Positions 1-54,153 of a stretch of DNA of 54,153 bases are shown piece after piece. The notes under the pieces were generated by a model, which had not been told where the DNA came from, made no database searches, and saw only the letters and a program-made list of their open reading frames with translations. Positions within the stretch are counted from its first letter, which is position 1; each line of letters starts with the position of its first letter. Source of the DNA: Candidatus Wolfebacteria bacterium. GTDB taxonomy: Bacteria; Patescibacteriota; Minisyncoccia; Phycocordibacterales; NVSU01. The position numbers and the translations under genes were made by a program. The stretch is taken from the NCBI GenBank assembly GCA_002401345.1, contig NVSU01000005.1, forward strand, positions 1 through 54,153, in the 5' to 3' direction.

Positions 1-111
1 TCAAGAGCGAAGCGATTGATTTTAAAATAGTGCGTTCACCCACAGGGCACAGGTCGTAGCAAGCTTACTTGCGAGATGCGAATCCTACCGGGCGGACAAA
101 AATAAAAAAAC

Positions 112-140
112 CACCCTACTGTGTAGTAGGGTGCTTTTTT
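112..140 (+). terminator. Rho-independent terminator hairpin
   Basis: caccctact-gtgt-agtagggtg perfect 9-bp stem followed by TTTTTT. A preceding A-run makes it potentially bidirectional. Confidence 0.6.
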
Positions 141-152
141 ATATCAATAAAG

Positions 153-161
153 TTATCCACA
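153..161 (+). promoter_or_regulatory. Perfect DnaA-box 9-mer TTATCCACA
   Basis: Exact match to the canonical DnaA box, intergenic, about 10 nt upstream of a candidate -35 element. Confidence 0.4.
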
Positions 162-168
162 GGTATTG

Positions 169-198
169 TTTGCTAGTTTGTATTGTGATCATTATAAT
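169..198 (+). promoter_or_regulatory. Candidate sigma70 promoter (TTTGCT-N18-TATAAT)
   Basis: Perfect TATAAT at 193-198 with a weak -35 at 169-174. No ATG-initiated ORF lies downstream before the terminator at 327-372. Confidence 0.3.
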
Positions 199-204
199 AG
201 TTAC

Positions 205-372
205 AGAGTCGCTTAAAAGAATTTATTTAACTCCGCCGAGGATTTCGGTCTTAAATTTGAAATAAACATCTTCTAAAGTACGACACAATTAGTACATCAC
301 TCACAATAAAATATTCCACTTATTAAAGCCTCTTAAGGTAACGCAACAATCGTCCTTACGGGGCTTTTTTTA
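205..372 (+). ncRNA. Candidate small non-coding RNA, family unknown
   Basis: Stretch of about 165 nt between a TATAAT box and a hairpin plus U-run. I saw no ATG in it. It contains a small ccga-ggat-tcgg hairpin. No match to an RNA family I can recognise. Confidence 0.2.
327..372 (+). terminator. Rho-independent terminator
   Basis: agcctcttaagg pairs imperfectly with ccttacggggct (about 11 bp), followed by TTTTTTT. Confidence 0.5.
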
Positions 373-376
373 TTCC

Positions 377-1105
377 CTATAAAGAAGTCAGGATAAAATG
401 TTCTACATCAATAGAAGTATCTCTATTTGAAGTTCGACTGCCATGATGCAGTGCCACAAGTTGAGATGAAATTTTTTTTAATTCAACAAGCCTGAAATTA
501 GAACTTGCAGCAAAAGCTTTTTTAAATACATACGGATTTAGTCCAGTTTGTTTCACACTCTCTGGATTATTTTTTTTCTCCTTCACCAAAAGTAAACTTT
601 TTATGTACCAAAATAAAATATTAATCACTTCTTCAGATAGTACACCCTTTCGAAGTGCCTTTTGATATAACGTCCATACATTTTTCTTATCTCTCCTGCC
701 ATATGCATCAGTAAGAGAAAATATATTAAATTCACTCTTTGTTTTTACCTCCTTGGGAAGAATAAATGACTTCACCTCTTCAGAGTGTGTATTAAATCGA
801 TCACTTACTTTTTTTAATGCTGATCTCTCAAGCACAATAAAGACATTCTTTGAATTTTTCATATCCTTAAGCTGAGAGAGTATATATTCTTCGTTTTCTT
901 TCTTTTCGAGAATATTTTCAAGCACTATTATGCTTTCTGAACTAAAAAGACTCGAGCTGGAGATATGTTCTTTGAGTGTGTCATGTGTAAAATTTGAATC
1001 ATCAAGTATATACAGGGATTTATCTGATGCATTCAAAGACTGAAGAAGTGCATTGTATGCATCCTTCTTTTGGGAACTATTATCGCCGTAGAAAAAATAG
1101 ATCAT
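377..1105 (-). CDS. holA: DNA polymerase III delta subunit-like (HolA-like)
   Basis: 242-aa ORF. N-terminal IYFFYGDN, LF..IIVLEN, FSLTDAYG and LNPYVFKK motif order follows the HolA pattern. Shorter than proteobacterial HolA. Motif recognition only. Confidence 0.55.
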   Translation of the reverse strand: MIYFFYGDNSSQKKDAYNALLQSLNASDKSLYILDDSNFTHDTLKEHISSSSLFSSESIIVLENILEKKENEEYILSQLKDMKNSKNVFIVLERSALKKVSDRFNTHSEEVKSFILPKEVKTKSEFNIFSLTDAYGRRDKKNVWTLYQKALRKGVLSEEVINILFWYIKSLLLVKEKKNNPESVKQTGLNPYVFKKAFAASSNFRLVELKKISSQLVALHHGSRTSNRDTSIDVEHFILTSL

Positions 1106-1121
1106 ACGAACTTATGTGTAC

Positions 1122-1616
1122 TTAGAGCCAAGTTCTCACTGCCTCCCTATATTCTAAATAATCTTCACCATATGTATCCTTAAGGAACTTCTCTTCACGA
1201 GGAAGAATATATGTGTGGACAAAAATAAACGCAATTATCAGTGCAAAGAAAATAAAAATGGAGTTGATCAATAAACTAAAACCAAGCACAAGAAATACTA
1301 ATCCTAAATATATTGGATTTCGACTAAACTTGTATGGGCCACGCCTAAAATGATGTACCTTAATATTCTCTATTTCGTGTGCCTTATTTTTTCTAGCCAA
1401 GAAGTAAGTTGAATTATGTGCCCAGAATATTAACAGAGGAGCGATAATTAAAAACAATACACCAAGAACAATTGAAATGTCCTCAGGAAGGATACGAATA
1501 TTTACAATAAGATCTACAATAAGACCCACCACGAGTGCGCCAAGATATATGAACGGTGGATAAAATGTCATATGAGATACTATTGTTTCTTTGGTGTGTT
1601 TTTTTTCAGGATTCAT
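1122..1616 (-). CDS. ICMT / phospholipid methyltransferase family membrane protein
   Basis: 164 aa with several hydrophobic helices. RRGPYKFSRNPIYLGLVFLVLG matches the isoprenylcysteine carboxyl methyltransferase family signature. Confidence 0.6.
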   Translation of the reverse strand: MNPEKKHTKETIVSHMTFYPPFIYLGALVVGLIVDLIVNIRILPEDISIVLGVLFLIIAPLLIFWAHNSTYFLARKNKAHEIENIKVHHFRRGPYKFSRNPIYLGLVFLVLGFSLLINSIFIFFALIIAFIFVHTYILPREEKFLKDTYGEDYLEYREAVRTWL

Positions 1617-1752
1617 CCCGTAGTGAAAAATGACATAGCTCTTTGAGGAGCATATATGCCACAGTTTTTTAATTGCTTATATAATTTCGACTTATGTGAT
1701 ACATAATAACGTATACTATTCCCTTAATGTCATTTTCTACTACGGGATTCAT
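1615..1752 (-). repeat. Diverged copy of the MNPV small-ORF / inverted-repeat cassette abutting a start codon
   Basis: 22-nt inverted repeat atcccgtagtgaaaaatgacat (1615-1636) / atgtcattttctactacgggat (1727-1748). Minus-strand ORF ATGAATCCCGTA... (MNPVVENDIKGIVYVIMYHISRNYISN, 1752..1669). The element ends ...ACGGG directly followed by the ATG (1616) of the ICMT-like gene. Confidence 0.5.
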
Positions 1753-1774
1753 AATAATAAAGTATATCACACAA

Positions 1775-4165
1775 CTATACTACTTTCATTTCACCCCAAT
1801 TTGGACCCGATTCGACATTCACGAGCATTGGTATATCTTTTTTACCTTTTCTATACTTCTTAGGAATAGCTTCTTCCATAGCTTCTTTAATAACCTTAGT
1901 TGCCTTTTCAACAGCTTCGTTCTTTATTTCATATACAAGCTCATCATGAACTTGAAGAATAAGATGAGCATCCTTAATAAGCTTTGCATCAACAAGTGCA
2001 CCGTGAGCATCCTTCATAGCAAGCTTAAATATATCTGCAGATGTCCCCTGAATCGGAAAATTCATTGCCATACGTTCTGCAGCTGCTCGCTTGAATGGCA
2101 ATTTTGATTTTATATCAGGAAAATATCTTCTTCTTTCAAAAAGTGTTTCGCTAAATCCCTGTTTCATTGAAAGTGCCTTAATGTTTTCAATGTACGTTTG
2201 TATAGAGGGAAATGATTCAAAATATTCGTCATGAAATTTTTTTGCTTCGGCGCGCGTAGATCCAAGATTTTTCTGAAGTGCAACCACACCCATACCATAC
2301 ATAATTCCAAAGTTTATTACCTTTGCTTTTCGTCGCATGTCAGACGTCACATTATCTTCACTCACCTCAAATACTCTCGCAGCGACAGCTGTGTGAATAT
2401 CATCACCTCTCATAAATGCTTCTCGCAAATATGTATCTTCTGAAAACATAGCCATCACACGAAAATCTATTTGAGAATAATCAAATGCAACCATCGTATG
2501 TCCTGGTGCTGCAACAAATCCATTTCTAATCTTCTTCCCCAGATCTCCTCGAATTGGAATGTTTTGTAAATTTGGATTTGCAGATGCAAATCTTCCAGTA
2601 GTGGTGCCAGTTTGAATGAAGTCAGCATGAAGTCTGTTATCCTTATCTACAAAGGTTGGAATAGGGTCTATATAGGTAGAAAGGAGTTTTTGTAATTCTC
2701 TATATGAAATAATTTCTTTAATTATTGGGTGCACGTCGATGAGCTTTTCAAGCTCTGATATACGAGTCGAACGTGCGCCTCCTGCGCTCTTTTTTAATCC
2801 CTTTGCCCATAACTGAAGTTTATCAAATAGAATTTCTCCCAATTGTTTTGGTGAATTAATATTAAATTCACCGTCTGAATATGTGTAGATTTTTTTTCTA
2901 ATAATCTCTAATTTCTTATGATATTCTTTTGAGAGTTTTTTAAGAAATTCTACATCAATCTGCACTCCTCTTTTTTCCATTTGTTCAACTATTGGAATAA
3001 TTGGGAGTTCAATATTAGTGAAGACGAATTCTAGATTCTTTTCCTTTATTTCTTTTTTAATTACCTCTACAGCTTCCTTAAACAACGTAGTATGAGTATA
3101 TTCCAAAATATCAGTGAGAGATGGTTTGCTCAAATCAGAATTGAGAAGCCACACCGCCAATGCAACCTTTTTAAACTCTATTGGGTCTACTTTTTCTTCT
3201 CCGCCAGCTGGCGGATTTTTTTCTTCGCGAGGTGACGAAACCTCATCTCCTTCGTGCAATACTTTCTTAAATCGATCTAAGAGTGTCCTAAAGCTCAATT
3301 CTATATATAACTTCTCAACATTTTTCTCATCAACACTTTCGCGCCATACCTTCTCAGGATATGAGAACGTAATGGGAGCATCTCTTCTTATAAGTCCAAG
3401 CGTTTTTGAAAACAATGCCTCCTCTTCCCCTTCTCTCAATAGATTTATAATACGAGGCTTAATTCCAACTTTCTCTAATTCCTCAGAATCTTTTTTTATA
3501 GTCTTATATATATTTTCTATTGTTCCAAAATTGGATATCAGTTGAGTTGCGGTCTTTTCACCTATGCCTCTAATGCCGATAATATTATCTGATGGATCAC
3601 CTCGCAATCCTTTATAGTCTGGAAGTAAGGTCGGATCAAATCCATATCTTGCAATGACTGCTTTTTCATCATAGAGAATTGTGTCACTTAATCCTTTCCG
3701 TAATGTATAGACTTGTACTTTCTTTCCAGTCACCAACTGAAGCGTGTCGAGATCACCGGATGCAATAATTATATCTGCATCTTTATCATCTTTTAGTTGT
3801 TCTACTATAGTTCCCAATATATCATCAGCCTCAAATCCTGGTGCATCATATATAGGTATATTGTAAGCTGCGAATACATCTCTGGATCTCTCAAGTTGCT
3901 TTATCAATTCATCATCTGCTTTTGGTCGACCTGCTTTGTAGTCTTTGTAGACCACATGCCTGAATGTCGCTTCTGGTAAGTCATAACATGCAATCACGTA
4001 ATCTGGCTTCAAGTCATTTATAATTTTTAATAACATCGAGGAAAGGCCGTACAGTGCACCTGTTGGCTCTCCTTTTTGAGATACAAAATCCGGCAATGCA
4101 TGATATGCACGATGAATAATCGCATGCGCATCTAGCAATACAACTTTTTTCTTCTTTGCTTTCAT
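1775..4165 (-). CDS. polA: DNA polymerase I with a vestigial 3'-5' exonuclease region
   Basis: 5'-3' exonuclease motifs (VVLLDAHAIIHRAYHA, GFEADD) and family-A polymerase motifs (DYSQIDFRV, RRKAKVINFGIMYGM, QVHDELVYE). Start moved to ATG 4165 because the track start at 4222 is a TTG inside the upstream terminator hairpin. Confidence 0.9.
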   Translation of the reverse strand: MKAKKKKVVLLDAHAIIHRAYHALPDFVSQKGEPTGALYGLSSMLLKIINDLKPDYVIACYDLPEATFRHVVYKDYKAGRPKADDELIKQLERSRDVFAAYNIPIYDAPGFEADDILGTIVEQLKDDKDADIIIASGDLDTLQLVTGKKVQVYTLRKGLSDTILYDEKAVIARYGFDPTLLPDYKGLRGDPSDNIIGIRGIGEKTATQLISNFGTIENIYKTIKKDSEELEKVGIKPRIINLLREGEEEALFSKTLGLIRRDAPITFSYPEKVWRESVDEKNVEKLYIELSFRTLLDRFKKVLHEGDEVSSPREEKNPPAGGEEKVDPIEFKKVALAVWLLNSDLSKPSLTDILEYTHTTLFKEAVEVIKKEIKEKNLEFVFTNIELPIIPIVEQMEKRGVQIDVEFLKKLSKEYHKKLEIIRKKIYTYSDGEFNINSPKQLGEILFDKLQLWAKGLKKSAGGARSTRISELEKLIDVHPIIKEIISYRELQKLLSTYIDPIPTFVDKDNRLHADFIQTGTTTGRFASANPNLQNIPIRGDLGKKIRNGFVAAPGHTMVAFDYSQIDFRVMAMFSEDTYLREAFMRGDDIHTAVAARVFEVSEDNVTSDMRRKAKVINFGIMYGMGVVALQKNLGSTRAEAKKFHDEYFESFPSIQTYIENIKALSMKQGFSETLFERRRYFPDIKSKLPFKRAAAERMAMNFPIQGTSADIFKLAMKDAHGALVDAKLIKDAHLILQVHDELVYEIKNEAVEKATKVIKEAMEEAIPKKYRKGKKDIPMLVNVESGPNWGEMKVV
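3201..3214. repeat. Short form of the in-frame GC-rich palindromic element (ccgccagctggcgg)
   Basis: Perfect 14-nt palindrome inside polA. Its flanks (tttttcttct / attttt ttc) match the flanks of the 44-nt palindrome in virB4 at 34231-34274. Encodes NPPAGGEEK in the polA interdomain linker. Confidence 0.7.
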
Positions 4166-4205
4166 GTTTATTATTGTATCACCAACACCTTGATTCTCAA
4201 TTTCA

Positions 4206-4237
4206 ATAAAAAAACCGCCCAATCAATCCGGCGGTTT
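4206..4237 (-). terminator. Rho-independent terminator of the 4243-4680 gene
   Basis: aaaccgcc / ggcggttt stem with an A-run on the plus strand (U-run on the minus transcript). Confidence 0.6.
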
Positions 4238-4242
4238 AATAT

Positions 4243-4680
4243 TTATAGTTCTTCTAGTTTTCCTAGCTTATTTTCTAATTTTTTTGTCTCATTATTATAC
4301 ACAAGTATCAAATCCTGATATTTTGTATATAAATATTCAGCTTTCTTTATACAATTAAGACTAAGAAGAGAATTTGAAAAGGTCTCAAGTTTTAATTTCT
4401 CATTAGATAAATCTTCAATAACTTCATGAAAGTATATTTTTGCATTCTCAATCCATGGATCCTCTAAAAATTGACTCATTTTATCTATATCAAATTGAGT
4501 AAGGTCATATTTAAGCTTGGCGACAATATATCTGTTAGAAAGTTCCAAATATTTAATCTCAAACGAAAAAGTTGTATCTATACATGTAGAGTAACTAGTA
4601 TCCGTAATTGAATAATCGTTTGAGTGAGATAAGCCTGGAAGAAAAAGTATGGCTATCAACACTAGAGTTATTTTTTTCAT
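4243..4680 (-). CDS. Secreted hypothetical protein
   Basis: 145-aa ORF with N-terminal signal-like MKKITLVLIAILFLPGLSHS. Own promoter and terminator. No family recognised. Confidence 0.5.
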   Translation of the reverse strand: MKKITLVLIAILFLPGLSHSNDYSITDTSYSTCIDTTFSFEIKYLELSNRYIVAKLKYDLTQFDIDKMSQFLEDPWIENAKIYFHEVIEDLSNEKLKLETFSNSLLSLNCIKKAEYLYTKYQDLILVYNNETKKLENKLGKLEEL

Positions 4681-4747
4681 TTTATTCAGTTTTTAAAATT
4701 GGAACTATGTTTGTTTTTTGAATACAAACTTTAATTAACTAGTGAAT

Positions 4748-4775
4748 ATTATATCATAAAATTGAGAAAAGACAA
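4748..4775 (-). promoter_or_regulatory. Sigma70-type promoter (TTGTCT-N16-TATAAT)
   Basis: Read on the minus strand: -35 at 4770-4775, perfect TATAAT at 4748-4753. Confidence 0.5.
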
Positions 4776-4797
4776 GTTTTGCGTGTTCAAAAAAATA

Positions 4798-5286
4798 TTA
4801 TGTGCATTCTTGAATTACTATACTTCTATGTGTTTCATCAACATGAGTTAAGCGTACTTGTATGTGATCATCTGGTAAAATTCCCTTCGCATTGACTGGC
4901 CATTCAATAAAAATTAAATTATCTTTATTACCCATAATTTCCTCCCAACCAAGCGCGAGAAGTTCTTCTTCTTTCTCTATTCTATATGCGTCTATGTGAA
5001 TAAGCTGAGTATAGGGAACATTAATAGTCTTTCCATTAGTTGCTTCAAACGACTTCTGTTCTATAGGATATTTTCTCTCTATAACAAATGTTGGACTGGC
5101 AACCCCTTCTTGAATACCGAGCATGTGAGCCATTTCCTTTGTAAGTGTTGTCTTACCAGAACCCAGGTCTCCATATAGACCAACAACGCGCGCCTTATCT
5201 TTGGCTCGCGGTGTAACCATACTATATGAGAGAATTGCAGATGCTATATCTTTTATCTGAGTTATATCAAAAAATTTTTCTGCCAT
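4798..5286 (-). CDS. tsaE: tRNA t6A37 biosynthesis protein TsaE (YjeE-type P-loop ATPase)
   Basis: GLYGDLGSGKTTLTKEMAHMLGI, SPTFVI and HIDAYRI motifs. Start set at MAEKFF (5286). Confidence 0.8.
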   Translation of the reverse strand: MAEKFFDITQIKDIASAILSYSMVTPRAKDKARVVGLYGDLGSGKTTLTKEMAHMLGIQEGVASPTFVIERKYPIEQKSFEATNGKTINVPYTQLIHIDAYRIEKEEELLALGWEEIMGNKDNLIFIEWPVNAKGILPDDHIQVRLTHVDETHRSIVIQECT

Positions 5287-5340
5287 AATGCTATTGTAAA
5301 GCACAACCCATTTATAAACAACGGAGTATATATTCGGTCA

Positions 5341-5381
5341 CATAACAAAAACCCCTCTAGTAAAGAGGGGTTTTTGTTATG
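5341..5381. terminator. Bidirectional terminator, 18-bp perfect palindrome
   Basis: cataacaaaaacccctct-agtaa-agaggggtttttgttatg. Confidence 0.7.
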
Positions 5382-5395
5382 TGACTATTAATTGA

Positions 5396-7915
5396 TTAGT
5401 CAATTTGGATGTCTTTTCCACCCGGATTTTGAGCATTAAATGCACTAAATGGGTCTAGAGATTCATCTTCCATAGATTCATCAATCATGTCATCGGATAC
5501 TTTTGTTTTCTTAAGATTAAGCTTGTAGTATCTATGACCAAGTACAGAGAGTCCACCGAGTACTACGAATAGAATAATCCATTCAACTACTGAGTTAGGG
5601 AATCCAAAGTCTCCAAAAATTGCTGCTGCTGAAAGAAGGCTACCGTCAGTATCATCGTGCTTCACGTTTTGTAATGCATATGATATTACGTCTTCTCCTG
5701 CTTCAGAATCTGGGTTAGTGAATACAAGAATTCCTGTTGTAATAAGAACCTCTTGTCTTCGTGCCTTTCCAAGCACTTCTCCTTGAATTTTAATTTCTCC
5801 TGTGTCTCCTGATTTAAATTCTCCAATTTCAAGTGTGATTGTATTATCAGATCGTGAGAATGATCCTTCACTTGTCTTTTCAAAACTTATTTCTTCAGGA
5901 AGGATGATTCGAAGTATTGCATCATCTATAGTCTTATTGCTTACGTTCTTGTATTCAATAGTATAGTTTACAGTGTCTCCTACCTCTACGTCATCAAATA
6001 TAGTTCTAAGTGAAAGTGACGCAAGAGATGAATTTCCAGGATCTTGAATTGTTACCACAGGATTTGTTCCTGCCTTAAGTGTTCTAAAGACCACTGTTGT
6101 ATCTCCTGTATCGCTTACGTTTGCATTTGATGCTGACGCTCGGAAGTAATATATTGTATTCGGTTGAAGACCTCTAATTGTGTGAACAAATGACTGAGAT
6201 CCTGTTGATCCAATTGAGTGATCGTGTGTTCGATTATCAACATCTATAGTTTGTCCATAGTTAAACCATGCTACTGTCTCTGCGTTTCCTCCTATAAGAA
6301 TTATTCCGCTTAACTTAGCACTTGTACTTGTGATTGAAGTTGCAACTGTTGTAAATGCTGCAAGTTCATCTGAAGTACCTGTAGTTATAAGACTTCGTAC
6401 GCTTCCACATGTCTGATCAATAGTGTTTTGAGCACATGCTCGGAAGAAATATTCAGTTCCACTTGAAAGACCTGTGAGTGTAAATGGTGATGCGATACTT
6501 ACTGATCCATTACCAAGGTTTTTGTTTCCTACTATAGTGTTCAAATTACTTGAACTTATTCCATACTCATACCACATGTTTGTAGGTGTTCCGTTTGGAA
6601 TAATAGATGAATTCAATATTGCTGAATTAGAAGTAATACTTGAAGCTGGGTTTGTAGCTACAACTGGTGCAAGATCTGAAACCACTGCACTTGTTGTAAA
6701 ACTCAGACTAGATCCACTCGTAGATCCTAAGTCATTTGCTGCAAGAATTCTAAATGTATATGAAGTATCTGAATCAAGGTTACTTACTGTATATCCTGAG
6801 AGAGTAATAAGAGATGTTCCATTTCCAATAGCTTCTGTAAATACAACATTTCCATTAAGTTCGTATGACACAGTTGTAGATGATCCATTAGCATTTACTT
6901 GACCATTCAATACTGCTGAATTTAAAGTAATATCTGAGGCGCTATTTGTAATAGCTGTTGGTATCTCAGCTGAGATTACCTCTGCTGGTAGTGTAGTAAA
7001 ACTAAATCTAGAGCTTGCTACCGTATCAACACTATTAGAAATATGCGCTTTGTAGTAGTAGGTTGTATTTGGAGTAAGTCCGGTAATTGTTTTTTCATAT
7101 TCCGCACTACCTAGAATTGCGTCTATAGAAGTAGATGCTCCTCCTGCAATAGAAGGTGATGTTCCATATTCAAACCAAATGCTTGATTTTACTCCCTTTG
7201 TATCAAATGAAGTAACAAGTGTTGCATCTGTTGCTCCAATATTAGTTGCTGACATTATATCAAGAGTTGGACTTTCAGTATTATTAACATCAGGTGATCC
7301 GCTTACTTCAAATCGCAATACCATTGATCCTTGCTTACAAGAAAGGTTTGAACCTGCACATGAATATTGTGACCTTATAGTTCCAATATTAATTCCACTT
7401 GTGAATATATCTGATTCACTTTGTCCTGCGGGCAATGCAGATGGACTTGTAGATTGGTTTGGATACCACTTTAGGGATCCGTCTACAAATGTAAGATTCT
7501 CAGCATTTGAAATATTTACTGATACTGAGTTCTCAGCTGGCGCTGCAGTCGTTGAATTATCAGCAGTAACTGATCCTGAGAATGAATGAGATGAAGCTTG
7601 CGCACTTGAAGGTGCATCAAGTTGAATAACAGTGTTGAGTGCATCCCAACTACCTGAGTTGTGATACCACACTCGTACATCAATCTCATCACCTGGATCT
7701 GCTGATAGTGATGTTGACCATCCACTGTTCTTAGTTACATTTAACACTTGAACTGTATCTGGATCTGAAGGATCAGAGTTAAATATAGTTACCACTTGCG
7801 CATGTGCCTGTGGTACTGCAAGTAATCCGAATCCAATAAGAATTGACCCTAAAATAATCGCCTTTTTTAGAGCTCGTATTGCATTATATGCAATTGTATT
7901 TGTAATATTTTTCAT
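5396..7915 (-). CDS. Large cell-surface protein with repeated FN3-like modules, a DUF11-like domain and a C-terminal TM anchor
   Basis: 839 aa. N-terminal signal/TM. At least four repeats ending in FN3-like strands (TPNTTYYYKAH, DTSYTFRILA, GTEYFFRACA, PNTIYYFRASA). VGDTVNYTIEYKN resembles the DUF11 repeat. Hydrophobic anchor WIILFVVLGGLSVLG lies near the C-terminus. Confidence 0.65.
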   Translation of the reverse strand: MKNITNTIAYNAIRALKKAIILGSILIGFGLLAVPQAHAQVVTIFNSDPSDPDTVQVLNVTKNSGWSTSLSADPGDEIDVRVWYHNSGSWDALNTVIQLDAPSSAQASSHSFSGSVTADNSTTAAPAENSVSVNISNAENLTFVDGSLKWYPNQSTSPSALPAGQSESDIFTSGINIGTIRSQYSCAGSNLSCKQGSMVLRFEVSGSPDVNNTESPTLDIMSATNIGATDATLVTSFDTKGVKSSIWFEYGTSPSIAGGASTSIDAILGSAEYEKTITGLTPNTTYYYKAHISNSVDTVASSRFSFTTLPAEVISAEIPTAITNSASDITLNSAVLNGQVNANGSSTTVSYELNGNVVFTEAIGNGTSLITLSGYTVSNLDSDTSYTFRILAANDLGSTSGSSLSFTTSAVVSDLAPVVATNPASSITSNSAILNSSIIPNGTPTNMWYEYGISSSNLNTIVGNKNLGNGSVSIASPFTLTGLSSGTEYFFRACAQNTIDQTCGSVRSLITTGTSDELAAFTTVATSITSTSAKLSGIILIGGNAETVAWFNYGQTIDVDNRTHDHSIGSTGSQSFVHTIRGLQPNTIYYFRASASNANVSDTGDTTVVFRTLKAGTNPVVTIQDPGNSSLASLSLRTIFDDVEVGDTVNYTIEYKNVSNKTIDDAILRIILPEEISFEKTSEGSFSRSDNTITLEIGEFKSGDTGEIKIQGEVLGKARRQEVLITTGILVFTNPDSEAGEDVISYALQNVKHDDTDGSLLSAAAIFGDFGFPNSVVEWIILFVVLGGLSVLGHRYYKLNLKKTKVSDDMIDESMEDESLDPFSAFNAQNPGGKDIQID

Positions 7916-8001
7916 AATTATATTGTAAAATCCACTTTAATTAAAAAATAACCTAAAATGGGTTTGACTTATTTAAAATCTATTATTTTATTAACACAGG
8001 G

Positions 8002-8030
8002 ATTGTATCATATATGTATTTATTTGTCAA
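8002..8030 (-). promoter_or_regulatory. Sigma70 promoter (TTGACA-N17-TACAAT)
   Basis: Read on the minus strand: tgtcaa at 8025-8030, attgta at 8002-8007. Confidence 0.6.
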
Positions 8031-8032
8031 TA

Positions 8033-8066
8033 GAAAAAGCCTATCTGGATTAACCAGATAGGCTTT
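8033..8066 (-). terminator. Rho-independent terminator of the 8116-9366 gene
   Basis: agcctatctgg-attaa-ccagataggct stem flanked by an A-run on the plus strand. Confidence 0.65.
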
Positions 8067-8115
8067 GAAAAAATTGGCTTTTTAAGGCTCAGCGTGTACC
8101 ACATTCTGTACCAGC

Positions 8116-9366
8116 TTACCTACCGTACATAAGGCGATGACCACCGTAAAAGTTACGTGTTCCACCATGACTGTGTCCATAGTTGCCATACGACTCGTTT
8201 AATGTTCCACGAGGTCCACGGTGAACATGATGATTATTTCCATGATTACCATACGACTCGTTCAATATACCACGAGGTCGATAATAACTATTTACACGAC
8301 CATAACCAGCAAAGTAATTATTATTAAAAGTACTATATCGACTACCATAATAATATCCATGAAGAGCATCATAATATATTCCACCATATCCGCACGCTCG
8401 TCCATGGTTCACACGGCAATCATTGCAAAATGGAGATGAACGGTAATATCCAAGTCCATAGTAATATCCACGTCCAACTGAATATGATATTAATCCAGAA
8501 CTACATGTACCACGATGATACCCATTATGAGAGTTGCAATATGGAGAATACGTATAATAACGCGCTGGCTTCCTTTTTTGCACTACAGGCTGTTGAGTGT
8601 ACTCTTTAGTTTCAGCTTTTTGAGTAGAACTCTGAGCTGTTTGCTCGGGAAATGTATAGTTATTATTCACTATCACCGTACATCCTTTACATTCACTTTC
8701 CTTGATCACTTCTCTAATAATCGTCTCAACTGGTTTCTGTGTAACCACAGGTTCAGTATGAGTAACCACTAGATCAGGGGCGGGCTCAACGTTGGGCTCC
8801 ACTGGTACATTTTTCACAGGTTCTGCAATTACTGTTTCTGTAATTGTTTCCGTTACTACTACTGTTTCCACCTGAGCTTCAACTGATGCGTTTCTGAAAT
8901 CACGTATCGGATTATAGCACGATGACGAAACAATAAAGACACCTTCGAATTCAAACACATATTCACCTGGTCGAGAATCTCTTTTTCTCCACCCCACCTC
9001 ACCAGTTACTTTATGTAAACGAGCTAGTGTAATGTTGTCAGATTCTTTCCATGATGCTTCAACTATGTCTGAATTCAATAAAATCCATAATACATTTTCA
9101 GGAGTAGGAAAACTCTTAAAACCCCAATCATGAATTTTATTTAATGTATCGATTGTTTCAGCTAATGACATAATGAATACATCAACGGAGCAATTAAAAT
9201 GTGGACTTGTACCAGTCTTTTGACGTACTGCGTCCATTATATGCTCGGTTGATCCATTCACACCAGTTGAAAGTCCTCCTTTTCTGAAGTAATCCCAATC
9301 TCCTGCTAAAACAGAAGGTCCATAAGTCATAAAAATAACTAAAAATATTACAAAGAACTTTTTCAT
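8116..9366 (-). CDS. Secreted protein with a P/V/E/T-rich linker and a Tyr/Gly/Arg/His-rich Cys-containing C-terminal tail
   Basis: Signal-like MKKFFVIFLVIFMTYGPSVLA. The track start at 9387 is a GTG, so ATG 9366 is preferred. The N-domain is paralogous to the 9534-10064 product. Confidence 0.6.
   Translation of the reverse strand: MKKFFVIFLVIFMTYGPSVLAGDWDYFRKGGLSTGVNGSTEHIMDAVRQKTGTSPHFNCSVDVFIMSLAETIDTLNKIHDWGFKSFPTPENVLWILLNSDIVEASWKESDNITLARLHKVTGEVGWRKRDSRPGEYVFEFEGVFIVSSSCYNPIRDFRNASVEAQVETVVVTETITETVIAEPVKNVPVEPNVEPAPDLVVTHTEPVVTQKPVETIIREVIKESECKGCTVIVNNNYTFPEQTAQSSTQKAETKEYTQQPVVQKRKPARYYTYSPYCNSHNGYHRGTCSSGLISYSVGRGYYYGLGYYRSSPFCNDCRVNHGRACGYGGIYYDALHGYYYGSRYSTFNNNYFAGYGRVNSYYRPRGILNESYGNHGNNHHVHRGPRGTLNESYGNYGHSHGGTRNFYGGHRLMYGR
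8185..8279 (-). repeat. Two 32-nt direct repeats 63 nt apart inside the tail-coding region
   Basis: gccatacgactcgtttaatgttccacgaggtc (8185) versus accatacgactcgttcaatataccacgaggtc (8248). They encode RG(T/I)LNESYGN(Y/H)G. Confidence 0.7.
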
Positions 9367-9425
9367 ATCTTTCCGAATTAAGTCCACCTAAGGTAGACGG
9401 GTTATACAGTATTTTATTTAACCAA

Positions 9426-9454
9426 ATACTATCATAAATGATGTATTTTGTCAA
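9426..9454 (-). promoter_or_regulatory. Sigma70 promoter (TTGACA-N17-TAGTAT)
   Basis: Minus-strand reading: tgtcaa at 9449-9454, atacta at 9426-9431. Confidence 0.55.
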
Positions 9455-9481
9455 TATTGGGTGTTTTCTCCTATTACACAT

Positions 9482-9515
9482 AAAAAAATCCTACTTATAT
9501 CACTATAAGTAGGAT
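9482..9515 (-). terminator. Rho-independent terminator of the 9534-10064 gene
   Basis: atcctacttata-tcac-tataagtaggat 12-bp stem preceded by an A-run on the plus strand. Confidence 0.7.
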
Positions 9516-9533
9516 TGTTAATACCCTAAATCA

Positions 9534-10064
9534 CTATATCCTTAAATCATAAATGGTTTGACAACTATAGAGCGATAGAATAATTTTCCCTTTGTATTCA
9601 AGGAAAAGCTCTCCATCATATGCCGGTCGTGTCCCATATCCTGTGAATTTATTGGATTTGACATACAGTATCTTCATGTATTTTTCTTCTTCCTTGCTCC
9701 ATCCTGAGTCAACTATGTTACATTGACCAAGAATCCTAATAACAACATCTGCAGTCAACGTCTTGTTATCAAATCCCCAATAAGATTTTTTATTATGATA
9801 TCCTAAAATTAAATTTAATTGCAATATCATCTCTGCATATGCATTTACAAGTACATCGCCTTTACTTGATTTCATATAGACCTCAACAAATAAATGTTTT
9901 AGGTTCTCTTTATCTTTATCAAGAAGATATGCCCGAGTAACATTACAAAAAGTGTTCGTAATATATTTGCTCTGTATAAGTCCTCTATATGCTGGATTTG
10001 TTTTATTTTCTGAAACCGCGGTGGTAATGATGAATGTAAAAAAAATTACAAAGAACGTTTTCAT
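9534..10064 (-). CDS. Secreted hypothetical protein, paralog of the N-domain of the 8116-9366 product
   Basis: 176 aa with a signal-like N-terminus. WGFDNKTL..VDSGWSKEE..GELFLEYKGKIILSLYSCQTIYDL aligns with WGFKSFPT..VEASWKESD..GEYVFEFEGVFIVSSSCYNPIRDF. Confidence 0.6.
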   Translation of the reverse strand: MKTFFVIFFTFIITTAVSENKTNPAYRGLIQSKYITNTFCNVTRAYLLDKDKENLKHLFVEVYMKSSKGDVLVNAYAEMILQLNLILGYHNKKSYWGFDNKTLTADVVIRILGQCNIVDSGWSKEEEKYMKILYVKSNKFTGYGTRPAYDGELFLEYKGKIILSLYSCQTIYDLRI

Positions 10065-10088
10065 GTCTGAATGTTTTGATTCAGTAAT

Positions 10089-10116
10089 ATATTACCATAA
10101 TTATGTAAAATGTCAA
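10089..10116 (-). promoter_or_regulatory. Sigma70 promoter (TTGACA-N16-TAATAT)
   Basis: Minus-strand reading: tgtcaa at 10111-10116, atatta at 10089-10094. Confidence 0.55.
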
Positions 10117-10148
10117 TAAAAAAACCCCGCTCATTGCTGAGACGGGGC
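10117..10148 (-). terminator. Rho-independent terminator of the 10164-11732 gene
   Basis: ccccg...cgggg stem with an inner ctca/tgag extension and an A-run on the plus strand. Confidence 0.55.
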
Positions 10149-10163
10149 TTACTTTTGTGATTC

Positions 10164-11732
10164 TTAGAAATTCACACCAAATGTCACTACTCCAGTGTTA
10201 AACACTGAATGGTTTTCATTTACATATGCACCTTCCAAATCATAAGAACTAGACAGACTTTTGAATTTAGTACTCACAAATGCGAAATCCAAAAATATTT
10301 CTGTTCCATCATCATCTCCTCCAAGGAATCCGTGGAATCCAAAACCAGCACTCAGGCTGGACTTATTGAATGCTGCATCAAGCTTGCTTGACTTTGCACT
10401 CGTAGGATTTTCATGAGCTGGACTACCAGAAAGCTTGTACCCTGCTCTCACAGTGAAAATCTTTCCTACATCTGCCCGGCCTCCGATACCAATATTTGAC
10501 GTATTCTTATACGTCGATTGAATATCATCGTTTTCATCAAAAAATGATGATGTAGACCTCAAGCGTACATTTTGATAGTTAATCCATTTGTATGTGAGCC
10601 CAATGGCTGCGGTCTCCCAAATGAGAACTGTCACATCTGCTGCAAAATTCATTGGCGTTGATGTTTGATACAACGTCTCACGTAAACGAGATTGAATTGT
10701 ACCAAGGTCTCTATTGTCATCATATTCTGGTGTAATAGTTGATGCATCACTTTCGGTCATGGTCAGTACCGATGGAGCCTTAAAGGAACCACCGACCCTG
10801 AGCCAATAAATAGGCTTTGCCATGAAACCAACTTTCACATTGTATCCTTGAATCGTGGTAAGTACAGATTGAGTGTACAAAAACGATTTAAAAAACAAGA
10901 TCTCGTTATTCTGATCGACTTCCTTATGACTGATCTCCCTACTATAGAATCCGCGCTGCATAGCAAATGCGAGTCCTAAGTAGAACTTGTCATTGTAACT
11001 AGAACCTACAGACAATGCACTTTCCCATAATTTTCCAGTGGTCTCCGAAGAGTGATGTTGAAATACTCCCGCATTCGGCACAATGCTGTACCATACGGTT
11101 TCATCATTTATCTTTCCACCTGGATCAGGCTGAATGAGCAATGCTTCAAATGCAAGAGCTGCTGAACTCGTCGGGTCAAGCATTGATACATCAATACCTA
11201 CACCATTAGAGTTATGCGCATCTCGCATAAATACATCAATAAGTGAATTATCTTCATTGGACACCGAGTTTTTACTTCGGAAATGAAAATTATTCTGCCT
11301 ATTGAGAGAAAAGCCGACATTCAGCGCTTCCCATCCATCCAATCCGGCAATGCCACCCTCTTCATAGAGACTGAACACACCTGAGAGATTTGAAAAACCA
11401 AAATTCGAACTGTTATCACTACTCACAATCTCAACTTGAGTTTCATTATCAATTTTACCGGGGTAAAAAGAAGATGATCCTTGCATAAAGACTGCGGGTG
11501 AAAATGAAAAACCTGATTTCTTAGCCAATCCAATCACAGCTGGATTTCCGTTATTGATGTATGAGGGATCATATGTATCACCCACATTACTTCCGGCTGA
11601 TCCAATATATGCTGCGGTTCCGATTGGAGAAATTGGCTCTACGACAACAATAGCGTCTTCACCATTTTGTGCATTACTTTCAAAATTAATTGAGAAATAA
11701 AAAATAGACAGAAAAATTACGATTTTCTTCAT
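10164..11732 (-). CDS. Outer-membrane-like beta-barrel candidate (FadL/TodX-like?)
   Basis: 522 aa. Signal peptide ending SNA-Q. GNPAVIGLA resembles the NPAGLA motif near FadL-family N-termini. Amphipathic alternating segments run throughout. C-terminal VVTFGVNF ends in Phe like a BAM beta-signal. Confidence 0.45.
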   Translation of the reverse strand: MKKIVIFLSIFYFSINFESNAQNGEDAIVVVEPISPIGTAAYIGSAGSNVGDTYDPSYINNGNPAVIGLAKKSGFSFSPAVFMQGSSSFYPGKIDNETQVEIVSSDNSSNFGFSNLSGVFSLYEEGGIAGLDGWEALNVGFSLNRQNNFHFRSKNSVSNEDNSLIDVFMRDAHNSNGVGIDVSMLDPTSSAALAFEALLIQPDPGGKINDETVWYSIVPNAGVFQHHSSETTGKLWESALSVGSSYNDKFYLGLAFAMQRGFYSREISHKEVDQNNEILFFKSFLYTQSVLTTIQGYNVKVGFMAKPIYWLRVGGSFKAPSVLTMTESDASTITPEYDDNRDLGTIQSRLRETLYQTSTPMNFAADVTVLIWETAAIGLTYKWINYQNVRLRSTSSFFDENDDIQSTYKNTSNIGIGGRADVGKIFTVRAGYKLSGSPAHENPTSAKSSKLDAAFNKSSLSAGFGFHGFLGGDDDGTEIFLDFAFVSTKFKSLSSSYDLEGAYVNENHSVFNTGVVTFGVNF

Positions 11733-11777
11733 GATTTGAAAATTAAATTAACAATGTTCGGTTTATTATCTGGCTAT

Positions 11778-11805
11778 ATTATACATAAGTCATGAAAAAT
11801 GTCAA
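11778..11805 (-). promoter_or_regulatory. Sigma70 promoter (TTGACA-N16-TATAAT)
   Basis: Consensus boxes on the minus strand. Shares the 14-nt tattatacataagt with the promoter at 12689-12716. Confidence 0.65.
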
Positions 11806-11812
11806 TAGACAT

Positions 11813-11843
11813 AAAAAACCCCTTACATATTAAATGTAAGGGG
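11813..11843 (-). terminator. Rho-independent terminator of the 11862-12644 gene
   Basis: ccccttacat-attaa-atgtaagggg 10-bp stem preceded by an A-run on the plus strand. Confidence 0.7.
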
Positions 11844-11861
11844 TGTGAGGGTGAAAAAAGA

Positions 11862-12644
11862 TCAATTAGTTGAAACTGAATTAGTTTCCGCTCGCCGAAG
11901 CCAAGGAGATCCCGAAGAATTCTTCTCATTTCTCGTCTCAAATTCAGCTGCAGCCATAAAACTGAATCCCTCAGTATAGCGATACTTACCCTCATCCTTT
12001 ATCTTCTTAAGGGCCTTAATCACTGGATCAAGTTCCTTGCTTTTATTGCGTGGGTCAGTAAGTTTCCTTAGCCTTGTTTCCAATTGAGCTTTTTCCTCAA
12101 GACGTATGTGTCGATCTCTCGCCTTCTCATCCGGAGGTACATTTGCTTTTTCTATGATTTTAGTTTCAATACCTGAAATCAAGGCCAAGCGATGCCTTTC
12201 AACTAAAAAATTGGTAACGACATCATCCAACGGAGTACAGTAAAGGATGACAACCGTCCCCTTTTCTTGAAAATATTTCATCATTGTTGAAAGATCTTCA
12301 TTAATTCCAATTCGGACACTTTGATTTCCCACATTACTGTGTACAAAACCGCTGTCTGTTTTTGTCGCATACGCTATCATTTCACCCAAAAAAGCTCCTG
12401 CCAATACCGTGACAAATTTTGATCCTCCGGTTTTCCTGAAATTCTCATCAACCTCATAAACTGCGATCCGTGTTACATACGGAGCTCCTACAATTTGTAA
12501 TGAGTTGATTTTGAAATCTATTACATAAGGTCTCAACTTGGCATCAGCCTCAGGTGGCTCTGGAATGACATTTTGAGCATACGCTCCGTTTGTAATTAAA
12601 AACAAACCTGAAAATACAACTAAAAGTTTGATTACTTTTTTCAT
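11862..12644 (-). CDS. Secreted hypothetical protein
   Basis: 260 aa. Signal MKKVIKLLVVFSGLFLITNGAYA-Q. The only gene in the window that I found ending in TGA. Confidence 0.55.
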   Translation of the reverse strand: MKKVIKLLVVFSGLFLITNGAYAQNVIPEPPEADAKLRPYVIDFKINSLQIVGAPYVTRIAVYEVDENFRKTGGSKFVTVLAGAFLGEMIAYATKTDSGFVHSNVGNQSVRIGINEDLSTMMKYFQEKGTVVILYCTPLDDVVTNFLVERHRLALISGIETKIIEKANVPPDEKARDRHIRLEEKAQLETRLRKLTDPRNKSKELDPVIKALKKIKDEGKYRYTEGFSFMAAAEFETRNEKNSSGSPWLRRAETNSVSTN

Positions 12645-12688
12645 AACTTTATAATTTAATTAGTAATGTTCAATTTGGTTCTGGCCGT

Positions 12689-12716
12689 ATTATACATAAG
12701 TGTCAAAAATTGTCAA
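12689..12716 (-). promoter_or_regulatory. Sigma70 promoter (TTGACA-N16-TATAAT)
   Basis: tgtcaa at 12711-12716, attata at 12689-12694 (minus-strand reading). Confidence 0.65.
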
Positions 12717-12780
12717 GTATTTACAAAGCCCCCTATTTCCATGCATTTGCAGTGCTATTTTGCTATACTTGAACCAAATC

Positions 12781-14484
12781 ATGCCTACCTTTGATGAAGA
12801 AAAACAGAAGAAAAAACTAGAGGAGCTACGAAAACAAGAGGAGGAGGAACTTGTGGAAGTTCTCGCTGAGTCAAAATACAACCTTCCATATATAAATTTA
12901 GCAGCTGTTCCTATAGATAATGAATCACTCAGAATTATACCTGAAGAAGAATCTAAAAAATTAGAAGTTGGACCATTTAAACTTCTCGGAAAAAAAATAG
13001 ATATCGCTGTCATTTCACCTCAGAAACAAAATGTACAACAACTAAAACAAACACTTGAACAAAAAGGCTTTGAGGTTACGTATTACATGGCCTCTCATCA
13101 AAGCATACAAAAAATATGGAGTCGTTATGCAGAAATATCATTGGCGGAACAAGCCAAAGCGGGCGGACTTGATGTCTCTGGTGATGTATTGATCACAATT
13201 GGAGAACGAATTAAAAAGATTTCTGATGTTGAGTCAGTAATAAAAGAAGAAACAGCAAAAACAAAAATACATAAGATTTCCGTCATGCTTGAGATTATTC
13301 TTGCGGGTGCAATTGCCATAAATGCATCTGATGTACATATTGAAGCTGAAGAAGATGATGTGCTTGTTAGATTTCGTCTTGATGGAGTATTGCAAGATAT
13401 AATGCACATAGATTTTAAGACATATAAATTTATTAACTCGAGAATCAAACTTCTCTCAGGAATGAAAATAACAAATGTAGCCGAGGCGCAGGATGGAAGG
13501 TTTAGTATTTTCCTAAAAGAAAATGAAGTAAACGTGCGAACTTCAACTGTTCCAGGACAATATGGAGAATCAATAGTTATGAGAATATTGAATCCAGAAT
13601 CCATTCAGGTTGAACTTAGTGAACTTGGAATTGCTCCCGACTTGTTAGATATTTTTGAAAAAGAAATCAGGAAGCCAAATGGTCTTATACTTGTTACTGG
13701 ACCTACTGGTTCTGGTAAAACAACCACACTCTATGCCTTTCTGCGAAAGATATATTCACCTGACCTTAAAATAATAACCATTGAAGACCCAGTAGAATAT
13801 CACCTCAAGGGAATCACTCAGACTCAGACTGATCATGATAAAGGGTATGATTTTCTCGCTGGTCTACGTGCGGCACTCAGGCAAGATCCTGATATCCTAA
13901 TGGTCGGGGAAATTCGAGATTCAGAAACTGCAAAAATAGCCATTGATGCATCACTTACAGGTCACATTGTCTTTTCTACACTTCACACCAATAATGCAGC
14001 AGGTGTAATACCTCGACTGTTTGACCTTGGTGTAAATCCAAAAATTATTCCTTCAGCACTCTCACTTTCAATTGCACAACGGCTTCTAAGAAAACTTTGT
14101 GTTACATGTAAAAAAGAAAAAACTCCTACAAAAGAGGAGGGGGAGATAATACGAAGTATTTTGAAAAATGCTGAAGCAGTGGGCAAAAACATAACTGCGC
14201 ACGGTGCAAGTGTGGACCAAGACATTGTCCTTTGGGATGCAGTCGGATGTGAAGAGTGTAATAACACTGGATATAAAGGGCGAATTGGAGTATTTGAAGC
14301 AATACTTTCAGATGAAGCAGTTGAAAATATAGTAAATACAAATCCAAGTGAAAGAGAAATAAAAAAGGCAACATTGCCACAAGGAATTCTTAATATGAAA
14401 GAGGATGGAATAATCAACAAAGTACTTACAGGTGTCACTACACTAGATGAACTAAAGAAGGTTGTTGATATATTTGAAGAATAG
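12781..14484 (+). CDS. GspE/PilB-family type II secretion / type IV pilus assembly ATPase
   Basis: T2SSE N-domain-like start, Walker A GPTGSGKTTT, GEIRD, and a C-terminal tetra-Cys (CVTC...CEEC). Start set at ATG 12781 because the track start at 12700 is a GTG overlapping the divergent promoter. No other pilus genes lie next to it. Confidence 0.85.
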   Translation: MPTFDEEKQKKKLEELRKQEEEELVEVLAESKYNLPYINLAAVPIDNESLRIIPEEESKKLEVGPFKLLGKKIDIAVISPQKQNVQQLKQTLEQKGFEVTYYMASHQSIQKIWSRYAEISLAEQAKAGGLDVSGDVLITIGERIKKISDVESVIKEETAKTKIHKISVMLEIILAGAIAINASDVHIEAEEDDVLVRFRLDGVLQDIMHIDFKTYKFINSRIKLLSGMKITNVAEAQDGRFSIFLKENEVNVRTSTVPGQYGESIVMRILNPESIQVELSELGIAPDLLDIFEKEIRKPNGLILVTGPTGSGKTTTLYAFLRKIYSPDLKIITIEDPVEYHLKGITQTQTDHDKGYDFLAGLRAALRQDPDILMVGEIRDSETAKIAIDASLTGHIVFSTLHTNNAAGVIPRLFDLGVNPKIIPSALSLSIAQRLLRKLCVTCKKEKTPTKEEGEIIRSILKNAEAVGKNITAHGASVDQDIVLWDAVGCEECNNTGYKGRIGVFEAILSDEAVENIVNTNPSEREIKKATLPQGILNMKEDGIINKVLTGVTTLDELKKVVDIFEE

Positions 14485-14519
14485 CTGAATCAAGGAGCGA
14501 AGCGACTATGATGAATTTA

Positions 14520-14618
14520 CCCCGCCCCCTATGCTCGTTGAATTGATTTCATAGTAGGTAGGGTTTTATAATAACGAATATTATTTTATTGGTTTAATAA
14601 AAAGCTTAGAGGGCGGGG
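14520..14618. repeat. Gene-less relic of the GIY-YIG cassette
   Basis: Bounded by ccccgcccccta (14520-14531) and tagagggcgggg (14607-14618), the same inverted repeat that bounds the intact GIY-YIG gene at 16005-16253. Retains ccccgccccctATGCT followed by an early stop. Confidence 0.7.
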
Positions 14619-14671
14619 TTCTCAAAAAATATATTTCGCTTCTCTACATTATTTTTTGGAAAATAAAAAAA

Positions 14672-14819
14672 GCACAAATCTCTAAACAATCTCTTTTATT
14701 AATGAAAATAAAAGTAACATACGTTTGAAGGATAGATCCAGCGCTCTCACCAAGGTGAGAACCACATCGTCCTTTCGCACGCACATCTAGGCGGAACCTG
14801 ATAGTTTAGAGATTTGTAC
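14672..14819. repeat. 148-nt element closed by a 16-nt inverted repeat (MITE-like element or structured RNA)
   Basis: gcacaaatctctaaac (14672-14687) pairs with gtttagagatttgtac (14804-14819) with one mismatch. Internal hairpins cttttatt/aataaaag and ctcacc-aag-gtgag. No ORF. Confidence 0.45.
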
Positions 14820-14880
14820 CTTCTTAATGAACAGGAAACTTATTGTACTATACATGTTCCTGTCGAAGAATTTGATTTTG

Positions 14881-14909
14881 TTAATAAACCTGTGGATAAA
14901 TGATATAAT
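14881..14909 (+). promoter_or_regulatory. Candidate ruvB promoter (TTAATA-N17-TATAAT) with a perfect DnaA box in the spacer
   Basis: TATAAT at 14904-14909. TGTGGATAA (reverse complement of TTATCCACA) at 14891-14899. Confidence 0.45.
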
Positions 14910-14946
14910 TACTATATCAAAAATATCATATCATAACTGATTAATT

Positions 14947-15972
14947 ATGTCAAGCGATTCAAAACAATCCGACCCAAAAAAGCCTGAAACAGTTGGTTAT
15001 TTAGACCAGACACTTCGTCCAGATAACTGGGATGAATACATTGGACAACAGCATATTAAAGATAATGTTCGCATATTGCTGCAAGCCGCAGAAGAACGGG
15101 GACAACCTTCGGAACATCTTCTCTTTCATGGTCCACCCGGTCTTGGAAAAACGACATTAGCCCATCTTATTGCTCATGAGACTGGACGACAAATAAAGGT
15201 AACGTCAGGTCCTGCCATAGAAAAAGTGGGTGACCTTGCATCTATTCTTACAAATCTTTCTCCTGGTGACATAGTCTTTATAGATGAAATTCATCGTTTG
15301 AATAAAATGGTTGAAGAAATTCTCTATCCAGCCATGGAGTCAGGAGTGCTGGATATTATTATTGGAAAAGGACCTTCTGCACGAACAATTCAACTTGAAC
15401 TTCCCCCATTTACACTTATAGCGGCTACCACTCGTATTGCACTTCTCTCTTCTCCACTACGTTCTCGATTTTCTGGTGGATCATTCCGTCTCGAATTTTA
15501 TACAAACGAAGAACTAGGTGAAATAATAAAACGATCAAGTGCACTTCTTGAAACAAATGCTGATGAAGATGCATTGGAGGAAATCGCCAAAAGGAGTCGT
15601 TATACTCCACGAACAGCGAATTACTTTTTAAAACGCTGTCGAGATTATGCTCAAGTTCATAAAAAAAATCTTGATAAAGACTCAGTGTGCAAAGCACTTG
15701 AGTTACTTGAGGTAGATGACATCGGACTTACTTCATCAGACAGAAAAGTACTTTCGGTTATTATTGAAAAATTCGGTGGTGGGCCTGTAGGTTTAAAAAC
15801 TATTGCAGCCGCAACAAGTGAAGAAGAGGCCACAATCGAAGAAGTTATAGAGCCGTATTTAATACAATCAGGTTTATTAGAAAAAACTCCTCGAGGACGC
15901 ATGGTGACTGCTCGTGCATATACACATTTACAATTTAACCTTCCTGAACACATTCAGGAGAAATTATTATAA
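14947..15972 (+). CDS. ruvB: Holliday junction branch migration helicase RuvB
   Basis: LLFHGPPGLGKTTLA Walker A, FIDEIHRL, TRIALLSSPLRSRF, RGTPRIA-like YTPRTANYFLKR. Confidence 0.95.
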   Translation: MSSDSKQSDPKKPETVGYLDQTLRPDNWDEYIGQQHIKDNVRILLQAAEERGQPSEHLLFHGPPGLGKTTLAHLIAHETGRQIKVTSGPAIEKVGDLASILTNLSPGDIVFIDEIHRLNKMVEEILYPAMESGVLDIIIGKGPSARTIQLELPPFTLIAATTRIALLSSPLRSRFSGGSFRLEFYTNEELGEIIKRSSALLETNADEDALEEIAKRSRYTPRTANYFLKRCRDYAQVHKKNLDKDSVCKALELLEVDDIGLTSSDRKVLSVIIEKFGGGPVGLKTIAAATSEEEATIEEVIEPYLIQSGLLEKTPRGRMVTARAYTHLQFNLPEHIQEKLL

Positions 15973-16004
15973 ATTAAGGAGTAAAACGATTATAATTTAT
16001 ATAA

Positions 16005-16253
16005 CCCCGCCCCCTATGCTTTATGTTATACGTTTATATATTAAAATGGAAAAGTACTGGCGATTTATACATAGGATATACAAATGATCTCAAACGAAGA
16101 ATGAGGGAGCATAATAATGAAGCGTCTTGTACTATAATTTATTATGAAGCCTATCAAACTGAGGATTTAGCTCGAGATCGAGAGAGGAAGCTTAAACACT
16201 ATGGTAGCTCTTGGAGAGCTCTCGGAAAGCGAATAACTTCCTAGGGGGCGGGG
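16005..16253 (+). mobile_element. GIY-YIG mini-cassette bounded by a 12-nt GC inverted repeat
   Basis: ccccgcccccta (16005-16016) and tagggggcgggg (16242-16253). The right repeat contains the TAG stop of the enclosed gene. Confidence 0.7.
16023..16244 (+). CDS. GIY-YIG nuclease family protein (UPF0213/YhbQ-like)
   Basis: 73 aa. YVYIL..GDLYIGYTNDLKRRMREH matches the GIY-(X10)-YIG plus R..H core. Confidence 0.8.
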   Translation: MLYVYILKWKSTGDLYIGYTNDLKRRMREHNNEASCTIIYYEAYQTEDLARDRERKLKHYGSSWRALGKRITS

Positions 16254-16295
16254 ATACTCAAAATTAATATTCATTATCATTCATTAAATTTTGGT

Positions 16296-16823
16296 ATGAG
16301 TGGACATAATAAATGGTCAAAAATTAAACACAAAAAAGCAGCAACTGATGCAGTAAAGAGCAAAATCTTCTCTAAGCTTGTTCGTCTTATTACAGTGGAA
16401 GCTAAACTATCAGGAGGAGACACAAATTCTCCGGGATTGCGTATGGCAATGGATAAAGCAAGAGCTGCCAACATGCCTTCAGACAACATTGATCGAGCAA
16501 TAAAAAAAGCCAATGAAAGTTCTGAGAATATGGAGAATGTCACATACGAAGCATATGGACCTGGAGGAGTAGGACTCATAATTGAGGGACTTACCTCAAA
16601 TAGAAATAAAGCTGCTGCAGAAATCAGGCATATTCTTTCCAAAAATAATGCATCACTTGGTGCTCAAGGTTCTGTGTCATGGGGATTTACAAAAGAAAAT
16701 ATGGAATGGAAACCAAGTACGACTATTGATCTCTCAGATGAAGATCTAGAAAAACTCTCAAAACTAGTGGATGCACTTGAGGATAATGACGAAGTACAAG
16801 AAGTATTCACGAATGCTGAATAA
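16296..16823 (+). CDS. yebC: YebC/PmpR-family regulator, short form
   Basis: MSGHNKWSKIKHKKA, NMPSDNIDRAIKKA, YEAYGPGGVGLIIE and a C-terminal LVDALEDNDEVQEVFTNAE. Only 175 aa, because the middle domain of canonical YebC appears absent. Confidence 0.85.
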   Translation: MSGHNKWSKIKHKKAATDAVKSKIFSKLVRLITVEAKLSGGDTNSPGLRMAMDKARAANMPSDNIDRAIKKANESSENMENVTYEAYGPGGVGLIIEGLTSNRNKAAAEIRHILSKNNASLGAQGSVSWGFTKENMEWKPSTTIDLSDEDLEKLSKLVDALEDNDEVQEVFTNAE

Positions 16824-16855
16824 AGATTCAAATACAATATTGGGGGAAATATAAA

Positions 16856-16887
16856 ATCCCGACATTTCTTTTAAGAAATGTCGGGAT
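16856..16887. terminator. Hairpin between convergent genes (bidirectional terminator)
   Basis: atcccgacatttct-tttaag... 13-bp stem (atcccgacatttc / gaaatgtcgggat). Confidence 0.6.
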
Positions 16888-16907
16888 AAGTTCAAGGTGT
16901 TTAAGTG

Positions 16908-17561
16908 CTATCTGCGTCTGGAAAAGACAAGAAAACTTTCTTGACCAAACCATGTACACTTATCATACACATGCATACCCCACCCGTCACCAAAATCTGC
17001 GATGTCATACATAGATTGACAAGTTGCAAACATTCTAATTCCATTTATATAAATTGGAAACATATTTAAATTACCATCTGTTAACAACTTCCCTATCTCC
17101 AAATTTGACTGTTTTGAAAAAAGATGAATCCAAGCCATACCAAGTTCTATATTTGAGAGTGGTTCAGGATGGATATGGCGTGAAATTTCATTATCATTTG
17201 TGGGTCCGATTACTTGGTAAATATTAAGCCAAAACCCAGGGTGTGATTTAATTTTCCTAAGGTCATTACCAATACATCTATAATAGGTATTTGTATGCCG
17301 AAGGTTGGCAACTGCCTTACTTTTGTTCATGCTCAAAAGATCTTTGAGGTCAACTTGCTTGATTGACGGAATATAAACACTGTCAACAAGCAGTGGGAAA
17401 CTAATTAACCCGCTATCAATTAATATTCCACTTGTATCATAAACTGAATAAGTTGATTTTTGAGTATTGTTTTGATATTCAATCTTCTCATTATCAGACG
17501 TTCCACAGGACGAAATAAAAAGAGGTAATAGTGTGTAGAGAAAAATATGCATATTTTTCAT
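16908..17561 (-). CDS. Lipoprotein, hypothetical
   Basis: 217 aa. Lipobox-like LFISSC. C-terminal ..FATCQSMYDI loosely resembles the SCQTIYDL / SCYNPIRDF ends of the 9534 and 8116 domains. Confidence 0.5.
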   Translation of the reverse strand: MKNMHIFLYTLLPLFISSCGTSDNEKIEYQNNTQKSTYSVYDTSGILIDSGLISFPLLVDSVYIPSIKQVDLKDLLSMNKSKAVANLRHTNTYYRCIGNDLRKIKSHPGFWLNIYQVIGPTNDNEISRHIHPEPLSNIELGMAWIHLFSKQSNLEIGKLLTDGNLNMFPIYINGIRMFATCQSMYDIADFGDGWGMHVYDKCTWFGQESFLVFSRRR

Positions 17562-17607
17562 AAGTATTTGATTTTAAAAGAATTGGACTTTATTTTTATC
17601 TATTTGT

Positions 17608-17635
17608 ATTATATCAAATAAATAAAAAATGTCAA
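17608..17635 (-). promoter_or_regulatory. Sigma70 promoter (TTGACA-N16-TATAAT)
   Basis: tgtcaa at 17630-17635, attata at 17608-17613 (minus-strand reading). Confidence 0.65.
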
Positions 17636-17673
17636 TGTTTCTTGTTTTTATATTTTAATGTTTTAATGTTTAT

Positions 17674-17793
17674 ATGAATCCCGTTAGAGATCACAATGTT
17701 ATGAAAGCGGAATATAGAATTTTAAAAGAAATAATTTACAATAATTACGATAGGTATGAGTTACACGGAAATGTAACCATTTCCTATCTCTAA
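17674..17793 (+). CDS. 39-codon small ORF (MNPV cassette peptide) immediately upstream of ruvC
   Basis: MNPVRDHNVMKAEYRILKEIIYNNYDRYELHGNVTISYL. A same-length homolog lies at 45904-46023. TAA stop, then CGGG, then the ruvC ATG. Confidence 0.4.
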   Translation: MNPVRDHNVMKAEYRILKEIIYNNYDRYELHGNVTISYL

Positions 17794-17799
17794 CGGGAT
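17678..17799 (+). repeat. Inverted repeats of the MNPV cassette (atcccgttagagat / atctctaacgggat)
   Basis: Perfect 14-nt inverted repeat at 17678-17691 and 17786-17799. The right arm overlaps the first two nt of the ruvC start codon. Internal perfect hairpin ggaaatg-taac-catttcc. Confidence 0.8.
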
Positions 17800-18322
17800 G
17801 AAAATATTATCTATAGATCCAGGATATGAGCGCGTTGGTATTGCTATTCTTGAAAAGAATATCAATACGCCAGTTGCTAGAGGCCAGAAGCCAGAGGCTT
17901 TGATATATTCCAGTTGTTTTAAAACGGATGCCGCACTTCTTCTTACTGAACGCATTTCACTCATTGGAAATGAGATTAATCGTGTAATAAAAAAATATTC
18001 ACCAGATGCACTCGCTATAGAAACTCTTTTCTTCACAGTTAATAAAAAAACTGCAATGGGTGTAGCTGAAGCACGTGGAGTAATTATGTATGAATGTTCA
18101 CAGGCTCATCTAAAAATATTTGAATATACTCCTCTTCAAATTAAGATCGCTGTTACAAGTTATGGAAAATCAACAAAAGATCAGGTGATAATGATGACAA
18201 AAAAATTGATCACTATGGATGAATCTATCACTTCAGATGATGAAATCGATGCCATTGCTATTGGATTAACCTGTTTTGCCCACGAAAAATCACTTACCTC
18301 AGCACCAAATTTTACAAAATAA
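17798..18322 (+). CDS. ruvC: Crossover junction endodeoxyribonuclease RuvC
   Basis: MKILSIDPGYERVGIAILE start and the ..DAIAIGL.. catalytic-Asp context. Confidence 0.85.
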   Translation: MKILSIDPGYERVGIAILEKNINTPVARGQKPEALIYSSCFKTDAALLLTERISLIGNEINRVIKKYSPDALAIETLFFTVNKKTAMGVAEARGVIMYECSQAHLKIFEYTPLQIKIAVTSYGKSTKDQVIMMTKKLITMDESITSDDEIDAIAIGLTCFAHEKSLTSAPNFTK

Positions 18323-18478
18323 ACACACAGCAGCCCACTGCGTCCATTGAGGTATGTGCTATTCGCACACGTAGGCTGCGAAATATGTTCGAATATAATC
18401 TTAAAATCAGACTAACTTAAGAAATCCGAGGTAAAATTGGTGCGGGGTTCTCTAATTTTATAGTCGCTTCTCTCCTTA
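18299..18478. repeat. Diverged cassette remnant with a right end like the GIY-YIG relic
   Basis: cagcaccaaatttta (overlapping the ruvC 3' end) pairs with taaaattggtgcgg. The following ggggttctctaattttatagtcgcttctctcctt parallels ggggttctcaaaaaatatatttcgcttctctac at 14614-14647. Confidence 0.4.
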
Positions 18479-18539
18479 AAAGTTAGGAAAAATAAGGGAT
18501 TTTTGTTTATTCACCGGATATCCACAGTTCCAAGATATA

Positions 18540-19763
18540 TTAGACAACTTTTATTTTAAGAAAATGCTTTTTGCCTATTTTAAGTATTATATCGCTCTCT
18601 ATAATTGCCGAACTATCGGCAATTTTTGTTTTTGTTTCTAAATCACTTACCGCACCTTGATCAACGAGTCGTCTAAATTCACTTTTTGATTTTATTAATC
18701 CTTCTTTTGTAAGAATATCTACAAGTTTCTCCCCAGAGACTGCCGTTACTTCTTTTATAGCGTCAGGAATTTTTTTCTTTTGAAATATATTACTAAATTC
18801 TTCTTCAGCCTTCTCTGCGTTTTTTTCTCCATGAATTATTTTTACAATTTCATACGCGGCACGTTTCTTTGATTCAAGAGGATTATTTTTTATATCCATA
18901 TCTTTTATTTCATCCAATGGCACACGTGTAGTATTTATAAAAAGAATTTCAATCATCTCATCTGGTTGTGCCATGATTTCACCATACATTTCTGATGGAA
19001 AAGACTCGAGAAACACTCCTGTACCTCTGCTTTTTGACATCAATTCGCCAGTTTTAGGATTTTCCATCAAATTAACTGCGACTACAAATTTCTCCTTTCC
19101 TTTAAGTCGTTTAAGTAACGTTCGTCCTGCTAAAGAATTAAAAATTTGATCGGTTCCGGACAATTCCGCATCCACCTCCAGTACCACACTATCGTATCCT
19201 TGCATTAAGGGATATAAAAACTCATGAAGAAAGATTGGATTATTGTTTTTTATTCTTTTTTCAAACATGTCTCTCTCCAACATGTGTTGAACTGTAAAGT
19301 TAGAAGCGAGCTCTATTATTTCTTCGAGTGTAAGTTTGGAAAGCCAAGTACTGTTAAATACAATCTTTGGAGGATTTTTTTTATCTGAAAAATCTAATAG
19401 TGGCTTTATTTGTTTTGACCACTCTTTAACATTTTCTTTAACATCTTTCTCTGTTAACTGTGATCTCACATTACTATTATCAGAAGGATCACCAATTCGT
19501 GCAGTAAAATCGCCAAACAATACAATCACCTCATGACCAAGTTTTCTAAATTCCTCAAGGAGCATGTAGTTTTTTGCATGACTCAAGTGTAATGATTTTG
19601 ACGTTGGATCGGCACCTATATAGAGCTTGATTTTCTCTCCTGAGAGAAGCTTTTCTCTAAATTTCTCCTTACTTGGTAAAAAGGTTGTAATAACCCCTCT
19701 ATCAAGTATTTCATCTACTATTTTTTTATCTGTATTGACTTTCATACCTAATAACTTTACCAT
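18540..19763 (-). CDS. tyrS: Tyrosine--tRNA ligase
   Basis: HIGH-like SLHLSHA, KMSKS (LMSKSRGTG) and a C-terminal S4-like domain. Start set at MVKLLG (19763), which lies 5 nt after a GAGGGGGG Shine-Dalgarno sequence. Confidence 0.9.
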   Translation of the reverse strand: MVKLLGMKVNTDKKIVDEILDRGVITTFLPSKEKFREKLLSGEKIKLYIGADPTSKSLHLSHAKNYMLLEEFRKLGHEVIVLFGDFTARIGDPSDNSNVRSQLTEKDVKENVKEWSKQIKPLLDFSDKKNPPKIVFNSTWLSKLTLEEIIELASNFTVQHMLERDMFEKRIKNNNPIFLHEFLYPLMQGYDSVVLEVDAELSGTDQIFNSLAGRTLLKRLKGKEKFVVAVNLMENPKTGELMSKSRGTGVFLESFPSEMYGEIMAQPDEMIEILFINTTRVPLDEIKDMDIKNNPLESKKRAAYEIVKIIHGEKNAEKAEEEFSNIFQKKKIPDAIKEVTAVSGEKLVDILTKEGLIKSKSEFRRLVDQGAVSDLETKTKIADSSAIIESDIILKIGKKHFLKIKVV

Positions 19764-19808
19764 ACTAGCCCCCCTCATAATACTATATAAGGACATTCAT
19801 ATGGTATT

Positions 19809-22340
19809 ATGTACATAATTATGGCAAAACAACAAAAATTTAAAACTTTTATAAAAAATGGAGTGCTCTTTGGAATAAGCGTAGGGTTTATTGCCACTGC
19901 TATTGTTATTTTTTCTTTTGGAGCTTCCAAAATACCTGATTTTGAATCGTTTGATGAACGAAAAGTAGCTCGTTCAACAAAAATCTATGATCGGACTGGA
20001 GAAATAGTACTCTTTAATATCCACGAAGATATCAAACGTACAGTGCTTCCATTTGAAGAAATGGGGGTATATATAAAAAATGCATCTGTCGCTATTGAAG
20101 ATTCTGAATTCTATAACCACCGTGGAATACGTCCCAAAGCAATTCTTCGAGCGGTGTGGGTCAATCTTACAAGCGGACAACTCAAACAAGGTGGTTCTAC
20201 TATAACTCAACAAATTGTTAAAAATACACTTCTTACTCGAGAAAAAACAATCGTGAGGAAATTAAAAGAGTGGAGCCTTTCATTAAAGATTGAACAAGTA
20301 ATGACTAAGGAAGAAATTCTTGGAATATATTTGAATGAAGCACCGTATGGAGGAAATATATATGGGATTCAGGAAGCATCAAATTCTTTTTTTGGTGTTG
20401 ATCCTGTAGATCTGACACTTGCACAGGCATCATACTTAGCAGGTATCCCTAAAGCTCCTACATTTTTTTCTCCCTACGGAAAAAATACAGATAAATTAGA
20501 GGCACGAAAAAATACTGTGCTTAAAAGAATGTTTGATCTTGAGTTTATTACCCAGGAAGAATTAGAGTCGGCATTGAATGAAAAAGTAGAATTTCAACCA
20601 CCTCAACAATTTGGTATTCAGGCACCTCATTTTGTATTCTTTGTTCGAGAATATTTAGAAAATAAATATGGAAAAGATGTCGTAGAACAAGGCGGACTAA
20701 AAGTGATCACATCACTCGACTTTGATCTACAGCAGAAGGCCGAAGAAATAGTCCTCAGACACGCTCTGAAGAACGAGGCCGACTGGGATGCATCAAATGC
20801 GGGATTAGTTGCTATAGATCCAAAAACGGGCCAAATATTAACAATGGTTGGATCTCGTAATTACTTTGATGAAGAAATCGATGGGAATTTTAATATTGCG
20901 GTGGCAGAGAGACAACCTGGTTCTTCATTCAAGCCATTTATATATGCGACTGCATATAATAAAGGATACACACCAGATACTGTGCTATTTAATCTTCGTA
21001 CAGAATTTCAACTCACATGTGACATACATGGAAATGCACTTCCCGGACAAGACCAAGAAGAGTGTTATAGTCCTTCAAACTTCAATGATGTATATAGTGG
21101 ACCCATTACCACACGAGACGCACTAGGACAATCAGTGAACGTAGCTTCAGTTAAACTTTTATACTTAGCTGGACTTAATGATTCTGTTAAAACTGCAAAA
21201 AATATGGGAATTAAAACTTTGGGTGATCCAAATACATATGGACTCACACTTGCACTTGGAGGTGGAGAAGTTTCACTATTGGATATGACATCTGCGTACT
21301 CTACTTTTGCAACAGGAGGTATTCATCATGATTTTAAAAGTATTCTTCTTGTAGAAGATTCTGAAGGTAATGTACTAGAACAATATAGAGATACGAGTCA
21401 AAGAGCACTTCCTAAAAACACTGCACTTCTAATATCAGATGTACTTTCTGATAATGAAGCTCGAACACCTCTCTTTGGTGCAAATTCATTTATGTATTTT
21501 GGAGAAAATAGAGATGTTGCTGGAAAAACTGGAACTACAAATGATAATCGTGATGCGTGGATGCTTGGGTATAGTCCCAATATTGCAGTCGGAGTGTGGT
21601 CTGGTAATAATGACAACTCCCCAATGAAAAAAGGATCTTCAATCTCAGGACGACTGTGGAGAGAGTTTATGGATGTTGCGCTTGCAAAACTTCCTAATGA
21701 ACAATTTGAATCTCCTATAATTACATATGATACTCCTGACACAAAACCTATATTACGCGGTATATGGCAAGGTAACGATATAGTAACAATAGACACTGTA
21801 TCAGGAAAATTAGCTACTGAACTTACTCCAAAAGAAACACTTAAAGAACTCGTGATTACAAATGTTCACTCTATTCTTTATTGGATAGATAAAAAAAATC
21901 CAACTGGAGATATTCCAACGGATCCATTTGTTGATAAGCAAACAGAGAGATGGGAAGAACTTGTTGCAAATTGGTGGCAGGCTAATGCGTCATTAAATAA
22001 TACTATTGATGAAAGTGATATCCCTACTGAATTTGATGATGTACATACTATTGAAAATCAACCAATTGCTTCTATAGTAGGAATAGATGAAAGTAGAATA
22101 TATAATCAAAACGAACAAATTACATTATCTCTAGATTATTCTGGTGCATTTCCATTACAAAAAATTGATGTGTTTGTGAATAATACATACGTAGGATCAG
22201 ATTCGACATTACCATATAACTATACATTCAATCTTTCAGATATAAATAACATAACTTCAGCTACTCAGATAAAGATAGTTGGATTTGATTCAATATTCAA
22301 CAATGTCTCCAATACTTCAGTTGTTCAGGTAAATATATAA
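19809..22340 (+). CDS. Class A penicillin-binding protein (PBP1A family) with a C-terminal extension of about 200 aa
   Basis: GT51 motifs EDSEFYNHRGI and GGSTITQQ. Transpeptidase motifs SSFKP and KTGTTND. N-terminal TM. The start could be 19809 or 19821. Confidence 0.9.
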   Translation: MYIIMAKQQKFKTFIKNGVLFGISVGFIATAIVIFSFGASKIPDFESFDERKVARSTKIYDRTGEIVLFNIHEDIKRTVLPFEEMGVYIKNASVAIEDSEFYNHRGIRPKAILRAVWVNLTSGQLKQGGSTITQQIVKNTLLTREKTIVRKLKEWSLSLKIEQVMTKEEILGIYLNEAPYGGNIYGIQEASNSFFGVDPVDLTLAQASYLAGIPKAPTFFSPYGKNTDKLEARKNTVLKRMFDLEFITQEELESALNEKVEFQPPQQFGIQAPHFVFFVREYLENKYGKDVVEQGGLKVITSLDFDLQQKAEEIVLRHALKNEADWDASNAGLVAIDPKTGQILTMVGSRNYFDEEIDGNFNIAVAERQPGSSFKPFIYATAYNKGYTPDTVLFNLRTEFQLTCDIHGNALPGQDQEECYSPSNFNDVYSGPITTRDALGQSVNVASVKLLYLAGLNDSVKTAKNMGIKTLGDPNTYGLTLALGGGEVSLLDMTSAYSTFATGGIHHDFKSILLVEDSEGNVLEQYRDTSQRALPKNTALLISDVLSDNEARTPLFGANSFMYFGENRDVAGKTGTTNDNRDAWMLGYSPNIAVGVWSGNNDNSPMKKGSSISGRLWREFMDVALAKLPNEQFESPIITYDTPDTKPILRGIWQGNDIVTIDTVSGKLATELTPKETLKELVITNVHSILYWIDKKNPTGDIPTDPFVDKQTERWEELVANWWQANASLNNTIDESDIPTEFDDVHTIENQPIASIVGIDESRIYNQNEQITLSLDYSGAFPLQKIDVFVNNTYVGSDSTLPYNYTFNLSDINNITSATQIKIVGFDSIFNNVSNTSVVQVNI

Positions 22341-22342
22341 AT

Positions 22343-22370
22343 TTGACAAATTAATTATATATTATATAAT
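22343..22370 (+). promoter_or_regulatory. Sigma70 promoter (TTGACA-N16-TATAAT)
   Basis: Both hexamers are perfect consensus, about 50 nt upstream of the 22419 ORF. Confidence 0.6.
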
Positions 22371-22418
22371 AATAAAAGATAAGTAAATTCATAATTTTTA
22401 ACTTTTAATCTTTTAATC

Positions 22419-22601
22419 ATGTCAATTAAAAAACTTAAAAAAGATCTGGAAAACAGAAAAATTGAAATAGAACAGCTAGTAAAAATAATAAACGATCAAC
22501 TCTCAAGGAAAAAGGTATGGGAATTATCTCAAATTACTATCCCTGAATCCGGTGGCAGAATCCACTATTCTATTGATTATACAGAATGGGATCAAGATTA
22601 A
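22419..22601 (+). CDS. Small hypothetical protein (60 aa)
   Basis: ORF framed by a consensus promoter and a strong terminator. No family recognised. Confidence 0.35.
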   Translation: MSIKKLKKDLENRKIEIEQLVKIINDQLSRKKVWELSQITIPESGGRIHYSIDYTEWDQD

Positions 22602-22610
22602 TAAAAAAAC

Positions 22611-22644
22611 AAAGTACTCAAATAATATTTGAGTACTTTTATTT
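22611..22644. terminator. Bidirectional terminator
   Basis: aaagtactcaaata / tatttgagtacttt near-perfect palindrome flanked by A- and T-runs. Confidence 0.7.
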
Positions 22645-22896
22645 TATATCATTTATTATTTTATTTGTTATACGACTCCGTAATGTAGTTAATATACTAT
22701 CTTTTTTAAGATACATTTCATTCTTTATTATTGGATTTGTTTTAATATAGAGTATTTTGTTTTGTATCTTAATGTCTCCTGACTTTAATTCTACTCCAAT
22801 ACTCTCCTGTATAGTTTTTATAATAGTATCTATTATTTCTCTATCATCCTTGAGAATTCTCTTAAATTTATCTAAGAATGAATGTAATGCCTTCAT
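22639..22896 (-). CDS. DUF721 / DciA-like protein
   Basis: 85 aa directly downstream of dnaN. The pattern ..GDIKIQNKILYIKTNPIIKNEMYLKKDSIL.. resembles the DUF721 core. Position-based plus weak motif support. Confidence 0.4.
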   Translation of the reverse strand: MKALHSFLDKFKRILKDDREIIDTIIKTIQESIGVELKSGDIKIQNKILYIKTNPIIKNEMYLKKDSILTTLRSRITNKIINDIK

Positions 22897-22905
22897 ATGA
22901 TTATA

Positions 22906-24003
22906 TTATCTGTTCATTGGCATAATAAGGTATGTGAATGAATTATCAGATTGACCTTTAATTACAAGAGGTTTATTTTCCCCATTTAAATTAATTATAA
23001 TACTATCATGAGGTAATGATTGGAATGCATCCATAAAGTATTTAAAATTAAAACTCACATCTATATCATCCCCTGTAAGCGCTGCACTTACTTGGGTATT
23101 ATTCTCTCCTACATCAGCGTTTTTTGATTGCAGTTCAAATAATTTCTCAACTGGCTTCACACGCAGTGTTATTTGATTAAATTTATCAGAAAAAATATTG
23201 GACAATTTTAATGCATTCAGTAAATCAGTTTTTAATACTATTGCCTCTGTGGTATGTGTCTTAGGAATTATTTGCTTGTAATCAGGAAATACTCCATCGA
23301 TAATTCGTGATGATAAATATATACCATTTCCTGAAAACGATATTTGATTTTCACTAAATGTAATTTCAAGATCAGACTGCATATTGTCGAAAAGTCTAAT
23401 AATTTCAGGGATATTTTTAAATGGAATAATAATATTTTTAAATTCCCCTATCTTTTTAACTGGAATCTTCTTCTCAGCTAATCTAAATGAATCAGTAGAT
23501 ACAAATACAAGGAAATCTTCTTCAGAATATATATACACGCTTGAAATTTCTGGTTTTATATCTGAAACGGCAGCACTATAAAATACAGATTTCATACCAT
23601 CAATAAATTTATTAGCAGGAATGGTAATACTAGTACCAGTTACCATTGGTATAGTAGGGAAATCATCGTGAGGGTAATTTTTTACAAGAATACTGTTATT
23701 TGATGTTTGAATTGAAAGATTATCATTAATCAATTCAAGGTATACATTTTCATTCTGATTTATAGAAGAAAAAATATTTGATACTACACTTCCCTGAAGT
23801 GCTGCAACTCCCTCTTTTTCCACTTTAGCGGGAATTTCTATCTCAATACCCAAACTTAGGTTTGTTGCACGAATTTTAAGTTTTTTATCTGTGGCAATAA
23901 GTAATACAGAACTCAAAATAGGTAAGCTTAAATTTTTACCTGTAATTCGATCTGCTTGAGAAATTGCATTTTTTAGTTTTTCTATTGAACATTCTACTTT
24001 CAT
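22906..24003 (-). CDS. dnaN: DNA polymerase III beta sliding clamp
   Basis: 365 aa with a three-domain clamp-like pattern, directly downstream of dnaA. C-terminal ..YLIMPMN. Confidence 0.9.
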   Translation of the reverse strand: MKVECSIEKLKNAISQADRITGKNLSLPILSSVLLIATDKKLKIRATNLSLGIEIEIPAKVEKEGVAALQGSVVSNIFSSINQNENVYLELINDNLSIQTSNNSILVKNYPHDDFPTIPMVTGTSITIPANKFIDGMKSVFYSAAVSDIKPEISSVYIYSEEDFLVFVSTDSFRLAEKKIPVKKIGEFKNIIIPFKNIPEIIRLFDNMQSDLEITFSENQISFSGNGIYLSSRIIDGVFPDYKQIIPKTHTTEAIVLKTDLLNALKLSNIFSDKFNQITLRVKPVEKLFELQSKNADVGENNTQVSAALTGDDIDVSFNFKYFMDAFQSLPHDSIIINLNGENKPLVIKGQSDNSFTYLIMPMNR

Positions 24004-24268
24004 ATTTTCGTTTTCATTTAATTTATAATTATTTATATATAAAATATTATTATTACTATTAGGGCTGTTGATATGTGTATAAGTTGTAAATCATATTATA
24101 TTTATTGAGTATTTAGAGAATTTATTTTTATAATATGTGAACAAAAAATAATTACTTGTGCATTACTATTATATTATTTTTTTATGGTCATACTTTTACT
24201 TTTTTATGCACATTTTTTATTTATTTTATTCAGTAGTTATTTGTAATTTATTAACAGTCTTGTACACA
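24004..24268. other. Candidate oriC (dnaA-dnaN intergenic, extremely AT-rich, degenerate DnaA boxes)
   Basis: TGTGTATAA at 24074-24082 (1 mismatch), TTATGCACA at 24204-24212 (1 mismatch), TGTGAACAA at 24136-24144 and TTGTACACA at 24260-24268 (2 mismatches each). Long A/T tracts. Confidence 0.5.
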
Positions 24269-25627
24269 TTATTTCAACATGGCACGTAACTGTTCTACCT
24301 CTTGTGTAAGTGATGTATCAACTTTTAAATCTTTTTTTATTTTCAAACATGAATGAATAACAGTTGTGTGGTCTTTTCCTCCAAGTTTCTGTCCTATAAG
24401 TGGATAGGACACATTGAAATCCTCTCTTAAAATATACATAACTAATTGACGTGCTTTAACAATTTCTTTTCTACGAGTTTTTTCATATATAGATGCTTCT
24501 TCAATATTATAGAAACCAGATATCACTTTAACAATTTCAGCAATAGAAACGTTTTTCTTAGGCTGAATACTGTTTTTTATAAGGGTTTTTACTTCATTAA
24601 GAGTTAAATCTCTATTTTTTAGTTGAGTCTGACAAATTACAGAGTTTAGACTCCCTTCCAATTCACGAACATTTCCCTGTATAGCTGATGCAACATATTG
24701 GATTATTTCGTCAGGTAAAATAATTTCATTTTGTAAGAGTTTAGATTTTAAAATAGCTAATCGAGACTCAAATTCAGGTTCATTAATGTCAACTATCATT
24801 CCGGCCGCAAAACGAGATTTCAATCTGTCTTCAAGGCCAGGCATATAGTTAGGATGTTTATCAGATGAGAATATAATTTGTTTGTTGTTTTCATATAATG
24901 TATTAAACAGATGAAAAAGCTCTTCCTGAGTTTTTTCCTTATTTGAAACAAACTGAATGTCATCCATTATAATGACGTCATATTTTCTGTATTTTTCCTT
25001 AAACACATTAGGTTTGTTTTTTTGAAGCGAGGTTACATAGTCTACAGCGAACTTTTCAAGTGTAATGTACAATATTTTTTTACCATCATGTTTTTCTTTT
25101 ATTGCATTTCCTATTGCTTGTATTAAATGAGTTTTTCCTAATCCAGTACCCCCATAAATAAAGAATGGATTGTAGGACATACCAGGACTTTTTACTATTG
25201 CTTGTGCAGCAGCTTGTGCAAGTTCATTAAAAGGACCTACTACAAATGAGTCGAAGGTGTATCGAGCATTGAGATTGTCTTCCTTGTTGATATATAGATC
25301 ATTAAGAGGAAGTGTACTAGTAGTGAGTAATTTACTTTCTTCAGCAAGATTTTGTTGCTTGTTTTTTATATCAATTTTATAAATAACATATTCAACACTT
25401 CTCATTTTGTGGAATATGTCACCTACTGTTTTTGTGATAAGACTGTGATATTTATTAAATAACCAATCTTTTACAAACTCATTGGGAACACCAATATGAA
25501 CAATACCTTCTTCTTCCTTTAAAATATTGGTATTTTTAAACCATGTACTAAAATTAGCTTTAGAGAGGTTTAACTCAATTTCATCAAGGCATTCAGACCA
25601 AAGTTTTTCTTTATTCATAGTAGTCAT
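24269..25627 (-). CDS. dnaA: Chromosomal replication initiator DnaA
   Basis: Walker A GGTGLGKTHL, box VII and sensor motifs, and a C-terminal DNA-binding domain (..GGKDHTTVIHSC..). Confidence 0.95.
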   Translation of the reverse strand: MTTMNKEKLWSECLDEIELNLSKANFSTWFKNTNILKEEEGIVHIGVPNEFVKDWLFNKYHSLITKTVGDIFHKMRSVEYVIYKIDIKNKQQNLAEESKLLTTSTLPLNDLYINKEDNLNARYTFDSFVVGPFNELAQAAAQAIVKSPGMSYNPFFIYGGTGLGKTHLIQAIGNAIKEKHDGKKILYITLEKFAVDYVTSLQKNKPNVFKEKYRKYDVIIMDDIQFVSNKEKTQEELFHLFNTLYENNKQIIFSSDKHPNYMPGLEDRLKSRFAAGMIVDINEPEFESRLAILKSKLLQNEIILPDEIIQYVASAIQGNVRELEGSLNSVICQTQLKNRDLTLNEVKTLIKNSIQPKKNVSIAEIVKVISGFYNIEEASIYEKTRRKEIVKARQLVMYILREDFNVSYPLIGQKLGGKDHTTVIHSCLKIKKDLKVDTSLTQEVEQLRAMLK

Positions 25628-25758
25628 ACTCTATTGTAGCTTAAAATTAATTATGATAAGAAATAAACGAAACAGCACTCTTTATCTAAGTGATTTCATT
25701 ATATAGTAATTAAACTAAATAGAAAAATTTATGAAACCTGACTTTCATGTTGATAATA

Positions 25759-25767
25759 TGTGGATAA
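25759..25767. promoter_or_regulatory. Perfect DnaA box (TGTGGATAA) upstream of dnaA
   Basis: Exact 9-mer in the dnaA / rpmH divergent intergenic region. Confidence 0.5.
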
Positions 25768-25840
25768 GAGACTACATTTTGTGGTTGATTTTTAAAATAG
25801 TACCGTATAAAAAATCAGACATGGTATAGTGTGAATATTC

Positions 25841-25869
25841 TTGTATTTTATAGTGTTCTGGTATAGAAT
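25841..25869 (+). promoter_or_regulatory. Candidate rpmH promoter (TTGTAT-N17-TAGAAT)
   Basis: Hexamers at 25841-25846 and 25864-25869, about 30 nt upstream of the rpmH ATG. Confidence 0.45.
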
Positions 25870-25901
25870 AATCTCACTATATAAATAGACTACATACTAT
25901 T

Positions 25902-26036
25902 ATGTCTCAAACATATAATCCATCACGAAAAAAAAGAAACACGACTCACGGATATCTCGTCCGGTCTTCTTCTAAGGGAGGTAAACAAATACTTAAAAAC
26001 AGAAGAAGAAAAGGTAGAAGTAAACTTTCTGTGTAG
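25902..26036 (+). CDS. rpmH: 50S ribosomal protein L34 (not in the ORF track, below the 60-aa cutoff)
   Basis: My own translation is MSQTYNPSRKKRNTTHGYLVRSSSKGGKQILKNRRRKGRSKLSV, which matches the L34 consensus. Canonical position before rnpA. Confidence 0.9.
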   Translation: MSQTYNPSRKKRNTTHGYLVRSSSKGGKQILKNRRRKGRSKLSV

Positions 26037-26070
26037 ATAGTACGTTTTTGACCTTAGAATTTAACTATCT

Positions 26071-26415
26071 ATGCGTTCTAAACAGAATAAAATATCAAGG
26101 CAGCATTTTGATGAACTTTTACGTTCAGGAAGGTCTCTACACTCCCCTCATGTCAAACTTGTATATATATTGAATGCATCTGATGTTACACATAATAAAT
26201 ATTCATTTATTATTTCAAAAAAAGTAGCAAAAAAGGCAGTACAAAGAAATAAATTAAAACGGAGAGGATATTATATTATTTCAAAAAATAAAGCATATAT
26301 TAAAGCACAGTCAGTATTATTTTTATTCTTTAAAAAAGGAGCATTAGATATAACATTCAAAGAGCTTGAAGATGAAATCACAGATTTGCTTAGAAAAGCA
26401 AAACTGCTTAAATAA
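26071..26415 (+). CDS. rnpA: Ribonuclease P protein component
   Basis: 114 aa, basic. KKAVQRNKLKRRG motif. rpmH-rnpA-yidD-yidC synteny. Confidence 0.8.
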   Translation: MRSKQNKISRQHFDELLRSGRSLHSPHVKLVYILNASDVTHNKYSFIISKKVAKKAVQRNKLKRRGYYIISKNKAYIKAQSVLFLFFKKGALDITFKELEDEITDLLRKAKLLK

Positions 26416-26426
26416 TTTTTTATACT

Positions 26427-26639
26427 ATGAAACATATATTACTTTTTTTTATAACTGGATATCAAAAATTATTTTCACCACTCTTGAAAAGGAATACATG
26501 TGCGTTTTATCCTACATGTTCACACTATGCCAAAGAAGCTATAGAGAAACACGGTGCTGCAAAAGGTTCATTAATGGCAGTTAAACGAATTGGAAGGTGT
26601 CATCCATGGCAACATGATCACATTGATCCGGTACAGTAA
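26427..26639 (+). CDS. yidD: Membrane protein insertion efficiency factor YidD
   Basis: YQKLFSPLL...C.FYPTCSHYAKEAIEKHG...RIGRCHPW. Confidence 0.85.
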   Translation: MKHILLFFITGYQKLFSPLLKRNTCAFYPTCSHYAKEAIEKHGAAKGSLMAVKRIGRCHPWQHDHIDPVQ

Positions 26640-26647
26640 GAGTGTAT

Positions 26648-26674
26648 AAAAAAGCCTCCTCGGAGGCTTTTTTA
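26648..26674 (+). terminator. Rho-independent terminator
   Basis: agcctcc-tc-ggaggct stem followed by TTTTTT. Confidence 0.6.
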
Positions 26675-26719
26675 TTATGTCTTTTGATTTATTTGTATAT
26701 TTAATATACAATCAAAAAC

Positions 26720-27469
26720 ATGATAAGAGCTATATGGACAACATTATTTTTTGATCCTTTGCAGAATGCGCTCGCATTTCTTACCTCAGTTGTTCCTGGG
26801 GGGGATATCGGTATAGCAGTTATTCTTTTGACCGTTATTGTAAAGCTTATACTTGCGCCACTTAGTAGAAAATCTATTAAAAGCCAGGCTCAATTGAAGA
26901 TACTCGATCCTGAAATAAAGAAGATTAAAGAGGAGTATAAGGATAAAGAGGAACAAGCTCGAAAAACATTTGAGCTCTATAAGAAACATAAAGTAAACCC
27001 TTTTTCTGGGTGTTTACTCATTTTAATTCAATTGCCTATTATTTTGGCGCTCTATTTTGTTTTCTTAAAAGGATTAGATTTTACAGGAGGAAATTTTTAT
27101 TCTTTCATCTCCGTTCCAGAAACGTTTAATGTAAACTTTCTAGGATTGATAGATATGCAGAGTAGGAGTCTCTTGCTCGGTCTTTTAGCTGGTGTAACTC
27201 AATTCTTCCAAATAAAACTATCCGCTCCCAAAATTGCTTCAAACTCAAATCAACAGGGATCATTTATGGATAAGGTCACAAAGAACATGAGTGTACAGAT
27301 GAAATATTTTATGCCAATTTTTGTTGCGGTAATTGCATATCAAATTTCAGCTGCGGTTGCATTATATTGGGTTACAAGTAATAGTTTTGCGATTGTTCAA
27401 GAGATTCTTATACGAAGAAAGATGAAATCAACATCAGACAAGAATACACTCGCTCTTAAAGAAGCCTAA
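26720..27469 (+). CDS. yidC: Membrane protein insertase YidC, short monoderm type
   Basis: 249 aa. KLILAPL..KS, KVNPFSGCLLILIQLPI. No large periplasmic P1 domain. Confidence 0.85.
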   Translation: MIRAIWTTLFFDPLQNALAFLTSVVPGGDIGIAVILLTVIVKLILAPLSRKSIKSQAQLKILDPEIKKIKEEYKDKEEQARKTFELYKKHKVNPFSGCLLILIQLPIILALYFVFLKGLDFTGGNFYSFISVPETFNVNFLGLIDMQSRSLLLGLLAGVTQFFQIKLSAPKIASNSNQQGSFMDKVTKNMSVQMKYFMPIFVAVIAYQISAAVALYWVTSNSFAIVQEILIRRKMKSTSDKNTLALKEA

Positions 27470-27479
27470 CAAAACGATT

Positions 27480-27971
27480 ATGGATACTACAGAAATGAAA
27501 AAAATAATAGAAAGCTTGGTAGATATGACCACATTCAACGTGGATGAAATGAGTACTTCATATGATGAAGGTAAAAATCAACTGTGGTGTTCTGTAAAGA
27601 CGAATGAAGCAAAATATTTTATAGGAAGAAATGGCGAGACGATTATGGCACTTAATCATATTGCGAGACGTATTATCGATAAAAAGAGCTCAGTTGGCGC
27701 GTCAGCCCCTTTGGATAGAAAAGAAATGACATCTATCACTATAGATGTAAACAATTTCCAAAAGAAAAGAATAGACAATGTGAATGCAATGGCTCATATG
27801 ATGGCTGAACGAGCACGATATTTTAAGAGTAATGTTGAATGTGAACCCATGTCTTCATATGAAAGACGCATAGTTCATGAATTCTTGTCGGATCTACCCG
27901 ATATAGAAACAGAATCAACGGGTGAAGGAAAGGATAGACGTGTAGTAATAAAATTTTCTTCAGGAATATAA
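27480..27971 (+). CDS. Jag/KhpB-like KH plus R3H RNA-binding protein
   Basis: FIGRNGETIMALNHI (KH-like) and ERRIVHEFL (R3H). Canonical position after yidC. Confidence 0.7.
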   Translation: MDTTEMKKIIESLVDMTTFNVDEMSTSYDEGKNQLWCSVKTNEAKYFIGRNGETIMALNHIARRIIDKKSSVGASAPLDRKEMTSITIDVNNFQKKRIDNVNAMAHMMAERARYFKSNVECEPMSSYERRIVHEFLSDLPDIETESTGEGKDRRVVIKFSSGI

Positions 27972-28000
27972 AAACAGTCTCATATATGAGACTGTTTTTT
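27970..28000. terminator. Bidirectional terminator between convergent operons
   Basis: cagtctcat-at-atgagactg palindrome flanked by AAAAA and TTTTTT. Confidence 0.7.
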
Positions 28001-29522
28001 AATTAAGTGTGAGTGACCAAAGGTATGAATCGTTTTTATTTATGAATGTAAGATAGTTGTTGTCATGGGAGAGCGAAAGATTAGTTCCATCAATGTCTTC
28101 TCCAGCGTCAACTAATGGAGTGGCGAGTATAGTAGCTCTGTCGGTGAGTACATTTATCTCCCATAATGCATCTGAAAAACTAATTGCACCCTGATACCAG
28201 CTGTCAGGATAGACTGCTGACCCAATAGAGGTTGGCACTGAACAAAAGACTGTGATACTCGAAGATGACCACGTACATTTCTCAGGTAATGTAGCTACTG
28301 AAAATCGAGTTGATTGCCGGGTGTCTGTATTATACAAATATGTTTGTATAGAATTATCTAATGACTCGCTATAGAGAATAAGTTTTCCATTGGGACTTGT
28401 AAGAGTGGTAAGACCTGCGATGTCTCCTAGAAGTTTATCGAATGATTCTGTGTCAGGATCAAGTCTATAGGCAAATCCATGAACTAATCCAGAAGCTTTT
28501 GTAGTTAGTGTGATCATGCGGTCATTTGCCCACTGAGATATCCACTCAGAAAATTCTGAAATAAATATTTGTTTTTTGTTTTTGTTCTCAAATGTTGAGG
28601 TGAGTCCTATTGTATTAGGGCCAATTGTATTCATATAAAAGAATGATGATGAATCAGGTGACGCTGATATAGTAGAAACATTTTGAGGAAGAAATATTCC
28701 ATCGAGCTCACGTACACGGTCAGATTGTGTTTCTTCCTCCAGTATCCCTGAGAAAGACTCAATGGTTGATCTGTTGCTGCTTATATATCGAAGTACTATT
28801 GAATCTCCATTATTACCAAAGACCACTTCTTGTATCTTAGGAATTGTTGTATTTGAAATCTTTCTTTCTGAAATATCATCGAGAAATGTCTCATATATAT
28901 GACCGCTCGATTTTTTTACATATCGTACTGCAGCAACTGTTTCTATTTGAGGTCCATTTATTCCCTGGAATGCATTCAATGCAGCAAATGTATTTTTTCC
29001 AGCTATTCCATCGGCTACTAAGTTATTATTTTTTTGGAATGCTATAACTGCTGCTCTTGTTGATTCATCATATTCTCCAGAGAGTTCTAAATTGGGAGAT
29101 GGATCTTGTCTGTTTAATATTGTCTGAATGCTTTGTATTTCCTCTCCAGTACTTCCTAGACGCATAGTTTTAAATGATGAGACATCGATTGGCTGTTCGA
29201 TTTCCTCTTCTTTCTCGAGCACACGCTCTTTTGTGATTGTTGTCGCACCTGCTACTGCAAAAGATGATATTTTTGTAAGTTTTGAAATTATAGGCGCAGT
29301 TGTTGGGATTTCAATTTCAGTCACATCTATAATTTCTTCTTCTGGTTGGGTGACATCTATGAAGTCTTCTTTTTCTTCTCGTGAGCCAAACGGTAAAAAG
29401 TCTCTCATTTTAATCTCTTGCGCCTGTCTTTGGGAGCGTCCTTGAATAAGGGCTGCAATTGAGAATATTATGGCAAGCCCGACTATGATTGAAATTATTA
29501 TTATGATTGTTTTCTTAGGCAT
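27999..29522 (-). CDS. Membrane-anchored protein with a peptidoglycan-binding domain and a beta-rich C-terminal domain
   Basis: N-terminal TM. GSTGEEIQSIQTILN...DESTRAAVIAFQKNNNLVADGIAGKNTFAAL resembles the PG_binding_1 domain. Last gene of the T4SS-like operon. Confidence 0.6.
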   Translation of the reverse strand: MPKKTIIIIISIIVGLAIIFSIAALIQGRSQRQAQEIKMRDFLPFGSREEKEDFIDVTQPEEEIIDVTEIEIPTTAPIISKLTKISSFAVAGATTITKERVLEKEEEIEQPIDVSSFKTMRLGSTGEEIQSIQTILNRQDPSPNLELSGEYDESTRAAVIAFQKNNNLVADGIAGKNTFAALNAFQGINGPQIETVAAVRYVKKSSGHIYETFLDDISERKISNTTIPKIQEVVFGNNGDSIVLRYISSNRSTIESFSGILEEETQSDRVRELDGIFLPQNVSTISASPDSSSFFYMNTIGPNTIGLTSTFENKNKKQIFISEFSEWISQWANDRMITLTTKASGLVHGFAYRLDPDTESFDKLLGDIAGLTTLTSPNGKLILYSESLDNSIQTYLYNTDTRQSTRFSVATLPEKCTWSSSSITVFCSVPTSIGSAVYPDSWYQGAISFSDALWEINVLTDRATILATPLVDAGEDIDGTNLSLSHDNNYLTFINKNDSYLWSLTLN

Positions 29523-29540
29523 ATATAAATCAGTTTATCA

Positions 29541-32261
29541 TTAAAAATCAACTATTAAATTTCCTCCTTCTGCGCCAAATTTACTAAAGTGCATAGGATC
29601 TTTTTTTCCGGTCCAATTACCTCCCCATCCCCAACCCTCTGTTGTATTTGCAAATAGTTGCCAAAAAGGAGGATTTTGACCATCCATGTCTGTTTTTAGT
29701 TTTGTTTTAAATGGGTTTGTTTTTTGATTTATATCGAGTGCGAGTCCAAATGCATGTATAGACATTTTATCAGTTCCCCTAATAATACGACAACTGAAAC
29801 TCCCGATAGTATTTACCTTATAGTAATTATTGCCTCCCAAATTTTTCCACCTTTGATCTATTGCAGTTAAACTTTTAACTACACCTTTGTGTACAGTCAC
29901 TTGTTTTTCGAATAACGTAATGGTTTGCAAGTCTCCTCGTATGTCTGCACAATTATTACTTGTATTTGAGTTCAATAATACAGATGATCCATCTTTATTT
30001 ATTACTGCAAGTGATGTTCCTCTTGTAACACCAAACCCCGGTTCATTTTTTGGATCAATATTTATAAAGGCCTTTCTAATACCAAGATTCAAATTAACCA
30101 AGTCGGGATTTATAGTGAAGAGTATTGCAAAGGCACCGAGCGCAAGAAGAAGGCCTCCAATTGCTGATGTTATCCTCTTTTTCGCCTCACCCTTTGCAAG
30201 TATAGATTCTTCCATCATGTATTGGATTCCACCCATAACAATCATGACAACTGCGAGCACACCTGCTATTCCAATTAATAGTTTAAATATAAGTTCGAAA
30301 TATTTACCAAGCTTATCAGCAGATGTATCGATAGTTCCATCTGTACCAGGTAAGGGTGCTAAAAGAGTATACGGACCACTTAGATCAAATGTTATATCTC
30401 CAGGCAGGGGACCAATTTCGGGTGATTCGATTTTTTCTAAGGACCAATCCTGCCAACATCCACCTCCTAGAAGTGATACATCAGCTGAAGAGGGGTCGCA
30501 ATTATAGTTGAGTTCCCCATTTGGTTTTCCTTGAGATATGTATGTAGCAATAGGAGCTGGTCCTGTGACCTTAATATAGTATTGACACTCTGGACTCCCT
30601 GCTCTGTCACACTCGTCTTCTCCTGCAAGGAGACTTATAATTGTCTTTTCTAGAAAAGAACCCTTGTCTTCCGGTATTATTTTTATAATTCCATCATCGC
30701 CGATTGTATCATCTACAATGTTATCTCCAGCTGCAATAAATGTATCATCCTCCCATATTGAGACGCTTAATTCTTGTCCGACACAATTGATAGTTTCTAT
30801 CTCAAGATTGACTTTTGGATGGTTTGCATCATCAAAAAAAGTATCTTCGTTAACATGACTGGGGCTAAATTCAGCAGATACAACACTACATTGACCAGTC
30901 AATGCTGCATCAGGAATTTCATCAGGAGAGTTAACTTGTACACACTCACTCACGGCTGCGATGGTTATACCGTACGCACCACTAGTAACAATGTTTTCTA
31001 TAGCTGCCGAGCATTCATCTCTTGTATCAAATCCTCCTTCTGAGGTGATTTGCGAATTAAAATCTATTTTTTTAAACCACCATTTTAATCCTCCAATAAC
31101 TTTCCATCCAGTTCCACATAGACCATCACAATCGTACGATATAGTTCCATCAGCTTTTCGCTTAGAAGAAAATTCTTCAATACCGCTTCCTGTTATTTTT
31201 GCATAATATGATGCATCTGGATCAACAGATAAATCACCCTGGAAGTCTCCTGCCCTTAATTTTATTTCTAGTTTATTATTTAGAGGAACTTTGATATTTC
31301 CAATGGTTTTTGCAATATCATCATCTGAGTCATCGGTTTCATCAGTTTCATTATCTATTTCCCATAATCGAATAAATATCAACTCATCTTCACAATTGCG
31401 TGTCTCGATAGTGAGGAGAACTTCAGGCTGATTATCTTCATCCATGAAACTTGTTTTAGGGGGAGGGTTTGTGTCATCAGATGGAGTAAATGTTGCTGAT
31501 AAGATTTTACATACAGTAGTAGTGTCTGCGAGCGCATCGGTGAGTAAAGACAATACTATCCCTTCTCTGTCTCCACCAGTATTATTTCCAAGCAATTTAA
31601 AAAAATATGTTTTATTCGGGTTGAGATTTGTAATAGTTTCGCTAATATTTCCAGAGCCATTTCCGCGGGATATAAGATTGGTTGTGCTGGATGGAGTGTT
31701 GTTCTCATTAAATATTTGGGACCCAGATTTTATTGTTCCATATTCAAATGCTGTATCCACCCCGTCTTTTTTAAAGCCATTGTCACTCCAAAAACCATTT
31801 AATGTTGCAGAAGTTGTAGTTACATTTGTTGCTGAAAATGTTTTGATAATTGGAGGAGGTGCCAGTGTTACAAATTGATGCGGTGGGTCAACAAATATTT
31901 GTGCGGGTGAAATCGCATCATTTTTAACAGTGAAATAGTAGAGAGTGTCCGAGTCAAGTGCAGTTAGGTTTTTAGTTATAGGGATGCCTTGTGCAGCTAT
32001 GGAACCTTTAAATACAGAGGCTTTTTGAGTGAGCGAGGATTTGCTTGTTCCATAATATATATTTATATCTACATCAATTCCTCCTGATGGAAATAGATTA
32101 AAATTAATTCGTGCCGAATTATGAGTTTCTTCAGTTACTGACAGATTGATTATTTGCCCCTGCGCAAAAGCTGTAGAATGAGCCGCGAAAAAAAATACAA
32201 CCATCAGTGCTACGAGAAGAATAGTACGATATATGGTTGTCGGATGAAAAGAAAATCTCAT
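29541..32261 (-). CDS. Multidomain secreted/membrane protein: FN3-like modules, two Cys-containing repeats, a T4SS-pilin-like 2-TM module and an M15 (LAS-family) peptidase
   Basis: LLAPLPG...LIGIAGVLAVVMIVMGGIQYM...AIGGLLLALGAFAILFTINP resembles the CPR TrbC/VirB2-like pilin module. The C-terminal HAFGLALDIN...WGWGGNW...DPMHF resembles M15 / VanY-type metallopeptidases. Confidence 0.6.
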   Translation of the reverse strand: MRFSFHPTTIYRTILLVALMVVFFFAAHSTAFAQGQIINLSVTEETHNSARINFNLFPSGGIDVDINIYYGTSKSSLTQKASVFKGSIAAQGIPITKNLTALDSDTLYYFTVKNDAISPAQIFVDPPHQFVTLAPPPIIKTFSATNVTTTSATLNGFWSDNGFKKDGVDTAFEYGTIKSGSQIFNENNTPSSTTNLISRGNGSGNISETITNLNPNKTYFFKLLGNNTGGDREGIVLSLLTDALADTTTVCKILSATFTPSDDTNPPPKTSFMDEDNQPEVLLTIETRNCEDELIFIRLWEIDNETDETDDSDDDIAKTIGNIKVPLNNKLEIKLRAGDFQGDLSVDPDASYYAKITGSGIEEFSSKRKADGTISYDCDGLCGTGWKVIGGLKWWFKKIDFNSQITSEGGFDTRDECSAAIENIVTSGAYGITIAAVSECVQVNSPDEIPDAALTGQCSVVSAEFSPSHVNEDTFFDDANHPKVNLEIETINCVGQELSVSIWEDDTFIAAGDNIVDDTIGDDGIIKIIPEDKGSFLEKTIISLLAGEDECDRAGSPECQYYIKVTGPAPIATYISQGKPNGELNYNCDPSSADVSLLGGGCWQDWSLEKIESPEIGPLPGDITFDLSGPYTLLAPLPGTDGTIDTSADKLGKYFELIFKLLIGIAGVLAVVMIVMGGIQYMMEESILAKGEAKKRITSAIGGLLLALGAFAILFTINPDLVNLNLGIRKAFINIDPKNEPGFGVTRGTSLAVINKDGSSVLLNSNTSNNCADIRGDLQTITLFEKQVTVHKGVVKSLTAIDQRWKNLGGNNYYKVNTIGSFSCRIIRGTDKMSIHAFGLALDINQKTNPFKTKLKTDMDGQNPPFWQLFANTTEGWGWGGNWTGKKDPMHFSKFGAEGGNLIVDF

Positions 32262-32264
32262 ATA

Positions 32265-33260
32265 TTATCTATTGAGGAACATACTAAATAAAGATGAATC
32301 TGATTGGAAAAGTTTTGAAAGACTTTTTATACCTAATGAAATCTCTGCTACACCTCCTGTGTCTCGGTCAAATTGAAGTGACAGTACATTTTTTGTAGAC
32401 TGTGTTTGAGTTGTTTCATTATTGAGCTTCCAGGAATAAATGAAATCAGAGTCGACTGCATTTTTAGATGAGAAAAAGAATGGTTCTGCGACAATTGTCA
32501 CTTGATTTGTGCGCGGTGTAAAGCCTCTGTCGAGTGAAAAGGTATAATTTGTTCCTTCTAGTTCAGAGTCTTCATAAAAAAGAATTTGAGGAGAACGCAA
32601 TTGAATTGCGACTTGTCCTAATCCTTTTGAGCTTTGATTTAATCTTGAGACTTCAACCCCAATGGTCTCTACGTCGTCCAAATAGTCATTTTTAAATGTG
32701 TAACTTTTTCTGCCAAACCCCGAGCTATTTTGAATGTTCTGAAAATTCTTTTTCCAATTATAGACCAAGTCAGATGACTTGATTTGACTTGACCCTAGTG
32801 AGAGTGAAGGTAGTGCAACTACTTTTATTTGAGTTTCAGATGTAGGGAGGGCTTTTCCTTTATAAAATGGTGGCACATAAGAATCTATTGCTTCCCACAA
32901 AAGATCTACGCTCGTTGGCCTAATTGTTATCTGCTTTGTGATGAGCTTTCCTGTGCTCACTGTGATGGCGATATCTACAAGGGTAGTTGATCCCAGAGCA
33001 CCAGATTTTACCGTAAAACTTTTTCTACCGATACCTTGCAACTTTGTATTTCCGTCTACTTTCCATGTAATAGACGCCCTATTTAAATCAAAACTAAACG
33101 TCGAAACTGTAATGGAAACGTCTTCAAATGCATCAGGAGAGCTCGGGAAAAGAGATACTGCAACAGTACTGTCTTGAGTCTGTCCAAAGGAGACCAATGG
33201 CATTAATAATGCCAGTAGTACAAGTAGTGTATATATAGAGTTGTGTAGACGCATATTCAT
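32265..33260 (-). CDS. Secreted hypothetical protein
   Basis: 331 aa with a signal-like N-terminus, beta-rich. No family recognised. Confidence 0.5.
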   Translation of the reverse strand: MNMRLHNSIYTLLVLLALLMPLVSFGQTQDSTVAVSLFPSSPDAFEDVSITVSTFSFDLNRASITWKVDGNTKLQGIGRKSFTVKSGALGSTTLVDIAITVSTGKLITKQITIRPTSVDLLWEAIDSYVPPFYKGKALPTSETQIKVVALPSLSLGSSQIKSSDLVYNWKKNFQNIQNSSGFGRKSYTFKNDYLDDVETIGVEVSRLNQSSKGLGQVAIQLRSPQILFYEDSELEGTNYTFSLDRGFTPRTNQVTIVAEPFFFSSKNAVDSDFIYSWKLNNETTQTQSTKNVLSLQFDRDTGGVAEISLGIKSLSKLFQSDSSLFSMFLNR

Positions 33261-33263
33261 TAT

Positions 33264-33941
33264 TTATTCTAGTTCTTTGTGAGCCTCTTCTTCCAGTTTC
33301 TTTATTTCTTCTTCCAGTATTTCAATTTTTTTGATTTCATCTTGAAGTTTTGTGTCTATGTGTTGCAGATCTTTGATTTCTTTTATGTCTTGTCCGAGCT
33401 CTTCCTTTAATTTTTTTAATGTGTCGAGTCCGGCGCGAACATCACTCTCATCATTTTGAATTTTAGATAGTATTTTATCGTGAAGTGCTTGTAGGTCATC
33501 CACTTTCTTCTTAAAGTTCGTTAGTTGTATTTCGGGGATACTCGTATCCGCTATAGACCCTATCTCTTTTTCTACTTGTGCCTCTAATTCTTTTATTTCA
33601 GTAGCAGTATCCTCTCCAGTCCGCTTCGACGAAGCTTCAGCGAGGCGAGTTGATGGAGGGGTCGCTACCTCTTCACTGGGTACAGGCTGTGTGGCAGTTT
33701 CAGGGATAATTATGTTATCAGCGTCTCCGCCAGCCCGCTTCGACTCAGCGAGGCGAGCTGGTGGATGAGTCTCTTCTGCTTTATCAGGTGTTGGTTGTGC
33801 AGGTGGTGGTACATTTGCATCAGCCTGCTCAGATGGCGCAGTTGTTTCTTTGGATGGTTGATTTTCATCAACAAATTCTACGTCAGGCGTAGTATCGGCA
33901 GTTGTATCAGTTGGAATTATTTTATTGTTATCATCATTCAT
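33264..33941 (-). CDS. Acidic Pro-rich / coiled-coil protein carrying two in-frame palindromic elements
   Basis: 225 aa, no signal peptide. PPARLAESKRAGG and PPSTRLAEASSKRTGE are encoded by the GC-rich palindromes. The C-terminal heptad-like EEEIKKLEEE is shared with the VirB4 tail. Confidence 0.5.
   Translation of the reverse strand: MNDDNNKIIPTDTTADTTPDVEFVDENQPSKETTAPSEQADANVPPPAQPTPDKAEETHPPARLAESKRAGGDADNIIIPETATQPVPSEEVATPPSTRLAEASSKRTGEDTATEIKELEAQVEKEIGSIADTSIPEIQLTNFKKKVDDLQALHDKILSKIQNDESDVRAGLDTLKKLKEELGQDIKEIKDLQHIDTKLQDEIKKIEILEEEIKKLEEEAHKELE
33614..33658. repeat. In-frame GC-rich palindromic element, copy with degenerate outer arms
   Basis: Core ccgcttcgacgaagcttcagcgaggcga is identical to the reverse complement of the core at 34239-34266. 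Confidence 0.8.
33727..33764. repeat. In-frame GC-rich palindromic element, 38-nt variant
   Basis: ccgccagc-ccgcttcgactcagcgaggcga-gctggtgg. Lacks the central 6 nt (gaagct) relative to the 44-nt form. Confidence 0.8.
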
Positions 33942-34007
33942 TATATTGTAAGGTTATTTTTTAATACTATTATTATATCAGTTTAATTCTTAAGAAAATA
34001 ATACGGA

Positions 34008-36179
34008 TTAAAGGTTTTTAAATTCTTCTTCAAGTGTTTTAATTTCATCCTCTATTTGCTGTTTGGTTGTTTCCATTTGTGCTATGCGACCTTTTTTCTT
34101 TTGTGGAGTGGGTTTCTTCTTTATGGGCGCTATTTCAGTGTCTGCGACTGGTATGGGTGTAGGTTGTTCGGGTGGTGCACTTTCTTCTGCGGTGACGGGT
34201 TCTTCTGTAATTTCAGGTTCTTTTTCTTCTCCGCCAGCTCGCCTCGCTGAAGCTTCGTCGAAGCGGGCTGGCGGATTTTCTTCCCTAGGTGGTGTTTCTA
34301 TTTCAGGGACAATAAGTTCCGGTTCCTCGAGTTCTTCTGCAGCTTTTGCTTCTGCGAGCTCCCTTTTAGCTTTTTGAATAGTGAGGAGTTGAGATGGATC
34401 TGAAGTGATAATTTGATCCTCAGTATATGAGGCGATGATTTTTATTGCGACGTGTTTCAATCCAGCAAAGAAAATTCCCTCACCAATATCAGATTCCAAT
34501 AGAAGAAACTTTTCTTCATCAGTGAGACTAAAGGTCTTTTGAAGAAGATCAATTGCACTAGGAGATTGTTTCAAGAGCAATTGAAGTGAAGAGTTTGTAA
34601 CAATTGGAACTCCATAAGGTGACTTCATAAAGTCCCCTACGTCCTGCGTAATAGTTGCGAGACCTAAAAAATATTTTCGGCCACGTTTTGCAATACTATA
34701 GAGGAACGATGCGGTGTCTTCTGATTTCATCATCCACCATGCCTCATCAACTACAAGTAGTCTTTTTTTCAAATTTTTTCGTACTGCATTCCAAATATAG
34801 TGAGTAATAATGTACATCGCTGCTGGCTTCAGCTCGTCTTCCATATCTCTCACAGAGAATACGATAAATTTTTTATTTATATCAATATTAGTTGGTTGGT
34901 TTATGAACTGAGCCCATGATCCCTTTGTATATTTACTGAGTCGCTGAACAATTGACTCACTTCCCTCCATTCCTGAGAGTACAAGTTCAAAATCTGAAAG
35001 CAGAGGGGGCTCAATGGTTGCAAAGTCTGACTCAGGTGTAATATCTTTAAGTGCATAGGTTTCGGAAATAGCTCGATCAATAATAGAGTCTTCTTCAGGA
35101 GTAAGACCACCAAGCATGATTCTAAAGAGCCCTACAAGTTGAATAATATTTGACCGTAATACGTCGGAAGGTGTCTCGTCTTCTCGTGGTGGTGGTAGGT
35201 CAAAGGGATTTATATGGTGCTGTGAAGACAGTGACATATTGAAATATCGGCCCCCCACAGCCTCAACAAGATAGGTGTACTCTTTCTCAGGGTCAATCAC
35301 AATCACATCTGTATCAAACATAAGTGATCTCAGTATCTCTAGTTTTGTTGCATAGCTTTTTCCTGCACCTGACTTTGCAAAGATGATCGAATTGTAATTT
35401 TCTAATGAAAATCTGTCAAAAATAACTAAACTCGCATTATGTCTATTTACTCCATAAAGAATTCCTTTATCTGAGGTGAGGTCAAATGATACAAATGGGA
35501 AAATACTCGACAGGGGTTCAGAATTTAGCTTTTGGTGCACCTTCAGTAAGTCTGTGCCTGTGGGAATCACACTCTTAAATCCTTCTTCTTGTTGGAAAAG
35601 TGCAGGTTTAATATATACAAGCTTTGCATCAAGGATTGATTTGATTTCATTTTCTATCTTAAAGAGTTCGGTTTCGTCATCTGCATAAATAGTTATATAG
35701 AGTCCCACTTCAAATATTTTTTGCTGAGCTTGTTGCAATGTATCACGCAATGATTCCAGGTCTTGGAATGCAGTATCAAGAATCGGATCTCGTACAAGTC
35801 CTCGCGCTCGTCGTGCATTGATCTGACTTTGCACTTCAGCAACTTTCTTCTGAAATTGTTTTAATATTTTTGCAGTATCAACTGGGTGTATAAAAATTGA
35901 AATATCGAAAATTTTATCAAGATTTATGATTGGAGAAAACCAATTATCTGTTAAAAAACGAGGATATGAAATAACAAAAAAGGTTCGAGCAATTTTTTCT
36001 CCTAGATTGAGAGATTTTGCATCTATCTTCAGTGCTGAAGGTGCAATAATATCCTGAAGCTCGAGCTTTGCTGCCTCATAAATATCTTCTGGAAGCACAG
36101 GAAGTACTGTAGGTTCTGGAGCGTGCACTCCTCCCTTTTTCTTTCCTATTTTTTTAAAAATGTTGTCGAATAGTGCCAT
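34008..36179 (-). CDS. virB4: VirB4-family T4SS ATPase (C-terminal two-thirds of a Gram-positive-type VirB4) with a disordered / coiled-coil tail
   Basis: IAPSALKI..RTFFVISYPRFL, Walker A KSGAGKSY, Walker B LLVVDEAW. Start set at ATG 36179 because the track start at 36200 is a GTG inside an inverted-repeat element. Confidence 0.85.
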   Translation of the reverse strand: MALFDNIFKKIGKKKGGVHAPEPTVLPVLPEDIYEAAKLELQDIIAPSALKIDAKSLNLGEKIARTFFVISYPRFLTDNWFSPIINLDKIFDISIFIHPVDTAKILKQFQKKVAEVQSQINARRARGLVRDPILDTAFQDLESLRDTLQQAQQKIFEVGLYITIYADDETELFKIENEIKSILDAKLVYIKPALFQQEEGFKSVIPTGTDLLKVHQKLNSEPLSSIFPFVSFDLTSDKGILYGVNRHNASLVIFDRFSLENYNSIIFAKSGAGKSYATKLEILRSLMFDTDVIVIDPEKEYTYLVEAVGGRYFNMSLSSQHHINPFDLPPPREDETPSDVLRSNIIQLVGLFRIMLGGLTPEEDSIIDRAISETYALKDITPESDFATIEPPLLSDFELVLSGMEGSESIVQRLSKYTKGSWAQFINQPTNIDINKKFIVFSVRDMEDELKPAAMYIITHYIWNAVRKNLKKRLLVVDEAWWMMKSEDTASFLYSIAKRGRKYFLGLATITQDVGDFMKSPYGVPIVTNSSLQLLLKQSPSAIDLLQKTFSLTDEEKFLLLESDIGEGIFFAGLKHVAIKIIASYTEDQIITSDPSQLLTIQKAKRELAEAKAAEELEEPELIVPEIETPPREENPPARFDEASARRAGGEEKEPEITEEPVTAEESAPPEQPTPIPVADTEIAPIKKKPTPQKKKGRIAQMETTKQQIEDEIKTLEEEFKNL
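34231..34274. repeat. In-frame GC-rich palindromic element, full 44-nt form
   Basis: ccgccagctcgcctcgctgaagcttcgtcgaagcgggctggcgg folds into a stem of about 22 bp with 2 mismatches. 32 of 44 nt are G/C by my count. Encodes NPPARFDEASARRAGGEEK. Confidence 0.85.
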
Positions 36180-36189
36180 AAATATTTTA

Positions 36190-36320
36190 GCATCTAGCAC
36201 CTAGGCACTAGCATCTAGTTTCGTTATTAATAAATGTAACATTTTTATAATTTTATTATTGATTTCTTTCATATTGAATTTAATTTTAAGGCTAGTTGCC
36301 AGTCGCTAGTGCCTAGGTGC
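36190..36320. repeat. Decayed four-helix-bundle cassette (inverted-repeat-bounded relic)
   Basis: Perfect 16-nt inverted repeat gcacctaggcactagc (36197-36212) / gctagtgcctaggtgc (36305-36320). The interior keeps a 23-codon remnant MKEINNKIIKMLHLLITKLDASA, which resembles the last helix of four-helix-bundle proteins. Confidence 0.65.
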
Positions 36321-36325
36321 TTTTA

Positions 36326-36967
36326 CTATTCTTCAAACTTTACAGTCCCAGTAGGATCACCGGGGTTAAATGTCTTATAAAAGAGCTCCACAACCTCTTC
36401 TGTGCCCAATTGAACACTTCGCACACCCATTCGTGCCAGTCCACCCTGGATGACCCCCACTCGTTGTTCGAGTTGTGATTGTTTTTCTGCAAAATCAATT
36501 CCCTCTTGTACCTTTGTTTTTTTCTTAGATGAAAAAATACTTGTGAGTCCCTTAAGTCCTGAAGCGGGACCAAGTGCGGGTGCAGTATAGGGAACGACTA
36601 TAATAAAACTTTTTGTCATAATATTACGCGACTCTGTGAAGTTTCTAATGAATTGTATATATTCACGAGTTTGAATTTTTAACAAAGGTTCTACCTGCTC
36701 TTTCATTCTATTTTCAAGAAGTATGATGTAGGGGCGGATGTCGAGTTTTCGTGATTGAACAACTATTTGTGTTGAGAAATCCAATGAATTCAAAAATGAC
36801 TGGAATTGACGAATTGTTGCATTCTGTTCATCAAGGGACTTTAATGAAAGATTTATTGATGAAGCCATGAGAACTGCTCGGAGTCCCCCATCTTTTAAAA
36901 CCACAATCCCATTTCGGATTTCTTTTATTGGGACAAAATTTTGAGTTGCTCGTGCTGCAAGTGCCAT
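36326..36967 (-). CDS. Protein resembling the N-terminal segment of Gram-positive (Tn916 Orf16 / CD1110-type) VirB4
   Basis: TQNFVPIKEIRNGIVVLKDGGLRAVLMASSINLSLKSLDEQ..FQSFLNSLDFSTQIVVQS... and ..MGVRSVQLGTEEVVELFYKTFNP follow the pattern I recall for the first ~220 aa of that family. No TM, no NTPase motif. Confidence 0.5.
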   Translation of the reverse strand: MALAARATQNFVPIKEIRNGIVVLKDGGLRAVLMASSINLSLKSLDEQNATIRQFQSFLNSLDFSTQIVVQSRKLDIRPYIILLENRMKEQVEPLLKIQTREYIQFIRNFTESRNIMTKSFIIVVPYTAPALGPASGLKGLTSIFSSKKKTKVQEGIDFAEKQSQLEQRVGVIQGGLARMGVRSVQLGTEEVVELFYKTFNPGDPTGTVKFEE

Positions 36968-36973
36968 ATATAT

Positions 36974-37413
36974 GAGTTAAGAGTTAAGAATAATGATTAA
37001 TGACTGAAAGTTTTAGATTTTTTAATTAATCCATTGATAAGTTTATGGGTTGTTACTGTTCTGTTTGCAATATCATTAGATCCTTTTTGATCTATGAACC
37101 CTAAATCCTTCGTGATTAATATTTGATTCTGAATTTCTGTAAGTGATCCAAGAGCTATCAAATAGAACCTTATTTTATCAGGATAAGAACCCCGACTAAA
37201 CCCTTCAGCTAAATTGGATGTTATTGAAACAGAGGCCCTTTTCATTTGTGAAGTTAGTCCAAATTGTTCTTCTCTTGGAAATTTTATTGTCATTTCATAC
37301 ATAATCATAACTAATTTATGGCCTTCTTTCCATGCATAAAGATCAGTAAAAGATTTAATTTTATTTTCTTCCTTATTCATACTTCATTATTCCTTAATCT
37401 TTATTCTTTATTG
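36974..37413 (-). mobile_element. Intact four-helix-bundle mini-cassette with imperfect inverted-repeat flanks
   Basis: ttaagaataatg (36984-36995) versus cattattccttaa (37385-37397), bracketing the 127-aa gene. The flanks overlap the stop codons of the cassette gene and of the upstream prgI-like gene. Confidence 0.6.
36997..37380 (-). CDS. Four-helix-bundle protein (23S rRNA intervening-sequence protein family)
   Basis: FTDLYAWKEGHKL, FPREEQFGLTSQMKRASVSITSNLAEGFSR, LIALGSLTEIQNQ. Confidence 0.8.
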   Translation of the reverse strand: MNKEENKIKSFTDLYAWKEGHKLVMIMYEMTIKFPREEQFGLTSQMKRASVSITSNLAEGFSRGSYPDKIRFYLIALGSLTEIQNQILITKDLGFIDQKGSNDIANRTVTTHKLINGLIKKSKTFSH

Positions 37414-37827
37414 TTCTTTTTCTTTCATATCCAACACATCAAGACTCCATGAAATATCTTTTAATCTGCCTTCAGAGAGCCGAGGAATATACGCTTTCTC
37501 TGATATTTCCTTTTCTTCTGGTGTAGGTTGTGTCGCAGCCTTCTTTTTTTTGCTCTTTTTCCATATATAGAGTTTTCCCTGAAAAAGGTATTTTACGTAG
37601 GCTTCAAGAATGTATATAAACGGTTTATTGTTTATCTTATAGAACGTAAGTGCCAAAGAAAGTGATACCACAGGAATGATTATAAGTATGGCAATAAAAT
37701 TTGGAAGTACTTTGAATGCAACAAAGGATATTCCCGCACCCCCAATCAAATAGACAAACTGTTTGAACGTAAATGGTCCAAAGATTTTGTCTTCTATATC
37801 AATAAATTGTGGAACTCTAAATCTCAT
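37408..37827 (-). CDS. PrgI-family (VirB3-like) T4SS membrane protein
   Basis: VPQFIDIEDKIFGPFTFKQFVYLIGGAGISFVAF followed by a second TM helix. Confidence 0.7.
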   Translation of the reverse strand: MRFRVPQFIDIEDKIFGPFTFKQFVYLIGGAGISFVAFKVLPNFIAILIIIPVVSLSLALTFYKINNKPFIYILEAYVKYLFQGKLYIWKKSKKKKAATQPTPEEKEISEKAYIPRLSEGRLKDISWSLDVLDMKEKEQ

Positions 37828-37840
37828 ATATTAGCCTCTC

Positions 37841-38005
37841 GCACCTAGGCACTGGCACCTAGCATGCCTACGACAGGTAGCATTAATTTATTAATAAACG
37901 AATTTAACATTTTTATAATTTTATTGTTGATTTCTTTCATATTTAATATGTACATTGCAAATTTTTAATGATTGAGCTAGTTGCTAGGAGTTAATGACTA
38001 GGTGC
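37841..38005. repeat. Second decayed four-helix-bundle cassette
   Basis: gcacctaggcactggcacctagc / gctagttgctaggagttaatgactaggtgc flanks. A 40-nt core (aacatttttataattttattgttgatttctttcatatt) is nearly identical to 36239-36277. Remnant ORF MKEINNKIIKMLNSFINKLMLPVVGMLGASA. Confidence 0.65.
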
Positions 38006-38010
38006 TTTTA

Positions 38011-38802
38011 CTATTCTTGAATTCTTTCTCTGTAGGGATCTTGCGTTGGTCCTGTGTCTGAATAATCATGAGTCTCTCTTTTTAGTGTAAACGGCTCTTT
38101 TAATTTTTTCTCGACAATACTCTCTTTTGGAGTTGCTAATAGGGGTTCTTCCGTATGTGTTGGTATCTCTTTTTTTAAATCTTGTTGTAATGGAACGGTC
38201 GTCTGTTGTGGTAGTGGAACATATGAATTTTTCTTTGATTGTATTTTGACTCCAGAGGATTCCAATATTTTTTCATCTTTTGTGTCTATGGTCGGTATAT
38301 TTTTTTGAAGAGTAATGTCCTCTTGTGTCTCAGTCGCAACAATATCTATACCCGTTTTTTTTAATACCCCAATGTCCTTTGAAGGGAGATGCGATGGAGT
38401 AGTTGAAGGGAAATCTTCTTCCAATAATCGTTCAATATCTTCATCAGTGATATCAATTTCTGGTTTTTTCTGTGGAACTTCTGGTTCACCATGGAGATGT
38501 TTAAGTGCACTTCTAATTTTTTCAAATACTTGTGTGTTTATGTCATTAACAATCTGATCAACCTGTGTTGAAGAGAGGGATAGTGTACGCTTAAGATTTT
38601 TTGCAAAGTCTTTTGGATGGGACAGGCCGAGAATTATTAAATTACTTTCATAGACAAGTTTTCCAATATCAGAAACTGTAAGAGTGTGTTTCTTTCCTAT
38701 AGAGAGGATTTTTTCTCCCACACTTGCATCAAGAACCGCAGATCGTACATCATCTGGGAGCTTGCTAAATTTTTCAGTTATTTCTTTGCTTGAAAGTTTC
38801 AT
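38011..38802 (-). CDS. Hypothetical protein (no signal peptide)
   Basis: 263 aa. The N-domain ..ILSIGKKHTLTVSDIGKLVYESNLIILGLSHPKDFAKNL.. and C-terminal DPYRE resemble a domain I recall from other CPR hypothetical proteins. Confidence 0.45.
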   Translation of the reverse strand: MKLSSKEITEKFSKLPDDVRSAVLDASVGEKILSIGKKHTLTVSDIGKLVYESNLIILGLSHPKDFAKNLKRTLSLSSTQVDQIVNDINTQVFEKIRSALKHLHGEPEVPQKKPEIDITDEDIERLLEEDFPSTTPSHLPSKDIGVLKKTGIDIVATETQEDITLQKNIPTIDTKDEKILESSGVKIQSKKNSYVPLPQQTTVPLQQDLKKEIPTHTEEPLLATPKESIVEKKLKEPFTLKRETHDYSDTGPTQDPYRERIQE

Positions 38803-38825
38803 ATTATAACGTGCATTAGTGATTA

Positions 38826-41285
38826 TTATTTCTTAGCTGAGTCTCCACTTTTTTTTGCTGAACCAATTTTTTCCTGGAGTTTTTCCTTTTGATCCTTCTT
38901 CTTTTCTATTTTCTCTTCTAACTTCTCTTGCGTGTCAATTATCGTTTCCATGCCTTTTATTTCTTGTTCTGCTCTCAGTATTTCCACCCTTGTTTCTGTC
39001 ATCTTTTGTTTGTCCCTTTCGTCGCCAGTGTTTTTGTATGCTACCTCGATAGTTTGTAATTGATTGTTTAATTCTGTTAATCGAGTTTGTTTTTCTGAAA
39101 CATCATAATTTATTTGCTCTTTTATTTGGGCTCTGGTGAGTGTATGTAGCTCCTCTGGTTTAATGTTATTTCGAAGCGCAGCATTAGTCTTAATTTTAGT
39201 GAGTATCTTATTTCCTTCTTTAACATCTATGTCAATATCTTCAATGTCATTGTCTAATTTTTTAATTGCCTTTTTGTAAGATTCCACTTTGTCAGTTGCA
39301 AGACCTTTTCTAAGTTCTAAGGCTGCACGTAAGTCACCTTGTGCAGCAAACGCAGCAGCCGGACCAGTAGGTGAAACCTTGCTAATAACTCCCAAGTTTT
39401 TAAGTAGAACCTGTGATGTACCAGCTTCAAGCGTATTAGCATAGTCAGTTTGACGTTGTTCATTAATTTTCTTTGAAGTGCTGACTTCAGGTGATCCAGT
39501 GATGGCTTCTCCCTTTACCGTTAATGGTTCCCCTTTTGTATAGGCATCTTTAAATTCTTTTTCATTAAAGATTTGCCCCTTGCCTTCAGTTTCTTCACGA
39601 GCATCATCTCTCATGTCTCCATAGGCTTTTTCCCAATTTCTGGCATTTTGATCTTGTCGAGCAGCCTCAAGTCCTTTCATTTTTATTTGTTCAAATAGAT
39701 CCATTCGTTCCTTCCTCCTTTCTTCGACACGTCCTTCATATCCACCTACTCCCGCGGCAGCTCCAAGACCAACTCCCTGCAGTACTCGATTATCAAGATT
39801 GATTCCACCCGCTCCAGCAGCTTCTGAAACCCCAGGAGCTTGGCGTATATCAAAACTTGCACCTCGTAGATAATTTGCTAATCGTAGCTTAGTCCGTGCA
39901 CCAAATTGTCCTTCAGCAGCAGCTTGTTGAAGTCCTTTACTCTCAGCTGCACCAGCAGCAGCTAGACCAGCTGTACTACGTAGGGCGAGGCCTCCTACTC
40001 CTGCAGCTGCACCAAGGGCAGCACCTCCAACGGCACCGACTTTTTTAGCTGCAGCTGTTACTACCTTACCGGCTTCACCTGCAAGATTTTCTGCAAGTTT
40101 TTTTGCCATGATAAGGAGCATGGCAATAATAGAGAGCGGGAATACTATATTTAATACTGCTTGAACTGTCGATAGATTCTCTCCCTTGCCAAATGCACTT
40201 CCAATAATATCAGTCTCAAGGAACATTACGATTAAAAAGAGGAAGAAAATAAAGACAGGAGCTAGAAAAGAAAGCTTGAGGAGATTTCCCCACCATTTTT
40301 GTTGAAAGTCACCTATTTGCGGGATGGCGTATGAGATAAATGCGAAAGGAGCAGAGATCATTACAATCCATAATCCAAGTGTACGGGCAATAAAAAGAAT
40401 TGCGACAGTAAAGAATACCCAAATGGCGACTATATTTATACCTGCAGCAAGTAAAGACACAAGTGAGAAAAAGGATGCATAGGCATCTCTACTCAAGCCC
40501 CTCGCTGTTAATATGCTTGAGGTAGGATCATTACTCACACGTTCAATGTTTGGCCCTGACGCAACTTGTGCAAAAAGTTTTTGTGGTTCAAATTTTGATA
40601 TGACGGCAATAGAAATAGACTTTGCTCCGCTGACTTTTACAAATTCTGCAGGACCGGTGACTTCTATCGCATTATAGAAAATCCTCGCAACGATATTTGA
40701 GCTATCAACAACAACTTTGGTGAAAAAGAGACTAAAGTTTATAAGAAGCGCGACTACCACAACATTTGCAATGGTTCTTTTTGTGTCAGCACCAGCGATG
40801 CCCAATATTGTTTTTATTGCTACAAATACAAGTATGAATATAAAGAGAATATTGGAGATATCCCTTGTGATCTTCCATCCTTCTGTAATAAATGAGGTGC
40901 CAGTATATGATGCACTATCAAGAGTGTAGGCAAGAGTAAAGTCCAAAAATTTTCCAATAAGCGCGAGAATAAATGCAGTAGGAACAAAAAGAATGTAGTA
41001 GATCACCTGCGCAATACATCCCATAACACCTCCTTGAGTGTCTTCACCAAATAAGTCACATGCGGGAAGTACGTTTTCATCTTTCGCAGGGTCAGTGTCA
41101 TCAAATTCACCTGTATGAGTGGCATATGCGACATTGGTGTGTACTGTGGGAGTGAGAGAAGTTGGGTGAATTGAAACAGAGACCGGAGAAAAGAAACCAA
41201 AGATAAATACCACAGCAAATACAAGAATGGCAAATTTTTTACCAAGTGTACTCTTATGTGTAGTTTTATTTGTTTTATTGTTCAT
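38826..41285 (-). CDS. Polytopic membrane protein, VirB6/TrbL (Tn916 Orf15)-like, with an Ala/Gly-rich segment and a K/E-rich coiled-coil tail
   Basis: 819 aa. Signal/TM, then about 7 hydrophobic helices. Position relative to prgI/virB4 fits the channel subunit. No sequence motif proof. Confidence 0.5.
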   Translation of the reverse strand: MNNKTNKTTHKSTLGKKFAILVFAVVFIFGFFSPVSVSIHPTSLTPTVHTNVAYATHTGEFDDTDPAKDENVLPACDLFGEDTQGGVMGCIAQVIYYILFVPTAFILALIGKFLDFTLAYTLDSASYTGTSFITEGWKITRDISNILFIFILVFVAIKTILGIAGADTKRTIANVVVVALLINFSLFFTKVVVDSSNIVARIFYNAIEVTGPAEFVKVSGAKSISIAVISKFEPQKLFAQVASGPNIERVSNDPTSSILTARGLSRDAYASFFSLVSLLAAGINIVAIWVFFTVAILFIARTLGLWIVMISAPFAFISYAIPQIGDFQQKWWGNLLKLSFLAPVFIFFLFLIVMFLETDIIGSAFGKGENLSTVQAVLNIVFPLSIIAMLLIMAKKLAENLAGEAGKVVTAAAKKVGAVGGAALGAAAGVGGLALRSTAGLAAAGAAESKGLQQAAAEGQFGARTKLRLANYLRGASFDIRQAPGVSEAAGAGGINLDNRVLQGVGLGAAAGVGGYEGRVEERRKERMDLFEQIKMKGLEAARQDQNARNWEKAYGDMRDDAREETEGKGQIFNEKEFKDAYTKGEPLTVKGEAITGSPEVSTSKKINEQRQTDYANTLEAGTSQVLLKNLGVISKVSPTGPAAAFAAQGDLRAALELRKGLATDKVESYKKAIKKLDNDIEDIDIDVKEGNKILTKIKTNAALRNNIKPEELHTLTRAQIKEQINYDVSEKQTRLTELNNQLQTIEVAYKNTGDERDKQKMTETRVEILRAEQEIKGMETIIDTQEKLEEKIEKKKDQKEKLQEKIGSAKKSGDSAKK

Positions 41286-41319
41286 TTTGTCTACTAACTA
41301 TTTGCTACTTTCTGTGTAT

Positions 41320-41357
41320 CCCGACGTAAAGTCGGGACCCCGACTGTAGCGTCGGGG
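41320..41357. repeat. Tandem GC-rich hairpins (REP-like)
   Basis: cccgac-gtaaa-gtcggg, then a, then ccccgac-tgtagc-gtcgggg, in the intergenic spacer of the operon. Confidence 0.7.
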
Positions 41358-41365
41358 CTATTCTC

Positions 41366-43642
41366 CTAATATATCCGTATTTCGTCTTCCCATCTCGAAA
41401 AATTTTGACTAGTAGACAAGCTTATCTCTAGTGTATCGAGGCTGTCTTGATCTGTTATTCCAGATGTATCAGGCTTGTCATTTGGAAGGAATGTACATCC
41501 GAATCCTGGAATAGGATTGAAACAACCTCCAACTCCAGGATAGTCTCTTCGCTCTGCGGGATATATATTTGGATTGTAATTTGGATTAACTGGAGCAGTT
41601 TGAGCAGTACATTGTAAGTTAAGAAACTCAATATATGTGTTATCTGTGCCTAGATTTTCTCTGTCAGCTATTACATTTTTTATGGCTGCAGTGTTTGCGA
41701 GTTGTGGTGCGATTCTGATAAATCGAGTTCTGAGCAGATTAAATTCTTCTACTTGAGTTTCATCAGCTATTCCATCATTCACAAGTGTTTGAACTTCAGC
41801 CAATAGGAATTCCAATTTGATACGTTCTCTGTTGGCAAGTGTTATTTTTTGAGAGTTTACACTTTGTACTTGATCATATTCCTCTATTCTTCTCACCTCA
41901 GTAATAGATTCTTCTACAAAGATAAATCCACCATCAAATATGTTTTGAGTAGAAAATCTATTAGCTATGAGTTGTGCATAGTCTCTAAGGAACGTATTGT
42001 ATGCAGTTGTAATGTTTATAATAGCTTGCTGTTTTTTCTCCGTTATTGTTTGTCCAATAATAGGGATGACTTCCCATCCACTAAAATTCCCATTAATAGC
42101 ACTAGCAATTTCTTGTGTTCGTTCAATAGTTCTCACTTGCGCTCTTTGAAACCATGTAGGAGTTGGTCCAGGAATACAATAATCGAGTGAACGTAGACCA
42201 GCTCCAAGTACACCTAGTTCAGTGTTGTAGGTGTTCAATTCAGTAACATAATCAAGTTGATTTTGAATAAGTGTTGGCAGTTCGTCTACAAGACTCAGGG
42301 TTTCTTCTGGAGCTGTGCCAAGGTGATCTATAATACCTTGATCGTCAAAGCTGGTTCCGAATACATGTCCCCCAAAGGTACCTGAGCTTGTTGTGACAGC
42401 ACCGTCATCTGTAAATTCGATTTGAGAAAGTCCTTCTTGAATAAGTTGATTTAGAAGTGCATCAATCATGGCTGAAATTACTTCATTGAGCTCATCAGCA
42501 AGCTCAAGCTGATTTTGTTTTGAACCGAGCGTAATATTTGCTTGATGTGCAATTGTTTGTCCGGGTGTTGCATTAGCCCAGCGTGCACAGTTTTGATCAT
42601 CCCAATCAATATTTGGATTTGTGACATTGTCTTTGTCTAATACACAGAGTTTTGTAGAAAGAAATCCATTACCTTGATTAAGTTCATCTCGGAATTGTTC
42701 AGCAAGAGAAAGTCGTGTTCCTCTGGTTCTGCGAAGATTTTCTTGGGCAGTTATGAAGCGAAAGCCAATCGGGTTGTTTTGTGGCAGAAGTGTCATCGCA
42801 AGCCATGCACCCCAGCCCCCCACTCTAAAGTCTGCATTAAAATCAGTATGATTAAATCCCTCTAAGAGAACTTCATTTAAGGTAAAGCGTGCATTTCTCT
42901 CGAATTGAAACGTTATAGAATTTTTTAATGATGCGGCAACCTCAGCGCCAAATGGATAATTGATAGGATCAAACCCAATTACGCTTACCAATCCATTTAC
43001 TTCTCTTTTGTACAGATTTTCAAAAAAAGATTGAGGATTTTCTAAAAATAATGGTTGTCCTTGAAAACCATTGTTGATCCATGCGATGGTCTGCACTCCA
43101 AGCTCTCGTACGAGTTCTTTTGCTGCAAAGAATGCAATCGCATCCAAACATGTTTCCTTATTATTTGCTGCTACTTCTTCCTTTTGTATTTTTTTGTTTA
43201 TTTTTTTGATGTTTTTAGCTATTTGATTACCTGTTCGTTGTGCTGCTATTGCCCCTGCGTCATGTGTGGGTACGCTTGTACCGGCAATATTAGTTACAGT
43301 TCCAGCAAGATTTGTTCCTATTATTCCTGTAAGACTTTCATCAATTCCGAGTTCTTCAATTTCATCTACAGGGAACACTGGTAGATCATCACCTCCAAAA
43401 AAATCTTTTATACCCCCTATACCACCTGCACATCCTAGAATAGTAGTTGCAAGACCGCCAAGTGAGACATTTCCCAACACACCAGTTCCACCACCAAATG
43501 TACCAGCTCCACCAGCTCCAAATGTACTTATAGATTGAGCATGCACAGGATATGACGGAACAAGTAATAGAGATGGAACAAGTATTCCTATCATGAAAAT
43601 AAATGAAGTAATTTTTTTTGTTTGTGTTTTTATTTTTATCAT
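41366..43642 (-). CDS. Large secreted hypothetical protein
   Basis: 758 aa. Signal peptide (..SYPVHA-Q), Gly-rich N-terminal segment, no recognised domain. Confidence 0.5.
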   Translation of the reverse strand: MIKIKTQTKKITSFIFMIGILVPSLLLVPSYPVHAQSISTFGAGGAGTFGGGTGVLGNVSLGGLATTILGCAGGIGGIKDFFGGDDLPVFPVDEIEELGIDESLTGIIGTNLAGTVTNIAGTSVPTHDAGAIAAQRTGNQIAKNIKKINKKIQKEEVAANNKETCLDAIAFFAAKELVRELGVQTIAWINNGFQGQPLFLENPQSFFENLYKREVNGLVSVIGFDPINYPFGAEVAASLKNSITFQFERNARFTLNEVLLEGFNHTDFNADFRVGGWGAWLAMTLLPQNNPIGFRFITAQENLRRTRGTRLSLAEQFRDELNQGNGFLSTKLCVLDKDNVTNPNIDWDDQNCARWANATPGQTIAHQANITLGSKQNQLELADELNEVISAMIDALLNQLIQEGLSQIEFTDDGAVTTSSGTFGGHVFGTSFDDQGIIDHLGTAPEETLSLVDELPTLIQNQLDYVTELNTYNTELGVLGAGLRSLDYCIPGPTPTWFQRAQVRTIERTQEIASAINGNFSGWEVIPIIGQTITEKKQQAIINITTAYNTFLRDYAQLIANRFSTQNIFDGGFIFVEESITEVRRIEEYDQVQSVNSQKITLANRERIKLEFLLAEVQTLVNDGIADETQVEEFNLLRTRFIRIAPQLANTAAIKNVIADRENLGTDNTYIEFLNLQCTAQTAPVNPNYNPNIYPAERRDYPGVGGCFNPIPGFGCTFLPNDKPDTSGITDQDSLDTLEISLSTSQNFSRWEDEIRIY

Positions 43643-43660
43643 AAAACGCAGACTATTTTG

Positions 43661-44572
43661 TTAAAGTATACCATTTTGAGCAAAGTAATTATTGAGTTTT
43701 TCAGCAGAGGAGACAAAAATATCACTTGAAGATCGATAGCGTGCAATCCCACTAATTCCGACGACTGGATTTGAAAATATTTGCTTCATATCTTCGATTG
43801 ACGCACCGATAGCAAGTGCTCCATTCACCAAATCTAAATGTGTTGACTGAATAGCTGTGGGAACTGAAATATTTTTGCTCTCTTTTGCAAATGACACGTA
43901 TGCCAGACCCAATTCTTGAAGTTGGGTAATGACAGTTTTGTCTCCTGTTTGGATTGCGAGTGCTAAAAGTTCAAGTTCAGATCCAAGATTAGAATTTTTA
44001 TAGTTCGCTCGGACAGTATCCAAGTCTTCTTTATACGTACTCGTATTTGTTGACGAAGAAGAAACTGTAGTGAGGTCTGTGAGAGCGTAGCTTAGTGGAG
44101 TGTCCCCAGATAAAATAGAGTCACTTAGAGAATTTGAGAGATCATTGATTGACTCCTCAGTTAATCCACCAGACTGTTGAAGCGCAATAACAGTTGTGAA
44201 AAATTCTCGAGCAAATGTTTCGGTTTCATTTAGGTCACCATTTATTTCGGAGCCATTTTGTACTGAAGGAAGTTCTTGTCGTCGGGCTTCAATTTCTTCT
44301 CCATCAAGAGTTCCGTCATTGTCTGTGTCGGGATTAAATGGGTCAGTCCCCCATAGAGATTCTTCCCAATCTTTGAGACCATCTCCATCTGTATCTGCTT
44401 CGATCACATCTCCAAATTCTACCGCCTCAAGTGACGCAGTCGGGATGCGATTGTTTTTGAAAGAGATTTTTTTACTACTTCCGAGATTGAGCAATAAAAA
44501 AAGTATCACTAGTACTACTAATGATGAAAGTGCAATGAGTATAAATTTTTTACTCGGTAAATAGTTGTTCAT
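43661..44572 (-). CDS. Membrane-anchored protein with thrombospondin type-3-like calcium-binding repeats
   Basis: N-terminal TM. DTDGDGLKDWEESLWGTDPFNPDTDNDGTLDGEE. Confidence 0.55.
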   Translation of the reverse strand: MNNYLPSKKFILIALSSLVVLVILFLLLNLGSSKKISFKNNRIPTASLEAVEFGDVIEADTDGDGLKDWEESLWGTDPFNPDTDNDGTLDGEEIEARRQELPSVQNGSEINGDLNETETFAREFFTTVIALQQSGGLTEESINDLSNSLSDSILSGDTPLSYALTDLTTVSSSSTNTSTYKEDLDTVRANYKNSNLGSELELLALAIQTGDKTVITQLQELGLAYVSFAKESKNISVPTAIQSTHLDLVNGALAIGASIEDMKQIFSNPVVGISGIARYRSSSDIFVSSAEKLNNYFAQNGIL

Positions 44573-44584
44573 AATAAGTTATGA

Positions 44585-44935
44585 CTATCGCATCGATACA
44601 CCAAAGAGTGTAATTGAAAATGTTGGGACAGGTACTGGAGGAGTAGTAGTTGTAAAACATGACCCAGGAGTTAATATAGGATTATAGAGACCCAATATCC
44701 ATTGCCCAGGTGAAACAACTTTTTTAGTTGCAGTAATTATGTAGGGGGCAGGGGGAAATAAGGCTACAGGGACAATGGCGATGACTCCATGTTGAGCAGC
44801 ACACTTTACTCCAGGTATTTTGGTCGAAATGATTTTCCCTCCGAATGGTCTAAGGAGACTTTGGGCAAATGTAGTTTGTGCGACAAAAAATATTGTGAGC
44901 GCAATAAAAAAAATCGTAAATTTGGATGTGTTCAT
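44585..44935 (-). CDS. Small secreted protein (first gene of the T4SS-like locus)
   Basis: 116 aa. Signal ..AQTTFA-Q. Two Cys and a Pro-rich C-terminus. Confidence 0.5.
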   Translation of the reverse strand: MNTSKFTIFFIALTIFFVAQTTFAQSLLRPFGGKIISTKIPGVKCAAQHGVIAIVPVALFPPAPYIITATKKVVSPGQWILGLYNPILTPGSCFTTTTPPVPVPTFSITLFGVSMR

Positions 44936-44992
44936 ATTGCTTTCATTATAGCACTATATTTCCTTACATAACCCTTGTGTTGTAAGGGGTTT

Positions 44993-45001
44993 TGTGGATA
45001 A
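44993..45001. promoter_or_regulatory. Perfect DnaA box (TGTGGATAA)
   Basis: Exact 9-mer in the spacer between rsmA and the T4SS-like locus. Confidence 0.35.
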
Positions 45002-45020
45002 ATTAGATACATATAAAGAG

Positions 45021-45899
45021 CTAAGAATTGATTCCTTTTGTGAGACATTTCCAGTCGTTCAAAGTAAGATTTTCAGCCCGAGAATTATCTGGTAATGCAC
45101 ATGCACTCAGAATTTCTTTTTTATCTGTCTGAATGGATGACTTTTCGGTCTCATTAAAAAGAGGTTTAATGTTGCTCATGAGTAATTTTCGTTTATGTGA
45201 GAATCCAGCCTTCAGAACTTTAAAAAAATCTGTTTCGTTTATGGTATCAAAAAAATCTCGTGATATTTTGCGTACAGAAAGTATAGCTGAGTCTACTTTT
45301 GGGGCAGGAGAGAATAGTCGAGCAGGTACTTTTTCTACATACGTTGGCATTCCATATGCCTTTACACTTATTGAGAGAATGCTTTCCCTAAATCGCCTTT
45401 CGGGCGATCGGGCGACTGCGCCCGCTGGGCGCGGTTTAGCCTTTTTTCTTCGTTTTTCTATCCCAACAATTCGACGGGCAACTTCTTTTTGAACAAGTAT
45501 GGTAATAATTTCTGGTTGATGTTCTGTTTCGAGGAATTTTTTTAATATTGCCCCTGTAATGTAATACGGTATATTGGCCACTATTTTATAGGGGTTTTTA
45601 TCCAAATCAGCACTTTTAGGTTCAAAATCGAGAATATCTCCCTCGAGTAGGGTAAGTGTCCCTTTGTCTATCTCTTTTTTGAACTTTTCTTTTAAATATT
45701 CGACTAGTCTAGTGTCTTTTTCAATTGCGATAATTTTTTTTGCATGTGTCAGAAGTTTTTCTGTGAGGATTCCCTTCCCGGGACCGATTTCTAACACAAT
45801 ATCGTTCTCATTTATATTAGATGCATTCAACATAGACATCACAACTTTCTGTGATTTTAGGAAATTTTGTCCAAAAGTTTTGTTTGGTCTGAGGTTCAT
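45021..45899 (-). CDS. rsmA: 16S rRNA (adenine1518/1519-N6)-dimethyltransferase RsmA/KsgA with an internal insertion
   Basis: FGQNFL, VLEIGPGKGILTEKL, VANIPYYITG, VQKEVARRI, PKVDSAIL. An extra basic segment KRRKKAKPRPAGAVARSPERRFRES follows VQKEVARRIVG. Confidence 0.9.
   Translation of the reverse strand: MNLRPNKTFGQNFLKSQKVVMSMLNASNINENDIVLEIGPGKGILTEKLLTHAKKIIAIEKDTRLVEYLKEKFKKEIDKGTLTLLEGDILDFEPKSADLDKNPYKIVANIPYYITGAILKKFLETEHQPEIITILVQKEVARRIVGIEKRRKKAKPRPAGAVARSPERRFRESILSISVKAYGMPTYVEKVPARLFSPAPKVDSAILSVRKISRDFFDTINETDFFKVLKAGFSHKRKLLMSNIKPLFNETEKSSIQTDKKEILSACALPDNSRAENLTLNDWKCLTKGINS
45392..45441. repeat. GC-rich multi-hairpin insertion inside rsmA
   Basis: atcgcc-tttcg-ggcgat and cgggcg-actg-cgcccg (alternative gcgccc-gct-gggcgc). 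36 of 50 nt are G/C by my count, in an AT-rich gene. Confidence 0.7.
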
Positions 45900-46023
45900 C
45901 CCGTTAGAGATAGGAAATGATTACATTTCCGTGTAACTCATTCCTATGATCATTATTGTTAATTATTTTGTCTACTACTCTTCCTCCCATATACATAACA
46001 TTGCGATCTCTAACGGGATTCAT
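45898..46023 (-). repeat. Second copy of the MNPV cassette, abutting the rsmA start codon
   Basis: atcccgttagagat (45898-45911) / atctctaacgggat (46006-46019). On the minus strand ...TAA CGGG ATG(rsmA). Internal hairpin ggaaatg-taat-catttcc. Confidence 0.8.
45904..46023 (-). CDS. 39-codon small ORF (MNPV cassette peptide) immediately upstream of rsmA
   Basis: MNPVRDRNVMYMGGRVVDKIINNNDHRNELHGNVIISYL. Same length and same termini as the ruvC-linked copy. The longer 64-aa track ORF is probably an artefactual extension. Confidence 0.4.
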   Translation of the reverse strand: MNPVRDRNVMYMGGRVVDKIINNNDHRNELHGNVIISYL

Positions 46024-46489
46024 AATATTTTTCAAAATGATCTCTTTAGTATAGCAATATATTGTGATTTTTTTGACACTTATAGATAAATTAGTCAATT
46101 TTTTGATTATCCCCAGACCCTCTCTAGGTGCTTGACATAATTATGCTATTTGATACCATAGGGGCGTACAGATATTTCCAGATTTTCGAAGAAATCCCTT
46201 GTAAATAAAGGTTTTTTGGAGAAAAGAAGCGGTTGAAATCACGTAATAATCATTAGATTTAATACAGACTTCTTAAAGATTTTTTAGGTAGTTTTCAAAA
46301 TCTAATGACCACATACTCTTTGTAAGAGTTATCGGAAGAAATATACAGTATTTTCAATAATCCGACTCTTATAATTGAGAAAAAAGACTTATAATACTCG
46401 ACAAAAAAGACCCTGATCCCTCTTTATCAGATACGACTAGAAATCAGGATACATACAAATCATCATCTCTTCAGATTAAGAAGGTAGGA

Positions 46490-47518
46490 GTGTTTGTGTT
46501 GGCTATGATGATAACTTTTAGTATTCCACTTTCGACAATGGCAAGCTTTTTGTCTGTCGTAGGTGATATTTTTTCATCCGATAGGAATAAAGTAGTGGAA
46601 GTTGAATACAATTCTCAAACATTACAACTTTTGGAAACTTCCTTAGTGTCTGACATTAATGTTGCACGAGGTGGTCCAGAAATAACTATTAGTGATAACA
46701 CTGCACTCGTTCCTGAACTAAGTCCACTCGGATATGCAATAGAATTTAAAGAAGACTTAGCCTCATCAGATGAGATTAGTCTTTATGTGGTACGAGATGG
46801 AGATACACTTTCTCAAATAGCTAAAATGTTTGGTGTATCAATAAATACTATTAAATGGGCAAATGACATTAGTGTTCGTGGGTCTATAAAGCCTGGGCAA
46901 ACTCTTACAATACTTCCTATATCTGGAATTAAATATACTATTAAAAAAGGAGATACATTAAGAAGTATCACAAAGAAACATAAAGGTGACATTAAAGAGA
47001 TCGGTATCTTTAATGGAATAACCGAGGATACTATACTTGCGATAGGTGATGAGATCATTATTCCGGACGGAGAATTTGGTTCAACATCTACAAAGAAATC
47101 TAAAAAGAAGAGTAAGAAAAAATCATTACGTGCACCAGCTGCAAACGGATTCTACGGACAACCTGTGGCCGCGCGGTTTGGAAGAAAGACACAAGGATTT
47201 CACGGTCCATATCAAGCGGTAGACTTTGGGGCACCAACAGGTACTCCTGTTGTTGCGATGGCTGCGGGTACTGTTATAACAGTACGATCTCCTGATAGAT
47301 GGAATGGAGGATATGGAGGAATGGTTGTAATCAAGCATGATAACAACTCTCAAACATTGTATGCCCACAACAGTAAAAATATTGTTTCAGTAGGTCAGAA
47401 AGTAACAAAAGGAGAAAAGATTGCTGAAGTTGGATCAACTGGACGCTCAACTGGCCCTCATGTTCACTTTGAAGTTAGAGGAATAGGAGAACCAATCAAG
47501 ACACCACGAGTTTATTAA
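46490..47518 (+). CDS. Two LysM domains plus an M23 family peptidase
   Basis: LysM: YVVRDGDTLSQIAKMFGVSINTIKWAN and YTIKKGDTLRSITKKH. M23: GFHGPYQAVDFGAPTGTPV, GSTGRSTGPHVHFEVR. Start uncertain (GTG 46490 or 46496, or ATG 46505) after aaggtaggag. Confidence 0.85.
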   Translation: MFVLAMMITFSIPLSTMASFLSVVGDIFSSDRNKVVEVEYNSQTLQLLETSLVSDINVARGGPEITISDNTALVPELSPLGYAIEFKEDLASSDEISLYVVRDGDTLSQIAKMFGVSINTIKWANDISVRGSIKPGQTLTILPISGIKYTIKKGDTLRSITKKHKGDIKEIGIFNGITEDTILAIGDEIIIPDGEFGSTSTKKSKKKSKKKSLRAPAANGFYGQPVAARFGRKTQGFHGPYQAVDFGAPTGTPVVAMAAGTVITVRSPDRWNGGYGGMVVIKHDNNSQTLYAHNSKNIVSVGQKVTKGEKIAEVGSTGRSTGPHVHFEVRGIGEPIKTPRVY

Positions 47519-47544
47519 TAAGTGTTCTAGAAAAATACTCAATA

Positions 47545-47576
47545 TAAAAAAATCCCTCTCACGAGGGATTTTTTTA
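47545..47576. terminator. Bidirectional terminator between convergent genes
   Basis: aatccctc-tcac-gagggatt flanked by A- and T-runs. Confidence 0.7.
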
Positions 47577-47579
47577 TAT

Positions 47580-49118
47580 CTAACGGGGTCGGTATTGGAG
47601 TGCTTCTAGGATATGAGTGTCATGTATAGACTCACTTGTATCAAGGTCCGCGATGGTTTGGGCGAGTTTTAATACGCGATGGTATCCTCGTGGTGAGAGA
47701 TTAAGTTTTTTCGCACTCTCGTTCAGTAGTGTTTTAACATCGTCACTGAGAGATATGGTTGATTGAAGATCTTTCACGTTCATTTCACTATTTTTTTGAA
47801 TGTTTCGTTCAAGTTTTTCAAATCGTTTCCTTTGAATGTCTCGCGCATCCTCAACTCTCTTTTTTATGACCTTTGTTTCATCTCCACTTTTACTCTTTGA
47901 GCTCAATGTATCAAAATCTATATTTTCTACTTGTACCCACATATCAATTCTATCCATAATCGGTCCTGAAACTTTTCTTTGATATCGCGCGAGGTCTGAC
48001 GGAGTACAAATACATTCCTTTGCATTTGTTCTGTAGTTACCACACGGACAGGGATTCATCGCTGCAATTAAAATAAAGTTTGAAGGAAAGTGAGCTGTTC
48101 CCTTTGCACGAGAGATCACTACAATATTATCTTCAAGTGGTTGTCGCAGAGATTCTATTGCCCGACGTTCAAACTCAGGGAACTCATCTAAGAAAAGCAC
48201 ACCTCTGTGTGCCAGGGTCACTTCTCCGGGTTTTGGATATGTTCCACCACCTATTAACGACACATATGAAGAGGTATGGTGAGGAGATCTGAAAGGTGGA
48301 TCTGTAACGAGTCCATCTTTAATTGCCCCTGCAATAGAGTGAATTCCAGTAATCTCTAGAATATCATCGTGTGAGAGTTTGGGAAGAATTGAAGAAAACA
48401 CACGTGCAAGCATTGTTTTTCCTGTCCCTGGTGGTCCTGACATTGCAATATTATGTCCTCCGGCCGCAGCAATCTCGAGTCCGCGTTTAACTGACGCTTG
48501 TCCTTTGATATCAGAAAAGTCGATGGTGTATTTTTGATCTTTGTACTTAATTTTAGTTTTGGGGAGTGCTTCAAGTGAAAAATCTTCTCCTTCATTTTCA
48601 ATAAGGTGGTCAATAATTTCTTTTAAGGTAGAGACTCCGTATATTGTTATTCCATCAACGAGTGCAGCCTCTTGAGCATTTTCTTTGGGAAGATAGAGTT
48701 CTTTAAACCCATTACGTTTTGCTTCTTGAGCTATTGGAAGTGCACCACGAATAGGTCGCAGTTCCCCATTGAGTGAGAGTTCACCAATGAACAATTTCTC
48801 TTCTGGATTAAATGAAATATATTTTTCTGAGAGCAAATATCCGAGTGCGATGGATAAATCAAAATATGAACCCTCCTTTTTAATCTCAGCTGGCGAAAGA
48901 GACACAATAATTTTTTGATATTGTTGTTTTGGCGGTTTATGGCCAGTATTTTTAATTGCTGATGACACACGGTCACGTGCTTCTTCAACTGCTTTATCAG
49001 GAAGACCAACTATAGAGAATGCATGAAGTGTATTTTTAGATACATCTACTTCAACGTCAATGATTTGACCCTTTAATGCGTTTGTTTGAGCTGAATATAC
49101 CCTTGAGAAGTTACTCAT
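47580..49118 (-). CDS. comM: YifB/ComM-family Mg-chelatase-like AAA+ ATPase
   Basis: Lon-like N-domain, Walker A MSGPPGTGKTM, VLFLDEFPEF, C-terminal ..ILEALQYR. Confidence 0.9.
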   Translation of the reverse strand: MSNFSRVYSAQTNALKGQIIDVEVDVSKNTLHAFSIVGLPDKAVEEARDRVSSAIKNTGHKPPKQQYQKIIVSLSPAEIKKEGSYFDLSIALGYLLSEKYISFNPEEKLFIGELSLNGELRPIRGALPIAQEAKRNGFKELYLPKENAQEAALVDGITIYGVSTLKEIIDHLIENEGEDFSLEALPKTKIKYKDQKYTIDFSDIKGQASVKRGLEIAAAGGHNIAMSGPPGTGKTMLARVFSSILPKLSHDDILEITGIHSIAGAIKDGLVTDPPFRSPHHTSSYVSLIGGGTYPKPGEVTLAHRGVLFLDEFPEFERRAIESLRQPLEDNIVVISRAKGTAHFPSNFILIAAMNPCPCGNYRTNAKECICTPSDLARYQRKVSGPIMDRIDMWVQVENIDFDTLSSKSKSGDETKVIKKRVEDARDIQRKRFEKLERNIQKNSEMNVKDLQSTISLSDDVKTLLNESAKKLNLSPRGYHRVLKLAQTIADLDTSESIHDTHILEALQYRPR

Positions 49119-49141
49119 ATAGTTATTTTACCACTCTTTTT
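49071..49141. repeat. Direct repeat DR1 (comM 5' end plus upstream 23 nt)
   Basis: 71 nt, repeated at 49771-49841 exactly 700 nt away, with 5 substitutions and no indel. Confidence 0.9.
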
Positions 49142-49191
49142 TGTGCATAAAAAATAAATTGAAATTGATTTGAAAGACATATTGGTTAGTT

Positions 49192-49434
49192 TTATAATTT
49201 TTTATATATAGCATCTCCTCGTATGCTTATACAATCGATGATCATTAGATTATTTTCTGATCTAAAAATTATCCGTATCCTTCCCTTTCTAACACGAAAC
49301 ATATTATCAAACCCTTTCAATTTCCTTATATCAAGATATTTGGTATCTTTATTTTTTATCTTATCAATTATTTCCCTCACTCTTTTTCTGTCTTCTTTGT
49401 TTAGTTTTCGAAATTGTTTTTCCTTTTTATCCAT
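49192..49434 (-). CDS. RelE/ParE-family type II toxin
   Basis: 80 aa. ..LKGFDNMFRVRKGRIRIIFRSENNLMIIDCISIRGDAIY follows the RelE/ParE core pattern. Overlaps the antitoxin gene by 8 nt. Confidence 0.7.
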   Translation of the reverse strand: MDKKEKQFRKLNKEDRKRVREIIDKIKNKDTKYLDIRKLKGFDNMFRVRKGRIRIIFRSENNLMIIDCISIRGDAIYKKL

Positions 49435-49678
49435 CTATATTTTTAAGAGTTTTAAGGGCATCATCTAATGATATTCCACCAATATCTCTAAAATCAACAA
49501 CTGTCTCCCATGCTCCTTCGTCTCCCCAGGGATCTGTTGGTGAGATTTTAAAAACAGGAGAAGATCGACGAACAACGGTGAATGATTCGCCTTTTGTGAC
49601 ACGTTTTATATATTGCTCCATATTTTCACGAAGCTCCTTAAGTCCCACTATATTAGTTTTTTGTTTTAGTTTAGCCAT
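49427..49678 (-). CDS. Phd/YefM-like antitoxin
   Basis: 83 aa. VGLKELRENMEQYIKRVTKGESFTVVRRSSPVFKI resembles the Phd/YefM N-domain. Upstream of and overlapping the toxin. Confidence 0.6.
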   Translation of the reverse strand: MAKLKQKTNIVGLKELRENMEQYIKRVTKGESFTVVRRSSPVFKISPTDPWGDEGAWETVVDFRDIGGISLDDALKTLKNIDG

Positions 49679-49684
49679 ACTTAA

Positions 49685-49713
49685 AGTTTATCTTAAGATT
49701 AACTTACTGTCAA
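49685..49713 (-). promoter_or_regulatory. TA-module promoter (TTGACA-N17-TAAACT)
   Basis: tgtcaa at 49708-49713, agttta at 49685-49690 (minus-strand reading). Confidence 0.5.
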
Positions 49714-49722
49714 ATACATTTT

Positions 49723-49818
49723 CTAACCTCTTATATTAAAAATGAAGGAGGTCCAACCTCCTTCATTGCTCTTTAATGCGTTTGTTTGAGCCGAATAAAC
49801 CCGAGAAAAGTTACTCAT
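49723..49818 (-). pseudogene. Truncated duplicate of the comM 5' end
   Basis: MSNFSRVYSAQTNALK is identical to ComM residues 1-16. It then runs into the terminator hairpin and stops (31 codons). Confidence 0.65.
49741..49768 (-). terminator. Rho-independent terminator after the comM fragment
   Basis: aatgaaggaggt-ccaa-cctccttcatt. Followed by TTTTT on the minus strand. Confidence 0.65.
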
Positions 49819-49841
49819 ATAGTTATTTTACCACTCTTTTT
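49771..49841. repeat. Direct repeat DR2
   Basis: See DR1. All 5 differences fall at synonymous positions of the comM reading frame. Confidence 0.9.
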
Positions 49842-49852
49842 GTTTTTAAAAT

Positions 49853-49884
49853 AAAAAAAGCTCAACAAGAATTGTTGAGCTTTT
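49853..49884 (-). terminator. Rho-independent terminator of the dksA-like gene
   Basis: agctcaacaa-gaa-ttgttgagct with an A-run on the plus strand. Confidence 0.7.
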
Positions 49885-49900
49885 AATAATTTATAGAATA

Positions 49901-50263
49901 TTAGTCGTTGATGTGGTTTTTGCAGGTTCGTGCTGCGGGATTTGCGTCGAGACGGTCTGCCTCAATTTGTTCTCCGCCCTTTTCACATATACCATATGTT
50001 CCATCTTCCATTCTTTTGAGTGCATCTTTTATATTATTGTATCGAATTTCAAGTTCCCCTAGTATTCCAGCCTTTTCTCCGAATTCTTCATCTCTATCAG
50101 CCAATGTATTTTTGTCGGCTATGTCTGCACTACTGATAGCGTTTGGAATTGCCCCCCAGTCATTATTTTCTGGATCTCGTATACCAAGATTCGCAAGCTC
50201 CTTTAAAAGAAGTGCTTTTTCATTTTCTAATGCGTCTTTATATTTATGTGTATCTATTTCCAT
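49901..50263 (-). CDS. DksA/TraR-family protein with a degenerate zinc finger
   Basis: ..ALKRMEDGTYGICEKGGEQIEADRLDANPAARTCKNH follows the TraR/DksA C-terminal pattern, but only two of the four usual Cys positions are Cys. Confidence 0.6.
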   Translation of the reverse strand: MEIDTHKYKDALENEKALLLKELANLGIRDPENNDWGAIPNAISSADIADKNTLADRDEEFGEKAGILGELEIRYNNIKDALKRMEDGTYGICEKGGEQIEADRLDANPAARTCKNHIND

Positions 50264-50295
50264 AATTAAGAGTATATCATGAAATTATAATATTG

Positions 50296-51246
50296 TTATT
50301 GTGTGAGTGATTGAATTCTAAGCCGGTCTAATACATCACCAAGAAGTAATTCGTTTCGGGAGATGACTATCGTTGTGTCATCGACAAATGTGTAGAGAAG
50401 CACGATAGTTCCCGTGGAATCACGAAGCACACGAGCATTGTTGTTGTCTATAAGTGCTTCTTCGAAGTCTTTATCAAATAATGCCTTATTTTCACCACTT
50501 GTAGGCAGATCAAATATTTGATGGAAATCAGTAAACAATTTGTCTTCCCATTCACTCATTCCCTCATATACTCTAAATGGACTTGAAGATCTTAGAATAA
50601 TAAATGGCTGATTAATGCCGCTTGAATACGTTCCAACCATAAATTCAGTTAATGAAGAGAGCAAAAAGGAAGGAATGGAAGCTTCTATTGATGTGAGGAA
50701 CTCTTGAACACCCACAAGTCGTCTACCAGAGTCGTCCGCTTGTGTGAAAATTATATTTTTTATATCACCCACCCCAAGTTTCGCATTTTTAACCTCACTA
50801 CGAATTGTGCCAATAAGTTTATGTGGAGAGGTTTTTGTAATATCAATCTGTTTATGTTGTTCCGAGAAAAGTAATGTGGGAAAGAAAAGTTGCGGCAACA
50901 CAGTTGTCATCTTTTTAGGAACAATAAATACGAAAATGATAATAATCGCGACAACACTGAAGACAGTGCCGCCTATCAAAAAGAATTTATTTTTCTTTGA
51001 GGTGAGAGATCGAGCAGCAACTTCTTTTTCTTTTCTTCGCTCATTTTGTATTGTTTTTTTTATGAATGCTCCCTTACTTCCTCCTTCTTGTAATACATGG
51101 GCAGTATCGGATGCAAGAGTATGACTCGCTTTTGGTGTTTCTTTTTGATCTTCCTTAGACACCCCGACGGACGCCAGGGTGTCGAGTGACTCAAGACGAG
51201 ACTTTGTCTCATCGAGGTTAGTCTTTTTTTCTTCCTCTCCGTTCAT
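50296..51246 (-). CDS. Single-pass membrane protein, hypothetical
   Basis: 316 aa. Charged N-terminus, one TM (FFLIGGTVFSVVAIIIIFVFIV), then an extracytoplasmic domain. Confidence 0.45.
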   Translation of the reverse strand: MNGEEEKKTNLDETKSRLESLDTLASVGVSKEDQKETPKASHTLASDTAHVLQEGGSKGAFIKKTIQNERRKEKEVAARSLTSKKNKFFLIGGTVFSVVAIIIIFVFIVPKKMTTVLPQLFFPTLLFSEQHKQIDITKTSPHKLIGTIRSEVKNAKLGVGDIKNIIFTQADDSGRRLVGVQEFLTSIEASIPSFLLSSLTEFMVGTYSSGINQPFIILRSSSPFRVYEGMSEWEDKLFTDFHQIFDLPTSGENKALFDKDFEEALIDNNNARVLRDSTGTIVLLYTFVDDTTIVISRNELLLGDVLDRLRIQSLTQ

Positions 51247-51265
51247 AACGATCTTATTATACTAT

Positions 51266-51670
51266 TTAAAATGATGTTGCAACTATAAAGGCTATAAGGG
51301 CAATAAATCCAATAAACGCGAGAATTACAACACCTATAGTTATGAGTAAATATTTAAGCCATTTAGGGAGACGTTTTTTCTCCTGACCTACTTCTGTGAG
51401 AACAGTTTTTTCATTTACATTGATATTGAACCATCTACGGTCATACGCAATAAGCGGTACTAGTGCTGATATTAATGCTGGAATAACAAAGAAGAATACC
51501 ACTGCTATATTTCCGTCATCGAATAATGGTGCCACTTTTATAGAAATAATTCGTAGAGGTATTGTAATTAGCAATAAAAATAAAATTGCTTTGAATATTT
51601 TTTTTGGAGAATTATTGCTCTTCTTTAAATAATATCCGTAAATAAATAAAGCAACTATAAGAATAATCAT
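51266..51670 (-). CDS. Small polytopic membrane protein, hypothetical
   Basis: 134 aa with about 4 hydrophobic helices. Confidence 0.45.
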   Translation of the reverse strand: MIILIVALFIYGYYLKKSNNSPKKIFKAILFLLLITIPLRIISIKVAPLFDDGNIAVVFFFVIPALISALVPLIAYDRRWFNINVNEKTVLTEVGQEKKRLPKWLKYLLITIGVVILAFIGFIALIAFIVATSF

Positions 51671-51698
51671 AACGATATTATTATACTACAGGTTAAGG

Positions 51699-53915
51699 TT
51701 ATTTTGCTTGTGGAGGAAAGAAATCGGGATTTGCTTTTTTGATTGAGAGGTTGATCCTTCCTTTTTCATCAACTTTTATAACTTCAACAGGGACTACGTC
51801 TCCAATTTTAAGTAGAGATTCAACGTTATCAACTCTGTAGGGTGCAATTTCTGAGATATGAACCATTCCATCATTTTGACTGTTACCTAATTGTACAAAT
51901 GCACCAAAATCAAGAACTTTAACAACTTTTCCTTCAAGTTTTTCTCCCACACTGTATTCGTGAGTAATATCCTCAATTATTTTCAATGCTGCTGCTGCAC
52001 CATCACTTGATCCAGTTATGTAAATCATTCCATCATCCTCTATTTGAATATCAGTACCTGTTTTTTCTCGTATTTCATTTATAACCTTTCCACCAGATCC
52101 AATTACAAGACCAATTTGTTTTGGTTTGATTTGTGTAGTTAATATTTTGGGTGCATTTGTAGAAATATCTTCACGTGGCTTTGCAATTTCACTCTCTATA
52201 ACATCCAATATTCCAAGTCGTGCCTTCTTTGCTTCAACTAATGCCTCTTTCAAGATTTGCGGAGGAATTCCATCAACTTTAATATCGAGTTGGAGCGCAG
52301 TCACACCTTCACGTGTCCCTGCAACCTTGAAGTCCATGTCTCCGTGGTGATCTTCTGGACCTTGAATATCTGTGAGTATTTTATATTTTGATGAGTCTTC
52401 GTCTATCATAAGACCCATGGCAATTCCAGCAACAGGTGCTTTTATTGGAACACCACCATCCATAAGTGCGATTGTTGATCCACATATTGCGGCTTGAGAC
52501 GTTGATCCATTCGATGCCATTGATTCTGATACGAGACGAATTGTATAAGGGAAATCATCTAAGGAAGGGATAATAGGTCGAAGTGCTTTCTCTGCAAGCA
52601 TTCCGTGTCCAATTTCCCGTCGATTAGTAAATCCTACACGTCCAGTTTCTCCCGCAGAATATGGAGGGAAATTGTAATGATGCATAAAGTGTTTCTTTTC
52701 TTTTGATTTCATTCCTTCATAAAGATATGTTGCATCGGGTCCGGCAAGCGTAAGAGTGGAGAGAATATGCGTTTCTCCTCGATAAAATATTCCAGAACCA
52801 TGTAATACAGGTGAGACTCCGCCAGCTTGTGCGAAAATGTTTCGCACTGTATCCATTGCACGTCCATCTGCCCTCTTTTCATTTTCAAGTGCTCCCTTAT
52901 GGAGTACGTCATCTATGTGTAGATAAAATAGTTCGCCTGCAAATCCTTTTACTTTTCCTTCGTCCAGTCCATATTTTTCAACAAGTGTATCTGATATATG
53001 TGCGACTTCTTCCATCCATTCGTTTTCTAATTCACTAATCTCTCGCTTTCCCATATGTGGCTCGTGCCAGATGTTTCTGGGGTGTACTTCCACTTTTGAG
53101 TCTGTACTACTTGTAAACAGCGCGTCTTCCATCTTTGGAGATATTTTTTCAATGAAAAGTGTCTTTAATTCTTCTGGAGTTTCAAGTTTTGCTATAACTT
53201 TCTTTTCTTTACCCATTTCGACTACTATATCTTTTTGGAATTTTTCTAATTTTGAAATTTCTTCTACTGCTCGATCAAATATTTCACCGATTTCATCTTC
53301 TTTTTTTTCAAATGACATCGCTTCAATCATATTGATGTTGCCATCTTTCCCACACACAATCAGATCTAAATCGAATAATTCTTCCTTTATAACTGCTTCA
53401 TTTGGTCGTGGTTGAAGATGAGAGTTCACTATTATTTCGCTTTCTCCTTTGAGTTTTCCTATTTGAATTGCTCCGACAGGTCCTTTCCATGGAATATCTG
53501 AAACAGCGAGGGCCAGAGATGCGGCGTTTACTGCCAAAATAGCTGGATCTTGTTTTCCCACAGATAACACTGTCACAATAACTTGAATTGCATTTTTAAT
53601 GTGTTTCTCAAAAAGAGGTCGTATTGTTCGGTCGATCACACGTGCAGCGAGTATTGCTTCATCTGATGGTCTTCCTTCCCTTCTCATAAATCTACTTCCA
53701 AGAATTTCTCCTGCTGCATAGTATTTTTCTAAATAGTCGACTGTGAGGTTAAAAAAACCTAAATCACGCTCCCCGGCTGACATTGCCGTAGTTGCAAGCA
53801 CAACAGTATCCTCAGATTCTAAAATAACTGAGCCATTTGCTTGATTTGCAAGATCTGAAAAACGAGCGGTAATTGTTTTTCCGCCTATTTCAATAGAGTA
53901 TTCTTTTTTATTCAT
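51699..53915 (-). CDS. pnp: Polyribonucleotide nucleotidyltransferase (PNPase)
   Basis: Two RNase PH-like domains (..FPPYSAGETGR.., ..DHHGDMDFKVAGT..), KH (IGLVIGSGGKVINEI) and S1 (GKVVKVLDFGAFV). Confidence 0.95.
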   Translation of the reverse strand: MNKKEYSIEIGGKTITARFSDLANQANGSVILESEDTVVLATTAMSAGERDLGFFNLTVDYLEKYYAAGEILGSRFMRREGRPSDEAILAARVIDRTIRPLFEKHIKNAIQVIVTVLSVGKQDPAILAVNAASLALAVSDIPWKGPVGAIQIGKLKGESEIIVNSHLQPRPNEAVIKEELFDLDLIVCGKDGNINMIEAMSFEKKEDEIGEIFDRAVEEISKLEKFQKDIVVEMGKEKKVIAKLETPEELKTLFIEKISPKMEDALFTSSTDSKVEVHPRNIWHEPHMGKREISELENEWMEEVAHISDTLVEKYGLDEGKVKGFAGELFYLHIDDVLHKGALENEKRADGRAMDTVRNIFAQAGGVSPVLHGSGIFYRGETHILSTLTLAGPDATYLYEGMKSKEKKHFMHHYNFPPYSAGETGRVGFTNRREIGHGMLAEKALRPIIPSLDDFPYTIRLVSESMASNGSTSQAAICGSTIALMDGGVPIKAPVAGIAMGLMIDEDSSKYKILTDIQGPEDHHGDMDFKVAGTREGVTALQLDIKVDGIPPQILKEALVEAKKARLGILDVIESEIAKPREDISTNAPKILTTQIKPKQIGLVIGSGGKVINEIREKTGTDIQIEDDGMIYITGSSDGAAAALKIIEDITHEYSVGEKLEGKVVKVLDFGAFVQLGNSQNDGMVHISEIAPYRVDNVESLLKIGDVVPVEVIKVDEKGRINLSIKKANPDFFPPQAK

Positions 53916-53932
53916 TGTGTTCTATAAACTAG

Positions 53933-53998
53933 AGTAGTCTTCAGACTTTAGGATTGAAATTTGCGCCGTATCTCAACACTACATGTCTACAGACTACT
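53933..53998 (-). promoter_or_regulatory. Long hairpin in the pnp leader
   Basis: agtagtcttcagac (53933-53946) pairs with gtctacagactact (53985-53998) at 12 of 14 positions. It starts about 20 nt upstream of the pnp ATG. Confidence 0.35.
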
Positions 53999-54153
53999 TT
54001 TATTAGATTAGTTGCTAATTACCTAATAGTAGCAGTACTTTTTCGAATGTACAAGCTGAATTAACACCTGAAACGCACACACCCGTGGTGTAGAATAGTT
54101 TTGTTAACAACTAATCAAATACCACGGGCATGTCTACACATATTAAACGAGAT

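Follow-up and report, generated by a model that had tools for sequence, protein, structure and literature searches.

Bacterial MITEs, such as Correia of Neisseria, RUP, ERIC/IRU and Nezha, are about 100-150 bp long, carry terminal inverted repeats (TIRs) and a short target duplication, and occur in many copies per genome with a variable centre; a longer parent has the same ends, and the copies are co-transcribed with neighbouring genes. TIRs together with a short target duplication are the signature of a DDE transposase. IS1380, for example, has ends CC and a 4-5-bp duplication. The window analyzed here, a 54,153-nt stretch of a Candidatus Wolfebacteria contig, holds two copies of a short element, at ruvC and rsmA, that shares the features of these MITEs. 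However, its longer partner encodes only an 86-residue GIY-YIG nuclease and no transposase of a known insertion sequence (IS), about 91% of the elements of its Patescibacteria subtype lie exactly on a start codon, which they rebuild, in one orientation, and the ends are conserved across phyla.

GIY-YIG homing endonuclease genes, whether borne on introns or free-standing (I-TevI, T4 seg), are also selfish nuclease genes that lie between host genes or at their edges and are expressed from host signals, and the cassette nuclease was weakly similar to a group I intron endonuclease model (E about 1e-4 to 1e-5, under the model cut-off). In contrast to these genes, the cassette encodes a catalytic domain only, has TIRs and a target duplication, targets hundreds of unrelated genes and not one cognate allele, and has short non-coding derivatives. 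Rickettsia palindromic elements (RPEs) are likewise small palindromic mobile elements that are tolerated where the host product survives, but they lie inside coding sequence and become part of the translated protein, whereas the window subtype sits on a start codon, out of frame; we know of no nuclease encoded by an RPE. Stop-start coupling in operons (ATGA, TAAnATG) is resembled by the full cassette, which ends in GGA TGA over the host ATG, and by the TAA-CGGG-ATG junction of the window copies, but here the overlap is made by the last base of the element plus the target duplication, and the coupling is a prediction. In rRNA genes of CPR bacteria, small GIY-YIG ORFs were found in insertions that do not belong to the group I or group II introns, and many short insertions with no ORF occur as well (PMC11270868). 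The host group and the pairing of small GIY-YIG ORFs with short ORF-less forms are the same as here, but inverted repeats, a target duplication and an association with start codons were not reported for those insertions (PMC11270868). A limited literature search returned neither repeat sequence in a relevant context and no prokaryotic TIR-flanked GIY-YIG cassette, which agrees with the initial annotation of this DNA, whose author knew of no described family of this kind.

Two copies of a short element at ruvC and rsmA

Copy 1 lies on the forward strand at ruvC (17798-18322, PF02075), the start codon of which was rebuilt by the element; the N-terminus, MKILSIDPG, is that of a normal RuvC. On the left, a duplicated host start ATG (17674-17676) overlaps the left TGAA of a 4-bp target-site duplication (17675-17678), which was recognized from the sequence and from covariation in the family. 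The left TIR, TCCCGTTAGAGAT (17679-17691), contains a 12-mer shared family-wide. The right TIR, ATCTCTAACGGGA (17786-17798), has the A of the ruvC ATG as its final base, and the right TGAA of the duplication (17799-17802) consists of the TG of that ATG plus AA. The 39-codon ORF (MNPVRDHNVMKAEYRILKEIIYNNYDRYELHGNVTISYL, 17674-17793) runs from the duplicated ATG to a TAA in the right repeat (17791-17793), which is followed by CGGG and then by the ruvC ATG at 17798. In frame with this ORF is a relic nuclease start codon (17701-17703), which aligns with the GIY-YIG start of the full cassettes described below, and a subterminal hairpin, GGAAATG-TAAC-CATTTCC (17767-17784), lies 1 nt to the inner side of the right repeat.

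Copy 2 lies on the reverse strand (45899-46018, tip to tip), and a DNA model of the cassette matched both of its ends. Its host gene is rsmA/ksgA (45021-45899), in which the A of the ATG (45899) is the final base of the element; the N-terminus, MNLRPNKTFGQNFL, is one that we take to be typical of 16S rRNA dimethyltransferases. The left repeat (46018-46006) and the right repeat (45911-45899) are flanked by TGAA on the left (46022-46019) and on the right (45898-45895, the TG of the rsmA ATG plus AA). The 39-codon ORF (46023-45904) extends from the duplicated host ATG (46023-46021) to a TAA (45906-45904); the relic ATG is at 45996-45994 and the hairpin at 45930-45913.

Both copies are 120 nt long from tip to tip and have perfect 13-nt TIRs, or 14 nt when the flanking base is counted (17678-17691 and 17786-17799 in copy 1). 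They are identical at 99 of 120 nt across the small ORF, and the mismatches cluster in the centre. Because a TGAA direct repeat flanks each copy, the upstream ATG is the duplicate of the host start codon. The ORF, the TAA-CGGG-ATG junction, the 14-nt inverted repeats and the hairpin were all found as the initial annotation had described them, as was the second copy with equal ORF length and frame and a diverged centre. The same annotation had pointed out that no Shine-Dalgarno sequence precedes ruvC. This was correct, yet only 2 of the 35 long ORFs in the window are preceded by a Shine-Dalgarno-like 4-mer, so the absence is not special to ruvC. A third TIR-like match, at 47576-47590, is isolated, fits 12 of 13 positions and lies 3' of a terminator; it was treated as chance or relic. 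A tRNA scan of the whole window gave no hit.

The pairing of the terminal repeats and the formation of the hairpin, as first proposed from the letters, were reproduced in the predicted RNA fold, with z scores against shuffles of -3.5 for copy 1 and -2.6 for copy 2. In 91 of 118 copies from the family, a gap of 1 nt separates the hairpin from the repeat. The hairpin occurs in 115 distinct sequences, and its mean dG was -10.05, compared with -4.09 for shuffles; in the full cassettes it is weak. Rfam 15 gave no match for the whole window at the gathering threshold, nor for 17600-17900 at E <= 10. No terminator-like site was found in the element, which argues against the attenuator that had been suggested.

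The element family and its GIY-YIG cassette

The terminal 12-nt ends of the window copies recur at more than 230 loci from public genomes and metagenomes, so the window elements are not a product of chance. At least 116 similar short elements with ends CCCGTTAGAGAT...ATCTCTAACGGG were found elsewhere, in Patescibacteria, Omnitrophota, Planctomycetota, Elusimicrobia, Ratteibacteria, Ignavibacteria and one Clostridia-labelled MAG, and several single genomes carry multiple copies at different genes. Solitary 11-mers of the repeat occurred at chance level in the fetched loci. The IMG/VR phage collection gave 0 matches for both size classes and thus no sign of phage carriage.

A direct repeat of 4 bp, TGAA in most cases, borders short and long forms alike. 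In the copies with outermost bases T..A, the subtype of the window, the best direct-repeat register is the 4 bp just outside the tips, and the flanking 4-mers are identical in 42 of 66 short and 34 of 54 long copies. Left and right 4-mers covary (TGAA/TGAA, TGGA/TGGA, TGAG/TGAG, TGCG/TGCG, TGTA/TGTA, TCCA/TCCA). A pair of filled and empty alleles was sought by three routes, and none was found: the closest RuvC relatives were at most 69% identical, junction-spanning BLAST among the loci matched only flanks common to loci of the C..G subtype, and the 94%-identical Ham1 neighbour of one cassette is followed by a different downstream gene. Insertion and duplication are therefore deduced from covariation and not seen directly. 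Some of the shared C..G flanks represent one locus in related contigs.

In the T..A subtype the target is an ATGAA start. The original ATG, with the host upstream signals, remains on the left, and the host ATG is re-created from the last A of the element and the TG of the right direct repeat. Scored by a long ORF starting at the tip, 61 of the 66 short copies (57 in one orientation and 4 in the other, P = 5e-13) and 49 of the 54 long copies abut a start codon. The window contains 857 TGAA sites, of which 18 are start codons and 116 lie outside long ORFs; from these counts, chance combined with avoidance of coding DNA would predict about 13% of insertions at start codons. A mobile mini-cassette that targets start codons, one of the roles considered at the outset, is thus well matched by the counts at starts, the covarying repeats and the genomes with multiple copies. 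A plain MITE had been expected to show interrupted ORFs at arbitrary distances from genes. Most ORFs are in fact interrupted, yet the elements are not placed at arbitrary distances from genes, and the element is for that reason not a plain MITE. In the C..G subtype the direct repeat is often missing (left TTTA, right TGAA) and the elements frequently lie within host ORFs or at their ends; the rule of docking on start codons is therefore specific to the T..A subtype. Elements of the other subtype, not that of the window, were found inserted in frame into prepilin leader peptides (locus L098) and between a Shine-Dalgarno sequence and its ATG (L112 and L131). One element lies within a tRNA-Glu-like anticodon loop and has an irregular right junction; its host gene may be dead. 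The nuclease is replaced by a tRNA-Ala in one copy, which means that the cargo can vary.

The same repeats bound a full cassette of about 277 bp (range, 272-289), at least 120 of which were found in metagenomes. Its 13-nt ends, [T/C]CCCGTTAGAGAT ... ATCTCTAACGGG[A/G], surround a single ORF for an 86-residue GIY-YIG nuclease (Pfam PF01541, E = 1.5e-16) that consists of a stand-alone catalytic domain; NUMOD and other DNA-binding domains are absent from the 86-residue proteins, and the closest solved relatives are UPF0213 proteins. The ORF is intact in 100 of 111 distinct long elements, and the median pN/pS over 431 pairs was 0.33, which indicates purifying selection. In most full cassettes no stop codon belongs to the ORF itself: the right repeat supplies the final residues, RFLSLTG, and termination occurs on the TGA of the target duplication, so that the end of the ORF overlaps the host start (ATGA). 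The stop comes from the flank in 68 elements (TGA in 51, TAA in 16 and TAG in 1) and in another 12 it is a TAA within the right repeat. Of 39 elements, 24 have the nuclease ATG in the frame of the host ATG, where one third would be expected, and in 13 of the 39 the frame of the host ATG meets a stop that lies between 9 nt before the nuclease ATG and overlap with it. Nuclease proteins in the databases have 86 or 95 residues, and the longer form matches 86 residues plus a 9-residue extension, MNPVRDxxx, from the host ATG. The initial annotation had listed a mobile cassette among the possible roles of the window unit but missed the parent nuclease cassette, which shares its ends. Within the 54-kb window, cassettes with CCCGTTAGAGAT ends are absent; the sole nuclease gene there has different repeats and belongs to a second cassette/MITE pair, composed of a GIY-YIG gene and a short derivative.

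The cassette DNA model matched the short copies only at positions 2 to about 25 and about 262 to 289, and intermediates retain the model up to about position 110 or carry a truncated ORF beginning MFYTYVIQS. From the left end of the cassette the window copies retain about 30 nt, which include the GTT-ATG of the nuclease start with its ATG still in frame, and from the right end about 28 nt; unrelated or decayed sequence and the MITE-specific hairpin fill the interval. The GIY-YIG domain was absent from the window unit itself in the Pfam search. The unit is short, has TIRs and a target-site duplication, is present in multiple copies and has a longer coding element with the same ends. Judged from these alignments, the window copies are internally deleted, MITE-type derivatives of the cassette, and their 39-codon ORF is the carcass of the nuclease frame.

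Small ORFs and translation of the host gene

The conservation of K.II.NN..R.ELHGNV between the two window copies had been read as a sign of selection on the peptide. The pN/pS between the small ORFs of copy 1 and copy 2 was 1.59, and random substitutions at the sites of difference kept the frame open 39% of the time, so this conservation is no evidence of peptide selection, and the open frame in the two window copies alone is not significant. In addition, the ORF is interrupted by stops in 42 of 52 start-codon copies, with lengths that vary from 4 to 33 codons, peptide conservation is confined to the part encoded by the inverted repeats, the centre of the element is variable, and the two 39-residue peptides had no match in Pfam. 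Selection on the peptide was thus not upheld.

A frame ending on a TAA 4 nt before the host ATG was present in 26 of 52 copies (P = 0.009). Ten of these 26 frames were open, compared with 2.1 +/- 1.4 in shuffles, and none of 2000 shuffles reached 10; in the controls, shifted frames were open in 4 of 104 cases and the other two frames in 0 of 26. Shine-Dalgarno-like motifs were found in 0 of 44 left flanks and before 2 of the 35 window genes. The surplus of ORFs open up to the TAA 4 nt before the ATG suggests termination-reinitiation coupling. However, in 24 of the 52 start-codon copies no ORF of 10 codons or more extends to the host start, so the coupling cannot be general. The translational coupling proposed in the initial annotation is partly supported by the enriched open frames, although about half of the copies speak against it as a general rule. 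A leaderless mRNA for ruvC or rsmA was considered and rejected after a promoter scan gave no -10-like site at either gene, and a -10-like TATCTC within the right repeat was dropped as too weak. At some target genes elsewhere, -10-like boxes are located 6-9 nt before the ATG.

Competing explanations and implications

The window unit is probably a non-autonomous, internally deleted copy of the 277-bp GIY-YIG cassette that docks on start codons; its mobility by the nuclease and the coupling are the parts of this reading that we infer. The cassette would borrow the transcription and the translation start of the host for expression of the nuclease, and would hand translation back to the host gene by stop-start coupling. 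At ruvC and rsmA, in a genome essentially without Shine-Dalgarno sites able to start these genes otherwise, ribosomes would initiate at the duplicated ATG, read the 39-codon relic frame, melt the terminal stem and the hairpin on their way, terminate at the TAA, 4 nt short of the host ATG, and then reinitiate. The nuclease, supplied in trans, would be the agent of mobility. We also put forward, tentatively, that the 86-residue GIY-YIG nuclease could itself mobilize the cassette, which would then be a new class of prokaryotic DNA transposon, one that borrows the start and stop signals of its target and spreads across phyla with hairpin MITEs. Such a transposon, with no promoter or stop of its own and often no ribosome-binding site, might dock on a host start codon and rebuild it, and its other subtypes might dock on stop codons, prepilin leader codons or the spacer between Shine-Dalgarno sequence and ATG. 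To our knowledge, about 277 bp would make it about the smallest autonomous element known. GIY-YIG enzymes, however, are not known to catalyze strand transfer, which speaks against mobility driven by the nuclease.

The short elements could instead be conventional MITEs that depend on a DDE-type transposase from another locus, perhaps one related to IS1380/piggyBac, with the GIY-YIG gene as a passenger or an addiction or homing module. TIRs with a 4-bp duplication are the classic DDE footprint, the cargo is exchangeable in the copy with tRNA-Ala, and the window has no matching cassette. The 13-nt repeat CCCGTTAGAGATA, which starts with CCC, and the T-N-A-A duplication resemble piggyBac (CCCTAGAAAGATA, TTAA), with 9 of 13 positions of the repeat matching, a likeness that may be coincidence. 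Nevertheless, we regard this explanation as unlikely. The nuclease is intact and under purifying selection in nearly all long elements, its ORF is integrated with the element to the extent that the C-terminus comes from the repeat and the stop from the duplication, and a second family with different repeats likewise consists of a GIY-YIG gene plus a short derivative. The 1.55 Mb of fetched loci, which were preselected by element size, yielded no DDE transposase, and repeat pairs there were only about 50-200 and about 275 bp apart, none above 300 bp and none at the size of an IS; this absence is weak evidence because the loci had been chosen by those sizes. Analogies to attC/integrons, IS200/IS605, IS110 and BHB introns were dropped, as the direct repeats covary and the defining features of those systems are missing.

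Two further explanations place the element at the RNA or peptide level. It could be removed or bypassed in the RNA, by processing of the 13-14-bp terminal stem and ligation, ribosome shunting over the closed stem or hopping between the two identical ATGAA sites, which would make the small ORF irrelevant. The predicted terminal stem does bring both ATGAA copies together, about half of the copies sit on presumably expressed genes although no ORF of 10 codons or more extends to the host start, and the elements between Shine-Dalgarno sequence and ATG and in the tRNA-Glu-like loop, as well as the GIY-YIG-bearing non-intron insertions in CPR rRNA genes (PMC11270868), speak for this view. It is nonetheless quite doubtful: a search of Rfam, even at E <= 10, gave no ribozyme or intron signature, the view does not predict the surplus of open frames that end at the TAA, and the tRNA-Glu example has its irregular junction in a possibly dead gene. 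That the unit is instead a host cis-regulatory leader (hairpin-gated coupling, an attenuator or an RNA thermometer) or a functional 39-residue peptide, selected at ruvC and rsmA, is highly improbable. Both copies keep the frame, a stable fold and the stop 4 nt before the gene, and open frames are enriched across the family, but more than 100 unrelated genes from many phyla have the same unit in front of them, with target duplications, its centre is not conserved, and the interrupted ORFs, the high pN/pS and the lack of Pfam and Rfam matches and of a terminator-like site all argue against it.

If the reading as a start-codon-docking derivative of a nuclease cassette is true, the family would represent a mobile element built around translation signals that survives in compact, Shine-Dalgarno-poor genomes. 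Landing on a start codon would lend host initiation to a tiny nuclease, and the start would be returned through ATGA or TAA-n4-ATG. It would explain thousands of annotations as "GIY-YIG nuclease family protein", "putative endonuclease" or "excinuclease ABC subunit C" in Patescibacteria and Omnitrophota, together with odd N-terminal extensions and GIY-YIG fusions in gene calls, and it may account for the uncharacterized short insertions in CPR rRNA genes (PMC11270868). Recognition of the element corrects the start-codon calls of the genes behind it. The nuclease would possibly be of a class not earlier linked to transposition with TIRs and target-site duplications, and the element would provide a compact, testable system for termination-reinitiation in bacteria whose initiation is not led by Shine-Dalgarno sequences.

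Two elements on the ruvC and rsmA start codons

Sequence reading of positions 17400-18100, together with the ORF listing, placed a 39-codon small ORF on the plus strand, from an ATG at 17674 to a TAA at 17791-17793, which is followed by CGGG and then by the ruvC ATG at 17798. The inverted repeat arms (17678-17691 and 17786-17799, plus strand) are perfect reverse complements, and the hairpin GGAAATG-TAAC-CATTTCC (17767-17784, plus strand) lies one base inside the right arm. All these features, which the initial annotation had described at ruvC, were confirmed from the sequence. The second copy it had reported, with the same length and frame and a diverged centre, was also found: on the minus strand a small ORF at 46023-45904 precedes rsmA/ksgA, the ATG of which is at 45899. 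The two small ORFs are equal in length and frame and differ at 21 of 120 nt; the divergence is central, with one base different in the first 30 nt and one in the last 38 nt. In the predicted RNA folds of both copies the terminal arms are paired and the hairpin is present (z = -3.5 for copy 1 and -2.6 for copy 2). A direct repeat, TGAA, that was absent from the initial annotation stands on both sides of each copy, so that the host start codon is present twice, the upstream ATG being its duplicate.

One genome per species was scanned with the pattern CCCGTTAGAGAT-N80-110-ATCTCTAACGGG, which matched at least 116 loci. The hosts were many Patescibacteria (Saccharibacteria, Paceibacteria, Nomurabacteria and others), as well as Omnitrophota, Planctomycetota, Elusimicrobia, Ratteibacteria and Ignavibacteria, so that the window unit belongs to a very large family. 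Among the matches listed, the short elements were 104-134 nt long with centres unrelated to one another, and 91 of 118 carried a 6-9-bp hairpin exactly one base inside one repeat. These hairpins comprised 115 different sequences with a mean dG of -10.05 kcal/mol, compared with -4.09 in shuffles, which indicates that the structure is retained while its sequence varies. The short matches listed fell into two subtypes by tip base, T..A (66 copies, all in Patescibacteria or unclassified MAGs) and C..G (49 copies). Direct repeats fitted best as the 4-mers that adjoin the tips on the outside; the two 4-mers were identical in 42/66 T..A and 22/49 C..G copies among the matches listed. The two flanking 4-mers covary (TGAA/TGAA 25, TGGA/TGGA 6, and also TGTA, TGAG, TGCG, TCCA and CTGA pairs) and are thus real target duplications outside the element. 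Tandem or near-tandem short elements with a flank in common (TTCAC in between) were seen in two fetched loci (L092 3370-3616 and L017 1136-1446).

In 57 of the 66 T..A short copies, a long-ORF ATG was formed on the hairpin side by the last A of the element and the TG of the direct repeat, and 4 more lay at start codons in reverse orientation (57:4, p = 5e-13). Of the 857 TGAA sites in the window, 18 form start codons and 116 are located outside long ORFs; a preference for TGAA combined with the elimination of coding-region insertions would thus place only some 13% of copies on start codons. Attachment to the start codon, claimed for the ruvC copy, is thus a family property, seen across the T..A subtype. 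Among the long-form matches listed, 49/54 T..A elements were likewise on a start codon. Eighteen of the 35 window genes begin ATGAA.

Nuclease cassettes with the same ends

A 278-bp element with the same repeats, found in a Ratteibacteria locus (L098), encodes an 86-residue GIY-YIG domain (PF01541, E = 1.5e-16), and a 134-nt element (L019) carries a truncated version of such an ORF. Metagenomes were scanned for the same repeats with a gap of 240-270 nt, which gave at least 120 loci. Among the matches listed, the long elements were 272-289 bp, and 100 of 111 distinct ones had an intact GIY-YIG ORF, always directed towards the repeat that bears the hairpin in the short form. The median pN/pS of the nuclease was 0.33 (431 pairs). 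Its closest solved relatives are UPF0213 proteins, and its match to a group I intron endonuclease model was weak. The protein search returned at least 2402 clusters, which bear no annotation beyond 'GIY-YIG nuclease family protein', 'putative endonuclease' or 'excinuclease ABC subunit C'.

In the short elements the cassette DNA profile found matches only for its positions 2 to ~25 and ~262 to 289, and a few intermediates retained cassette sequence up to position ~110. In the window copies the match covers 2-30/32 and 262-289. They still contain the nuclease start as GTT-ATG (17701-17703 in copy 1), in the same frame as the duplicated host ATG, so that the 39-codon ORF is what remains of the old nuclease frame. 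The hairpin belongs to the short form alone; in cassettes the corresponding region folds at -4.7 against -2.9 in shuffles.

The right repeat encodes RFLSLTG, the final nuclease residues. The flank provides the stop in 68/100 cassettes (TGA 51, TAA 16, TAG 1), at a junction ...GGA-TGA-A that overlaps the rebuilt host ATG, and 12/100 use the TAA inside the repeat (...GASYL*), in the frame of the window ORF (...ISYL*). The nuclease ATG shared the frame of the duplicated host ATG in 24/39 cassettes, 17 of them uninterrupted fusions, which accounts for the two lengths, 86 and 95 residues, of the database proteins; in a further 13/39 a stop in the host-ATG frame lay between 9 nt before the nuclease ATG and overlap with it. 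In many database proteins of 190-514 residues (P0138, P0144, P0187 and others) residues 1-79 form the mini GIY-YIG domain; these entries may result from read-through or from gene calls that fuse a cassette with the downstream host gene. One 95-residue cassette protein (P0334; L238-L240 1501-1988) is indexed in 204 blocks of the collection. In 24/24 contigs read its cassette was at one and the same position, flanked by a Ham1-family gene and by a 67-residue gene with its start in an ATGA overlap, which suggests an insertion fixed in a widespread lineage.

The C..G copies occupied other settings. One (L112) lies between a Shine-Dalgarno sequence and the ATG, with GAGGAG-TTTA before and TTTA-TGG after the element; some are on GTG starts, and many have no direct repeat (TTTA left, TGAA right). 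At ORF 3' ends, the host ORF stops on the left-repeat TAG in 10/48 cassettes and runs on in 21/48. In prepilin-type genes others follow the G-F-T codons without breaking the frame and make the leader peptide longer. In L098 (1500-3470, JAQURI010000013) three consecutive prepilin-type genes each carry such an element with a TTCA duplication, one being a 126-nt short copy in a confirmed T2SS GspG gene and another a complete GIY-YIG cassette forming an in-frame fusion with the pilin. Cleavage by prepilin peptidase at the duplicated G-F-T site could remove the insert, which lengthens the leader upstream. In L113 (about 5890-6040, minus strand) the anticodon loop of a tRNA-Glu(UUC)-like gene contains an element, after TTCA at position 37/38; this element carries a complete tRNA-Ala(CGC) in place of the nuclease, with the CCA abutting the right repeat and 6 extra nt at the right junction.

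Reading frame of the small ORF

The initial annotation had proposed selection on the peptide, or an attenuator. The data spoke against this reading, which was rejected: pN/pS between the small ORFs of copies 1 and 2 was 1.59, the ORF from the duplicated ATG stopped early, after 4-33 codons, in 42/52 start-codon copies, and a Pfam search with the small-ORF peptides matched no family. Only repeat-encoded residues (M-x-PVRD ... SYL) were conserved among the 52 copies, and if substitutions were drawn at random for the same sites, the frame of the window copies would stay open in 39% of cases. These comparisons point to no selection on the peptide. The frame itself does carry a signal in start-codon copies. 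The length class that puts the right-repeat TAA in frame held 26/52 copies (p = 0.009), and 10 of these 26 were open throughout, compared with 2.1 +/- 1.4 in shuffles (10 reached in 0/2000), 4/104 in shifted frames and 0/26 in the other two length classes. However, 24/52 copies had no ORF of at least 10 codons reaching the host start, which counts against a general requirement.

We infer that the cassette would take host transcription and initiation for nuclease production and would return ribosomes to the host gene at the ATGA junction. At ruvC and rsmA, ribosomes would initiate on the duplicated ATG, open the stem and hairpin over 39 codons, halt at the TAA and restart 4 nt further. Such stopping and restarting fits a genome poor in Shine-Dalgarno-like motifs (2/35 window genes) and the T..A subtype, in which 0/44 left flanks had one.

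A second family in the window and classification

A second GIY-YIG mini-cassette with perfect 12-nt inverted repeats (CCCCGCCCCCTA/TAGGGGGCGGGG) occupies the ruvB-yebC spacer (16005-16253, plus strand). Its 73-residue GIY-YIG ORF (16023-16244, plus strand) has the ATG in the left repeat and a TAG stop in the right repeat, and the cassette is homologous at the DNA level to the CCCGTTAGAGAT cassettes (E = 6.5e-11). A 99-nt short derivative (14520-14618, plus strand) has the same repeats with one mismatch and retains the cassette start CCCCCTATGCT, and an isolated match to the repeat at 11/12 positions (44742-44753) is a possible relic. The pattern of nuclease cassette and short derivative thus occurs twice, independent of repeat sequence.

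Upstream of ruvB, a 14-bp stem (ACAAATCTCTAAAC / GTTTAGAGATTTGT) closes a strongly folded region of 146 nt (14674-14819, plus strand; z = -4.0) that had no Rfam match; its arms resemble the TIR motif with the order swapped. A near-match to the right repeat, TATATCTAACGGGGT (47576-47590, minus strand), directly after a terminator-like hairpin downstream of a LysM/M23 peptidase gene, is either a relic or chance. A 44-nt motif that recurs between genes (17608-17635, minus strand; also 10074, 11763 and 12674) includes a minus-strand promoter of perfect TTGACA-16-TGnTATAAT form, and at 17608-17635 this promoter drives the gene at 16908-17561. Consensus sigma-70 promoters appear to be in use in this genome, which has almost no Shine-Dalgarno sites.

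The repeat and the T-N-A-A duplication of the cassette recall piggyBac/IS1380. No DDE enzyme for these repeats was found, nor an IS-sized element with them in the fetched loci, and a search for an empty, element-free allele of the insertions found none. The full-length relative belongs to no known IS family, and it differs from a classical homing endonuclease gene in lacking a DNA-binding domain, in targeting unrelated genes and in having TIRs and a target duplication. GIY-YIG ORFs have been reported in non-intron insertions of CPR rRNA genes (PMC11270868), and a 2006 survey of the GIY-YIG superfamily left open whether other members are molecular parasites; a partial literature search found no description of TIR-flanked GIY-YIG cassettes. 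The unit first noticed at ruvC is real, and a mobile cassette at start codons was the right reading. The window unit shows every MITE feature that can be tested on sequence, and it is a MITE of a nuclease-cassette family that is apparently, and for now provisionally, undescribed.

Follow-up and report, generated by a model that had tools for sequence, protein, structure and literature searches.

The T4SS block and its machine components

The window considered here, a stretch of 54,153 nucleotides, comes from the genome of a member of the Paceibacteria ('Nomurabacteria'). Positions 27999–44935 hold thirteen ORFs, all co-oriented on the minus strand (as is every gene described below with coordinates, dnaA aside) and separated by gaps of 3–183 nt; an ORF check returned the coordinates first assigned to them. 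The block lies 2.4 kb from dnaA (24269–25627). Between its last gene and jag, which is read from the plus strand, a bidirectional intrinsic terminator (27970–28000) combines a 13-bp stem with A/T runs on both sides (z = −6.3 and −6.7 for the two strands), in keeping with the strong terminator initially annotated there. The T4SS set comprises VirB4, PrgI/VirB3, and TrsD-like proteins, together with a VirB2-like pilin module and a polytopic candidate for the VirB6-type protein. Family matches place the parts of the locus nearest to monoderm and Mycoplasma-ICE components (Mbov_0395, Mbov_0396, and Mbov_0397).

VirB4 (34008–36200) is matched by the Pfam families TraG P-loop (2.6e-25) and AAA_10 (4e-10), and its best solved relative is the VirB4 of the Firmicutes member Thermoanaerobacter (4AG5, 1e-39), with TrwK a more distant match (7e-6). 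The intact Walker A (GAGKSY) and Walker B (LLVVDEAW) motifs, on which the ATPase had originally been identified, are legible in the translation. Residues 8–620 share 77–82% identity with the proteins of 80 other Paceibacteria/Nomurabacteria genomes, and 580 VirB4 relatives were confirmed in GTDB species genomes; these figures serve as a proxy for membership in the monophyletic Patescibacteria clade of VirB4. The protein ends in a lineage-specific acidic C-terminal tail of ~110 aa, which most orthologues lack. A neighboring gene (36326–36967), left unnamed at first, encodes a TrsD-like protein that resembles VirB4-family ATPases in their N-terminal domain. Its NCBIfam matches, all partial and under whole-protein cut-offs, are to TrsD/TraD (1e-7), the Mbov_0397 VirB4 N-terminus (7e-10), and the CD1110 VirB4-like family (9e-6); BLASTP against the VirB4 of the window itself found no similarity. 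This protein is present in all 80 compared loci at 62% identity.

The PrgI/VirB3-like protein (37408–37827), a 2-TM hairpin, matches Pfam PrgI at E = 7.3e-10 (39.7 bits against a curated cut-off of 27) and occurs in 75 of the 80 loci at ~50% identity; synteny of the PrgI and TrsD genes holds in 75–80 of the 80. Immediately upstream of prgI lies the gene for p263 (38011–38802), a soluble protein whose conserved N-terminal domain (~100 aa) is followed by a variable linker and, at the C-terminus, by a conserved DPYRE motif, of which D255, P256, and Y257 are kept in at least 90% of orthologues. It is syntenic in 42 loci; searches returned no Pfam or PDB match, and no TM segment or signal peptide was predicted.

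B6_819 (38826–41285) is an 819-aa protein that has ~6–7 TM segments and a conserved Cys pair and ends in a long coiled coil of variable sequence; its conserved portion spans aa 75–475. The only NCBIfam match of the protein itself is to CD3337/EF1877 (E = 0.097). Its orthologues match the conjugal transfer protein MMCAP2_0566 in 14 of 44 cases (6e-9), the ICE TM protein Mbov_0396 in 9 (7e-8), and CD3337_EF1877 in 4 (2e-4). Searches against Pfam TrbL/VirB6 and the PDB gave no match. B6_819, earlier described as VirB6/Orf15-like, is regarded as a candidate VirB6-type channel on the basis of the NCBIfam matches of its orthologues rather than of Pfam TrbL or a solved structure. No VirB8-like protein was recognized at the locus.

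Exported accessory proteins and the pilin-hydrolase fusion

The first core gene encodes TSP3_303 (43661–44572), an N-terminally anchored protein with a TM-like segment at aa 4–38, thrombospondin-type-3 (calcium-binding) repeats (TSP3_bac, 2e-7, as the initial annotation had it), and an unassigned domain of ~200 aa. Full-length conservation is seen in 37 loci, many of them truncated, and a profile search of the PDB gave nothing significant. Next to it, p758 (41366–43642) is secreted or anchored and contains a Gly-rich linker and a conserved core at aa ~150–425. This protein, the largest conserved unknown of the locus, is syntenic in 45 loci, and a HMMER profile retrieved 5,220 cluster representatives at E<=1e-3 and 1,668 at <=1e-30, all from uncharacterized clusters. 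Neither p758 nor its orthologues gave a Pfam, NCBIfam, or PDB match. Structure prediction, advocated at the outset for the unnamed proteins, was informative for p331; for p758 it yielded a poor, mostly helical AF2 model (pLDDT 43), which was therefore kept out of the fold search.

For p331 (32265–33260), the AF2 model (pLDDT 83) shows three tandem Ig/FN3-like beta-sandwich domains behind a signal peptide, and Foldseek matched only generic three-Ig-domain structures. This core component is found in 75 of 80 loci, and its family numbers at least 769 members, none of them named or assigned a Pfam domain; p331 is a candidate for a stalk or spacer that crosses the wall. The block ends with the gene for PGB507 (27999–29522), in which an N-terminal anchor and a PG_binding_1 domain (3.9e-14, bearing out its original description as peptidoglycan-binding) precede a conserved C-terminal domain of ~300 aa. 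Residues 200–507 are conserved in 68 loci, and the PG_binding_1 region (aa 125–182) is matched in ~16. Weak PD40 matches in 6 of 46 orthologues point to a C-terminal domain that is probably a beta-propeller; a PDB search gave no match.

The most unusual architecture is that of a 906-aa pilin-hydrolase fusion (29541–32261), which comprises a signal peptide, an FN3-like domain, a duplicated Cys-rich ectodomain, a VirB2-like 2-TM pilin module (aa ~650–722), and a C-terminal Peptidase_M15_4 domain (7.7e-13). The 2-TM module itself, at aa 655–714 in these searches, matches weakly to T4SS_pilin (1e-3, under the cut-off) and to the Mbov_0395 pilin-like family (1e-4); among orthologues, T4SS_pilin is matched in 42 of 44 (best 9e-10) and TrbC/VirB2 in 16 of 44, which upholds the pilin-hydrolase reading proposed initially. 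No other ORF in the window carries a pilin module. The module is the only conserved portion of the protein (69 loci) and is flanked in every case by a variable ectodomain on one side and a C-terminal wall-enzyme domain on the other. In nearly all species such an enzyme domain is attached, and its fold varies, with M15, VanY, NlpC/P60, CHAP, SLT, SLT_2, and YkuD domains swapped between species. Only a small sub-lineage, represented by 3 of the 69 related loci, has the M15 version. Since it is a Peptidase_M15_4 domain and not the lytic transglycosylase (SLT) or CHAP/NlpC domain of VirB1-type hydrolases, it stands outside that family and may nevertheless work like VirB1. With ~650 aa at one end and 184 aa at the other, the pilin may be unable to polymerize, and the 2-TM hairpin could alternatively be a mere membrane anchor or docking device.

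Six proteins had been described as signal-peptide or membrane-anchored unknowns making up more than half of the coding capacity. Their actual share is 37%, and the 263-aa and 225-aa proteins have neither a signal peptide nor a TM segment. We infer the roles of all accessory proteins from domain content and predicted topology alone, and the original remark that they carry no assigned function still applies.

Conservation and relationship to known systems

The identical collinear block, accessory genes included, is carried by 80 other Paceibacteria species in the order KsgA / TSP3 protein, p758, VirB6-like protein, p263, PrgI, TrsD, VirB4, p331, pilin-hydrolase, propeller protein / Jag-YidC-RnpA / DnaA-DnaN. 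The synteny comparison suggested initially thus resolves a conserved core of ten genes from three sporadic ones. Such whole-block collinearity beside Jag-YidC-RnpA-DnaA-DnaN fits vertical inheritance and not recent acquisition, as had been proposed from the proximity of the replication origin. Median identity over the 80 loci, which were picked by VirB4 similarity (a choice that qualifies this comparison), is 79% for VirB4, 67% for DnaA, and 60% for DnaN. From the cytoplasmic side to the surface, identity drops from 79% (VirB4), 62% (TrsD), and 50% (PrgI) to 35% (p331), 34% (VirB6-like protein), 30% (TSP3 protein), and 29% (p758). Together with the hypervariable ectodomains, this gradient fits a surface that meets a varying host.

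The sporadic genes are p116, a coiled-coil ORF, and a 23S-rRNA-intervening-sequence protein gene. The first (44585–44935) encodes a small secreted, Cys-containing protein with an N-terminal signal-like segment and no Pfam or NCBIfam match; tblastn found it in 5 of 80 loci, making it an optional accessory outside the core. In ~8 of 27 loci, a small N-hydrophobic ORF separates ksgA from the TSP3 gene; in many loci the two genes directly abut each other. The 23S-IVS-protein gene (36997–37380; PF05635, 2.3e-32), also unnamed initially, encodes a four-helix-bundle protein; present in 13 of 80 loci at three different block positions, it is a sporadic insertion and no T4SS part. The third, cc225 (33264–33941), is a lineage-specific accessory that has a low-complexity N-terminal half followed by a coiled coil, with no TM segment; tblastn found it in 1 of 80 loci, with positional analogues in ~3.

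A GC-rich palindrome of 46 nt (34230–34275) forms an in-frame insert in the VirB4 tail, where 18 codons are inserted relative to the tail of L058, and folds at −32.7 kcal/mol (z = −5.9). Two degenerate copies (33612–33657 and 33726–33765) lie within the low-complexity half of cc225. This palindrome is widespread in metagenomes.

The absence of DNA-transfer genes noted in the initial annotation extends beyond the locus. Neither the 54 kb nor the 10 kb past its left end yielded a relaxase, T4CP (VirD4/TcpA), VirB11, integrase, or tRNA; for relaxases, the scan covered all window ORFs of at least 100 aa and the called genes of the left 10 kb. Window ORFs gave no Pfam/NCBIfam match to VirB11 or the VirB7/9/10 outer-membrane core of diderm MPF-T systems, and no compositional break occurs at the locus within the window. 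In many Patescibacteria, a recent survey located VirD4 homologues at a distance from virB4 (Quinonero-Coronel et al., 2025; PMC12102498). A coupling protein could be encoded elsewhere in the genome, beyond the window and the adjoining 10 kb. Identification of the locus as a conjugative element (ICE or plasmid MPF-FATA) was rejected on the absence of a relaxase, T4CP, integrase, and tRNA flank from the searched stretches and on its constant position in 80 species.

The locus is the chromosomal T4SS typical of Patescibacteria, which descends from MPF-FATA, the conjugation class of Gram-positive (monoderm) bacteria. It is real, but this system has already been published (Wang et al., 2023; Quinonero-Coronel et al., 2025; the 2025 FEMS review, PMC12857230), and the novelty implied by its first reading does not hold; it is a further instance. 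Quinonero-Coronel et al. surveyed T4SSs across Patescibacteria and found PrgI, TrsD, VirB6, and VirB2-like pilins near virB4, with relaxases absent (PMC12102498). For Paceibacteria specifically, they describe a dnaA/dnaN/rnpA/ksgA neighborhood and VirB1-type hydrolases tied to virB4. The present locus, with the same gene set and neighborhood and no relaxase, shows no essential difference from this arrangement. Details added here, and not found in the accessible text of the survey, are the ten-gene core, the modeling of p331 as an Ig triplet, the extent of the p758 family, and the union of pilin module and hydrolase in one polypeptide with a swapped enzyme domain.

In the class Saccharimonadia, Wang et al. 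showed that the homologous locus of Southlakia epibionticum (SEML1_0006-0019) is essential for epibiotic growth; the authors remarked that coupling protein and relaxase are missing and judged DNA movement unlikely (Wang et al., 2023; PMC10633639). That locus is likewise chromosomal, nearest to Gram-positive conjugative T4SSs, and equipped with pilin genes inside the cluster but with no recognizable coupling protein or relaxase. The peptidase and lysozyme genes just downstream of its virB4 are a further likeness, and, to judge from its low locus-tag numbers, it may lie close to where the annotation starts. The two differ in that Southlakia has six divergent stand-alone pilins (PMC12857230), whereas here one module resides within a 906-aa multidomain protein, and in that the requirement for growth on the host is established in Southlakia.

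MPF-FATA systems (pCF10 Prg/Pcf, pGO1 Trs, Tn916/CTn-type elements, and the Mycoplasma ICE) have PrgI, TrsD, and VirB4 in common with the locus and, like it, lack an outer-membrane core complex; B6_819 orthologues match the Mycoplasma ICE and CD3337/EF1877 membrane proteins, and the pilin module matches the Mbov_0395 family. Unlike these systems, the window locus has no relaxase, T4CP, or PrgB-type adhesin, is fixed in the chromosome and vertically inherited, and encodes four large conserved exported proteins without counterpart in the searched family libraries. Its hydrolase is fused to the VirB2-like module, whereas in MPF-FATA systems it is a separate, anchored enzyme of the PrgK/TraG/CwlT type.

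T4SS importers devoid of a coupling protein, such as H. pylori ComB, illustrate that a VirB4-only machine can import. Both ComB and archaeal Ced pair a VirB4-type motor with the absence of VirD4 and relaxase, offering precedent for inward transport. ComB, however, belongs to the diderm VirB type and acts together with ComEC, and Ced comes from archaea; the sequence relationship considered between them and the window locus is that of VirB4. In Southlakia, comEC deletion is viable and the T4SS is essential (PMC12857230); thus, any import would not be classical transformation.

Possible roles at the host interface

Reading the locus as a T4SS core for secretion or attachment in an episymbiotic, small-genome bacterium, as first proposed, finds overall support. 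This T4SS probably acts as a host-interface conduit and not as a conjugation machine. Judging from domain content and predicted topology, VirB4, the TrsD-like protein, and soluble p263 would form the sole motor at the cytoplasmic face, and PrgI/VirB3 and the polytopic VirB6-type protein would form the membrane platform. The TSP3 protein, p758, p331, the propeller protein, and the pilin-hydrolase fusion would span the cell's own wall and extend outward. Given the signal peptide and 2-TM pilin hairpin of the fusion, its variable ectodomain and peptidoglycan-cleaving domain would both lie outside the membrane, where the latter would open peptidoglycan locally, in VirB1's job. Independently of a coupling protein, the machine would build, where the two cells touch, a short structure resembling a pilus or stylet, through which material would travel between host and symbiont.

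That such a conduit serves uptake from the host is a tentative reading, which we place somewhat short of an even chance. Reviewers have speculated on an uptake conduit (PMC12857230), and a recent preprint describes a cultured Patescibacterium with tubular structures, possibly T4SS pili, and host-RNA uptake (bioRxiv 10.64898/2026.06.21.733656).

The T4SS might instead inject proteins (wall hydrolases or toxins, for example) into the host cell or release them onto it, as do pathogen T4SSs and Streptococcus suis 89K. Most characterized non-conjugative T4SSs export proteins, and Wang et al. suggested that the system "may instead export proteins" (PMC10633639). Exporters without a T4CP are known, namely Ptl and Brucella VirB (PMC12102498), and the locus abounds in exported proteins, one of them with a hydrolase. 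However, these proteins bear Sec-type signals or anchors and so do not need the T4SS to exit the cytoplasm, and the conserved accessory set, being collinear in 80 species, looks structural. The locus also lacks a coupling protein or recognizable cytoplasmic effector; leaving aside VirB4 and the TrsD-like protein, only p263, cc225, and the sporadic IVS protein would be soluble in the cytoplasm. On this evidence, we regard effector export as rather unlikely, while a serious contender.

Still less probable is an attachment organelle only, in which a surface fibre or an array of adhesins would keep the cell on its host and nothing would be translocated. Hypervariable surface parts, including Ig/FN3, TSP3, and propeller domains, and the pilin-like module would suit such a device. 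Yet adhesion needs neither a channel-type protein with many TM segments nor an ATPase of such extreme conservation, and the pilin module is fused to a wall hydrolase in most species. In addition, the window holds the gene for a PilB-type ATPase of type IV pili, which are, according to the abstract of one report, the documented adhesion and twitching devices of Saccharibacteria (PMC12206443). An ordinary ICE, or its decaying remnant, transferring DNA is hardly credible: although the core genes descend from monoderm conjugation systems, as family matches and PMC12102498 indicate, and relaxases do occur in a few Patescibacteria (109 in 103 genomes, same survey), the searched stretches show no relaxase, T4CP, integrase, tRNA, or compositional break, gene order and the place beside dnaA are fixed in 80 species, and thirteen intact ORFs with a VirB4 ~80% identical across species are the opposite of decay.

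Within the host-interface conduit reading, a more specific and distinctly speculative proposal, to which we assign a low probability, is that of a cutting stylet. The pilin-ectodomain-hydrolase subunit, together with p758, p331, and the propeller protein, would be driven through the host wall by VirB4 working without a coupling protein and would import host macromolecules such as RNA. If this were true, the enzyme domain of the stylet would be swapped from species to species to suit the wall chemistry of the host.

Layout and surroundings of the secretion locus

The thirteen open reading frames (ORFs) between 27999 and 44935, all on the minus strand like every gene of the block located below, are separated by 3-183 nt. 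This run is confirmed, and profile searches recovered most of the core type IV secretion system (T4SS) families that the initial annotation had assigned to it. The strong bidirectional terminator proposed for the end of the run was borne out as a 13-bp-stem hairpin flanked by runs of A and T, with equal folding on both strands (z = -6.3 / -6.7). Two earlier estimates needed correction: the six proteins described as unknown account for 37% of the coding capacity, not for more than half, and two of the six, all of which had been regarded as membrane-anchored or signal peptide-bearing, contain neither a signal peptide nor a transmembrane (TM) segment.

The block is embedded in housekeeping genes. 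On its right lie ksgA, an M23/LysM peptidase gene and a ComM-like gene; on its left lie jag, yidC and rnpA, then dnaA (24269-25627) and dnaN. Elsewhere the window encodes polA, tsaE, a PilB-type ATPase, ruvB, ruvC, a tRNA synthetase, a class A PBP and PNPase. The 54-kb window was found to contain neither a tRNA nor a gene for a relaxase, coupling ATPase, VirB11 or integrase, and the 10 kb past its left end carries housekeeping genes too; this agrees with the earlier description of a locus devoid of these four genes. No Rfam family was matched in the window at gathering thresholds. Transcription of the T4SS operon heads toward the dnaA-rnpA region, converging on jag-yidC-rnpA, and related loci are arranged alike. 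Two adjacent DnaA boxes (25748-25767) lie in the dnaA-rnpA spacer; if the origin is located there, the operon would run head-on to replication, the GC skew being too weak to place the origin. A perfect DnaA box at 44993-45001, some 60 nt ahead of the operon's first ORF, is not conserved: only 1 of 27 related loci has it, and it is probably there by chance.

An M23 peptidase with two LysM domains (46490-47518) is encoded on the opposite strand, two genes from the T4SS block; a survey of Patescibacteria reports this domain combination for some VirB1-like matches (Quinonero-Coronel et al., 2025; PMC12102498). Of the 80 related loci, only one has such a gene in the vicinity of virB4, so the peptidase is probably not a T4SS component. 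The PilB-type assembly ATPase (12700-14484; T2SSE, 8e-116) adjoins four minus-strand ORFs of 423, 176, 522 and 260 aa without a family match (region 8116-14484), which may encode type IV pilus or other surface components. The gene for polynucleotide phosphorylase (51699-53915), an enzyme proposed in a 2026 preprint to be key for life on host RNA in Patescibacteria, lies 7 kb from the T4SS.

Within the block, the motor and membrane components were identified with differing degrees of support. The PrgI-family (VirB3-like) protein (37408-37827) scored above the Pfam cut-off (E=7e-10; 39.7 bits vs. 27), and the VirB4 ATPase (34008-36200) matched the TraG P-loop (2.6e-25) and AAA_10 (4e-10) families; among solved structures, the closest is VirB4 from the Gram-positive Thermoanaerobacter (4AG5, 1e-39), and R388 TrwK is matched at 7e-6. 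Both assignments thus stand. A protein left unnamed in the initial annotation is TrsD-like (36326-36967), matching TrsD/TraD at 1e-7 and the N-terminus of the Mbov_0397 VirB4 at 7e-10; BLASTP revealed no similarity to the window's own VirB4, and this relationship is detectable through family profiles only. The VirB6-type protein (819 aa; 38826-41285) is predicted to span the membrane about 6-7 times; it has a conserved Cys pair, and its coiled-coil tail is variable. By itself it matched nothing better than the 'mobilome membrane protein' family CD3337/EF1877, at E=0.097, and a profile from 44 orthologues retrieved neither the TrbL/VirB6 Pfam family nor a solved relative. The VirB6 assignment therefore finds no backing in Pfam or solved structures and holds through NCBIfam families reached by the orthologues only, namely the MMCAP2_0566 conjugal-transfer family (14/44, best 6e-9), the Mbov_0396 ICE transmembrane family (9/44, 7e-8) and CD3337/EF1877 (4/44, 2e-4). 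Altogether, three window proteins link to families named for consecutive Mycoplasma bovis ICE tags, Mbov_0395 (pilin-like), Mbov_0396 (membrane protein) and Mbov_0397 (VirB4), which fits the published MPF-FATA ancestry.

The conserved core and an in-frame palindrome

A scan with the VirB4 query, using one genome per GTDB species, confirmed 580 relatives, and the best 80 were analysed as loci. The VirB4 proteins of these 80 are 77-82% identical over aa 8-620 and derive from MAGs labelled Nomurabacteria, Paceibacterota, Paceibacteria or Parcubacteria. When all window proteins were compared with the 80 loci by tblastn, one collinear block emerged, accessory core genes included: KsgA, (p116), the TSP3 protein, p758, the VirB6-type protein, p263, PrgI, TrsD, VirB4, p331, the pilin protein and the propeller protein; Jag, YidC and RnpA, encoded on the opposite strand, come next, and DnaA and DnaN after them. 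The synteny that the initial annotation had proposed to examine is thus preserved. With many loci cut by contig ends, matches were found for TrsD in 80/80 loci, PrgI and p331 in 75/80 each, the pilin protein in 69/80, the propeller protein in 68/80, the VirB6-type protein in 63/80, p758 in 45/80, p263 in 42/80 and the TSP3 protein in 37/80. By this comparison, the Paceibacteria T4SS core comprises ten conserved genes, four of which encode large, predicted exported proteins without a known family. In many third-party assemblies labelled 'uncultured Candidatus Saccharibacteria bacterium' (L001, L014, L015, L019 and others), VirB4 is about 80% identical to that of Nomurabacteria/Paceibacteria, and the locus is collinear with theirs; these labels are probably generic mislabels.

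Three genes of the run fall outside the core. The 116-aa protein p116 (44585-44935) gave a tblastn match in 5/80 loci and has a positional analogue in about 8 of 27, and the 225-aa coiled-coil ORF (33264-33941) was matched in 1/80 by tblastn, with about three positional analogues. The third gene (36997-37380), also unnamed in the initial annotation, encodes a 23S-rRNA-intervening-sequence (IVS) protein (2e-32), a four-helix bundle that is weakly bAvd-like. Because it occurs in 13/80 loci at three different positions, it looks like a sporadic insertion into the operon.

Across the 80 loci, the median identity drops from the cytoplasmic to the surface parts of the T4SS: VirB4 79%, TrsD 62%, PrgI 50%, the propeller protein 40%, p331 35%, the VirB6-type protein 34%, the TSP3 protein 30% and p758 29%. 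DnaA and DnaN of the same loci reach 67% and 60% against the 79% of VirB4, a comparison biased by the choice of loci by VirB4 similarity. On account of the fixed position, the intact genes and the strong constraint, a recent acquisition or a decaying mobile element is disfavoured; as judged from sequence comparison, the locus has been inherited vertically.

The exported and accessory core proteins offered few matches to characterized families. PDB profile searches with p331, the propeller protein, p758, p263 and the TSP3 protein returned nothing significant. The propeller protein (507 aa; 27999-29522) matched PG_binding_1 (3.9e-14); its C-terminal 300 aa are conserved in 68 loci, the PG_binding_1 region (aa 125-182) is matched in about 16, and weak PD40 beta-propeller matches occur in 6/46 orthologues. 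The TSP3 protein (43661-44572) carries a bacterial TSP3 repeat (2e-7). Fold prediction, suggested earlier for the unknown proteins, succeeded in part. The AlphaFold2 model of p331 (32265-33260; 83-sequence alignment, pLDDT 83) displays a signal peptide and then three tandem beta-sandwich domains, for which Foldseek retrieved generic three-Ig-domain proteins only; the family numbers at least 769 proteins, none of which is named or has a Pfam domain. The model of p758 (41366-43642; nine-sequence alignment) was unusable at pLDDT 43 and was not fold-searched. Neither p758 nor its orthologues matched any family or structure, and a renewed homologue search, based on a 35-sequence alignment, added nothing to the nine proteins found before; the family includes 5,220 50%-identity cluster representatives at E<=1e-3. 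Finally, the soluble protein p263 (38011-38802) has an N-terminal domain of about 100 aa and a C-terminal DPYRE motif, both conserved. An apparent p263-PrgI fusion in one related locus (L053) proved to be caused by a masked stretch of N and was rejected.

At 34230-34275, the coding sequence of the VirB4 C-terminal tail contains a 46-nt GC-rich palindrome, TCCGCCAGCCCGCTTCGACGAAGCTTCAGCGAGGCGAGCTGGCGGA, which translates as NPPARFDEASARRAGGEE and would yield a similar peptide if translated from the opposite strand. The palindrome has a folding energy of -32.7 kcal/mol (z = -5.9) and represents an 18-codon insertion relative to the only related VirB4 having a comparable tail. Two degenerate copies are found inside the 225-aa ORF (33612-33657 and 33726-33765), and a fourth is located shortly beyond the window in this genome (L202, ~16460-16490). 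Exact matches to the 23-nt core, CCGCTTCGAC(N0-8)TCAGCGAGGCGAG, occur on at least 120 stretches of contig DNA from metagenomes; in the 80 metagenome loci examined in detail, G+C ranges from 29 to 59%. Among 83 examined instances, 37 fall within stop-free frames of at least 200 codons, in several reading frames and both orientations; others, in short frames, are probably intergenic. The flanks are variable and often self-complementary. No Rfam family covers the palindrome in the window (gathering thresholds) or in nine metagenome loci (E<=1). None of the 80 related T4SS loci contains the palindrome, so it is not a T4SS feature. It behaves like a small mobile palindromic element that tolerates in-frame insertion, which we take to be comparable to the in-frame Rickettsia palindromic elements (RPE type).

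A pilin module joined to exchangeable wall enzymes

The 906-aa pilin-hydrolase protein (29541-32261) is composed of FN3-like N-terminal domains, a 2-TM segment and a Peptidase_M15_4 domain at aa 829-893 (7.7e-13). The 2-TM segment matched Pfam T4SS_pilin weakly and below the cut-off (1e-3) and the Mycoplasma-ICE pilin-like Mbov_0395 family at 1e-4, while 42/44 orthologues matched T4SS_pilin (best 9e-10) and 16/44 matched TrbC/VirB2, so the pilin-like module fused to an M15 hydrolase is confirmed. This module (aa ~625-725) is the only stretch conserved across 69 loci. According to a local HMM, exactly one ORF with a pilin module is present in the window and in 66/69 loci, with two in the other three. 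Thus, stand-alone pilin arrays such as those described for the Saccharimonadia and Microgenomatia are missing from this lineage. The FN3-like region is also resembled (27% identity over 280 aa) by that of an 839-aa protein encoded at 5396-7915, which contains FN3, purple-acid-phosphatase-N and DUF11 domains.

Both appended parts of the protein vary. The ectodomain before the pilin module has a median length of 147 aa and reaches ~650 aa in the window protein; the tail after it has a median of 176 aa. The tail domains in 44 orthologues include VanY and NlpC/P60 (8 each), Amidase_5 (5), Peptidase_M15_4 and YkuD (4 each), SLT, SLT_2 and CHAP (2 each) and SLT_3 (1). A wall-enzyme domain lay within the C-terminal tail in 7/10 individually checked orthologues, and in 6 of these 7 it followed a pilin module that was itself detected. 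Tails of 60 aa or longer number 64 and form at least 20 BLAST-level clusters; the window's M15_4 version recurs in three related loci only. A cleaved signal peptide plus two TM helices is a topology that would place ectodomain and tail alike outside the membrane. VirB2 and VirB1 functions are thus predicted to be carried by one polypeptide, whose enzyme part has evidently been exchanged repeatedly while VirB4 stayed ~80% identical. Such switching of tail enzymes against a near-constant motor would be expected of a machine whose tip has to match the host cell wall. VirB2-like and VirB1-like matches near virB4 have been reported in Paceibacteria; the available part of that survey does not place them in the same protein (Quinonero-Coronel et al., 2025; PMC12102498).

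Proposed function and relation to known systems

From this parts list, a working model of the machine can be drawn. VirB4 with TrsD, and perhaps p263, would act as the sole motor, and PrgI together with the polytopic VirB6-type protein would form the membrane platform. The exported core proteins would span the cell's own wall and extend outward, and the pilin-hydrolase subunit would open peptidoglycan. VirB4-only importers exist. We take the assembled machine to be a host-interface conduit. Uptake from the host is the reading towards which we lean, tentatively, given those importers, the lack of a coupling protein in the locus (one may be encoded elsewhere in the genome), the reported dependence of the phylum on host nucleotides, and the uptake of host RNA by a cultured Patescibacterium, another organism (bioRxiv 10.64898/2026.06.21.733656). 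Export of effectors through the same conduit is a rather doubtful alternative, a role in adhesion only is improbable, and conjugation is rejected, no DNA-transfer gene having been found in the window or in the 10 kb to its left.

Related systems have been described in other Patescibacteria. Epibiotic growth of Southlakia epibionticum requires the T4SS cluster SEML1_0006-0019, which is closest to Gram-positive conjugative systems, includes pilin genes and lacks a recognisable coupling protein and relaxase (Wang et al., 2023; PMC10633639). The Patescibacteria survey, which covered 2,474 virB4 genes, reports a distinct VirB4 clade related to MPF-FATA, with TrsD, PrgI, VirB6 and VirB2-like genes near virB4; relaxases are nearly absent, and most VirD4 homologues are encoded at a distance from virB4. 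It also places dnaA, dnaN, rnpA, ksgA and rpmH near virB4 in Paceibacteria and Microgenomatia and proposes a gene-dosage effect (Quinonero-Coronel et al., 2025; PMC12102498). The cultured Patescibacterium that takes up host RNA is reported to form host-interface tubes, which may be T4SS pili (bioRxiv 10.64898/2026.06.21.733656). The initial interpretation, an origin-proximal T4SS core that is not an ICE, is supported by the 80-locus synteny and the lack of DNA-processing genes in the window. Every element of it is already published for this clade; thus, the locus extends a known kind of T4SS by one more example and adds no new kind of system. The remaining contribution consists of the ten-gene core, the pilin-hydrolase fusion with its domain swapping, and the palindromic element. 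These findings concern a machine that is among the few with a demonstrated essential role in the epibiotic life of a very large, mostly uncultured bacterial group.

What the first reader, a model, noticed from the sequence alone, without database searches (positions are those of the whole stretch)
33614..34292. GC-rich palindromic element inserted in frame, in both orientations, in two adjacent genes (RPE-like behaviour)
A 44-nt near-perfect palindrome (ccgccagc tcgcctcgctgaagcttcgtcgaagcgg gctggcgg, 34231-34274, 32 of 44 nt G/C) lies in the tail of virB4. Two variants lie in the next ORF: 33614-33658 has the same 28-nt core in the opposite orientation, and 33727-33764 lacks the central 6 nt. 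All are translated:
- NPPARFDEASARRAGG;
- PPSTRLAEASSKRTGE;
- PPARLAESKRAGG.
Because the element is palindromic, both orientations give an open frame with a similar PPA-R-(L/F)-x-E-(A)S-x-(K/R)-R-(A/T)-G peptide. The antisense shadow ORF 34063-34377 reads PPARLAEASSKRAGG too. Length variants differ by 6 and 30 nt, always multiples of three. This is the behaviour described for Rickettsia palindromic elements. I am not aware of an equivalent family being described for this kind of genome.
Basis: partly seen in the sequence, partly recalled or inferred. Interest (0 to 1): 0.75.

Follow-up and report, generated by a model that had tools for sequence, protein, structure and literature searches.

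The report
Mobile GC-rich hairpin inside genes
A 28-30-base GC-rich palindrome is written in frame, in either orientation, into unrelated genes of this AT-rich candidate-phyla-radiation (CPR) bacterium, and the same sequence occurs letter for letter in many other uncultured bacteria, so it behaves like the gene-invading palindromic elements of Rickettsia but is smaller and more widespread.

Summary
Three copies of a GC-rich palindrome lie in frame in the VirB4 tail (34230-34275) and in the next ORF (33612-33657 and 33726-33765). One copy is inverted relative to the other two, and 29 nt match exactly.

It is not a local oddity:
- **Fourth copy.** It lies about 5.5 kb beyond the window on the same contig, in the tail of an unrelated DUF5652 protein.
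- **Absent from relatives.** A syntenic relative (L050) has the same VirB4 tail and the same downstream ORF without the element.
- **Widespread core.** The 28-nt core TCGCCTCGCTGAAGCTTCGGCGAAGCGG was found in 47 loci of other genomes, mostly CPR, plus MAGs labelled WOR-3, Elusimicrobia and Omnitrophota and two Chelativorans isolates. It is identical in 44 of 50 copies.
- **Genic and intergenic.** Copies lie between genes and also in frame inside ribosomal proteins L4 and S5, CarA, MiaA, PrmC, ABC transporters and others. All five stop-free frames are used; the one frame with a stop is never used.
- **Nested.** The core often sits inside other small GC-rich hairpins.

Best reading: a tiny, non-autonomous, DNA-level dispersed palindromic repeat that is tolerated in coding sequence. 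It behaves like a Rickettsia palindromic element (RPE) but is not a member of that family. The mobilising machinery is unknown. Literature searches failed, so novelty could not be fully checked.

The parts
34230..34275 (.). Copy A: composite element, made of outer arm TCCGCCAGC, the 28-nt core and outer arm GCTGGCGGA. It lies in the disordered C-terminal tail of VirB4. The mRNA (- strand) carries the 'C' strand of the core and reads PPARFDEASARRAGG.
34239..34266 (+). 28-nt core of copy A: TCGCCTCGCTGAAGCTTCGTCGAAGCGG. It differs from the pan-genome consensus at one position (G20T).
33612..33657 (.). Copy B: composite with degenerate arms (CTCTCCAGT / GTTGATGGA). Its core at 33621-33648 is inverted relative to A. 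It lies in frame in the 225-aa ORF and reads PPSTRLAEASSKRTGE.
   Evidence: (I1: 43 nt, 91 %)
33726..33765 (.). Copy C: composite with a short core (33735-33756, lacking the central GAAGCT). It has the same orientation as B, lies in frame in the 225-aa ORF, and reads PPARLAESKRAGG.
34008..36200 (-). Host gene 1: VirB4/TraC-like type IV secretion ATPase (PF19044, PF12846, DUF87). It has a roughly 115-aa Pro/Glu-rich tail ending in a conserved coiled coil. The element sits at aa 644-659.
33264..33941 (-). Host gene 2: a 225-aa protein with a low-complexity N-terminal half and a conserved C-terminal coiled coil. Its 190-aa orthologue P0122 (locus L050) lacks both copies.

Best explanation
The three palindromes belong to a family of very small, non-autonomous, GC-rich palindromic repeats. 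The family is copied at the DNA level to new places in AT-rich genomes.

**What is shown**
- The unit is a 28-nt imperfect palindrome. It is 30 nt with its constant flanking C and G, and nested copies are 30 nt longer than the empty host hairpin.
- Thirty is a multiple of three, and five of the six reading frames are stop-free. An insertion into a gene therefore adds about 10 hydrophilic residues instead of breaking it.
- In this genome the core travels inside a second small hairpin (TCCGCCAGC...GCTGGCGGA), giving a roughly 46-nt composite.
- The composite has landed in either orientation in the disordered tails of three unrelated proteins. Because it is palindromic, it gives similar peptides both ways.

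**What is inferred**
- Selection keeps only copies in tolerant places, such as linkers, termini and disordered tails, and in stop-free frames.
- Copying is done in trans by machinery that recognises the hairpin on one strand. The mismatch and the two G·T positions are the same in nearly every copy.
- The most likely candidates are a hairpin-specific single-strand DNA transposase or nuclease, or templated copying between hairpins during replication. No such enzyme was found here.
For: **In this genome**
- Dispersal: four copies in three unrelated genes within about 64 kb of one contig.
- Gain and loss: the syntenic relative L050 has the same VirB4 tail architecture and the same downstream ORF but no element. 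L049/P0002 and 14 other tailed VirB4 orthologues also lack it.
- The host regions are not paralogous beyond the element.

**Across genomes**
- A 28-nt degenerate pattern allowing 256 variants is expected about 0.004 times by chance in 596 Gb under uniform composition (my calculation). It hit 47 loci.
- 44 of 50 copies are the identical asymmetric sequence. Shuffles gave none.
- Neighbouring genes are diverse housekeeping genes.
- Copies sit in frame in PrmC, metallo-beta-lactamase, TPP enzyme, amidase, ABC transporter, ribosomal proteins L4 and S5, MiaA, CarA, a response regulator and others. Most are in linkers or tails.
- Genic orientation is 9 against 11. All five open frames are used and the TGA frame is used 0 of 20 times.
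- Intergenic orientation is 10 against 6.

**DNA-level rather than protein-level**
- The same nucleotides occur in different frames and in spacers.
- Nesting: GGATTCCCGC-TTTC-GC[core]GC-GGGAATGACA occurs alongside empty hairpins of the same family.
- Flanks are more self-complementary than permuted controls, 125 against 101±8, p = 0.0035.
Against: - No transposase, RAYT or IS200-like gene was found in any of the fetched loci.
- No clean empty site or unambiguous target duplication exists for the window copies, because the flanks are fast-evolving low-complexity sequence.
- The flank dinucleotides fit palindrome extension (AC/GT) as well as a GC duplication.
- Very few decayed copies exist: 3 with 1-4 mismatches, of which only one needs more than two, and none with 5-7 in 403 kb. 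That is unusual for neutral selfish repeats and points to very recent spread, homogenisation or selection on the sequence.
- The core has the same orientation relative to the GGAATGACA hairpin in 15 of 15 cases. Composites, rather than the core alone, may therefore be what is copied.
- Weak direct similarity upstream of A and B (p about 0.007 before correction for 12 tests) leaves room for local duplication plus flipping.
- Identity between phyla is hard to explain. Some MAG phylum labels are unreliable.
Confidence: 0.7

Rival explanations
1. Ordinary local segmental or tandem duplication within low-complexity tails. One ancestral GC-rich segment was duplicated between neighbouring genes, and the palindromic centre later flipped.
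For: - The window copies share lineage-specific features: the outer arms and the G20T change.
- B and C are 108-114 nt apart in one ORF.
- The sequence upstream of A and B shows weak direct similarity, ATTGTCCCTGAAA against ATTATCCCTGAAA, p about 0.007 uncorrected.
Against: - A fourth copy lies in an unrelated DUF5652 gene about 40 kb from VirB4.
- The same core is in 47 loci of other genomes, in unrelated genes and spacers.
- The ORF225 and VirB4 tails are not significantly similar outside the element.
- The other flank comparisons are at chance level.
- A is inverted relative to B and C.
Confidence: 0.1
2. A functional nucleic-acid site kept by selection rather than a selfish repeat. Examples would be the core site of a tyrosine recombinase (11-6-11 bp, like Xer/dif or pdif sites) or an RNA or DNA hairpin bound by a conserved host protein.
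For: - The core is 28 bp and can be read as 11-nt imperfectly inverted arms around a 6-nt AAGCTT centre.
- The asymmetry is conserved in 44 of 50 copies across distant taxa, and decayed copies are almost absent.
- In L014 two inverted copies flank a 1.55-kb gene module.
- The hairpins are stable.
Against: - There are many copies per genome: at least 6 exact copies in each of two MAGs.
- About 40 % lie inside coding sequence of unrelated essential genes.
- There is no orientation bias relative to transcription.
- Variants lacking or replacing the central spacer exist.
- There is no match to any Rfam family.
- The sequence is unlike dif consensus sequences (my knowledge).
Confidence: 0.12
3. A protein-level short linear motif (PPAR-x-x-EAS-x-x-RAGG) selected in disordered tails, for example for secretion or interaction. 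The DNA palindrome would be a by-product.
For: All four copies in this genome lie in disordered tails or linkers and give similar peptides. Two of the hosts belong to the T4SS gene cluster.
Against: - The DNA is identical between copies read in opposite orientation: 29 nt exact between B and the reverse complement of A.
- Elsewhere the same nucleotides are read in five different frames, giving unrelated peptides (RLAEASAKR, LASLKLRRS, PLRRSFSEA, ASPKLQRG, RFAEASARR), and they occur in intergenic DNA.
- Orthologues do without it.
Confidence: 0.03
4. Assembly or sequencing artefact, or contamination by a synthetic sequence.
For: The sequence is identical in many unrelated assemblies, and it contains a HindIII site.
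Against: - It is embedded in frame in conserved genes with the downstream conserved sequence still in frame.
- It has different native flanks in each locus.
- It is present in assemblies from many groups and methods, and in two isolate genomes.
- It shows lineage-specific variants.
Confidence: 0.01

Closest known systems
Rickettsia palindromic elements (RPE-1 to RPE-10)
   Same: - Palindromic repeats dispersed in a reduced, AT-rich genome.
- A large fraction inserted in frame into unrelated housekeeping genes and translated as extra peptide segments.
- No autonomous partner known.
- The behaviour is as summarised in PMC10969869.
   Different: - RPEs are about 100-150 bp and add about 30-50 residues. 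This core is 28-30 nt (10 residues), or about 46 nt as the window composite.
- There is no sequence similarity, and no RPE model was among the NCBIfam matches.
- The host range is CPR and other uncultured lineages rather than Rickettsia.
- The core is nearly invariant between phyla and nests inside other small hairpins.
REP / REPIN elements mobilised by RAYT (TnpA-REP) transposases
   Same: - Imperfect palindromes of 20-40 nt with a conserved asymmetry.
- Many copies per genome, in both orientations.
- Often clustered or paired.
- Thought to be recognised as single-strand hairpins.
   Different: - REPs are extragenic by definition, whereas about 40 % of these copies are genic and in frame.
- No conserved GTAG-like tetranucleotide lies next to the hairpin.
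- No RAYT-like ORF was found in the fetched loci.
- REP sequences are species- or genus-specific, whereas this core is shared across phyla.
GC clusters of yeast mitochondrial DNA and related double-hairpin elements of fungal mitochondria (from my own knowledge; not checked in papers here)
   Same: - Palindromic GC-rich islands of 30-50 bp in a very AT-rich genome.
- Optional and mobile, in either orientation.
- Occasionally inside coding sequence (var1) without destroying it.
- Several sequence families.
   Different: They occur in organelle rather than bacterial genomes, are unrelated in sequence, and are mostly intergenic.
Bacterial MITEs that fuse in frame (Correia/NEMIS, ERIC, Coxiella QMITE1, Anabaena MITEs)
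   Same: They are non-autonomous repeats with inverted ends that can create in-frame fusions (PMC10969869).
   Different: - MITEs are 50-500 bp with defined terminal inverted repeats and target-site duplications derived from a parent IS.
- Here the whole element is one 28-30-nt hairpin, no parent IS is known, and the target duplication is ambiguous.

Membership tests
Rickettsia palindromic elements (RPE) | Sequence belongs to one of the RPE families (RPE peptide models exist in NCBIfam/TIGRFAM) | tested here: not met
   NCBIfam scan of both host regions and of element peptides returned no RPE family. Pfam gave nothing over the element.
Rickettsia palindromic elements (RPE) | Length about 100-150 bp, encoding a conserved peptide of 30-50 residues | tested here: not met
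   The core is 28-30 nt and the composite 40-46 nt, giving 10-16 residues.
Rickettsia palindromic elements (RPE) | Palindromic repeat inserted in frame into unrelated protein-coding genes, and also intergenic | tested here: met
   Four copies lie in three genes of this genome. In other genomes, 17 copies lie in Pfam-supported ORFs and about 30 are intergenic.
REP / REPIN (RAYT-associated) | Short imperfect palindrome repeated many times per genome | tested here: inconclusive
   The imperfect palindrome is confirmed. At least 6 exact copies occur in each of two MAGs, and 4 in 64 kb here. Whole-genome counts were not obtainable.
REP / REPIN (RAYT-associated) | Extragenic location | tested here: not met
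   About 40 % of copies are inside ORFs with Pfam domains. All four copies of this genome are genic.
REP / REPIN (RAYT-associated) | Conserved tetranucleotide (GTAG type) next to the hairpin, and a RAYT gene flanked by REPs | tested here: not met
   Only one constant base lies on each side (C...G), and the flanks are otherwise variable. jackhmmer with IS200 TnpA and E. coli RAYT, both sequences recalled from memory, found nothing among ORFs of all loci and the window. Only 8-kb samples of the other genomes were held.
MITE | Terminal inverted repeats plus a direct target-site duplication; derived from a parent IS | tested here: inconclusive
   Nested copies are exactly 30 nt longer than empty host hairpins and show GC on both sides. 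However, GC is its own complement, and the AC/GT flanks (6 copies) fit palindrome extension rather than direct duplication. No parent IS was seen.
Xer/dif-type tyrosine-recombinase core site | 28 bp arranged as 11-bp arm, 6-bp spacer, 11-bp arm; one site per replicon, or pairs flanking modules; intergenic | tested here: not met
   The geometry fits. But copies are numerous, often genic, and include variants without the spacer.
Rfam RNA families | Match to a curated covariance model | tested here: not met
   No match reached a gathering score in the whole window, and there were only chance-level matches at E above 1 over the region.

The most novel reading that the evidence does not exclude
The 28-nt core may be one module of a previously undescribed, currently active system of nesting GC-rich mini-hairpins. 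On this reading the system moves horizontally between very distant bacteria (CPR, other uncultured phyla, even Chelativorans). It is copied by an unknown hairpin-specific machinery. It routinely writes 10-residue segments into essential proteins such as ribosomal proteins, CarA, MiaA, KsgA and VirB4. That would make it a general source of linker and tail evolution in ultra-small genomes.
Probability: 0.3. Interest if true: 0.85.

Novelty: new variant of a known kind. Interest (0 to 1): 0.68.

Why it matters
In-frame palindromic repeats have so far been treated as essentially a Rickettsia peculiarity.

- **A second case.** This element is much smaller, occurs in CPR bacteria and has a far wider distribution. 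Protein-invading palindromes may therefore be a general feature of reduced, AT-rich genomes.
- **Annotation.** It gives a concrete explanation for odd GC-rich islands, for extra linker and tail segments, and for spurious small ORFs in CPR genome annotations.
- **A testable question.** The near-perfect identity of a 28-mer across distant lineages, with a conserved strand asymmetry, implies either an unknown trans-acting machinery or cross-phylum DNA traffic. Comparing which genes co-occur with the element across genomes could identify that machinery.
- **Practical uses.** The element can mark strain-level insertions, and it warns that such segments should be masked in phylogenomic alignments.

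Tried and rejected
- **Rfam.** The whole window and a permissive scan of the region gave nothing.
- **Metagenome scan.** It returned only one short contig (L048) and not the source genome. In hindsight the consensus would have been more informative.
- **Viral contigs, phages and plasmids.** There were no exact hits in viral contigs. BLAST against phage and plasmid records gave only chance-level partial matches. There is therefore no evidence for a phage or plasmid vector.
- **Peptide-profile search of the 5.8-billion-protein set.** With a padded alignment it returned 388 word-sharing candidates, none with E of 10 or below. It was uninformative.
- **AlphaFold2 of VirB4.** With 30 close homologues the model was poor (mean pLDDT 43.5). 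I used it only to note that residues 617-696 are predicted coil before a terminal helix.
- **Mobilising enzyme.** Neighbouring genes are unremarkable. There were no IS200- or RAYT-like ORFs. Small GIY-YIG genes are sometimes nearby, 23 nt away in L006, but not consistently.
- **Precise empty site for the window copies.** The DNA alignment with L050 is too diverged in the low-complexity region.
- **Extension of the source contig to the right.** Only short contigs were returned.
- **Literature.** Nine of ten searches timed out (among others). Only one MITE review could be read. Prior description of this family cannot be excluded.
- **Rejected ideas.** An invertible segment between A and B was rejected because inversion would not give usable ORFs. 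An integron attC site was rejected because there is no consistent AAC/GTT. CRISPR was rejected because the copies are single.
Full report
**1. The observation**

The window is about 36 % G+C. All genes around the finding are on the minus strand:
- a PrgI-family protein;
- a 23S-rRNA-IVP four-helix-bundle protein;
- a TraC-like protein;
- a 730-aa VirB4/TraG-P-loop ATPase (34008-36200);
- a 225-aa ORF (33264-33941);
- a 331-aa ORF;
- a 906-aa pilin/M15-peptidase protein.

The best VirB4 homologues are named Nomurabacteria or Paceibacterota, so the organism is a Parcubacteria-type CPR bacterium.

- Copy A (34231-34274) is 44 nt with 32 G/C, and 36 of 44 positions are self-complementary.
- Its outer pattern occurs once in the window and in none of 100 shuffles.
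- Copy B shares a 29-nt exact match with the reverse complement of A and only 8 nt with A itself.
- Copy C has the orientation of B and lacks the central GAAGCT.
- All quoted peptides and the antisense ORF are correct.
- The copies fold into hairpins of -25 to -33 kcal/mol on at least one strand, with z down to -5.

The anatomy has two layers. A 28-nt core (34239-34266; 33621-33648; a 22-nt short form at 33735-33756) sits between 9-nt arms TCCGCCAGC / GCTGGCGGA.

**2. It is not confined to these two tails**

The 225-aa ORF and the VirB4 tail are not significantly similar apart from the element and a short coiled-coil motif.

Extending the source contig by 10 kb (L051, ENA scaffold TULL18-1_49) revealed a fourth copy of the same composite.
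- It carries the same G20T core variant.
- It lies in frame in the C-terminal tail of a DUF5652 membrane protein and reads EENPPARFDEAPARRADGK.
- A profile of the four copies finds no others in the roughly 64 kb held from this genome, and none in two relatives.

**3. Orthologues lack it**

- Most VirB4 orthologues are 605-615 aa and have no tail.
- Fifteen of the listed orthologues, those of 650 aa or more, have tails. None contains the peptide.
- L050 is a syntenic relative. Its VirB4 tail has the same start (ELIIPTIETP...) and the same conserved end (KKGRMAQIEKTKEQIEDEIRTLEDEFKNL) but no GC-rich palindrome.
- Its orthologue of the 225-aa ORF (P0122, 190 aa) lacks both copies. The length difference of 35 aa compares with 29 aa contributed by the two elements.
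- The conserved C-terminal helices remain in frame downstream of the insert. The element must therefore be translated for the conserved ends to be made.
- The low-complexity flanks are too diverged for a base-precise empty site.
- A poor AlphaFold2 model (mean pLDDT 43.5) predicts coil for residues 617-696 and a terminal helix. This is compatible with a disordered linker, but it is weak evidence.

**4. The core is a widespread, almost invariant sequence**

I scanned one genome per species (596 Gb) with the symmetric degenerate pattern YCGCYTCGMYGAAGCTTCRKCGARGCGR, which allows 256 variants. About 0.004 matches are expected by chance under uniform composition (my calculation). The scan gave 47 loci.

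The loci come from:
- Daviesbacteria (four MAGs, up to six or seven contigs each), Roizmanbacteria, Levyibacteriota, Saccharibacteria, Parcubacteria and Spechtbacterales;
- MAGs labelled WOR-3 (six contigs of one MAG), Elusimicrobia, Omnitrophota, Planctomycetia, Bacteroidetes and Gammaproteobacteria;
- two Chelativorans isolate genomes.

Some labels are unreliable. L031 ('Gammaproteobacteria') is 100 % identical over 7.6 kb to L036 (Levyibacteriota). The Chelativorans copies sit in 65-67 % GC DNA at non-orthologous intergenic sites, one of them 30 nt after truB.

Sequence conservation:
- 44 of the 50 copies, counting the two full-length window copies, are the identical asymmetric 28-mer TCGCCTCGCTGAAGCTTCGGCGAAGCGG.
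- The one C·A mismatch and the two T·G positions are therefore conserved, not random decay of a perfect palindrome.
- A relaxed rescan of all 403 kb held found only three further full-length copies, with 1, 2 and 4 mismatches. It found none with 5-7 and none in shuffled sequence.
- A handful of variants have a shortened or replaced centre, like window copy C.

There are no matches in Rfam or in viral contigs. Phage and plasmid records gave only chance-level partial matches.

**5. Where the copies sit**

Neighbouring genes are ordinary and diverse, including ribosomal proteins, SecY, tRNA synthetases and ABC transporters. There is no enrichment of transposases.

Seventeen copies lie inside ORFs with clear Pfam domains:
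- **Between domains:** PrmC (N-terminal and methyltransferase domains), an ABC transporter (membrane and ATPase domains) and CarA.
- **C-terminal tails:** ribosomal proteins L4 and S5, a TPP enzyme and a response regulator.
- **Inside the domain span or near its end:** MiaA, a metallo-beta-lactamase, a beta-lactamase-2 protein, an amidase and GvpL.
- **Within 10-44 residues of the annotated start:** EndoV, L7/L12, an ABC-2 protein and GvpL. For these the true start could lie downstream of the element.

Frame and orientation:
- Counting the window, the mRNA carries one strand 9 times and the other 11 times.
- All five stop-free frames are used: RLAEASAKR 6, LASLKLRRS 2, RFAEASARR 4, PLRRSFSEA 5 and ASPKLQRG 2.
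- The one frame with TGA is used 0 of 20 times. With neutral use of all six frames that outcome has a probability of about 0.03.
- The remaining roughly 30 copies are intergenic, mostly between co-directional genes, with no strong orientation bias (10 against 6).

The same nucleotides are thus read in different frames or not read at all. The conserved object is DNA (or RNA), not a peptide.

**6. Ends, targets and nesting**

- The base on each side of the core is constant (C...G).
- The next pair covaries: GC/GC 23 times, AC/GT 6 times and GC/GT 4 times (p = 0.0065).
- Positions 3-10 of the flanks are more complementary than permuted controls, 125 against 101±8, p = 0.0035.
- In 15 of 50 copies the core is followed by G..GGAATGACA. 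It sits inside a second hairpin family, GGATTCCCGC-TTTC-GCGGGAATGACA, always at the same place and in the same orientation.
- Empty hairpins of that family occur nearby, at L005 1235, L012 1706 and L041 1057, the last inside the same MiaA gene.
- The filled form is exactly 30 nt longer, with GC on both sides. Thirty is a multiple of three, which explains why insertions never shift the frame.
- It cannot be decided here whether GC is a target duplication, a 2-nt microhomology or part of a 32-nt palindrome.
- The window's outer arms resemble a third hairpin family (TCCGCC-N3-GGCGGA). This family is empty in L029, L030 and L045 and filled in L015 and L042.
- The window element is therefore a core nested in another mini-hairpin, and this composite is what has multiplied in this genome.

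**7. How it most likely works**

*Shown:*
- a DNA-level repeat family;
- dispersal to unrelated sites within and between genomes;
- both orientations;
- a length that is a multiple of three, with stop-free frames;
- location in linkers and tails;
- absence from close orthologues.

*Inferred:*
- Copies arise by insertion of the hairpin, alone or as a nested composite, preferentially into GC-rich palindromic contexts.
- Selection then removes insertions in the stop frame or in structured parts of proteins.
- The conserved strand asymmetry suggests recognition of a single-strand hairpin by a trans-acting enzyme, as for REP/RAYT or IS200/IS605. Templated copying between hairpins at stalled forks is an alternative.

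No enzyme was found. Small GIY-YIG genes are sometimes nearby but not consistently.

Two features remain unexplained: the near absence of decayed copies, and the identity of the sequence between distant taxa. They are the main reason to keep a 'selected functional site' rival alive, for example a recombinase core site of 11-6-11 geometry. Against that rival stand the genic location, the copy number and the spacer-less variants.

Local duplication may have contributed to the B/C pair. Upstream of A and B there is weak direct similarity, p about 0.007 before correction for 12 tests. Local duplication cannot explain the DUF5652 copy or the other genomes.

**8. Comparison with known systems**

- **RPE.** The behaviour matches Rickettsia palindromic elements as summarised in PMC10969869: palindromic, dispersed, and often in frame in unrelated genes. 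Membership fails on sequence (no RPE model among the NCBIfam matches), on size (28-46 nt against about 150 bp) and on host.
- **REP/REPIN.** The element resembles these in size and hairpin asymmetry. It is not extragenic, it lacks a conserved adjacent tetranucleotide, and no RAYT was seen.
- **Yeast mitochondrial GC clusters.** In size, composition and genomic setting the closest analogues are the GC clusters of yeast mitochondria. This is from my own knowledge and was not checked here.

I file it as a new variant of a known kind. Literature searches failed repeatedly, so prior description cannot be excluded.

**9. Verdict**

Confidence is 0.7 that this is a dispersed, non-autonomous, DNA-level palindromic repeat tolerated in coding sequence. 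The mechanism of copying is open. Interest is 0.68.

Noticed in passing
window 45385-45443 (inside ORF 45021-45899, - strand): A different GC-rich multi-hairpin cluster (ATCGCC-TTTCG-GGCGAT, CGGGCG-ACTG-CGCCCG and others; -32 kcal/mol) lies in frame inside KsgA/RsmA. It reads KAKPRPAGAVARSPERRFRE and splits the TIGR00755/PF00398 match into two stretches. It is a second, unrelated in-frame palindromic insertion in the same genome. No other copy was found in the held loci.
   Followed up: partly
L051 16454-16501 (same contig, about 5.5 kb beyond window position 1): A fourth copy of the window-type composite lies in frame in the C-terminal tail of a DUF5652 protein (L051 16402-16731, - strand).
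   Followed up: yes
window 41318-41360; L051 11565-11610: An intergenic double-hairpin repeat (TCCCGACG..GTCGGGA followed by CCCCGAC..GTCGGGG, about -22 kcal/mol) is present twice in this genome. It is another small GC-rich repeat family.
   Followed up: partly
window 36997-37380 (- strand): A 23S-rRNA-intervening-sequence-type four-helix-bundle gene is wedged between the PrgI and TraC-like genes of the T4SS cluster. The relative L049 has only a 330-nt gap with no called gene at that place, so the gene looks like a separate insertion.
   Followed up: partly
window 16023-16244 (+); L006 4376-4624: Small stand-alone GIY-YIG nuclease ORFs were seen. One in L006 starts 23 nt from a core copy, and others lie 0.5-1.5 kb from cores in L017, L020 and L039. 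There is no consistent linkage.
   Followed up: partly
L004, L008, L009, L024, L037, L047, L012, L005, L041 (for example L041 1057-1081): A second widespread mini-hairpin family, GTCATTCC(C/T)GC-N4-GC(G/A)GGAATCC, occurs both empty and with the 28-nt core nested in it. It also lies inside genes such as MiaA in L041 and CarA in L047.
   Followed up: partly
L014 4588-4673 and 6226-6311: Two 86-nt composite copies (core plus neighbouring hairpins), 95 % complementary, flank a 1.55-kb segment encoding Maf and an unknown protein. This could be an inverted duplication or a module bounded by the elements.
   Followed up: partly
L031 versus L036: Contigs assigned to a 'Gammaproteobacteria' MAG and to a Levyibacteriota MAG are 100 % identical over 7.6 kb. 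L037 ('Gammaproteobacteria') is 78 % identical to a Daviesbacteria locus over 1 kb. Phylum labels of several MAG loci should therefore not be trusted.
   Followed up: yes
L001 2783-2810; L010 7331-7358: The exact consensus 28-mer occurs in two cultured Chelativorans species (65-67 % GC) at different intergenic sites. This is an unexpected host for an element otherwise seen in AT-rich uncultured lineages.
   Followed up: partly

Follow-up and report, generated by a model that had tools for sequence, protein, structure and literature searches.

In the Paceibacteria type IV secretion is encoded at a chromosomal locus close to dnaA, and in the Patescibacteria its most abundant component is a TrsD-type protein, of which 2,272 homologues have been reported, 1,664 of them encoded next to virB4 (PMC12102498). 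A VirB4 made from two genes is the published norm for these organisms, and such a split is ordinary. Staphylococcal MPF_FATA systems of the pGO1/pSK41 type are built alike: a stand-alone homologue of the VirB4 N-terminus of about 200 residues, TrsD, is encoded directly upstream of TrsE (VirB4), and there, as in the Patescibacteria, the pair comes after a PrgI/VirB3-like gene. Single-chain forms of VirB4 are found in the CD1110 family, in Tn916 Orf16 and in a fusion from Colwellbacteria. A further described system that bears on our locus is the intervening sequence (IVS) of 23S rRNA with an S23p/IVP ORF, known from Leptospira and from Coxiella burnetii; in the latter it has a 28-bp terminal stem, which RNase III cleaves, and tandem heptamers that precede an S23p ORF undergoing reductive evolution (PMC4990558).

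The locus analysed here combines features of these systems. We take it, with a probability of roughly 85%, that an ancestral TrsD and VirB4 pair had its existing junctions entered later by IVP-type cassettes, and that the cassette now lying between the two genes did not create the split. In what follows the window is the whole contig of 54,153 nt. Its secretion genes have dnaA, dnaN, yidC and ksgA nearby; they form a type IV secretion cluster of the kind typical of Patescibacteria, on the chromosome and proximal to oriC. The relevant features are these:

34008..36179, minus strand: VirB4 ATPase proper, 723 aa, with linker, ATPase domain and tail
36182..36336, minus strand: cassette 1, which fills the trsD/virB4 spacer; a predicted IVP (S23p) cassette with an internal deletion
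36326..36967, minus strand: TrsD-like protein, homologous to the VirB4 N-terminal domain but stand-alone, 213 aa; Pfam PF26593 'TraC-like' (precomputed annotation)
36974..37406, minus strand: intact IVP cassette in the prgI/trsD junction; gene 36997-37380, 127 aa
37408..37827, minus strand: PrgI/VirB3-like small membrane protein, 139 aa; PF12666 PrgI, E 7e-10
37826..38021, minus strand: cassette 2, paralogous to cassette 1 but further decayed, in the junction of the 263-aa ORF and prgI
38011..38802, minus strand: conserved operon protein, 263 aa, with DPYRExxE and the stop codon at its C-terminus

The order prgI, optional IVP gene, trsD-like gene, virB4 is that of the window and of all 79 related loci among the best 80 of 559, and prgI directly precedes the TrsD-like gene, from which it is separated by a median of 9 nt over 76 loci. 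The 263-aa protein, which gave no match in a Pfam search, has syntenic tblastn matches in most of the loci compared, and the C-termini of its orthologues can be read from the locus flanks. No Rfam family, rRNA included, reaches its gathering score anywhere in the window, and no tRNA was found there.

The sequence-only reading had taken the 213-aa ORF for the N-terminal part of a VirB4, which is borne out by its matches to N-terminal stretches of NCBIfam conju_CD1110 (positions 2-119 of 752, E 9e-6), VirB4_plasma (102-230 of 894, E 7e-10) and TrsD/TraD (NF041427; 16-142 of 201, E 1e-7). Its TrsD/TraD score of 31.8 bits is below the NCBIfam curated cut-off of 200 bits; as far as sequence goes it is a distant homologue of TrsD/TraD, better described by PF26593 TraC-like, a family found for it in precomputed annotation, though a local Pfam scan gave no match even at E = 10. 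A sequence-profile search of the PDB was likewise negative, and the best PDB folds for its AF2 model (pLDDT 71) are the R388 TrwK/VirB4 chains, at a weak E of 0.01-0.1. The protein has 7,937 homologues, and the best 120 of these 7,937 all measure 211-235 aa. It is also matched at 3e-9 by PHROG 2666, labelled 'terminase large subunit', which we treat as a shared or mis-annotated N-domain similarity.

The next ORF carries the ATPase, as had been proposed: it matches conju_CD1110 (NF045971) over positions 182-733 of 752 with 374.4 bits, above the curated cut-off of 325 bits, and has a Walker A motif, AKSGAGKS, at residues 268-275 and a Walker B motif, LLVVDE, at 474-479. Pfam finds P-loop_TraG, AAA_10 and DUF87 in it, and it matches the VirB4 C-terminal domain of PDB 4ag5 at E 1e-39. 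It was said to begin some 50 residues before an IAPS...YPR segment; IAPS stands at residue 53 and YPR follows. Its residue 263 pairs with residue 446 of TrwK, so that about 180 N-terminal residues of a canonical VirB4 are absent from it, and it does not cover the full N-terminal domain by itself. At 723 aa it is longer than the median orthologue (616 aa), and its last 105 or so residues form a Glu/Pro-rich tail specific to the lineage.

Profile and pairwise alignments show the two ORFs, taken in order, to be collinear with a single-chain VirB4, one with its N-part and the other with its C-part. The CD1110 profile is shared out between them, parted by a stop codon and 146 nt, and in the fused 797-aa Colwellbacteria homologue residues 1-210 align to the TrsD-like protein and residues 230-791 to residues 41-601 of the ATPase, the short linker of the fused form being replaced here by the end of the former and some 40 residues at the start of the latter. 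This collinearity with a natural fusion supports treating TrsD as a detached VirB4 N-domain when these essential machines are modelled.

What fills the 146 nt had been described as a decayed cassette bounded by a perfect 16-nt inverted repeat, and this description holds: the repeat is one base longer, with 17 nt and 100% complementarity between the 5' arm (36305-36321) and the 3' arm (36196-36212), both made of CTAG-containing heptamers, and the cassette recurs at 37826-38021. The stop region that had been seen to be shared with the junction at 38005-38030 is explained as the edge of this duplicated unit of about 155-195 nt. The spacer RNA forms a hairpin (MFE -41.7 kcal/mol, z = -6.2), and the 16-mer arm has four matches in the window at up to three mismatches against 0.07 expected from shuffles, a number reached in 0 of 100 shuffles. 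The two cassettes, 1.6 kb apart, can be aligned with segment identities of 79-97%; they are linked by the direct repeats D1, D3, D4 and D5 and both contain CTAGnnn heptamer arrays. Cassette 2 has arms (37982-38005 and 37841-37864) that are 79% complementary and a hairpin barely better than shuffles (z = -1.7). No target-site duplication is visible at either cassette, and a metagenome scan for the cassette core gave 0 matches.

Each of the two contains a remnant ORF, at 36201-36272 in cassette 1 (MKEINNKIIKMLHLLITKLDASA, then a stop) and at 37845-37940 in cassette 2. Against an IVP HMM their peptides rank third and second, respectively, of 2,537 six-frame peptides, with matches that are individually weak (E 0.17 and 0.26); the first aligns to HMM positions 98-118, in the C-terminal helix. 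In two related loci (L007 and L066) there are intact IVP cassettes whose 5' arm, and whose 3' end with its arm, can be aligned with the DNA of cassette 1. Both cassettes keep their arms and the last 20 or so IVP codons, some 300 nt of the ORF having been lost, and cassette 1 is, by these alignments, what would be expected of an internally deleted cassette of the PF05635 (S23p/IVP) four-helix-bundle type. A functional micro-protein made from the 23- and 31-aa ORFs is unlikely, as they align to the IVP C-terminal helix and both end inside the 3' arm, exactly like full-length IVP genes. The window has no intact IVP cassette with CTAG-type arms, its intact copy having different ones.

That intact copy encodes a four-helix bundle (PF05635 23S_rRNA_IVP, E 2e-32) carrying the RxxxSxxxNxxE motif known from IVP genes in cas loci (PMC3936711). 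There too PF05635 genes sit inside unrelated protein-coding operons, the difference being that gene co-occurrence was reported without flanking hairpin, heptamers or decayed derivatives. The flanks of our copy are TTAAG/CTTAA-type inverted repeats (36974-37003 and 37377-37406; 30 nt, 73% complementarity), which form a terminal stem of the 451-nt RNA in both the MFE and centroid folds (z = -2.1). Among the best 80 of 559 loci, 13 other species have an IVP-like ORF (HMM E < 1e-3) exactly in the slot between the 263-aa ORF and prgI, and ten of the 13, at E <= 3e-52, are intact genes. In the 81 loci there are 14 IVP-like ORFs, every one of them on the operon strand, and all those found over 869 kb adjoin prgI.

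Related genomes have intact, ORF-less and partly deleted cassettes at the same junctions, and within a genome the same heptamer arrays surround IVP genes and recur in ORF-less hairpins at prgI/trsD and trsD/virB4. The arrays of other loci are of TAGGC, TAGCT, AAAGTT and AATTACG types; heptamer type co-varies with IVP subfamily over four families, and duplex energies between 5' and 3' arms are block-diagonal by heptamer family. Expanded spacers (45-260 nt) fold with z < -3 in 10 of 17 cases at prgI/trsD and 9 of 20 at trsD/virB4, and the ORF-less stems of L007, L011, L037, L039 and L060 reach z from -6 to -9. A second family of inverted-repeat elements, with identical 14-nt termini, is present in different species. 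When hairpin enrichment in the operon was compared with its ±6-kb flanks, a sliding-window MFE threshold did not discriminate, and the ungapped inverted-repeat finder used in this comparison misses bulged heptamer stems.

It had been suggested that virB4 was once a continuous gene and that the inserted cassette divided it or now maintains the division. Fused relatives do exist (the CD1110 profile of 752 aa and the Colwellbacteria protein), the cassette directly adjoins the stop of the upstream gene, and stops other than TAA tend to go with cassettes; yet the scenario is extremely unlikely once the relatives are considered, here the best 80 of 559 loci, from Nomurabacteria/Paceibacteria at only 62-68% identity. 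In all 79 loci from other species in this set the halves are separate adjacent genes, the end of the upstream one varying by no more than a few codons; the gap between them has a median of 6 nt and is mostly 1-7 nt long, mostly with no cassette in it, so that the split does not always coincide with the element. The closest relative (75% amino acid identity) has a spacer of 32 nt. The length of 213 aa is the median for the upstream gene over 81 loci, and the downstream gene keeps the conserved MxxFDxxF N-terminus, its MALFDNIFKK fitting the M(G/S)IFDKLFGK start of its orthologues. Of the best 150 representatives of 50%-identity clusters, 149 have 116-443 aa, too short for a fusion, and a single one, from Colwellbacteria (797 aa), is fused. 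Together with the published TrsD, the 79 separate pairs imply that the split long predates the cassette. Recoding or read-through into a fused protein is ruled out, as trsD and virB4 stand in relative frames 0, 1 and 2 in 21, 35 and 24 of the loci (best 80 of 559), all common enough to show that no recoding is involved. As for an artefact, be it from a frameshift, from faulty assembly or from recent pseudogene formation, nothing speaks for it beyond the presence of two ORFs; identical DNA of the locus is present in independent ENA and Logan assemblies, stand-alone homologues number in the thousands and both ORFs are full-length relative to their orthologues, which makes this explanation close to inconceivable. 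To find an essential ATPase cut in two by a mobile cassette would have been remarkable; no such event took place.

What the cassettes are is a more delicate matter. They may form a family that colonizes the prgI-trsD-virB4 junctions of Paceibacteria T4SS operons, with an IVP protein that recognizes its own arms or hairpin, each IVP subfamily having its own inverted heptamer array, and with stems cut by RNase III as IVSs of mRNA; this is possible, although we would not wager on it. The hairpins may instead be host-selected intercistronic elements (processing sites, mRNA stabilizers or attenuators) tuning the PrgI : TrsD : VirB4 stoichiometry, the IVP ORF being dispensable. The persistence of strong stems after loss of the ORF in the five loci named above, their repeated presence, in roughly one species out of four, at the same two or three junctions, the position of all IVP-like ORFs next to prgI and the argument that in Coxiella the IVS RNA matters more than S23p (PMC4990558) would fit such a role, which we find doubtful because most species have near-zero spacers, so that the hairpin is not required, because cassette 2 is visibly decaying and because the region has no T-run terminator or promoter excess.

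Non-autonomous DNA transposons of the MITE type, mobilized in trans by the IVP or an unlinked enzyme recognizing the heptamer arms, would account for the terminal inverted repeats, the two paralogous copies, the co-variation of heptamers with IVP subfamily and the second element family with its identical termini. Short, multicopy, palindromic, hardly coding if at all, and placed at gene boundaries, our cassettes do resemble MITEs, REP/BIME and Rickettsia palindromic elements, from which they differ in that neither a target-site duplication nor a transposase or mobility enzyme was found nearby and in that the parent element encodes a four-helix-bundle protein, not a transposase. Since there are only two copies in 54 kb and none in the metagenome scan, and since the pair would also be explained by a local duplication or by gene conversion from one junction to its neighbour, mobilization of this sort seems unlikely. 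The consensus scan of 35900-38200 found 8 promoter-like sites against 8.9 expected, and no terminator-like site in the cassettes, while an integron attC site is excluded by inverted repeats flanking the ORF on both sides, with no integrase and no GTTRRRY core.

Returning to an ancestral gene pair entered later by cassettes, we may picture the following sequence of events. The VirB4 function would have been encoded, ancestrally for the clade, by a TrsD-like protein of about 213 aa and an adjacent VirB4 ATPase of about 615 aa, placed after prgI/virB3; as the two genes are normally almost contiguous, their translation is presumably coupled and their products presumably assemble non-covalently. 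Hairpin-bounded S23p/IVP (PF05635) cassettes, each with terminal inverted arms of tandem heptamers around a four-helix-bundle ORF in the orientation of the host transcript, would then have entered three consecutive intercistronic junctions of the operon. If so, three stages in the life of such cassettes can be seen next to one another in the window, with one intact copy (36974-37406) and two that would be internally deleted (36182-36336 and 37826-38021). In our window the normally tight junctions are widened by IVP cassettes, of which the published account of the Patescibacteria pair (PMC12102498) says nothing.

With the IVSs of 23S rRNA the cassettes share terminal inverted repeats closing a stem around a co-oriented PF05635 ORF, tandem heptameric end repeats, a reduction-prone ORF and ORF-less hairpin versions; they differ in lying between T4SS cistrons, not in helix 9, 25 or 45, in having arms that can overlap with the stop of the preceding gene, and in that RNase III excision is putative here. 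By analogy with the rRNA stems, a stem of about 17-26 bp in a polycistronic mRNA might be an RNase III-type substrate, uncoupling the cistrons and possibly altering their relative stability, which we put forward tentatively, at somewhat less than an even chance; the window itself has no RNase III gene. If true, cut stems would uncouple the cistrons of an essential secretion machine, and the IVP could recognize its own arms in the service of mobility, of maintenance or of RNA processing. The co-variation of IVP and heptamers makes sequence-specific binding of the protein to its own arms a testable hypothesis, and the locus offers a natural system with IVS-like stems in mRNA instead of rRNA. S23p/IVP cassettes have so far been known mainly from 23S rRNA, and the family is probably a modest novelty; it provides a comparative series outside rRNA (intact, partly deleted and ORF-less), the arms of which co-vary with the protein subfamily. 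To our knowledge, the question of what the IVS ORF does goes back to 1993.

There remains the mark left on the neighbouring genes. Cassette 1 would have entered an existing trsD/virB4 junction of a few nucleotides, widening it to 146 nt, and, abutting the upstream stop as it does, probably overwrote the last codon or codons of that gene together with its stop. The earlier idea that the element supplied the stop codon of the upstream half is plausible in this respect, and cassettes plausibly often overwrite the stop of the gene before them: non-TAA stops of the upstream gene occur in 11 of 11 cases in loci with a spacer of at least 15 nt, and in none of the 47 loci with shorter spacers (Fisher p = 2e-5).

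All the genes of the T4SS region are carried by the minus strand of the window. The cluster is flanked by dnaN, dnaA, yidC and ksgA, and the window therefore spans the chromosomal origin region, in line with the published account of a chromosomal T4SS cluster near oriC (PMC12102498). Two more ORFs, also on the minus strand, follow the 723-aa ORF in the gene order. A PilB-type T2SSE ATPase (12700-14484), PolA (1775-4222) and PNPase (51699-53915) are encoded in the window as well.

Features of the T4SS region, in gene order, and flanking genes
38826-41285, minus: 819-aa ORF, which heads the gene order
38011-38802, minus: conserved 263-aa ORF
37408-37827, minus: PrgI/VirB3-like (PF12666)
36997-37380, minus: '23S rRNA IVP' four-helix-bundle gene (PF05635, E 2e-32)
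36326-36967, minus: 213-aa ORF, TrsD-like (VirB4 N-terminal and TrsD/TraD profiles)
34008-36179, minus: 723-aa ORF, VirB4 ATPase (conju_CD1110)
22906-24003: dnaN
24269-25627: dnaA
26720-27469: yidC
45021-45899: ksgA

The sequence-only reading saw in the 213-aa and 723-aa ORFs two parts of one VirB4-type protein, and this is confirmed by their N-terminal and C-terminal profile ranges, collinear with a fused homologue from Colwellbacteria. In profile searches the 213-aa ORF matched positions 2-119 of 752 of conju_CD1110 and 102-230 of 894 of VirB4_plasma, among VirB4 profiles N-terminal stretches only, together with the stand-alone TrsD/TraD family profile; the best PDB fold matches of its AF2 model (pLDDT 71) were R388 TrwK/VirB4 chains, weak at E 0.01-0.1. 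The 723-aa ORF, which contains Walker A and Walker B motifs, covers conju_CD1110 positions 182-733 with a score over the curated cut-off and matches 4ag5, a structure of the VirB4 C-terminal domain (E 1e-39); TrwK residue 446 aligns to residue 263 of this ORF. The first gene (N-gene) encodes the detached N-domain, and the second (C-gene) the ATPase, of a VirB4. The TrsD-like protein was matched, over residues 26-150, by PHROG 2666 as well ('terminase large subunit', E 3e-9), a similarity that may reflect an N-domain common to packaging ATPases, or a mis-annotated PHROG.

The further proposal, that insertion of a cassette created or now maintains this split, is refuted by the relatives. Scanning a single genome from each species provided 80 orthologous loci (the best 80 of 559, 62-68% amino acid identity), labelled mostly Nomurabacteria/Paceibacteria, some records bearing other or generic labels. 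Both halves are separate adjacent ORFs in 79/79 loci containing both, with an N-gene of 211-222 aa (median 213, equal to that of the window) and a trsD-to-virB4 spacer of median 6 nt, at most 7 nt in 43 loci and at least 45 nt in about 20; it is 32 nt in the nearest relative found (75% identity). The relative frames of the two genes are scattered over 0, 1 and 2, which rules out a conserved frameshift or read-through. The search for homologues of the 213-aa protein gave 7,937, and each of the top 120 measures 211-235 aa. When 1.84 billion cluster representatives were searched exhaustively by profile, 3,075 clusters were found; among the best 150, 149 representatives are 116-443 aa, too short for a fusion, and one is a fused TrsD-VirB4 of 797 aa (P0224 / MBI3088895.1, MBI2506916.1), found in three Candidatus Colwellbacteria assemblies. 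Its residues 1-210 are 41% identical to the 213-aa ORF and its residues 230-791 are 56% identical to residues 41-601 of the 723-aa ORF. No other fusion appears in this top 150, and the protein may have arisen by secondary fusion or may preserve the ancestral condition. The junction between TrsD and VirB4 is ancestral and usually tight, and the two-gene VirB4 is the rule in this clade, long older than the cassette. The 'split VirB4' is a known, published arrangement, the present locus being one further member: 2,272 homologues of Patescibacteria TrsD have been reported, 1,664 of them adjoining virB4, and TrsD is essential in Southlakia epibionticum (PMC12102498).

The inverted repeat described in the window's trsD-to-virB4 spacer as 16 nt is borne out, as a perfect repeat of 17 nt (36196-36212 / 36305-36321; 4 matches, 0.07 expected by chance). 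Between the 263-aa ORF and prgI, at 37826-38021, lies a duplicate of the entire spacer (stop codon to just short of the following ATG). Each of these copies, cassette 1 (36182-36336) and cassette 2 (the duplicate), holds a small ORF (MKEINNKIIKMLHLLITKLDASA; MKEINNKIIKMLNSFINKLMLPVVGMLGASA) terminating within the 3' arm, the arms being the inverted heptamer arrays that bound a cassette. An HMM was built from 11 proteins of the IVP family (S23p, PF05635, associated with the intervening sequences, or IVSs, of 23S rRNA) and searched against the 2,537 peptides of a six-frame translation of the window; the two small ORFs rank 2nd and 3rd, weakly (E 0.17 and 0.26), both aligning to the C-terminal helix at HMM positions 98-118. 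A DNA alignment pairs cassettes 1 and 2, over both arms and the last ~22 codons, with TAGGC-type cassettes in two related loci, L007 and L066. By this rank and register, and by the DNA alignment, cassettes 1 and 2 are internally deleted IVP cassettes. A degenerate IVP cassette, its predicted stem strong (MFE -41.7 kcal/mol, z = -6.2), occupies the window's trsD-to-virB4 spacer. The arms of the intact cassette at 36974-37406 are of a different type, TTAAG/CTTAA, and fold prediction pairs the two ends of this copy.

The N-gene stop, which the sequence-only reading attributed to the element, is TAA in 69/80 loci. The other 11 stops, TAG or TGA, are confined to spacers of at least 15 nt; the 47 loci whose spacers are shorter have none of them (Fisher p = 1.8e-5). 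In four loci (L011, L029, L039, L060) the first heptamer contains the N-gene stop and the one or two codons preceding it (AGCTGATAGCT..., GCAGCTAGGCC...). In the window, homology between cassettes 1 and 2 starts at AAGAATAG. An element-supplied stop is thus reasonable, but it replaces one that already stood within a few codons. N-gene products of the orthologues end in KIKLE and that of the window in VKFEE.

An intact IVP gene occupies exactly the slot between the 263-aa ORF and prgI in ten species. A more sensitive HMM search of 869 kb in 81 loci recovered 14 IVP-like ORFs, all 14 directly adjoining prgI on the operon strand, 13 of them upstream and only that of the window (36997-37380) downstream; there was no IVP-like ORF elsewhere in the ±6-kb flanks of the 81 loci. 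Tandem units of 7-8 nt lie on one side of each intact gene and recur as reverse complements on its other side (TAGGCnn.../...nnGCCTA, TAGCTnn, AAAGTTnn, AATTACG), and the final codons of these genes extend into the 3' arm (e.g. ...MKMLNKLISQLEPKA and stop). This is the anatomy of the Coxiella 23S rRNA IVS, the terminal inverted repeats of which form a 28-bp stem, with tandem heptamers upstream of an S23p ORF that is under reductive evolution, and which RNase III cuts within the stem (PMC4990558). IVP genes have been reported within other protein-coding operons, the cas loci (PMC3936711), and the Patescibacteria T4SS paper mentions neither IVP genes nor hairpins (PMC12102498). What is shown here is an S23p/IVP element of the IVS type that sits at the junctions of an mRNA, with a decay series and co-varying arms.

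We give this structural and evolutionary account of the locus a probability of 0.85. The R388 structures 7o41 and 8rtb (TrwK-TrwM in 8rtb) are VirB4-VirB3 complexes; from what is established on such complexes and on operon organisation, PrgI, TrsD and VirB4 would assemble non-covalently and would normally be translationally coupled. The precedent of rRNA IVSs and of RNase III sites between cistrons suggests that the stem of a cassette could be a dsRNA substrate, and that cleavage or folding of this stem would uncouple the cistrons. Such an RNA-processing step is a tentative proposal. The spacer between prgI and trsD or between trsD and virB4 is expanded in about a quarter of species, and among spacers of 45-260 nt folds with z < -3 were found at 10/17 and 9/20, respectively. 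Many expanded spacers hold 'solo' stems, two heptamer arrays ~10 nt apart (L007, L011, L039, L060), and the cassettes of L032 and L035 are partly deleted, as in the window. These hairpins might be regulators selected by the host, which we find unlikely, or a MITE-like DNA element, which is slightly more improbable still; the two readings are compatible with each other. Within a genome, the flanks of the IVP gene and the ORF-less hairpins share a heptamer type. The energies of 5'/3' arm duplexes are about -26 to -50 kcal/mol for most pairs within a heptamer family and -4 to -25 kcal/mol between families, and the families (TAGGC, TAGCT, AAAGTT, AATTACG) coincide with four IVP protein subfamilies. 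Co-variation of entire arms in this way points to selection on pairing, or on being recognised by a cognate protein, and not on one fixed sequence.

Two other repeat families were noticed. A GC-rich palindrome of ~45 nt is present in three copies within coding DNA (34229-34275, 33726-33765, 33616-33658), one in the lineage-specific VirB4 tail and two in the next, 225-aa ORF, in both orientations (PPARFDEASARRAGG, PPARLAESKRAGG, STRLAEASSKRTGE); its GC content is 57-67% against 35.8% for the window, with hairpin dG of -17 to -33 kcal/mol. It was not found in any of the 80 related loci, and is similar to palindromes inserted in frame, such as the Rickettsia RPEs. The second family, an inverted-repeat element with termini ATCCCGTTAGAGAT...ATCTCTAACGGGAT, lies at 17671-17806 and 1602-1761 in the window and at junctions of L021, L032, L035 and L065, its termini near-identical across species at T4SS junctions. 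Its 3' end, ...ACGGGATG, provides the start codon, ATG, of the gene that follows: RuvC (17798) and a PEMT-like ORF (1616, minus) in the window, prgI or virB4 elsewhere.

The 225-aa ORF (33264-33941) and the ~105-aa VirB4 tail (34008-34370) are missing from most orthologous loci, where a VirB4 of ~616 aa is directly followed by a 331-aa ORF; a long tail or additional segment is present only in a few relatives (L036, L048, L071, L072, L076). A TATAAT-like motif (GGTATAATTAA / GATATAATTAA) is conserved in the spacers between VirB4 and the 331-aa ORF of many loci (e.g. L017, L019, L029, L044, L047), shortly 5' of the start of the post-virB4 gene, which suggests a candidate internal promoter at this junction.
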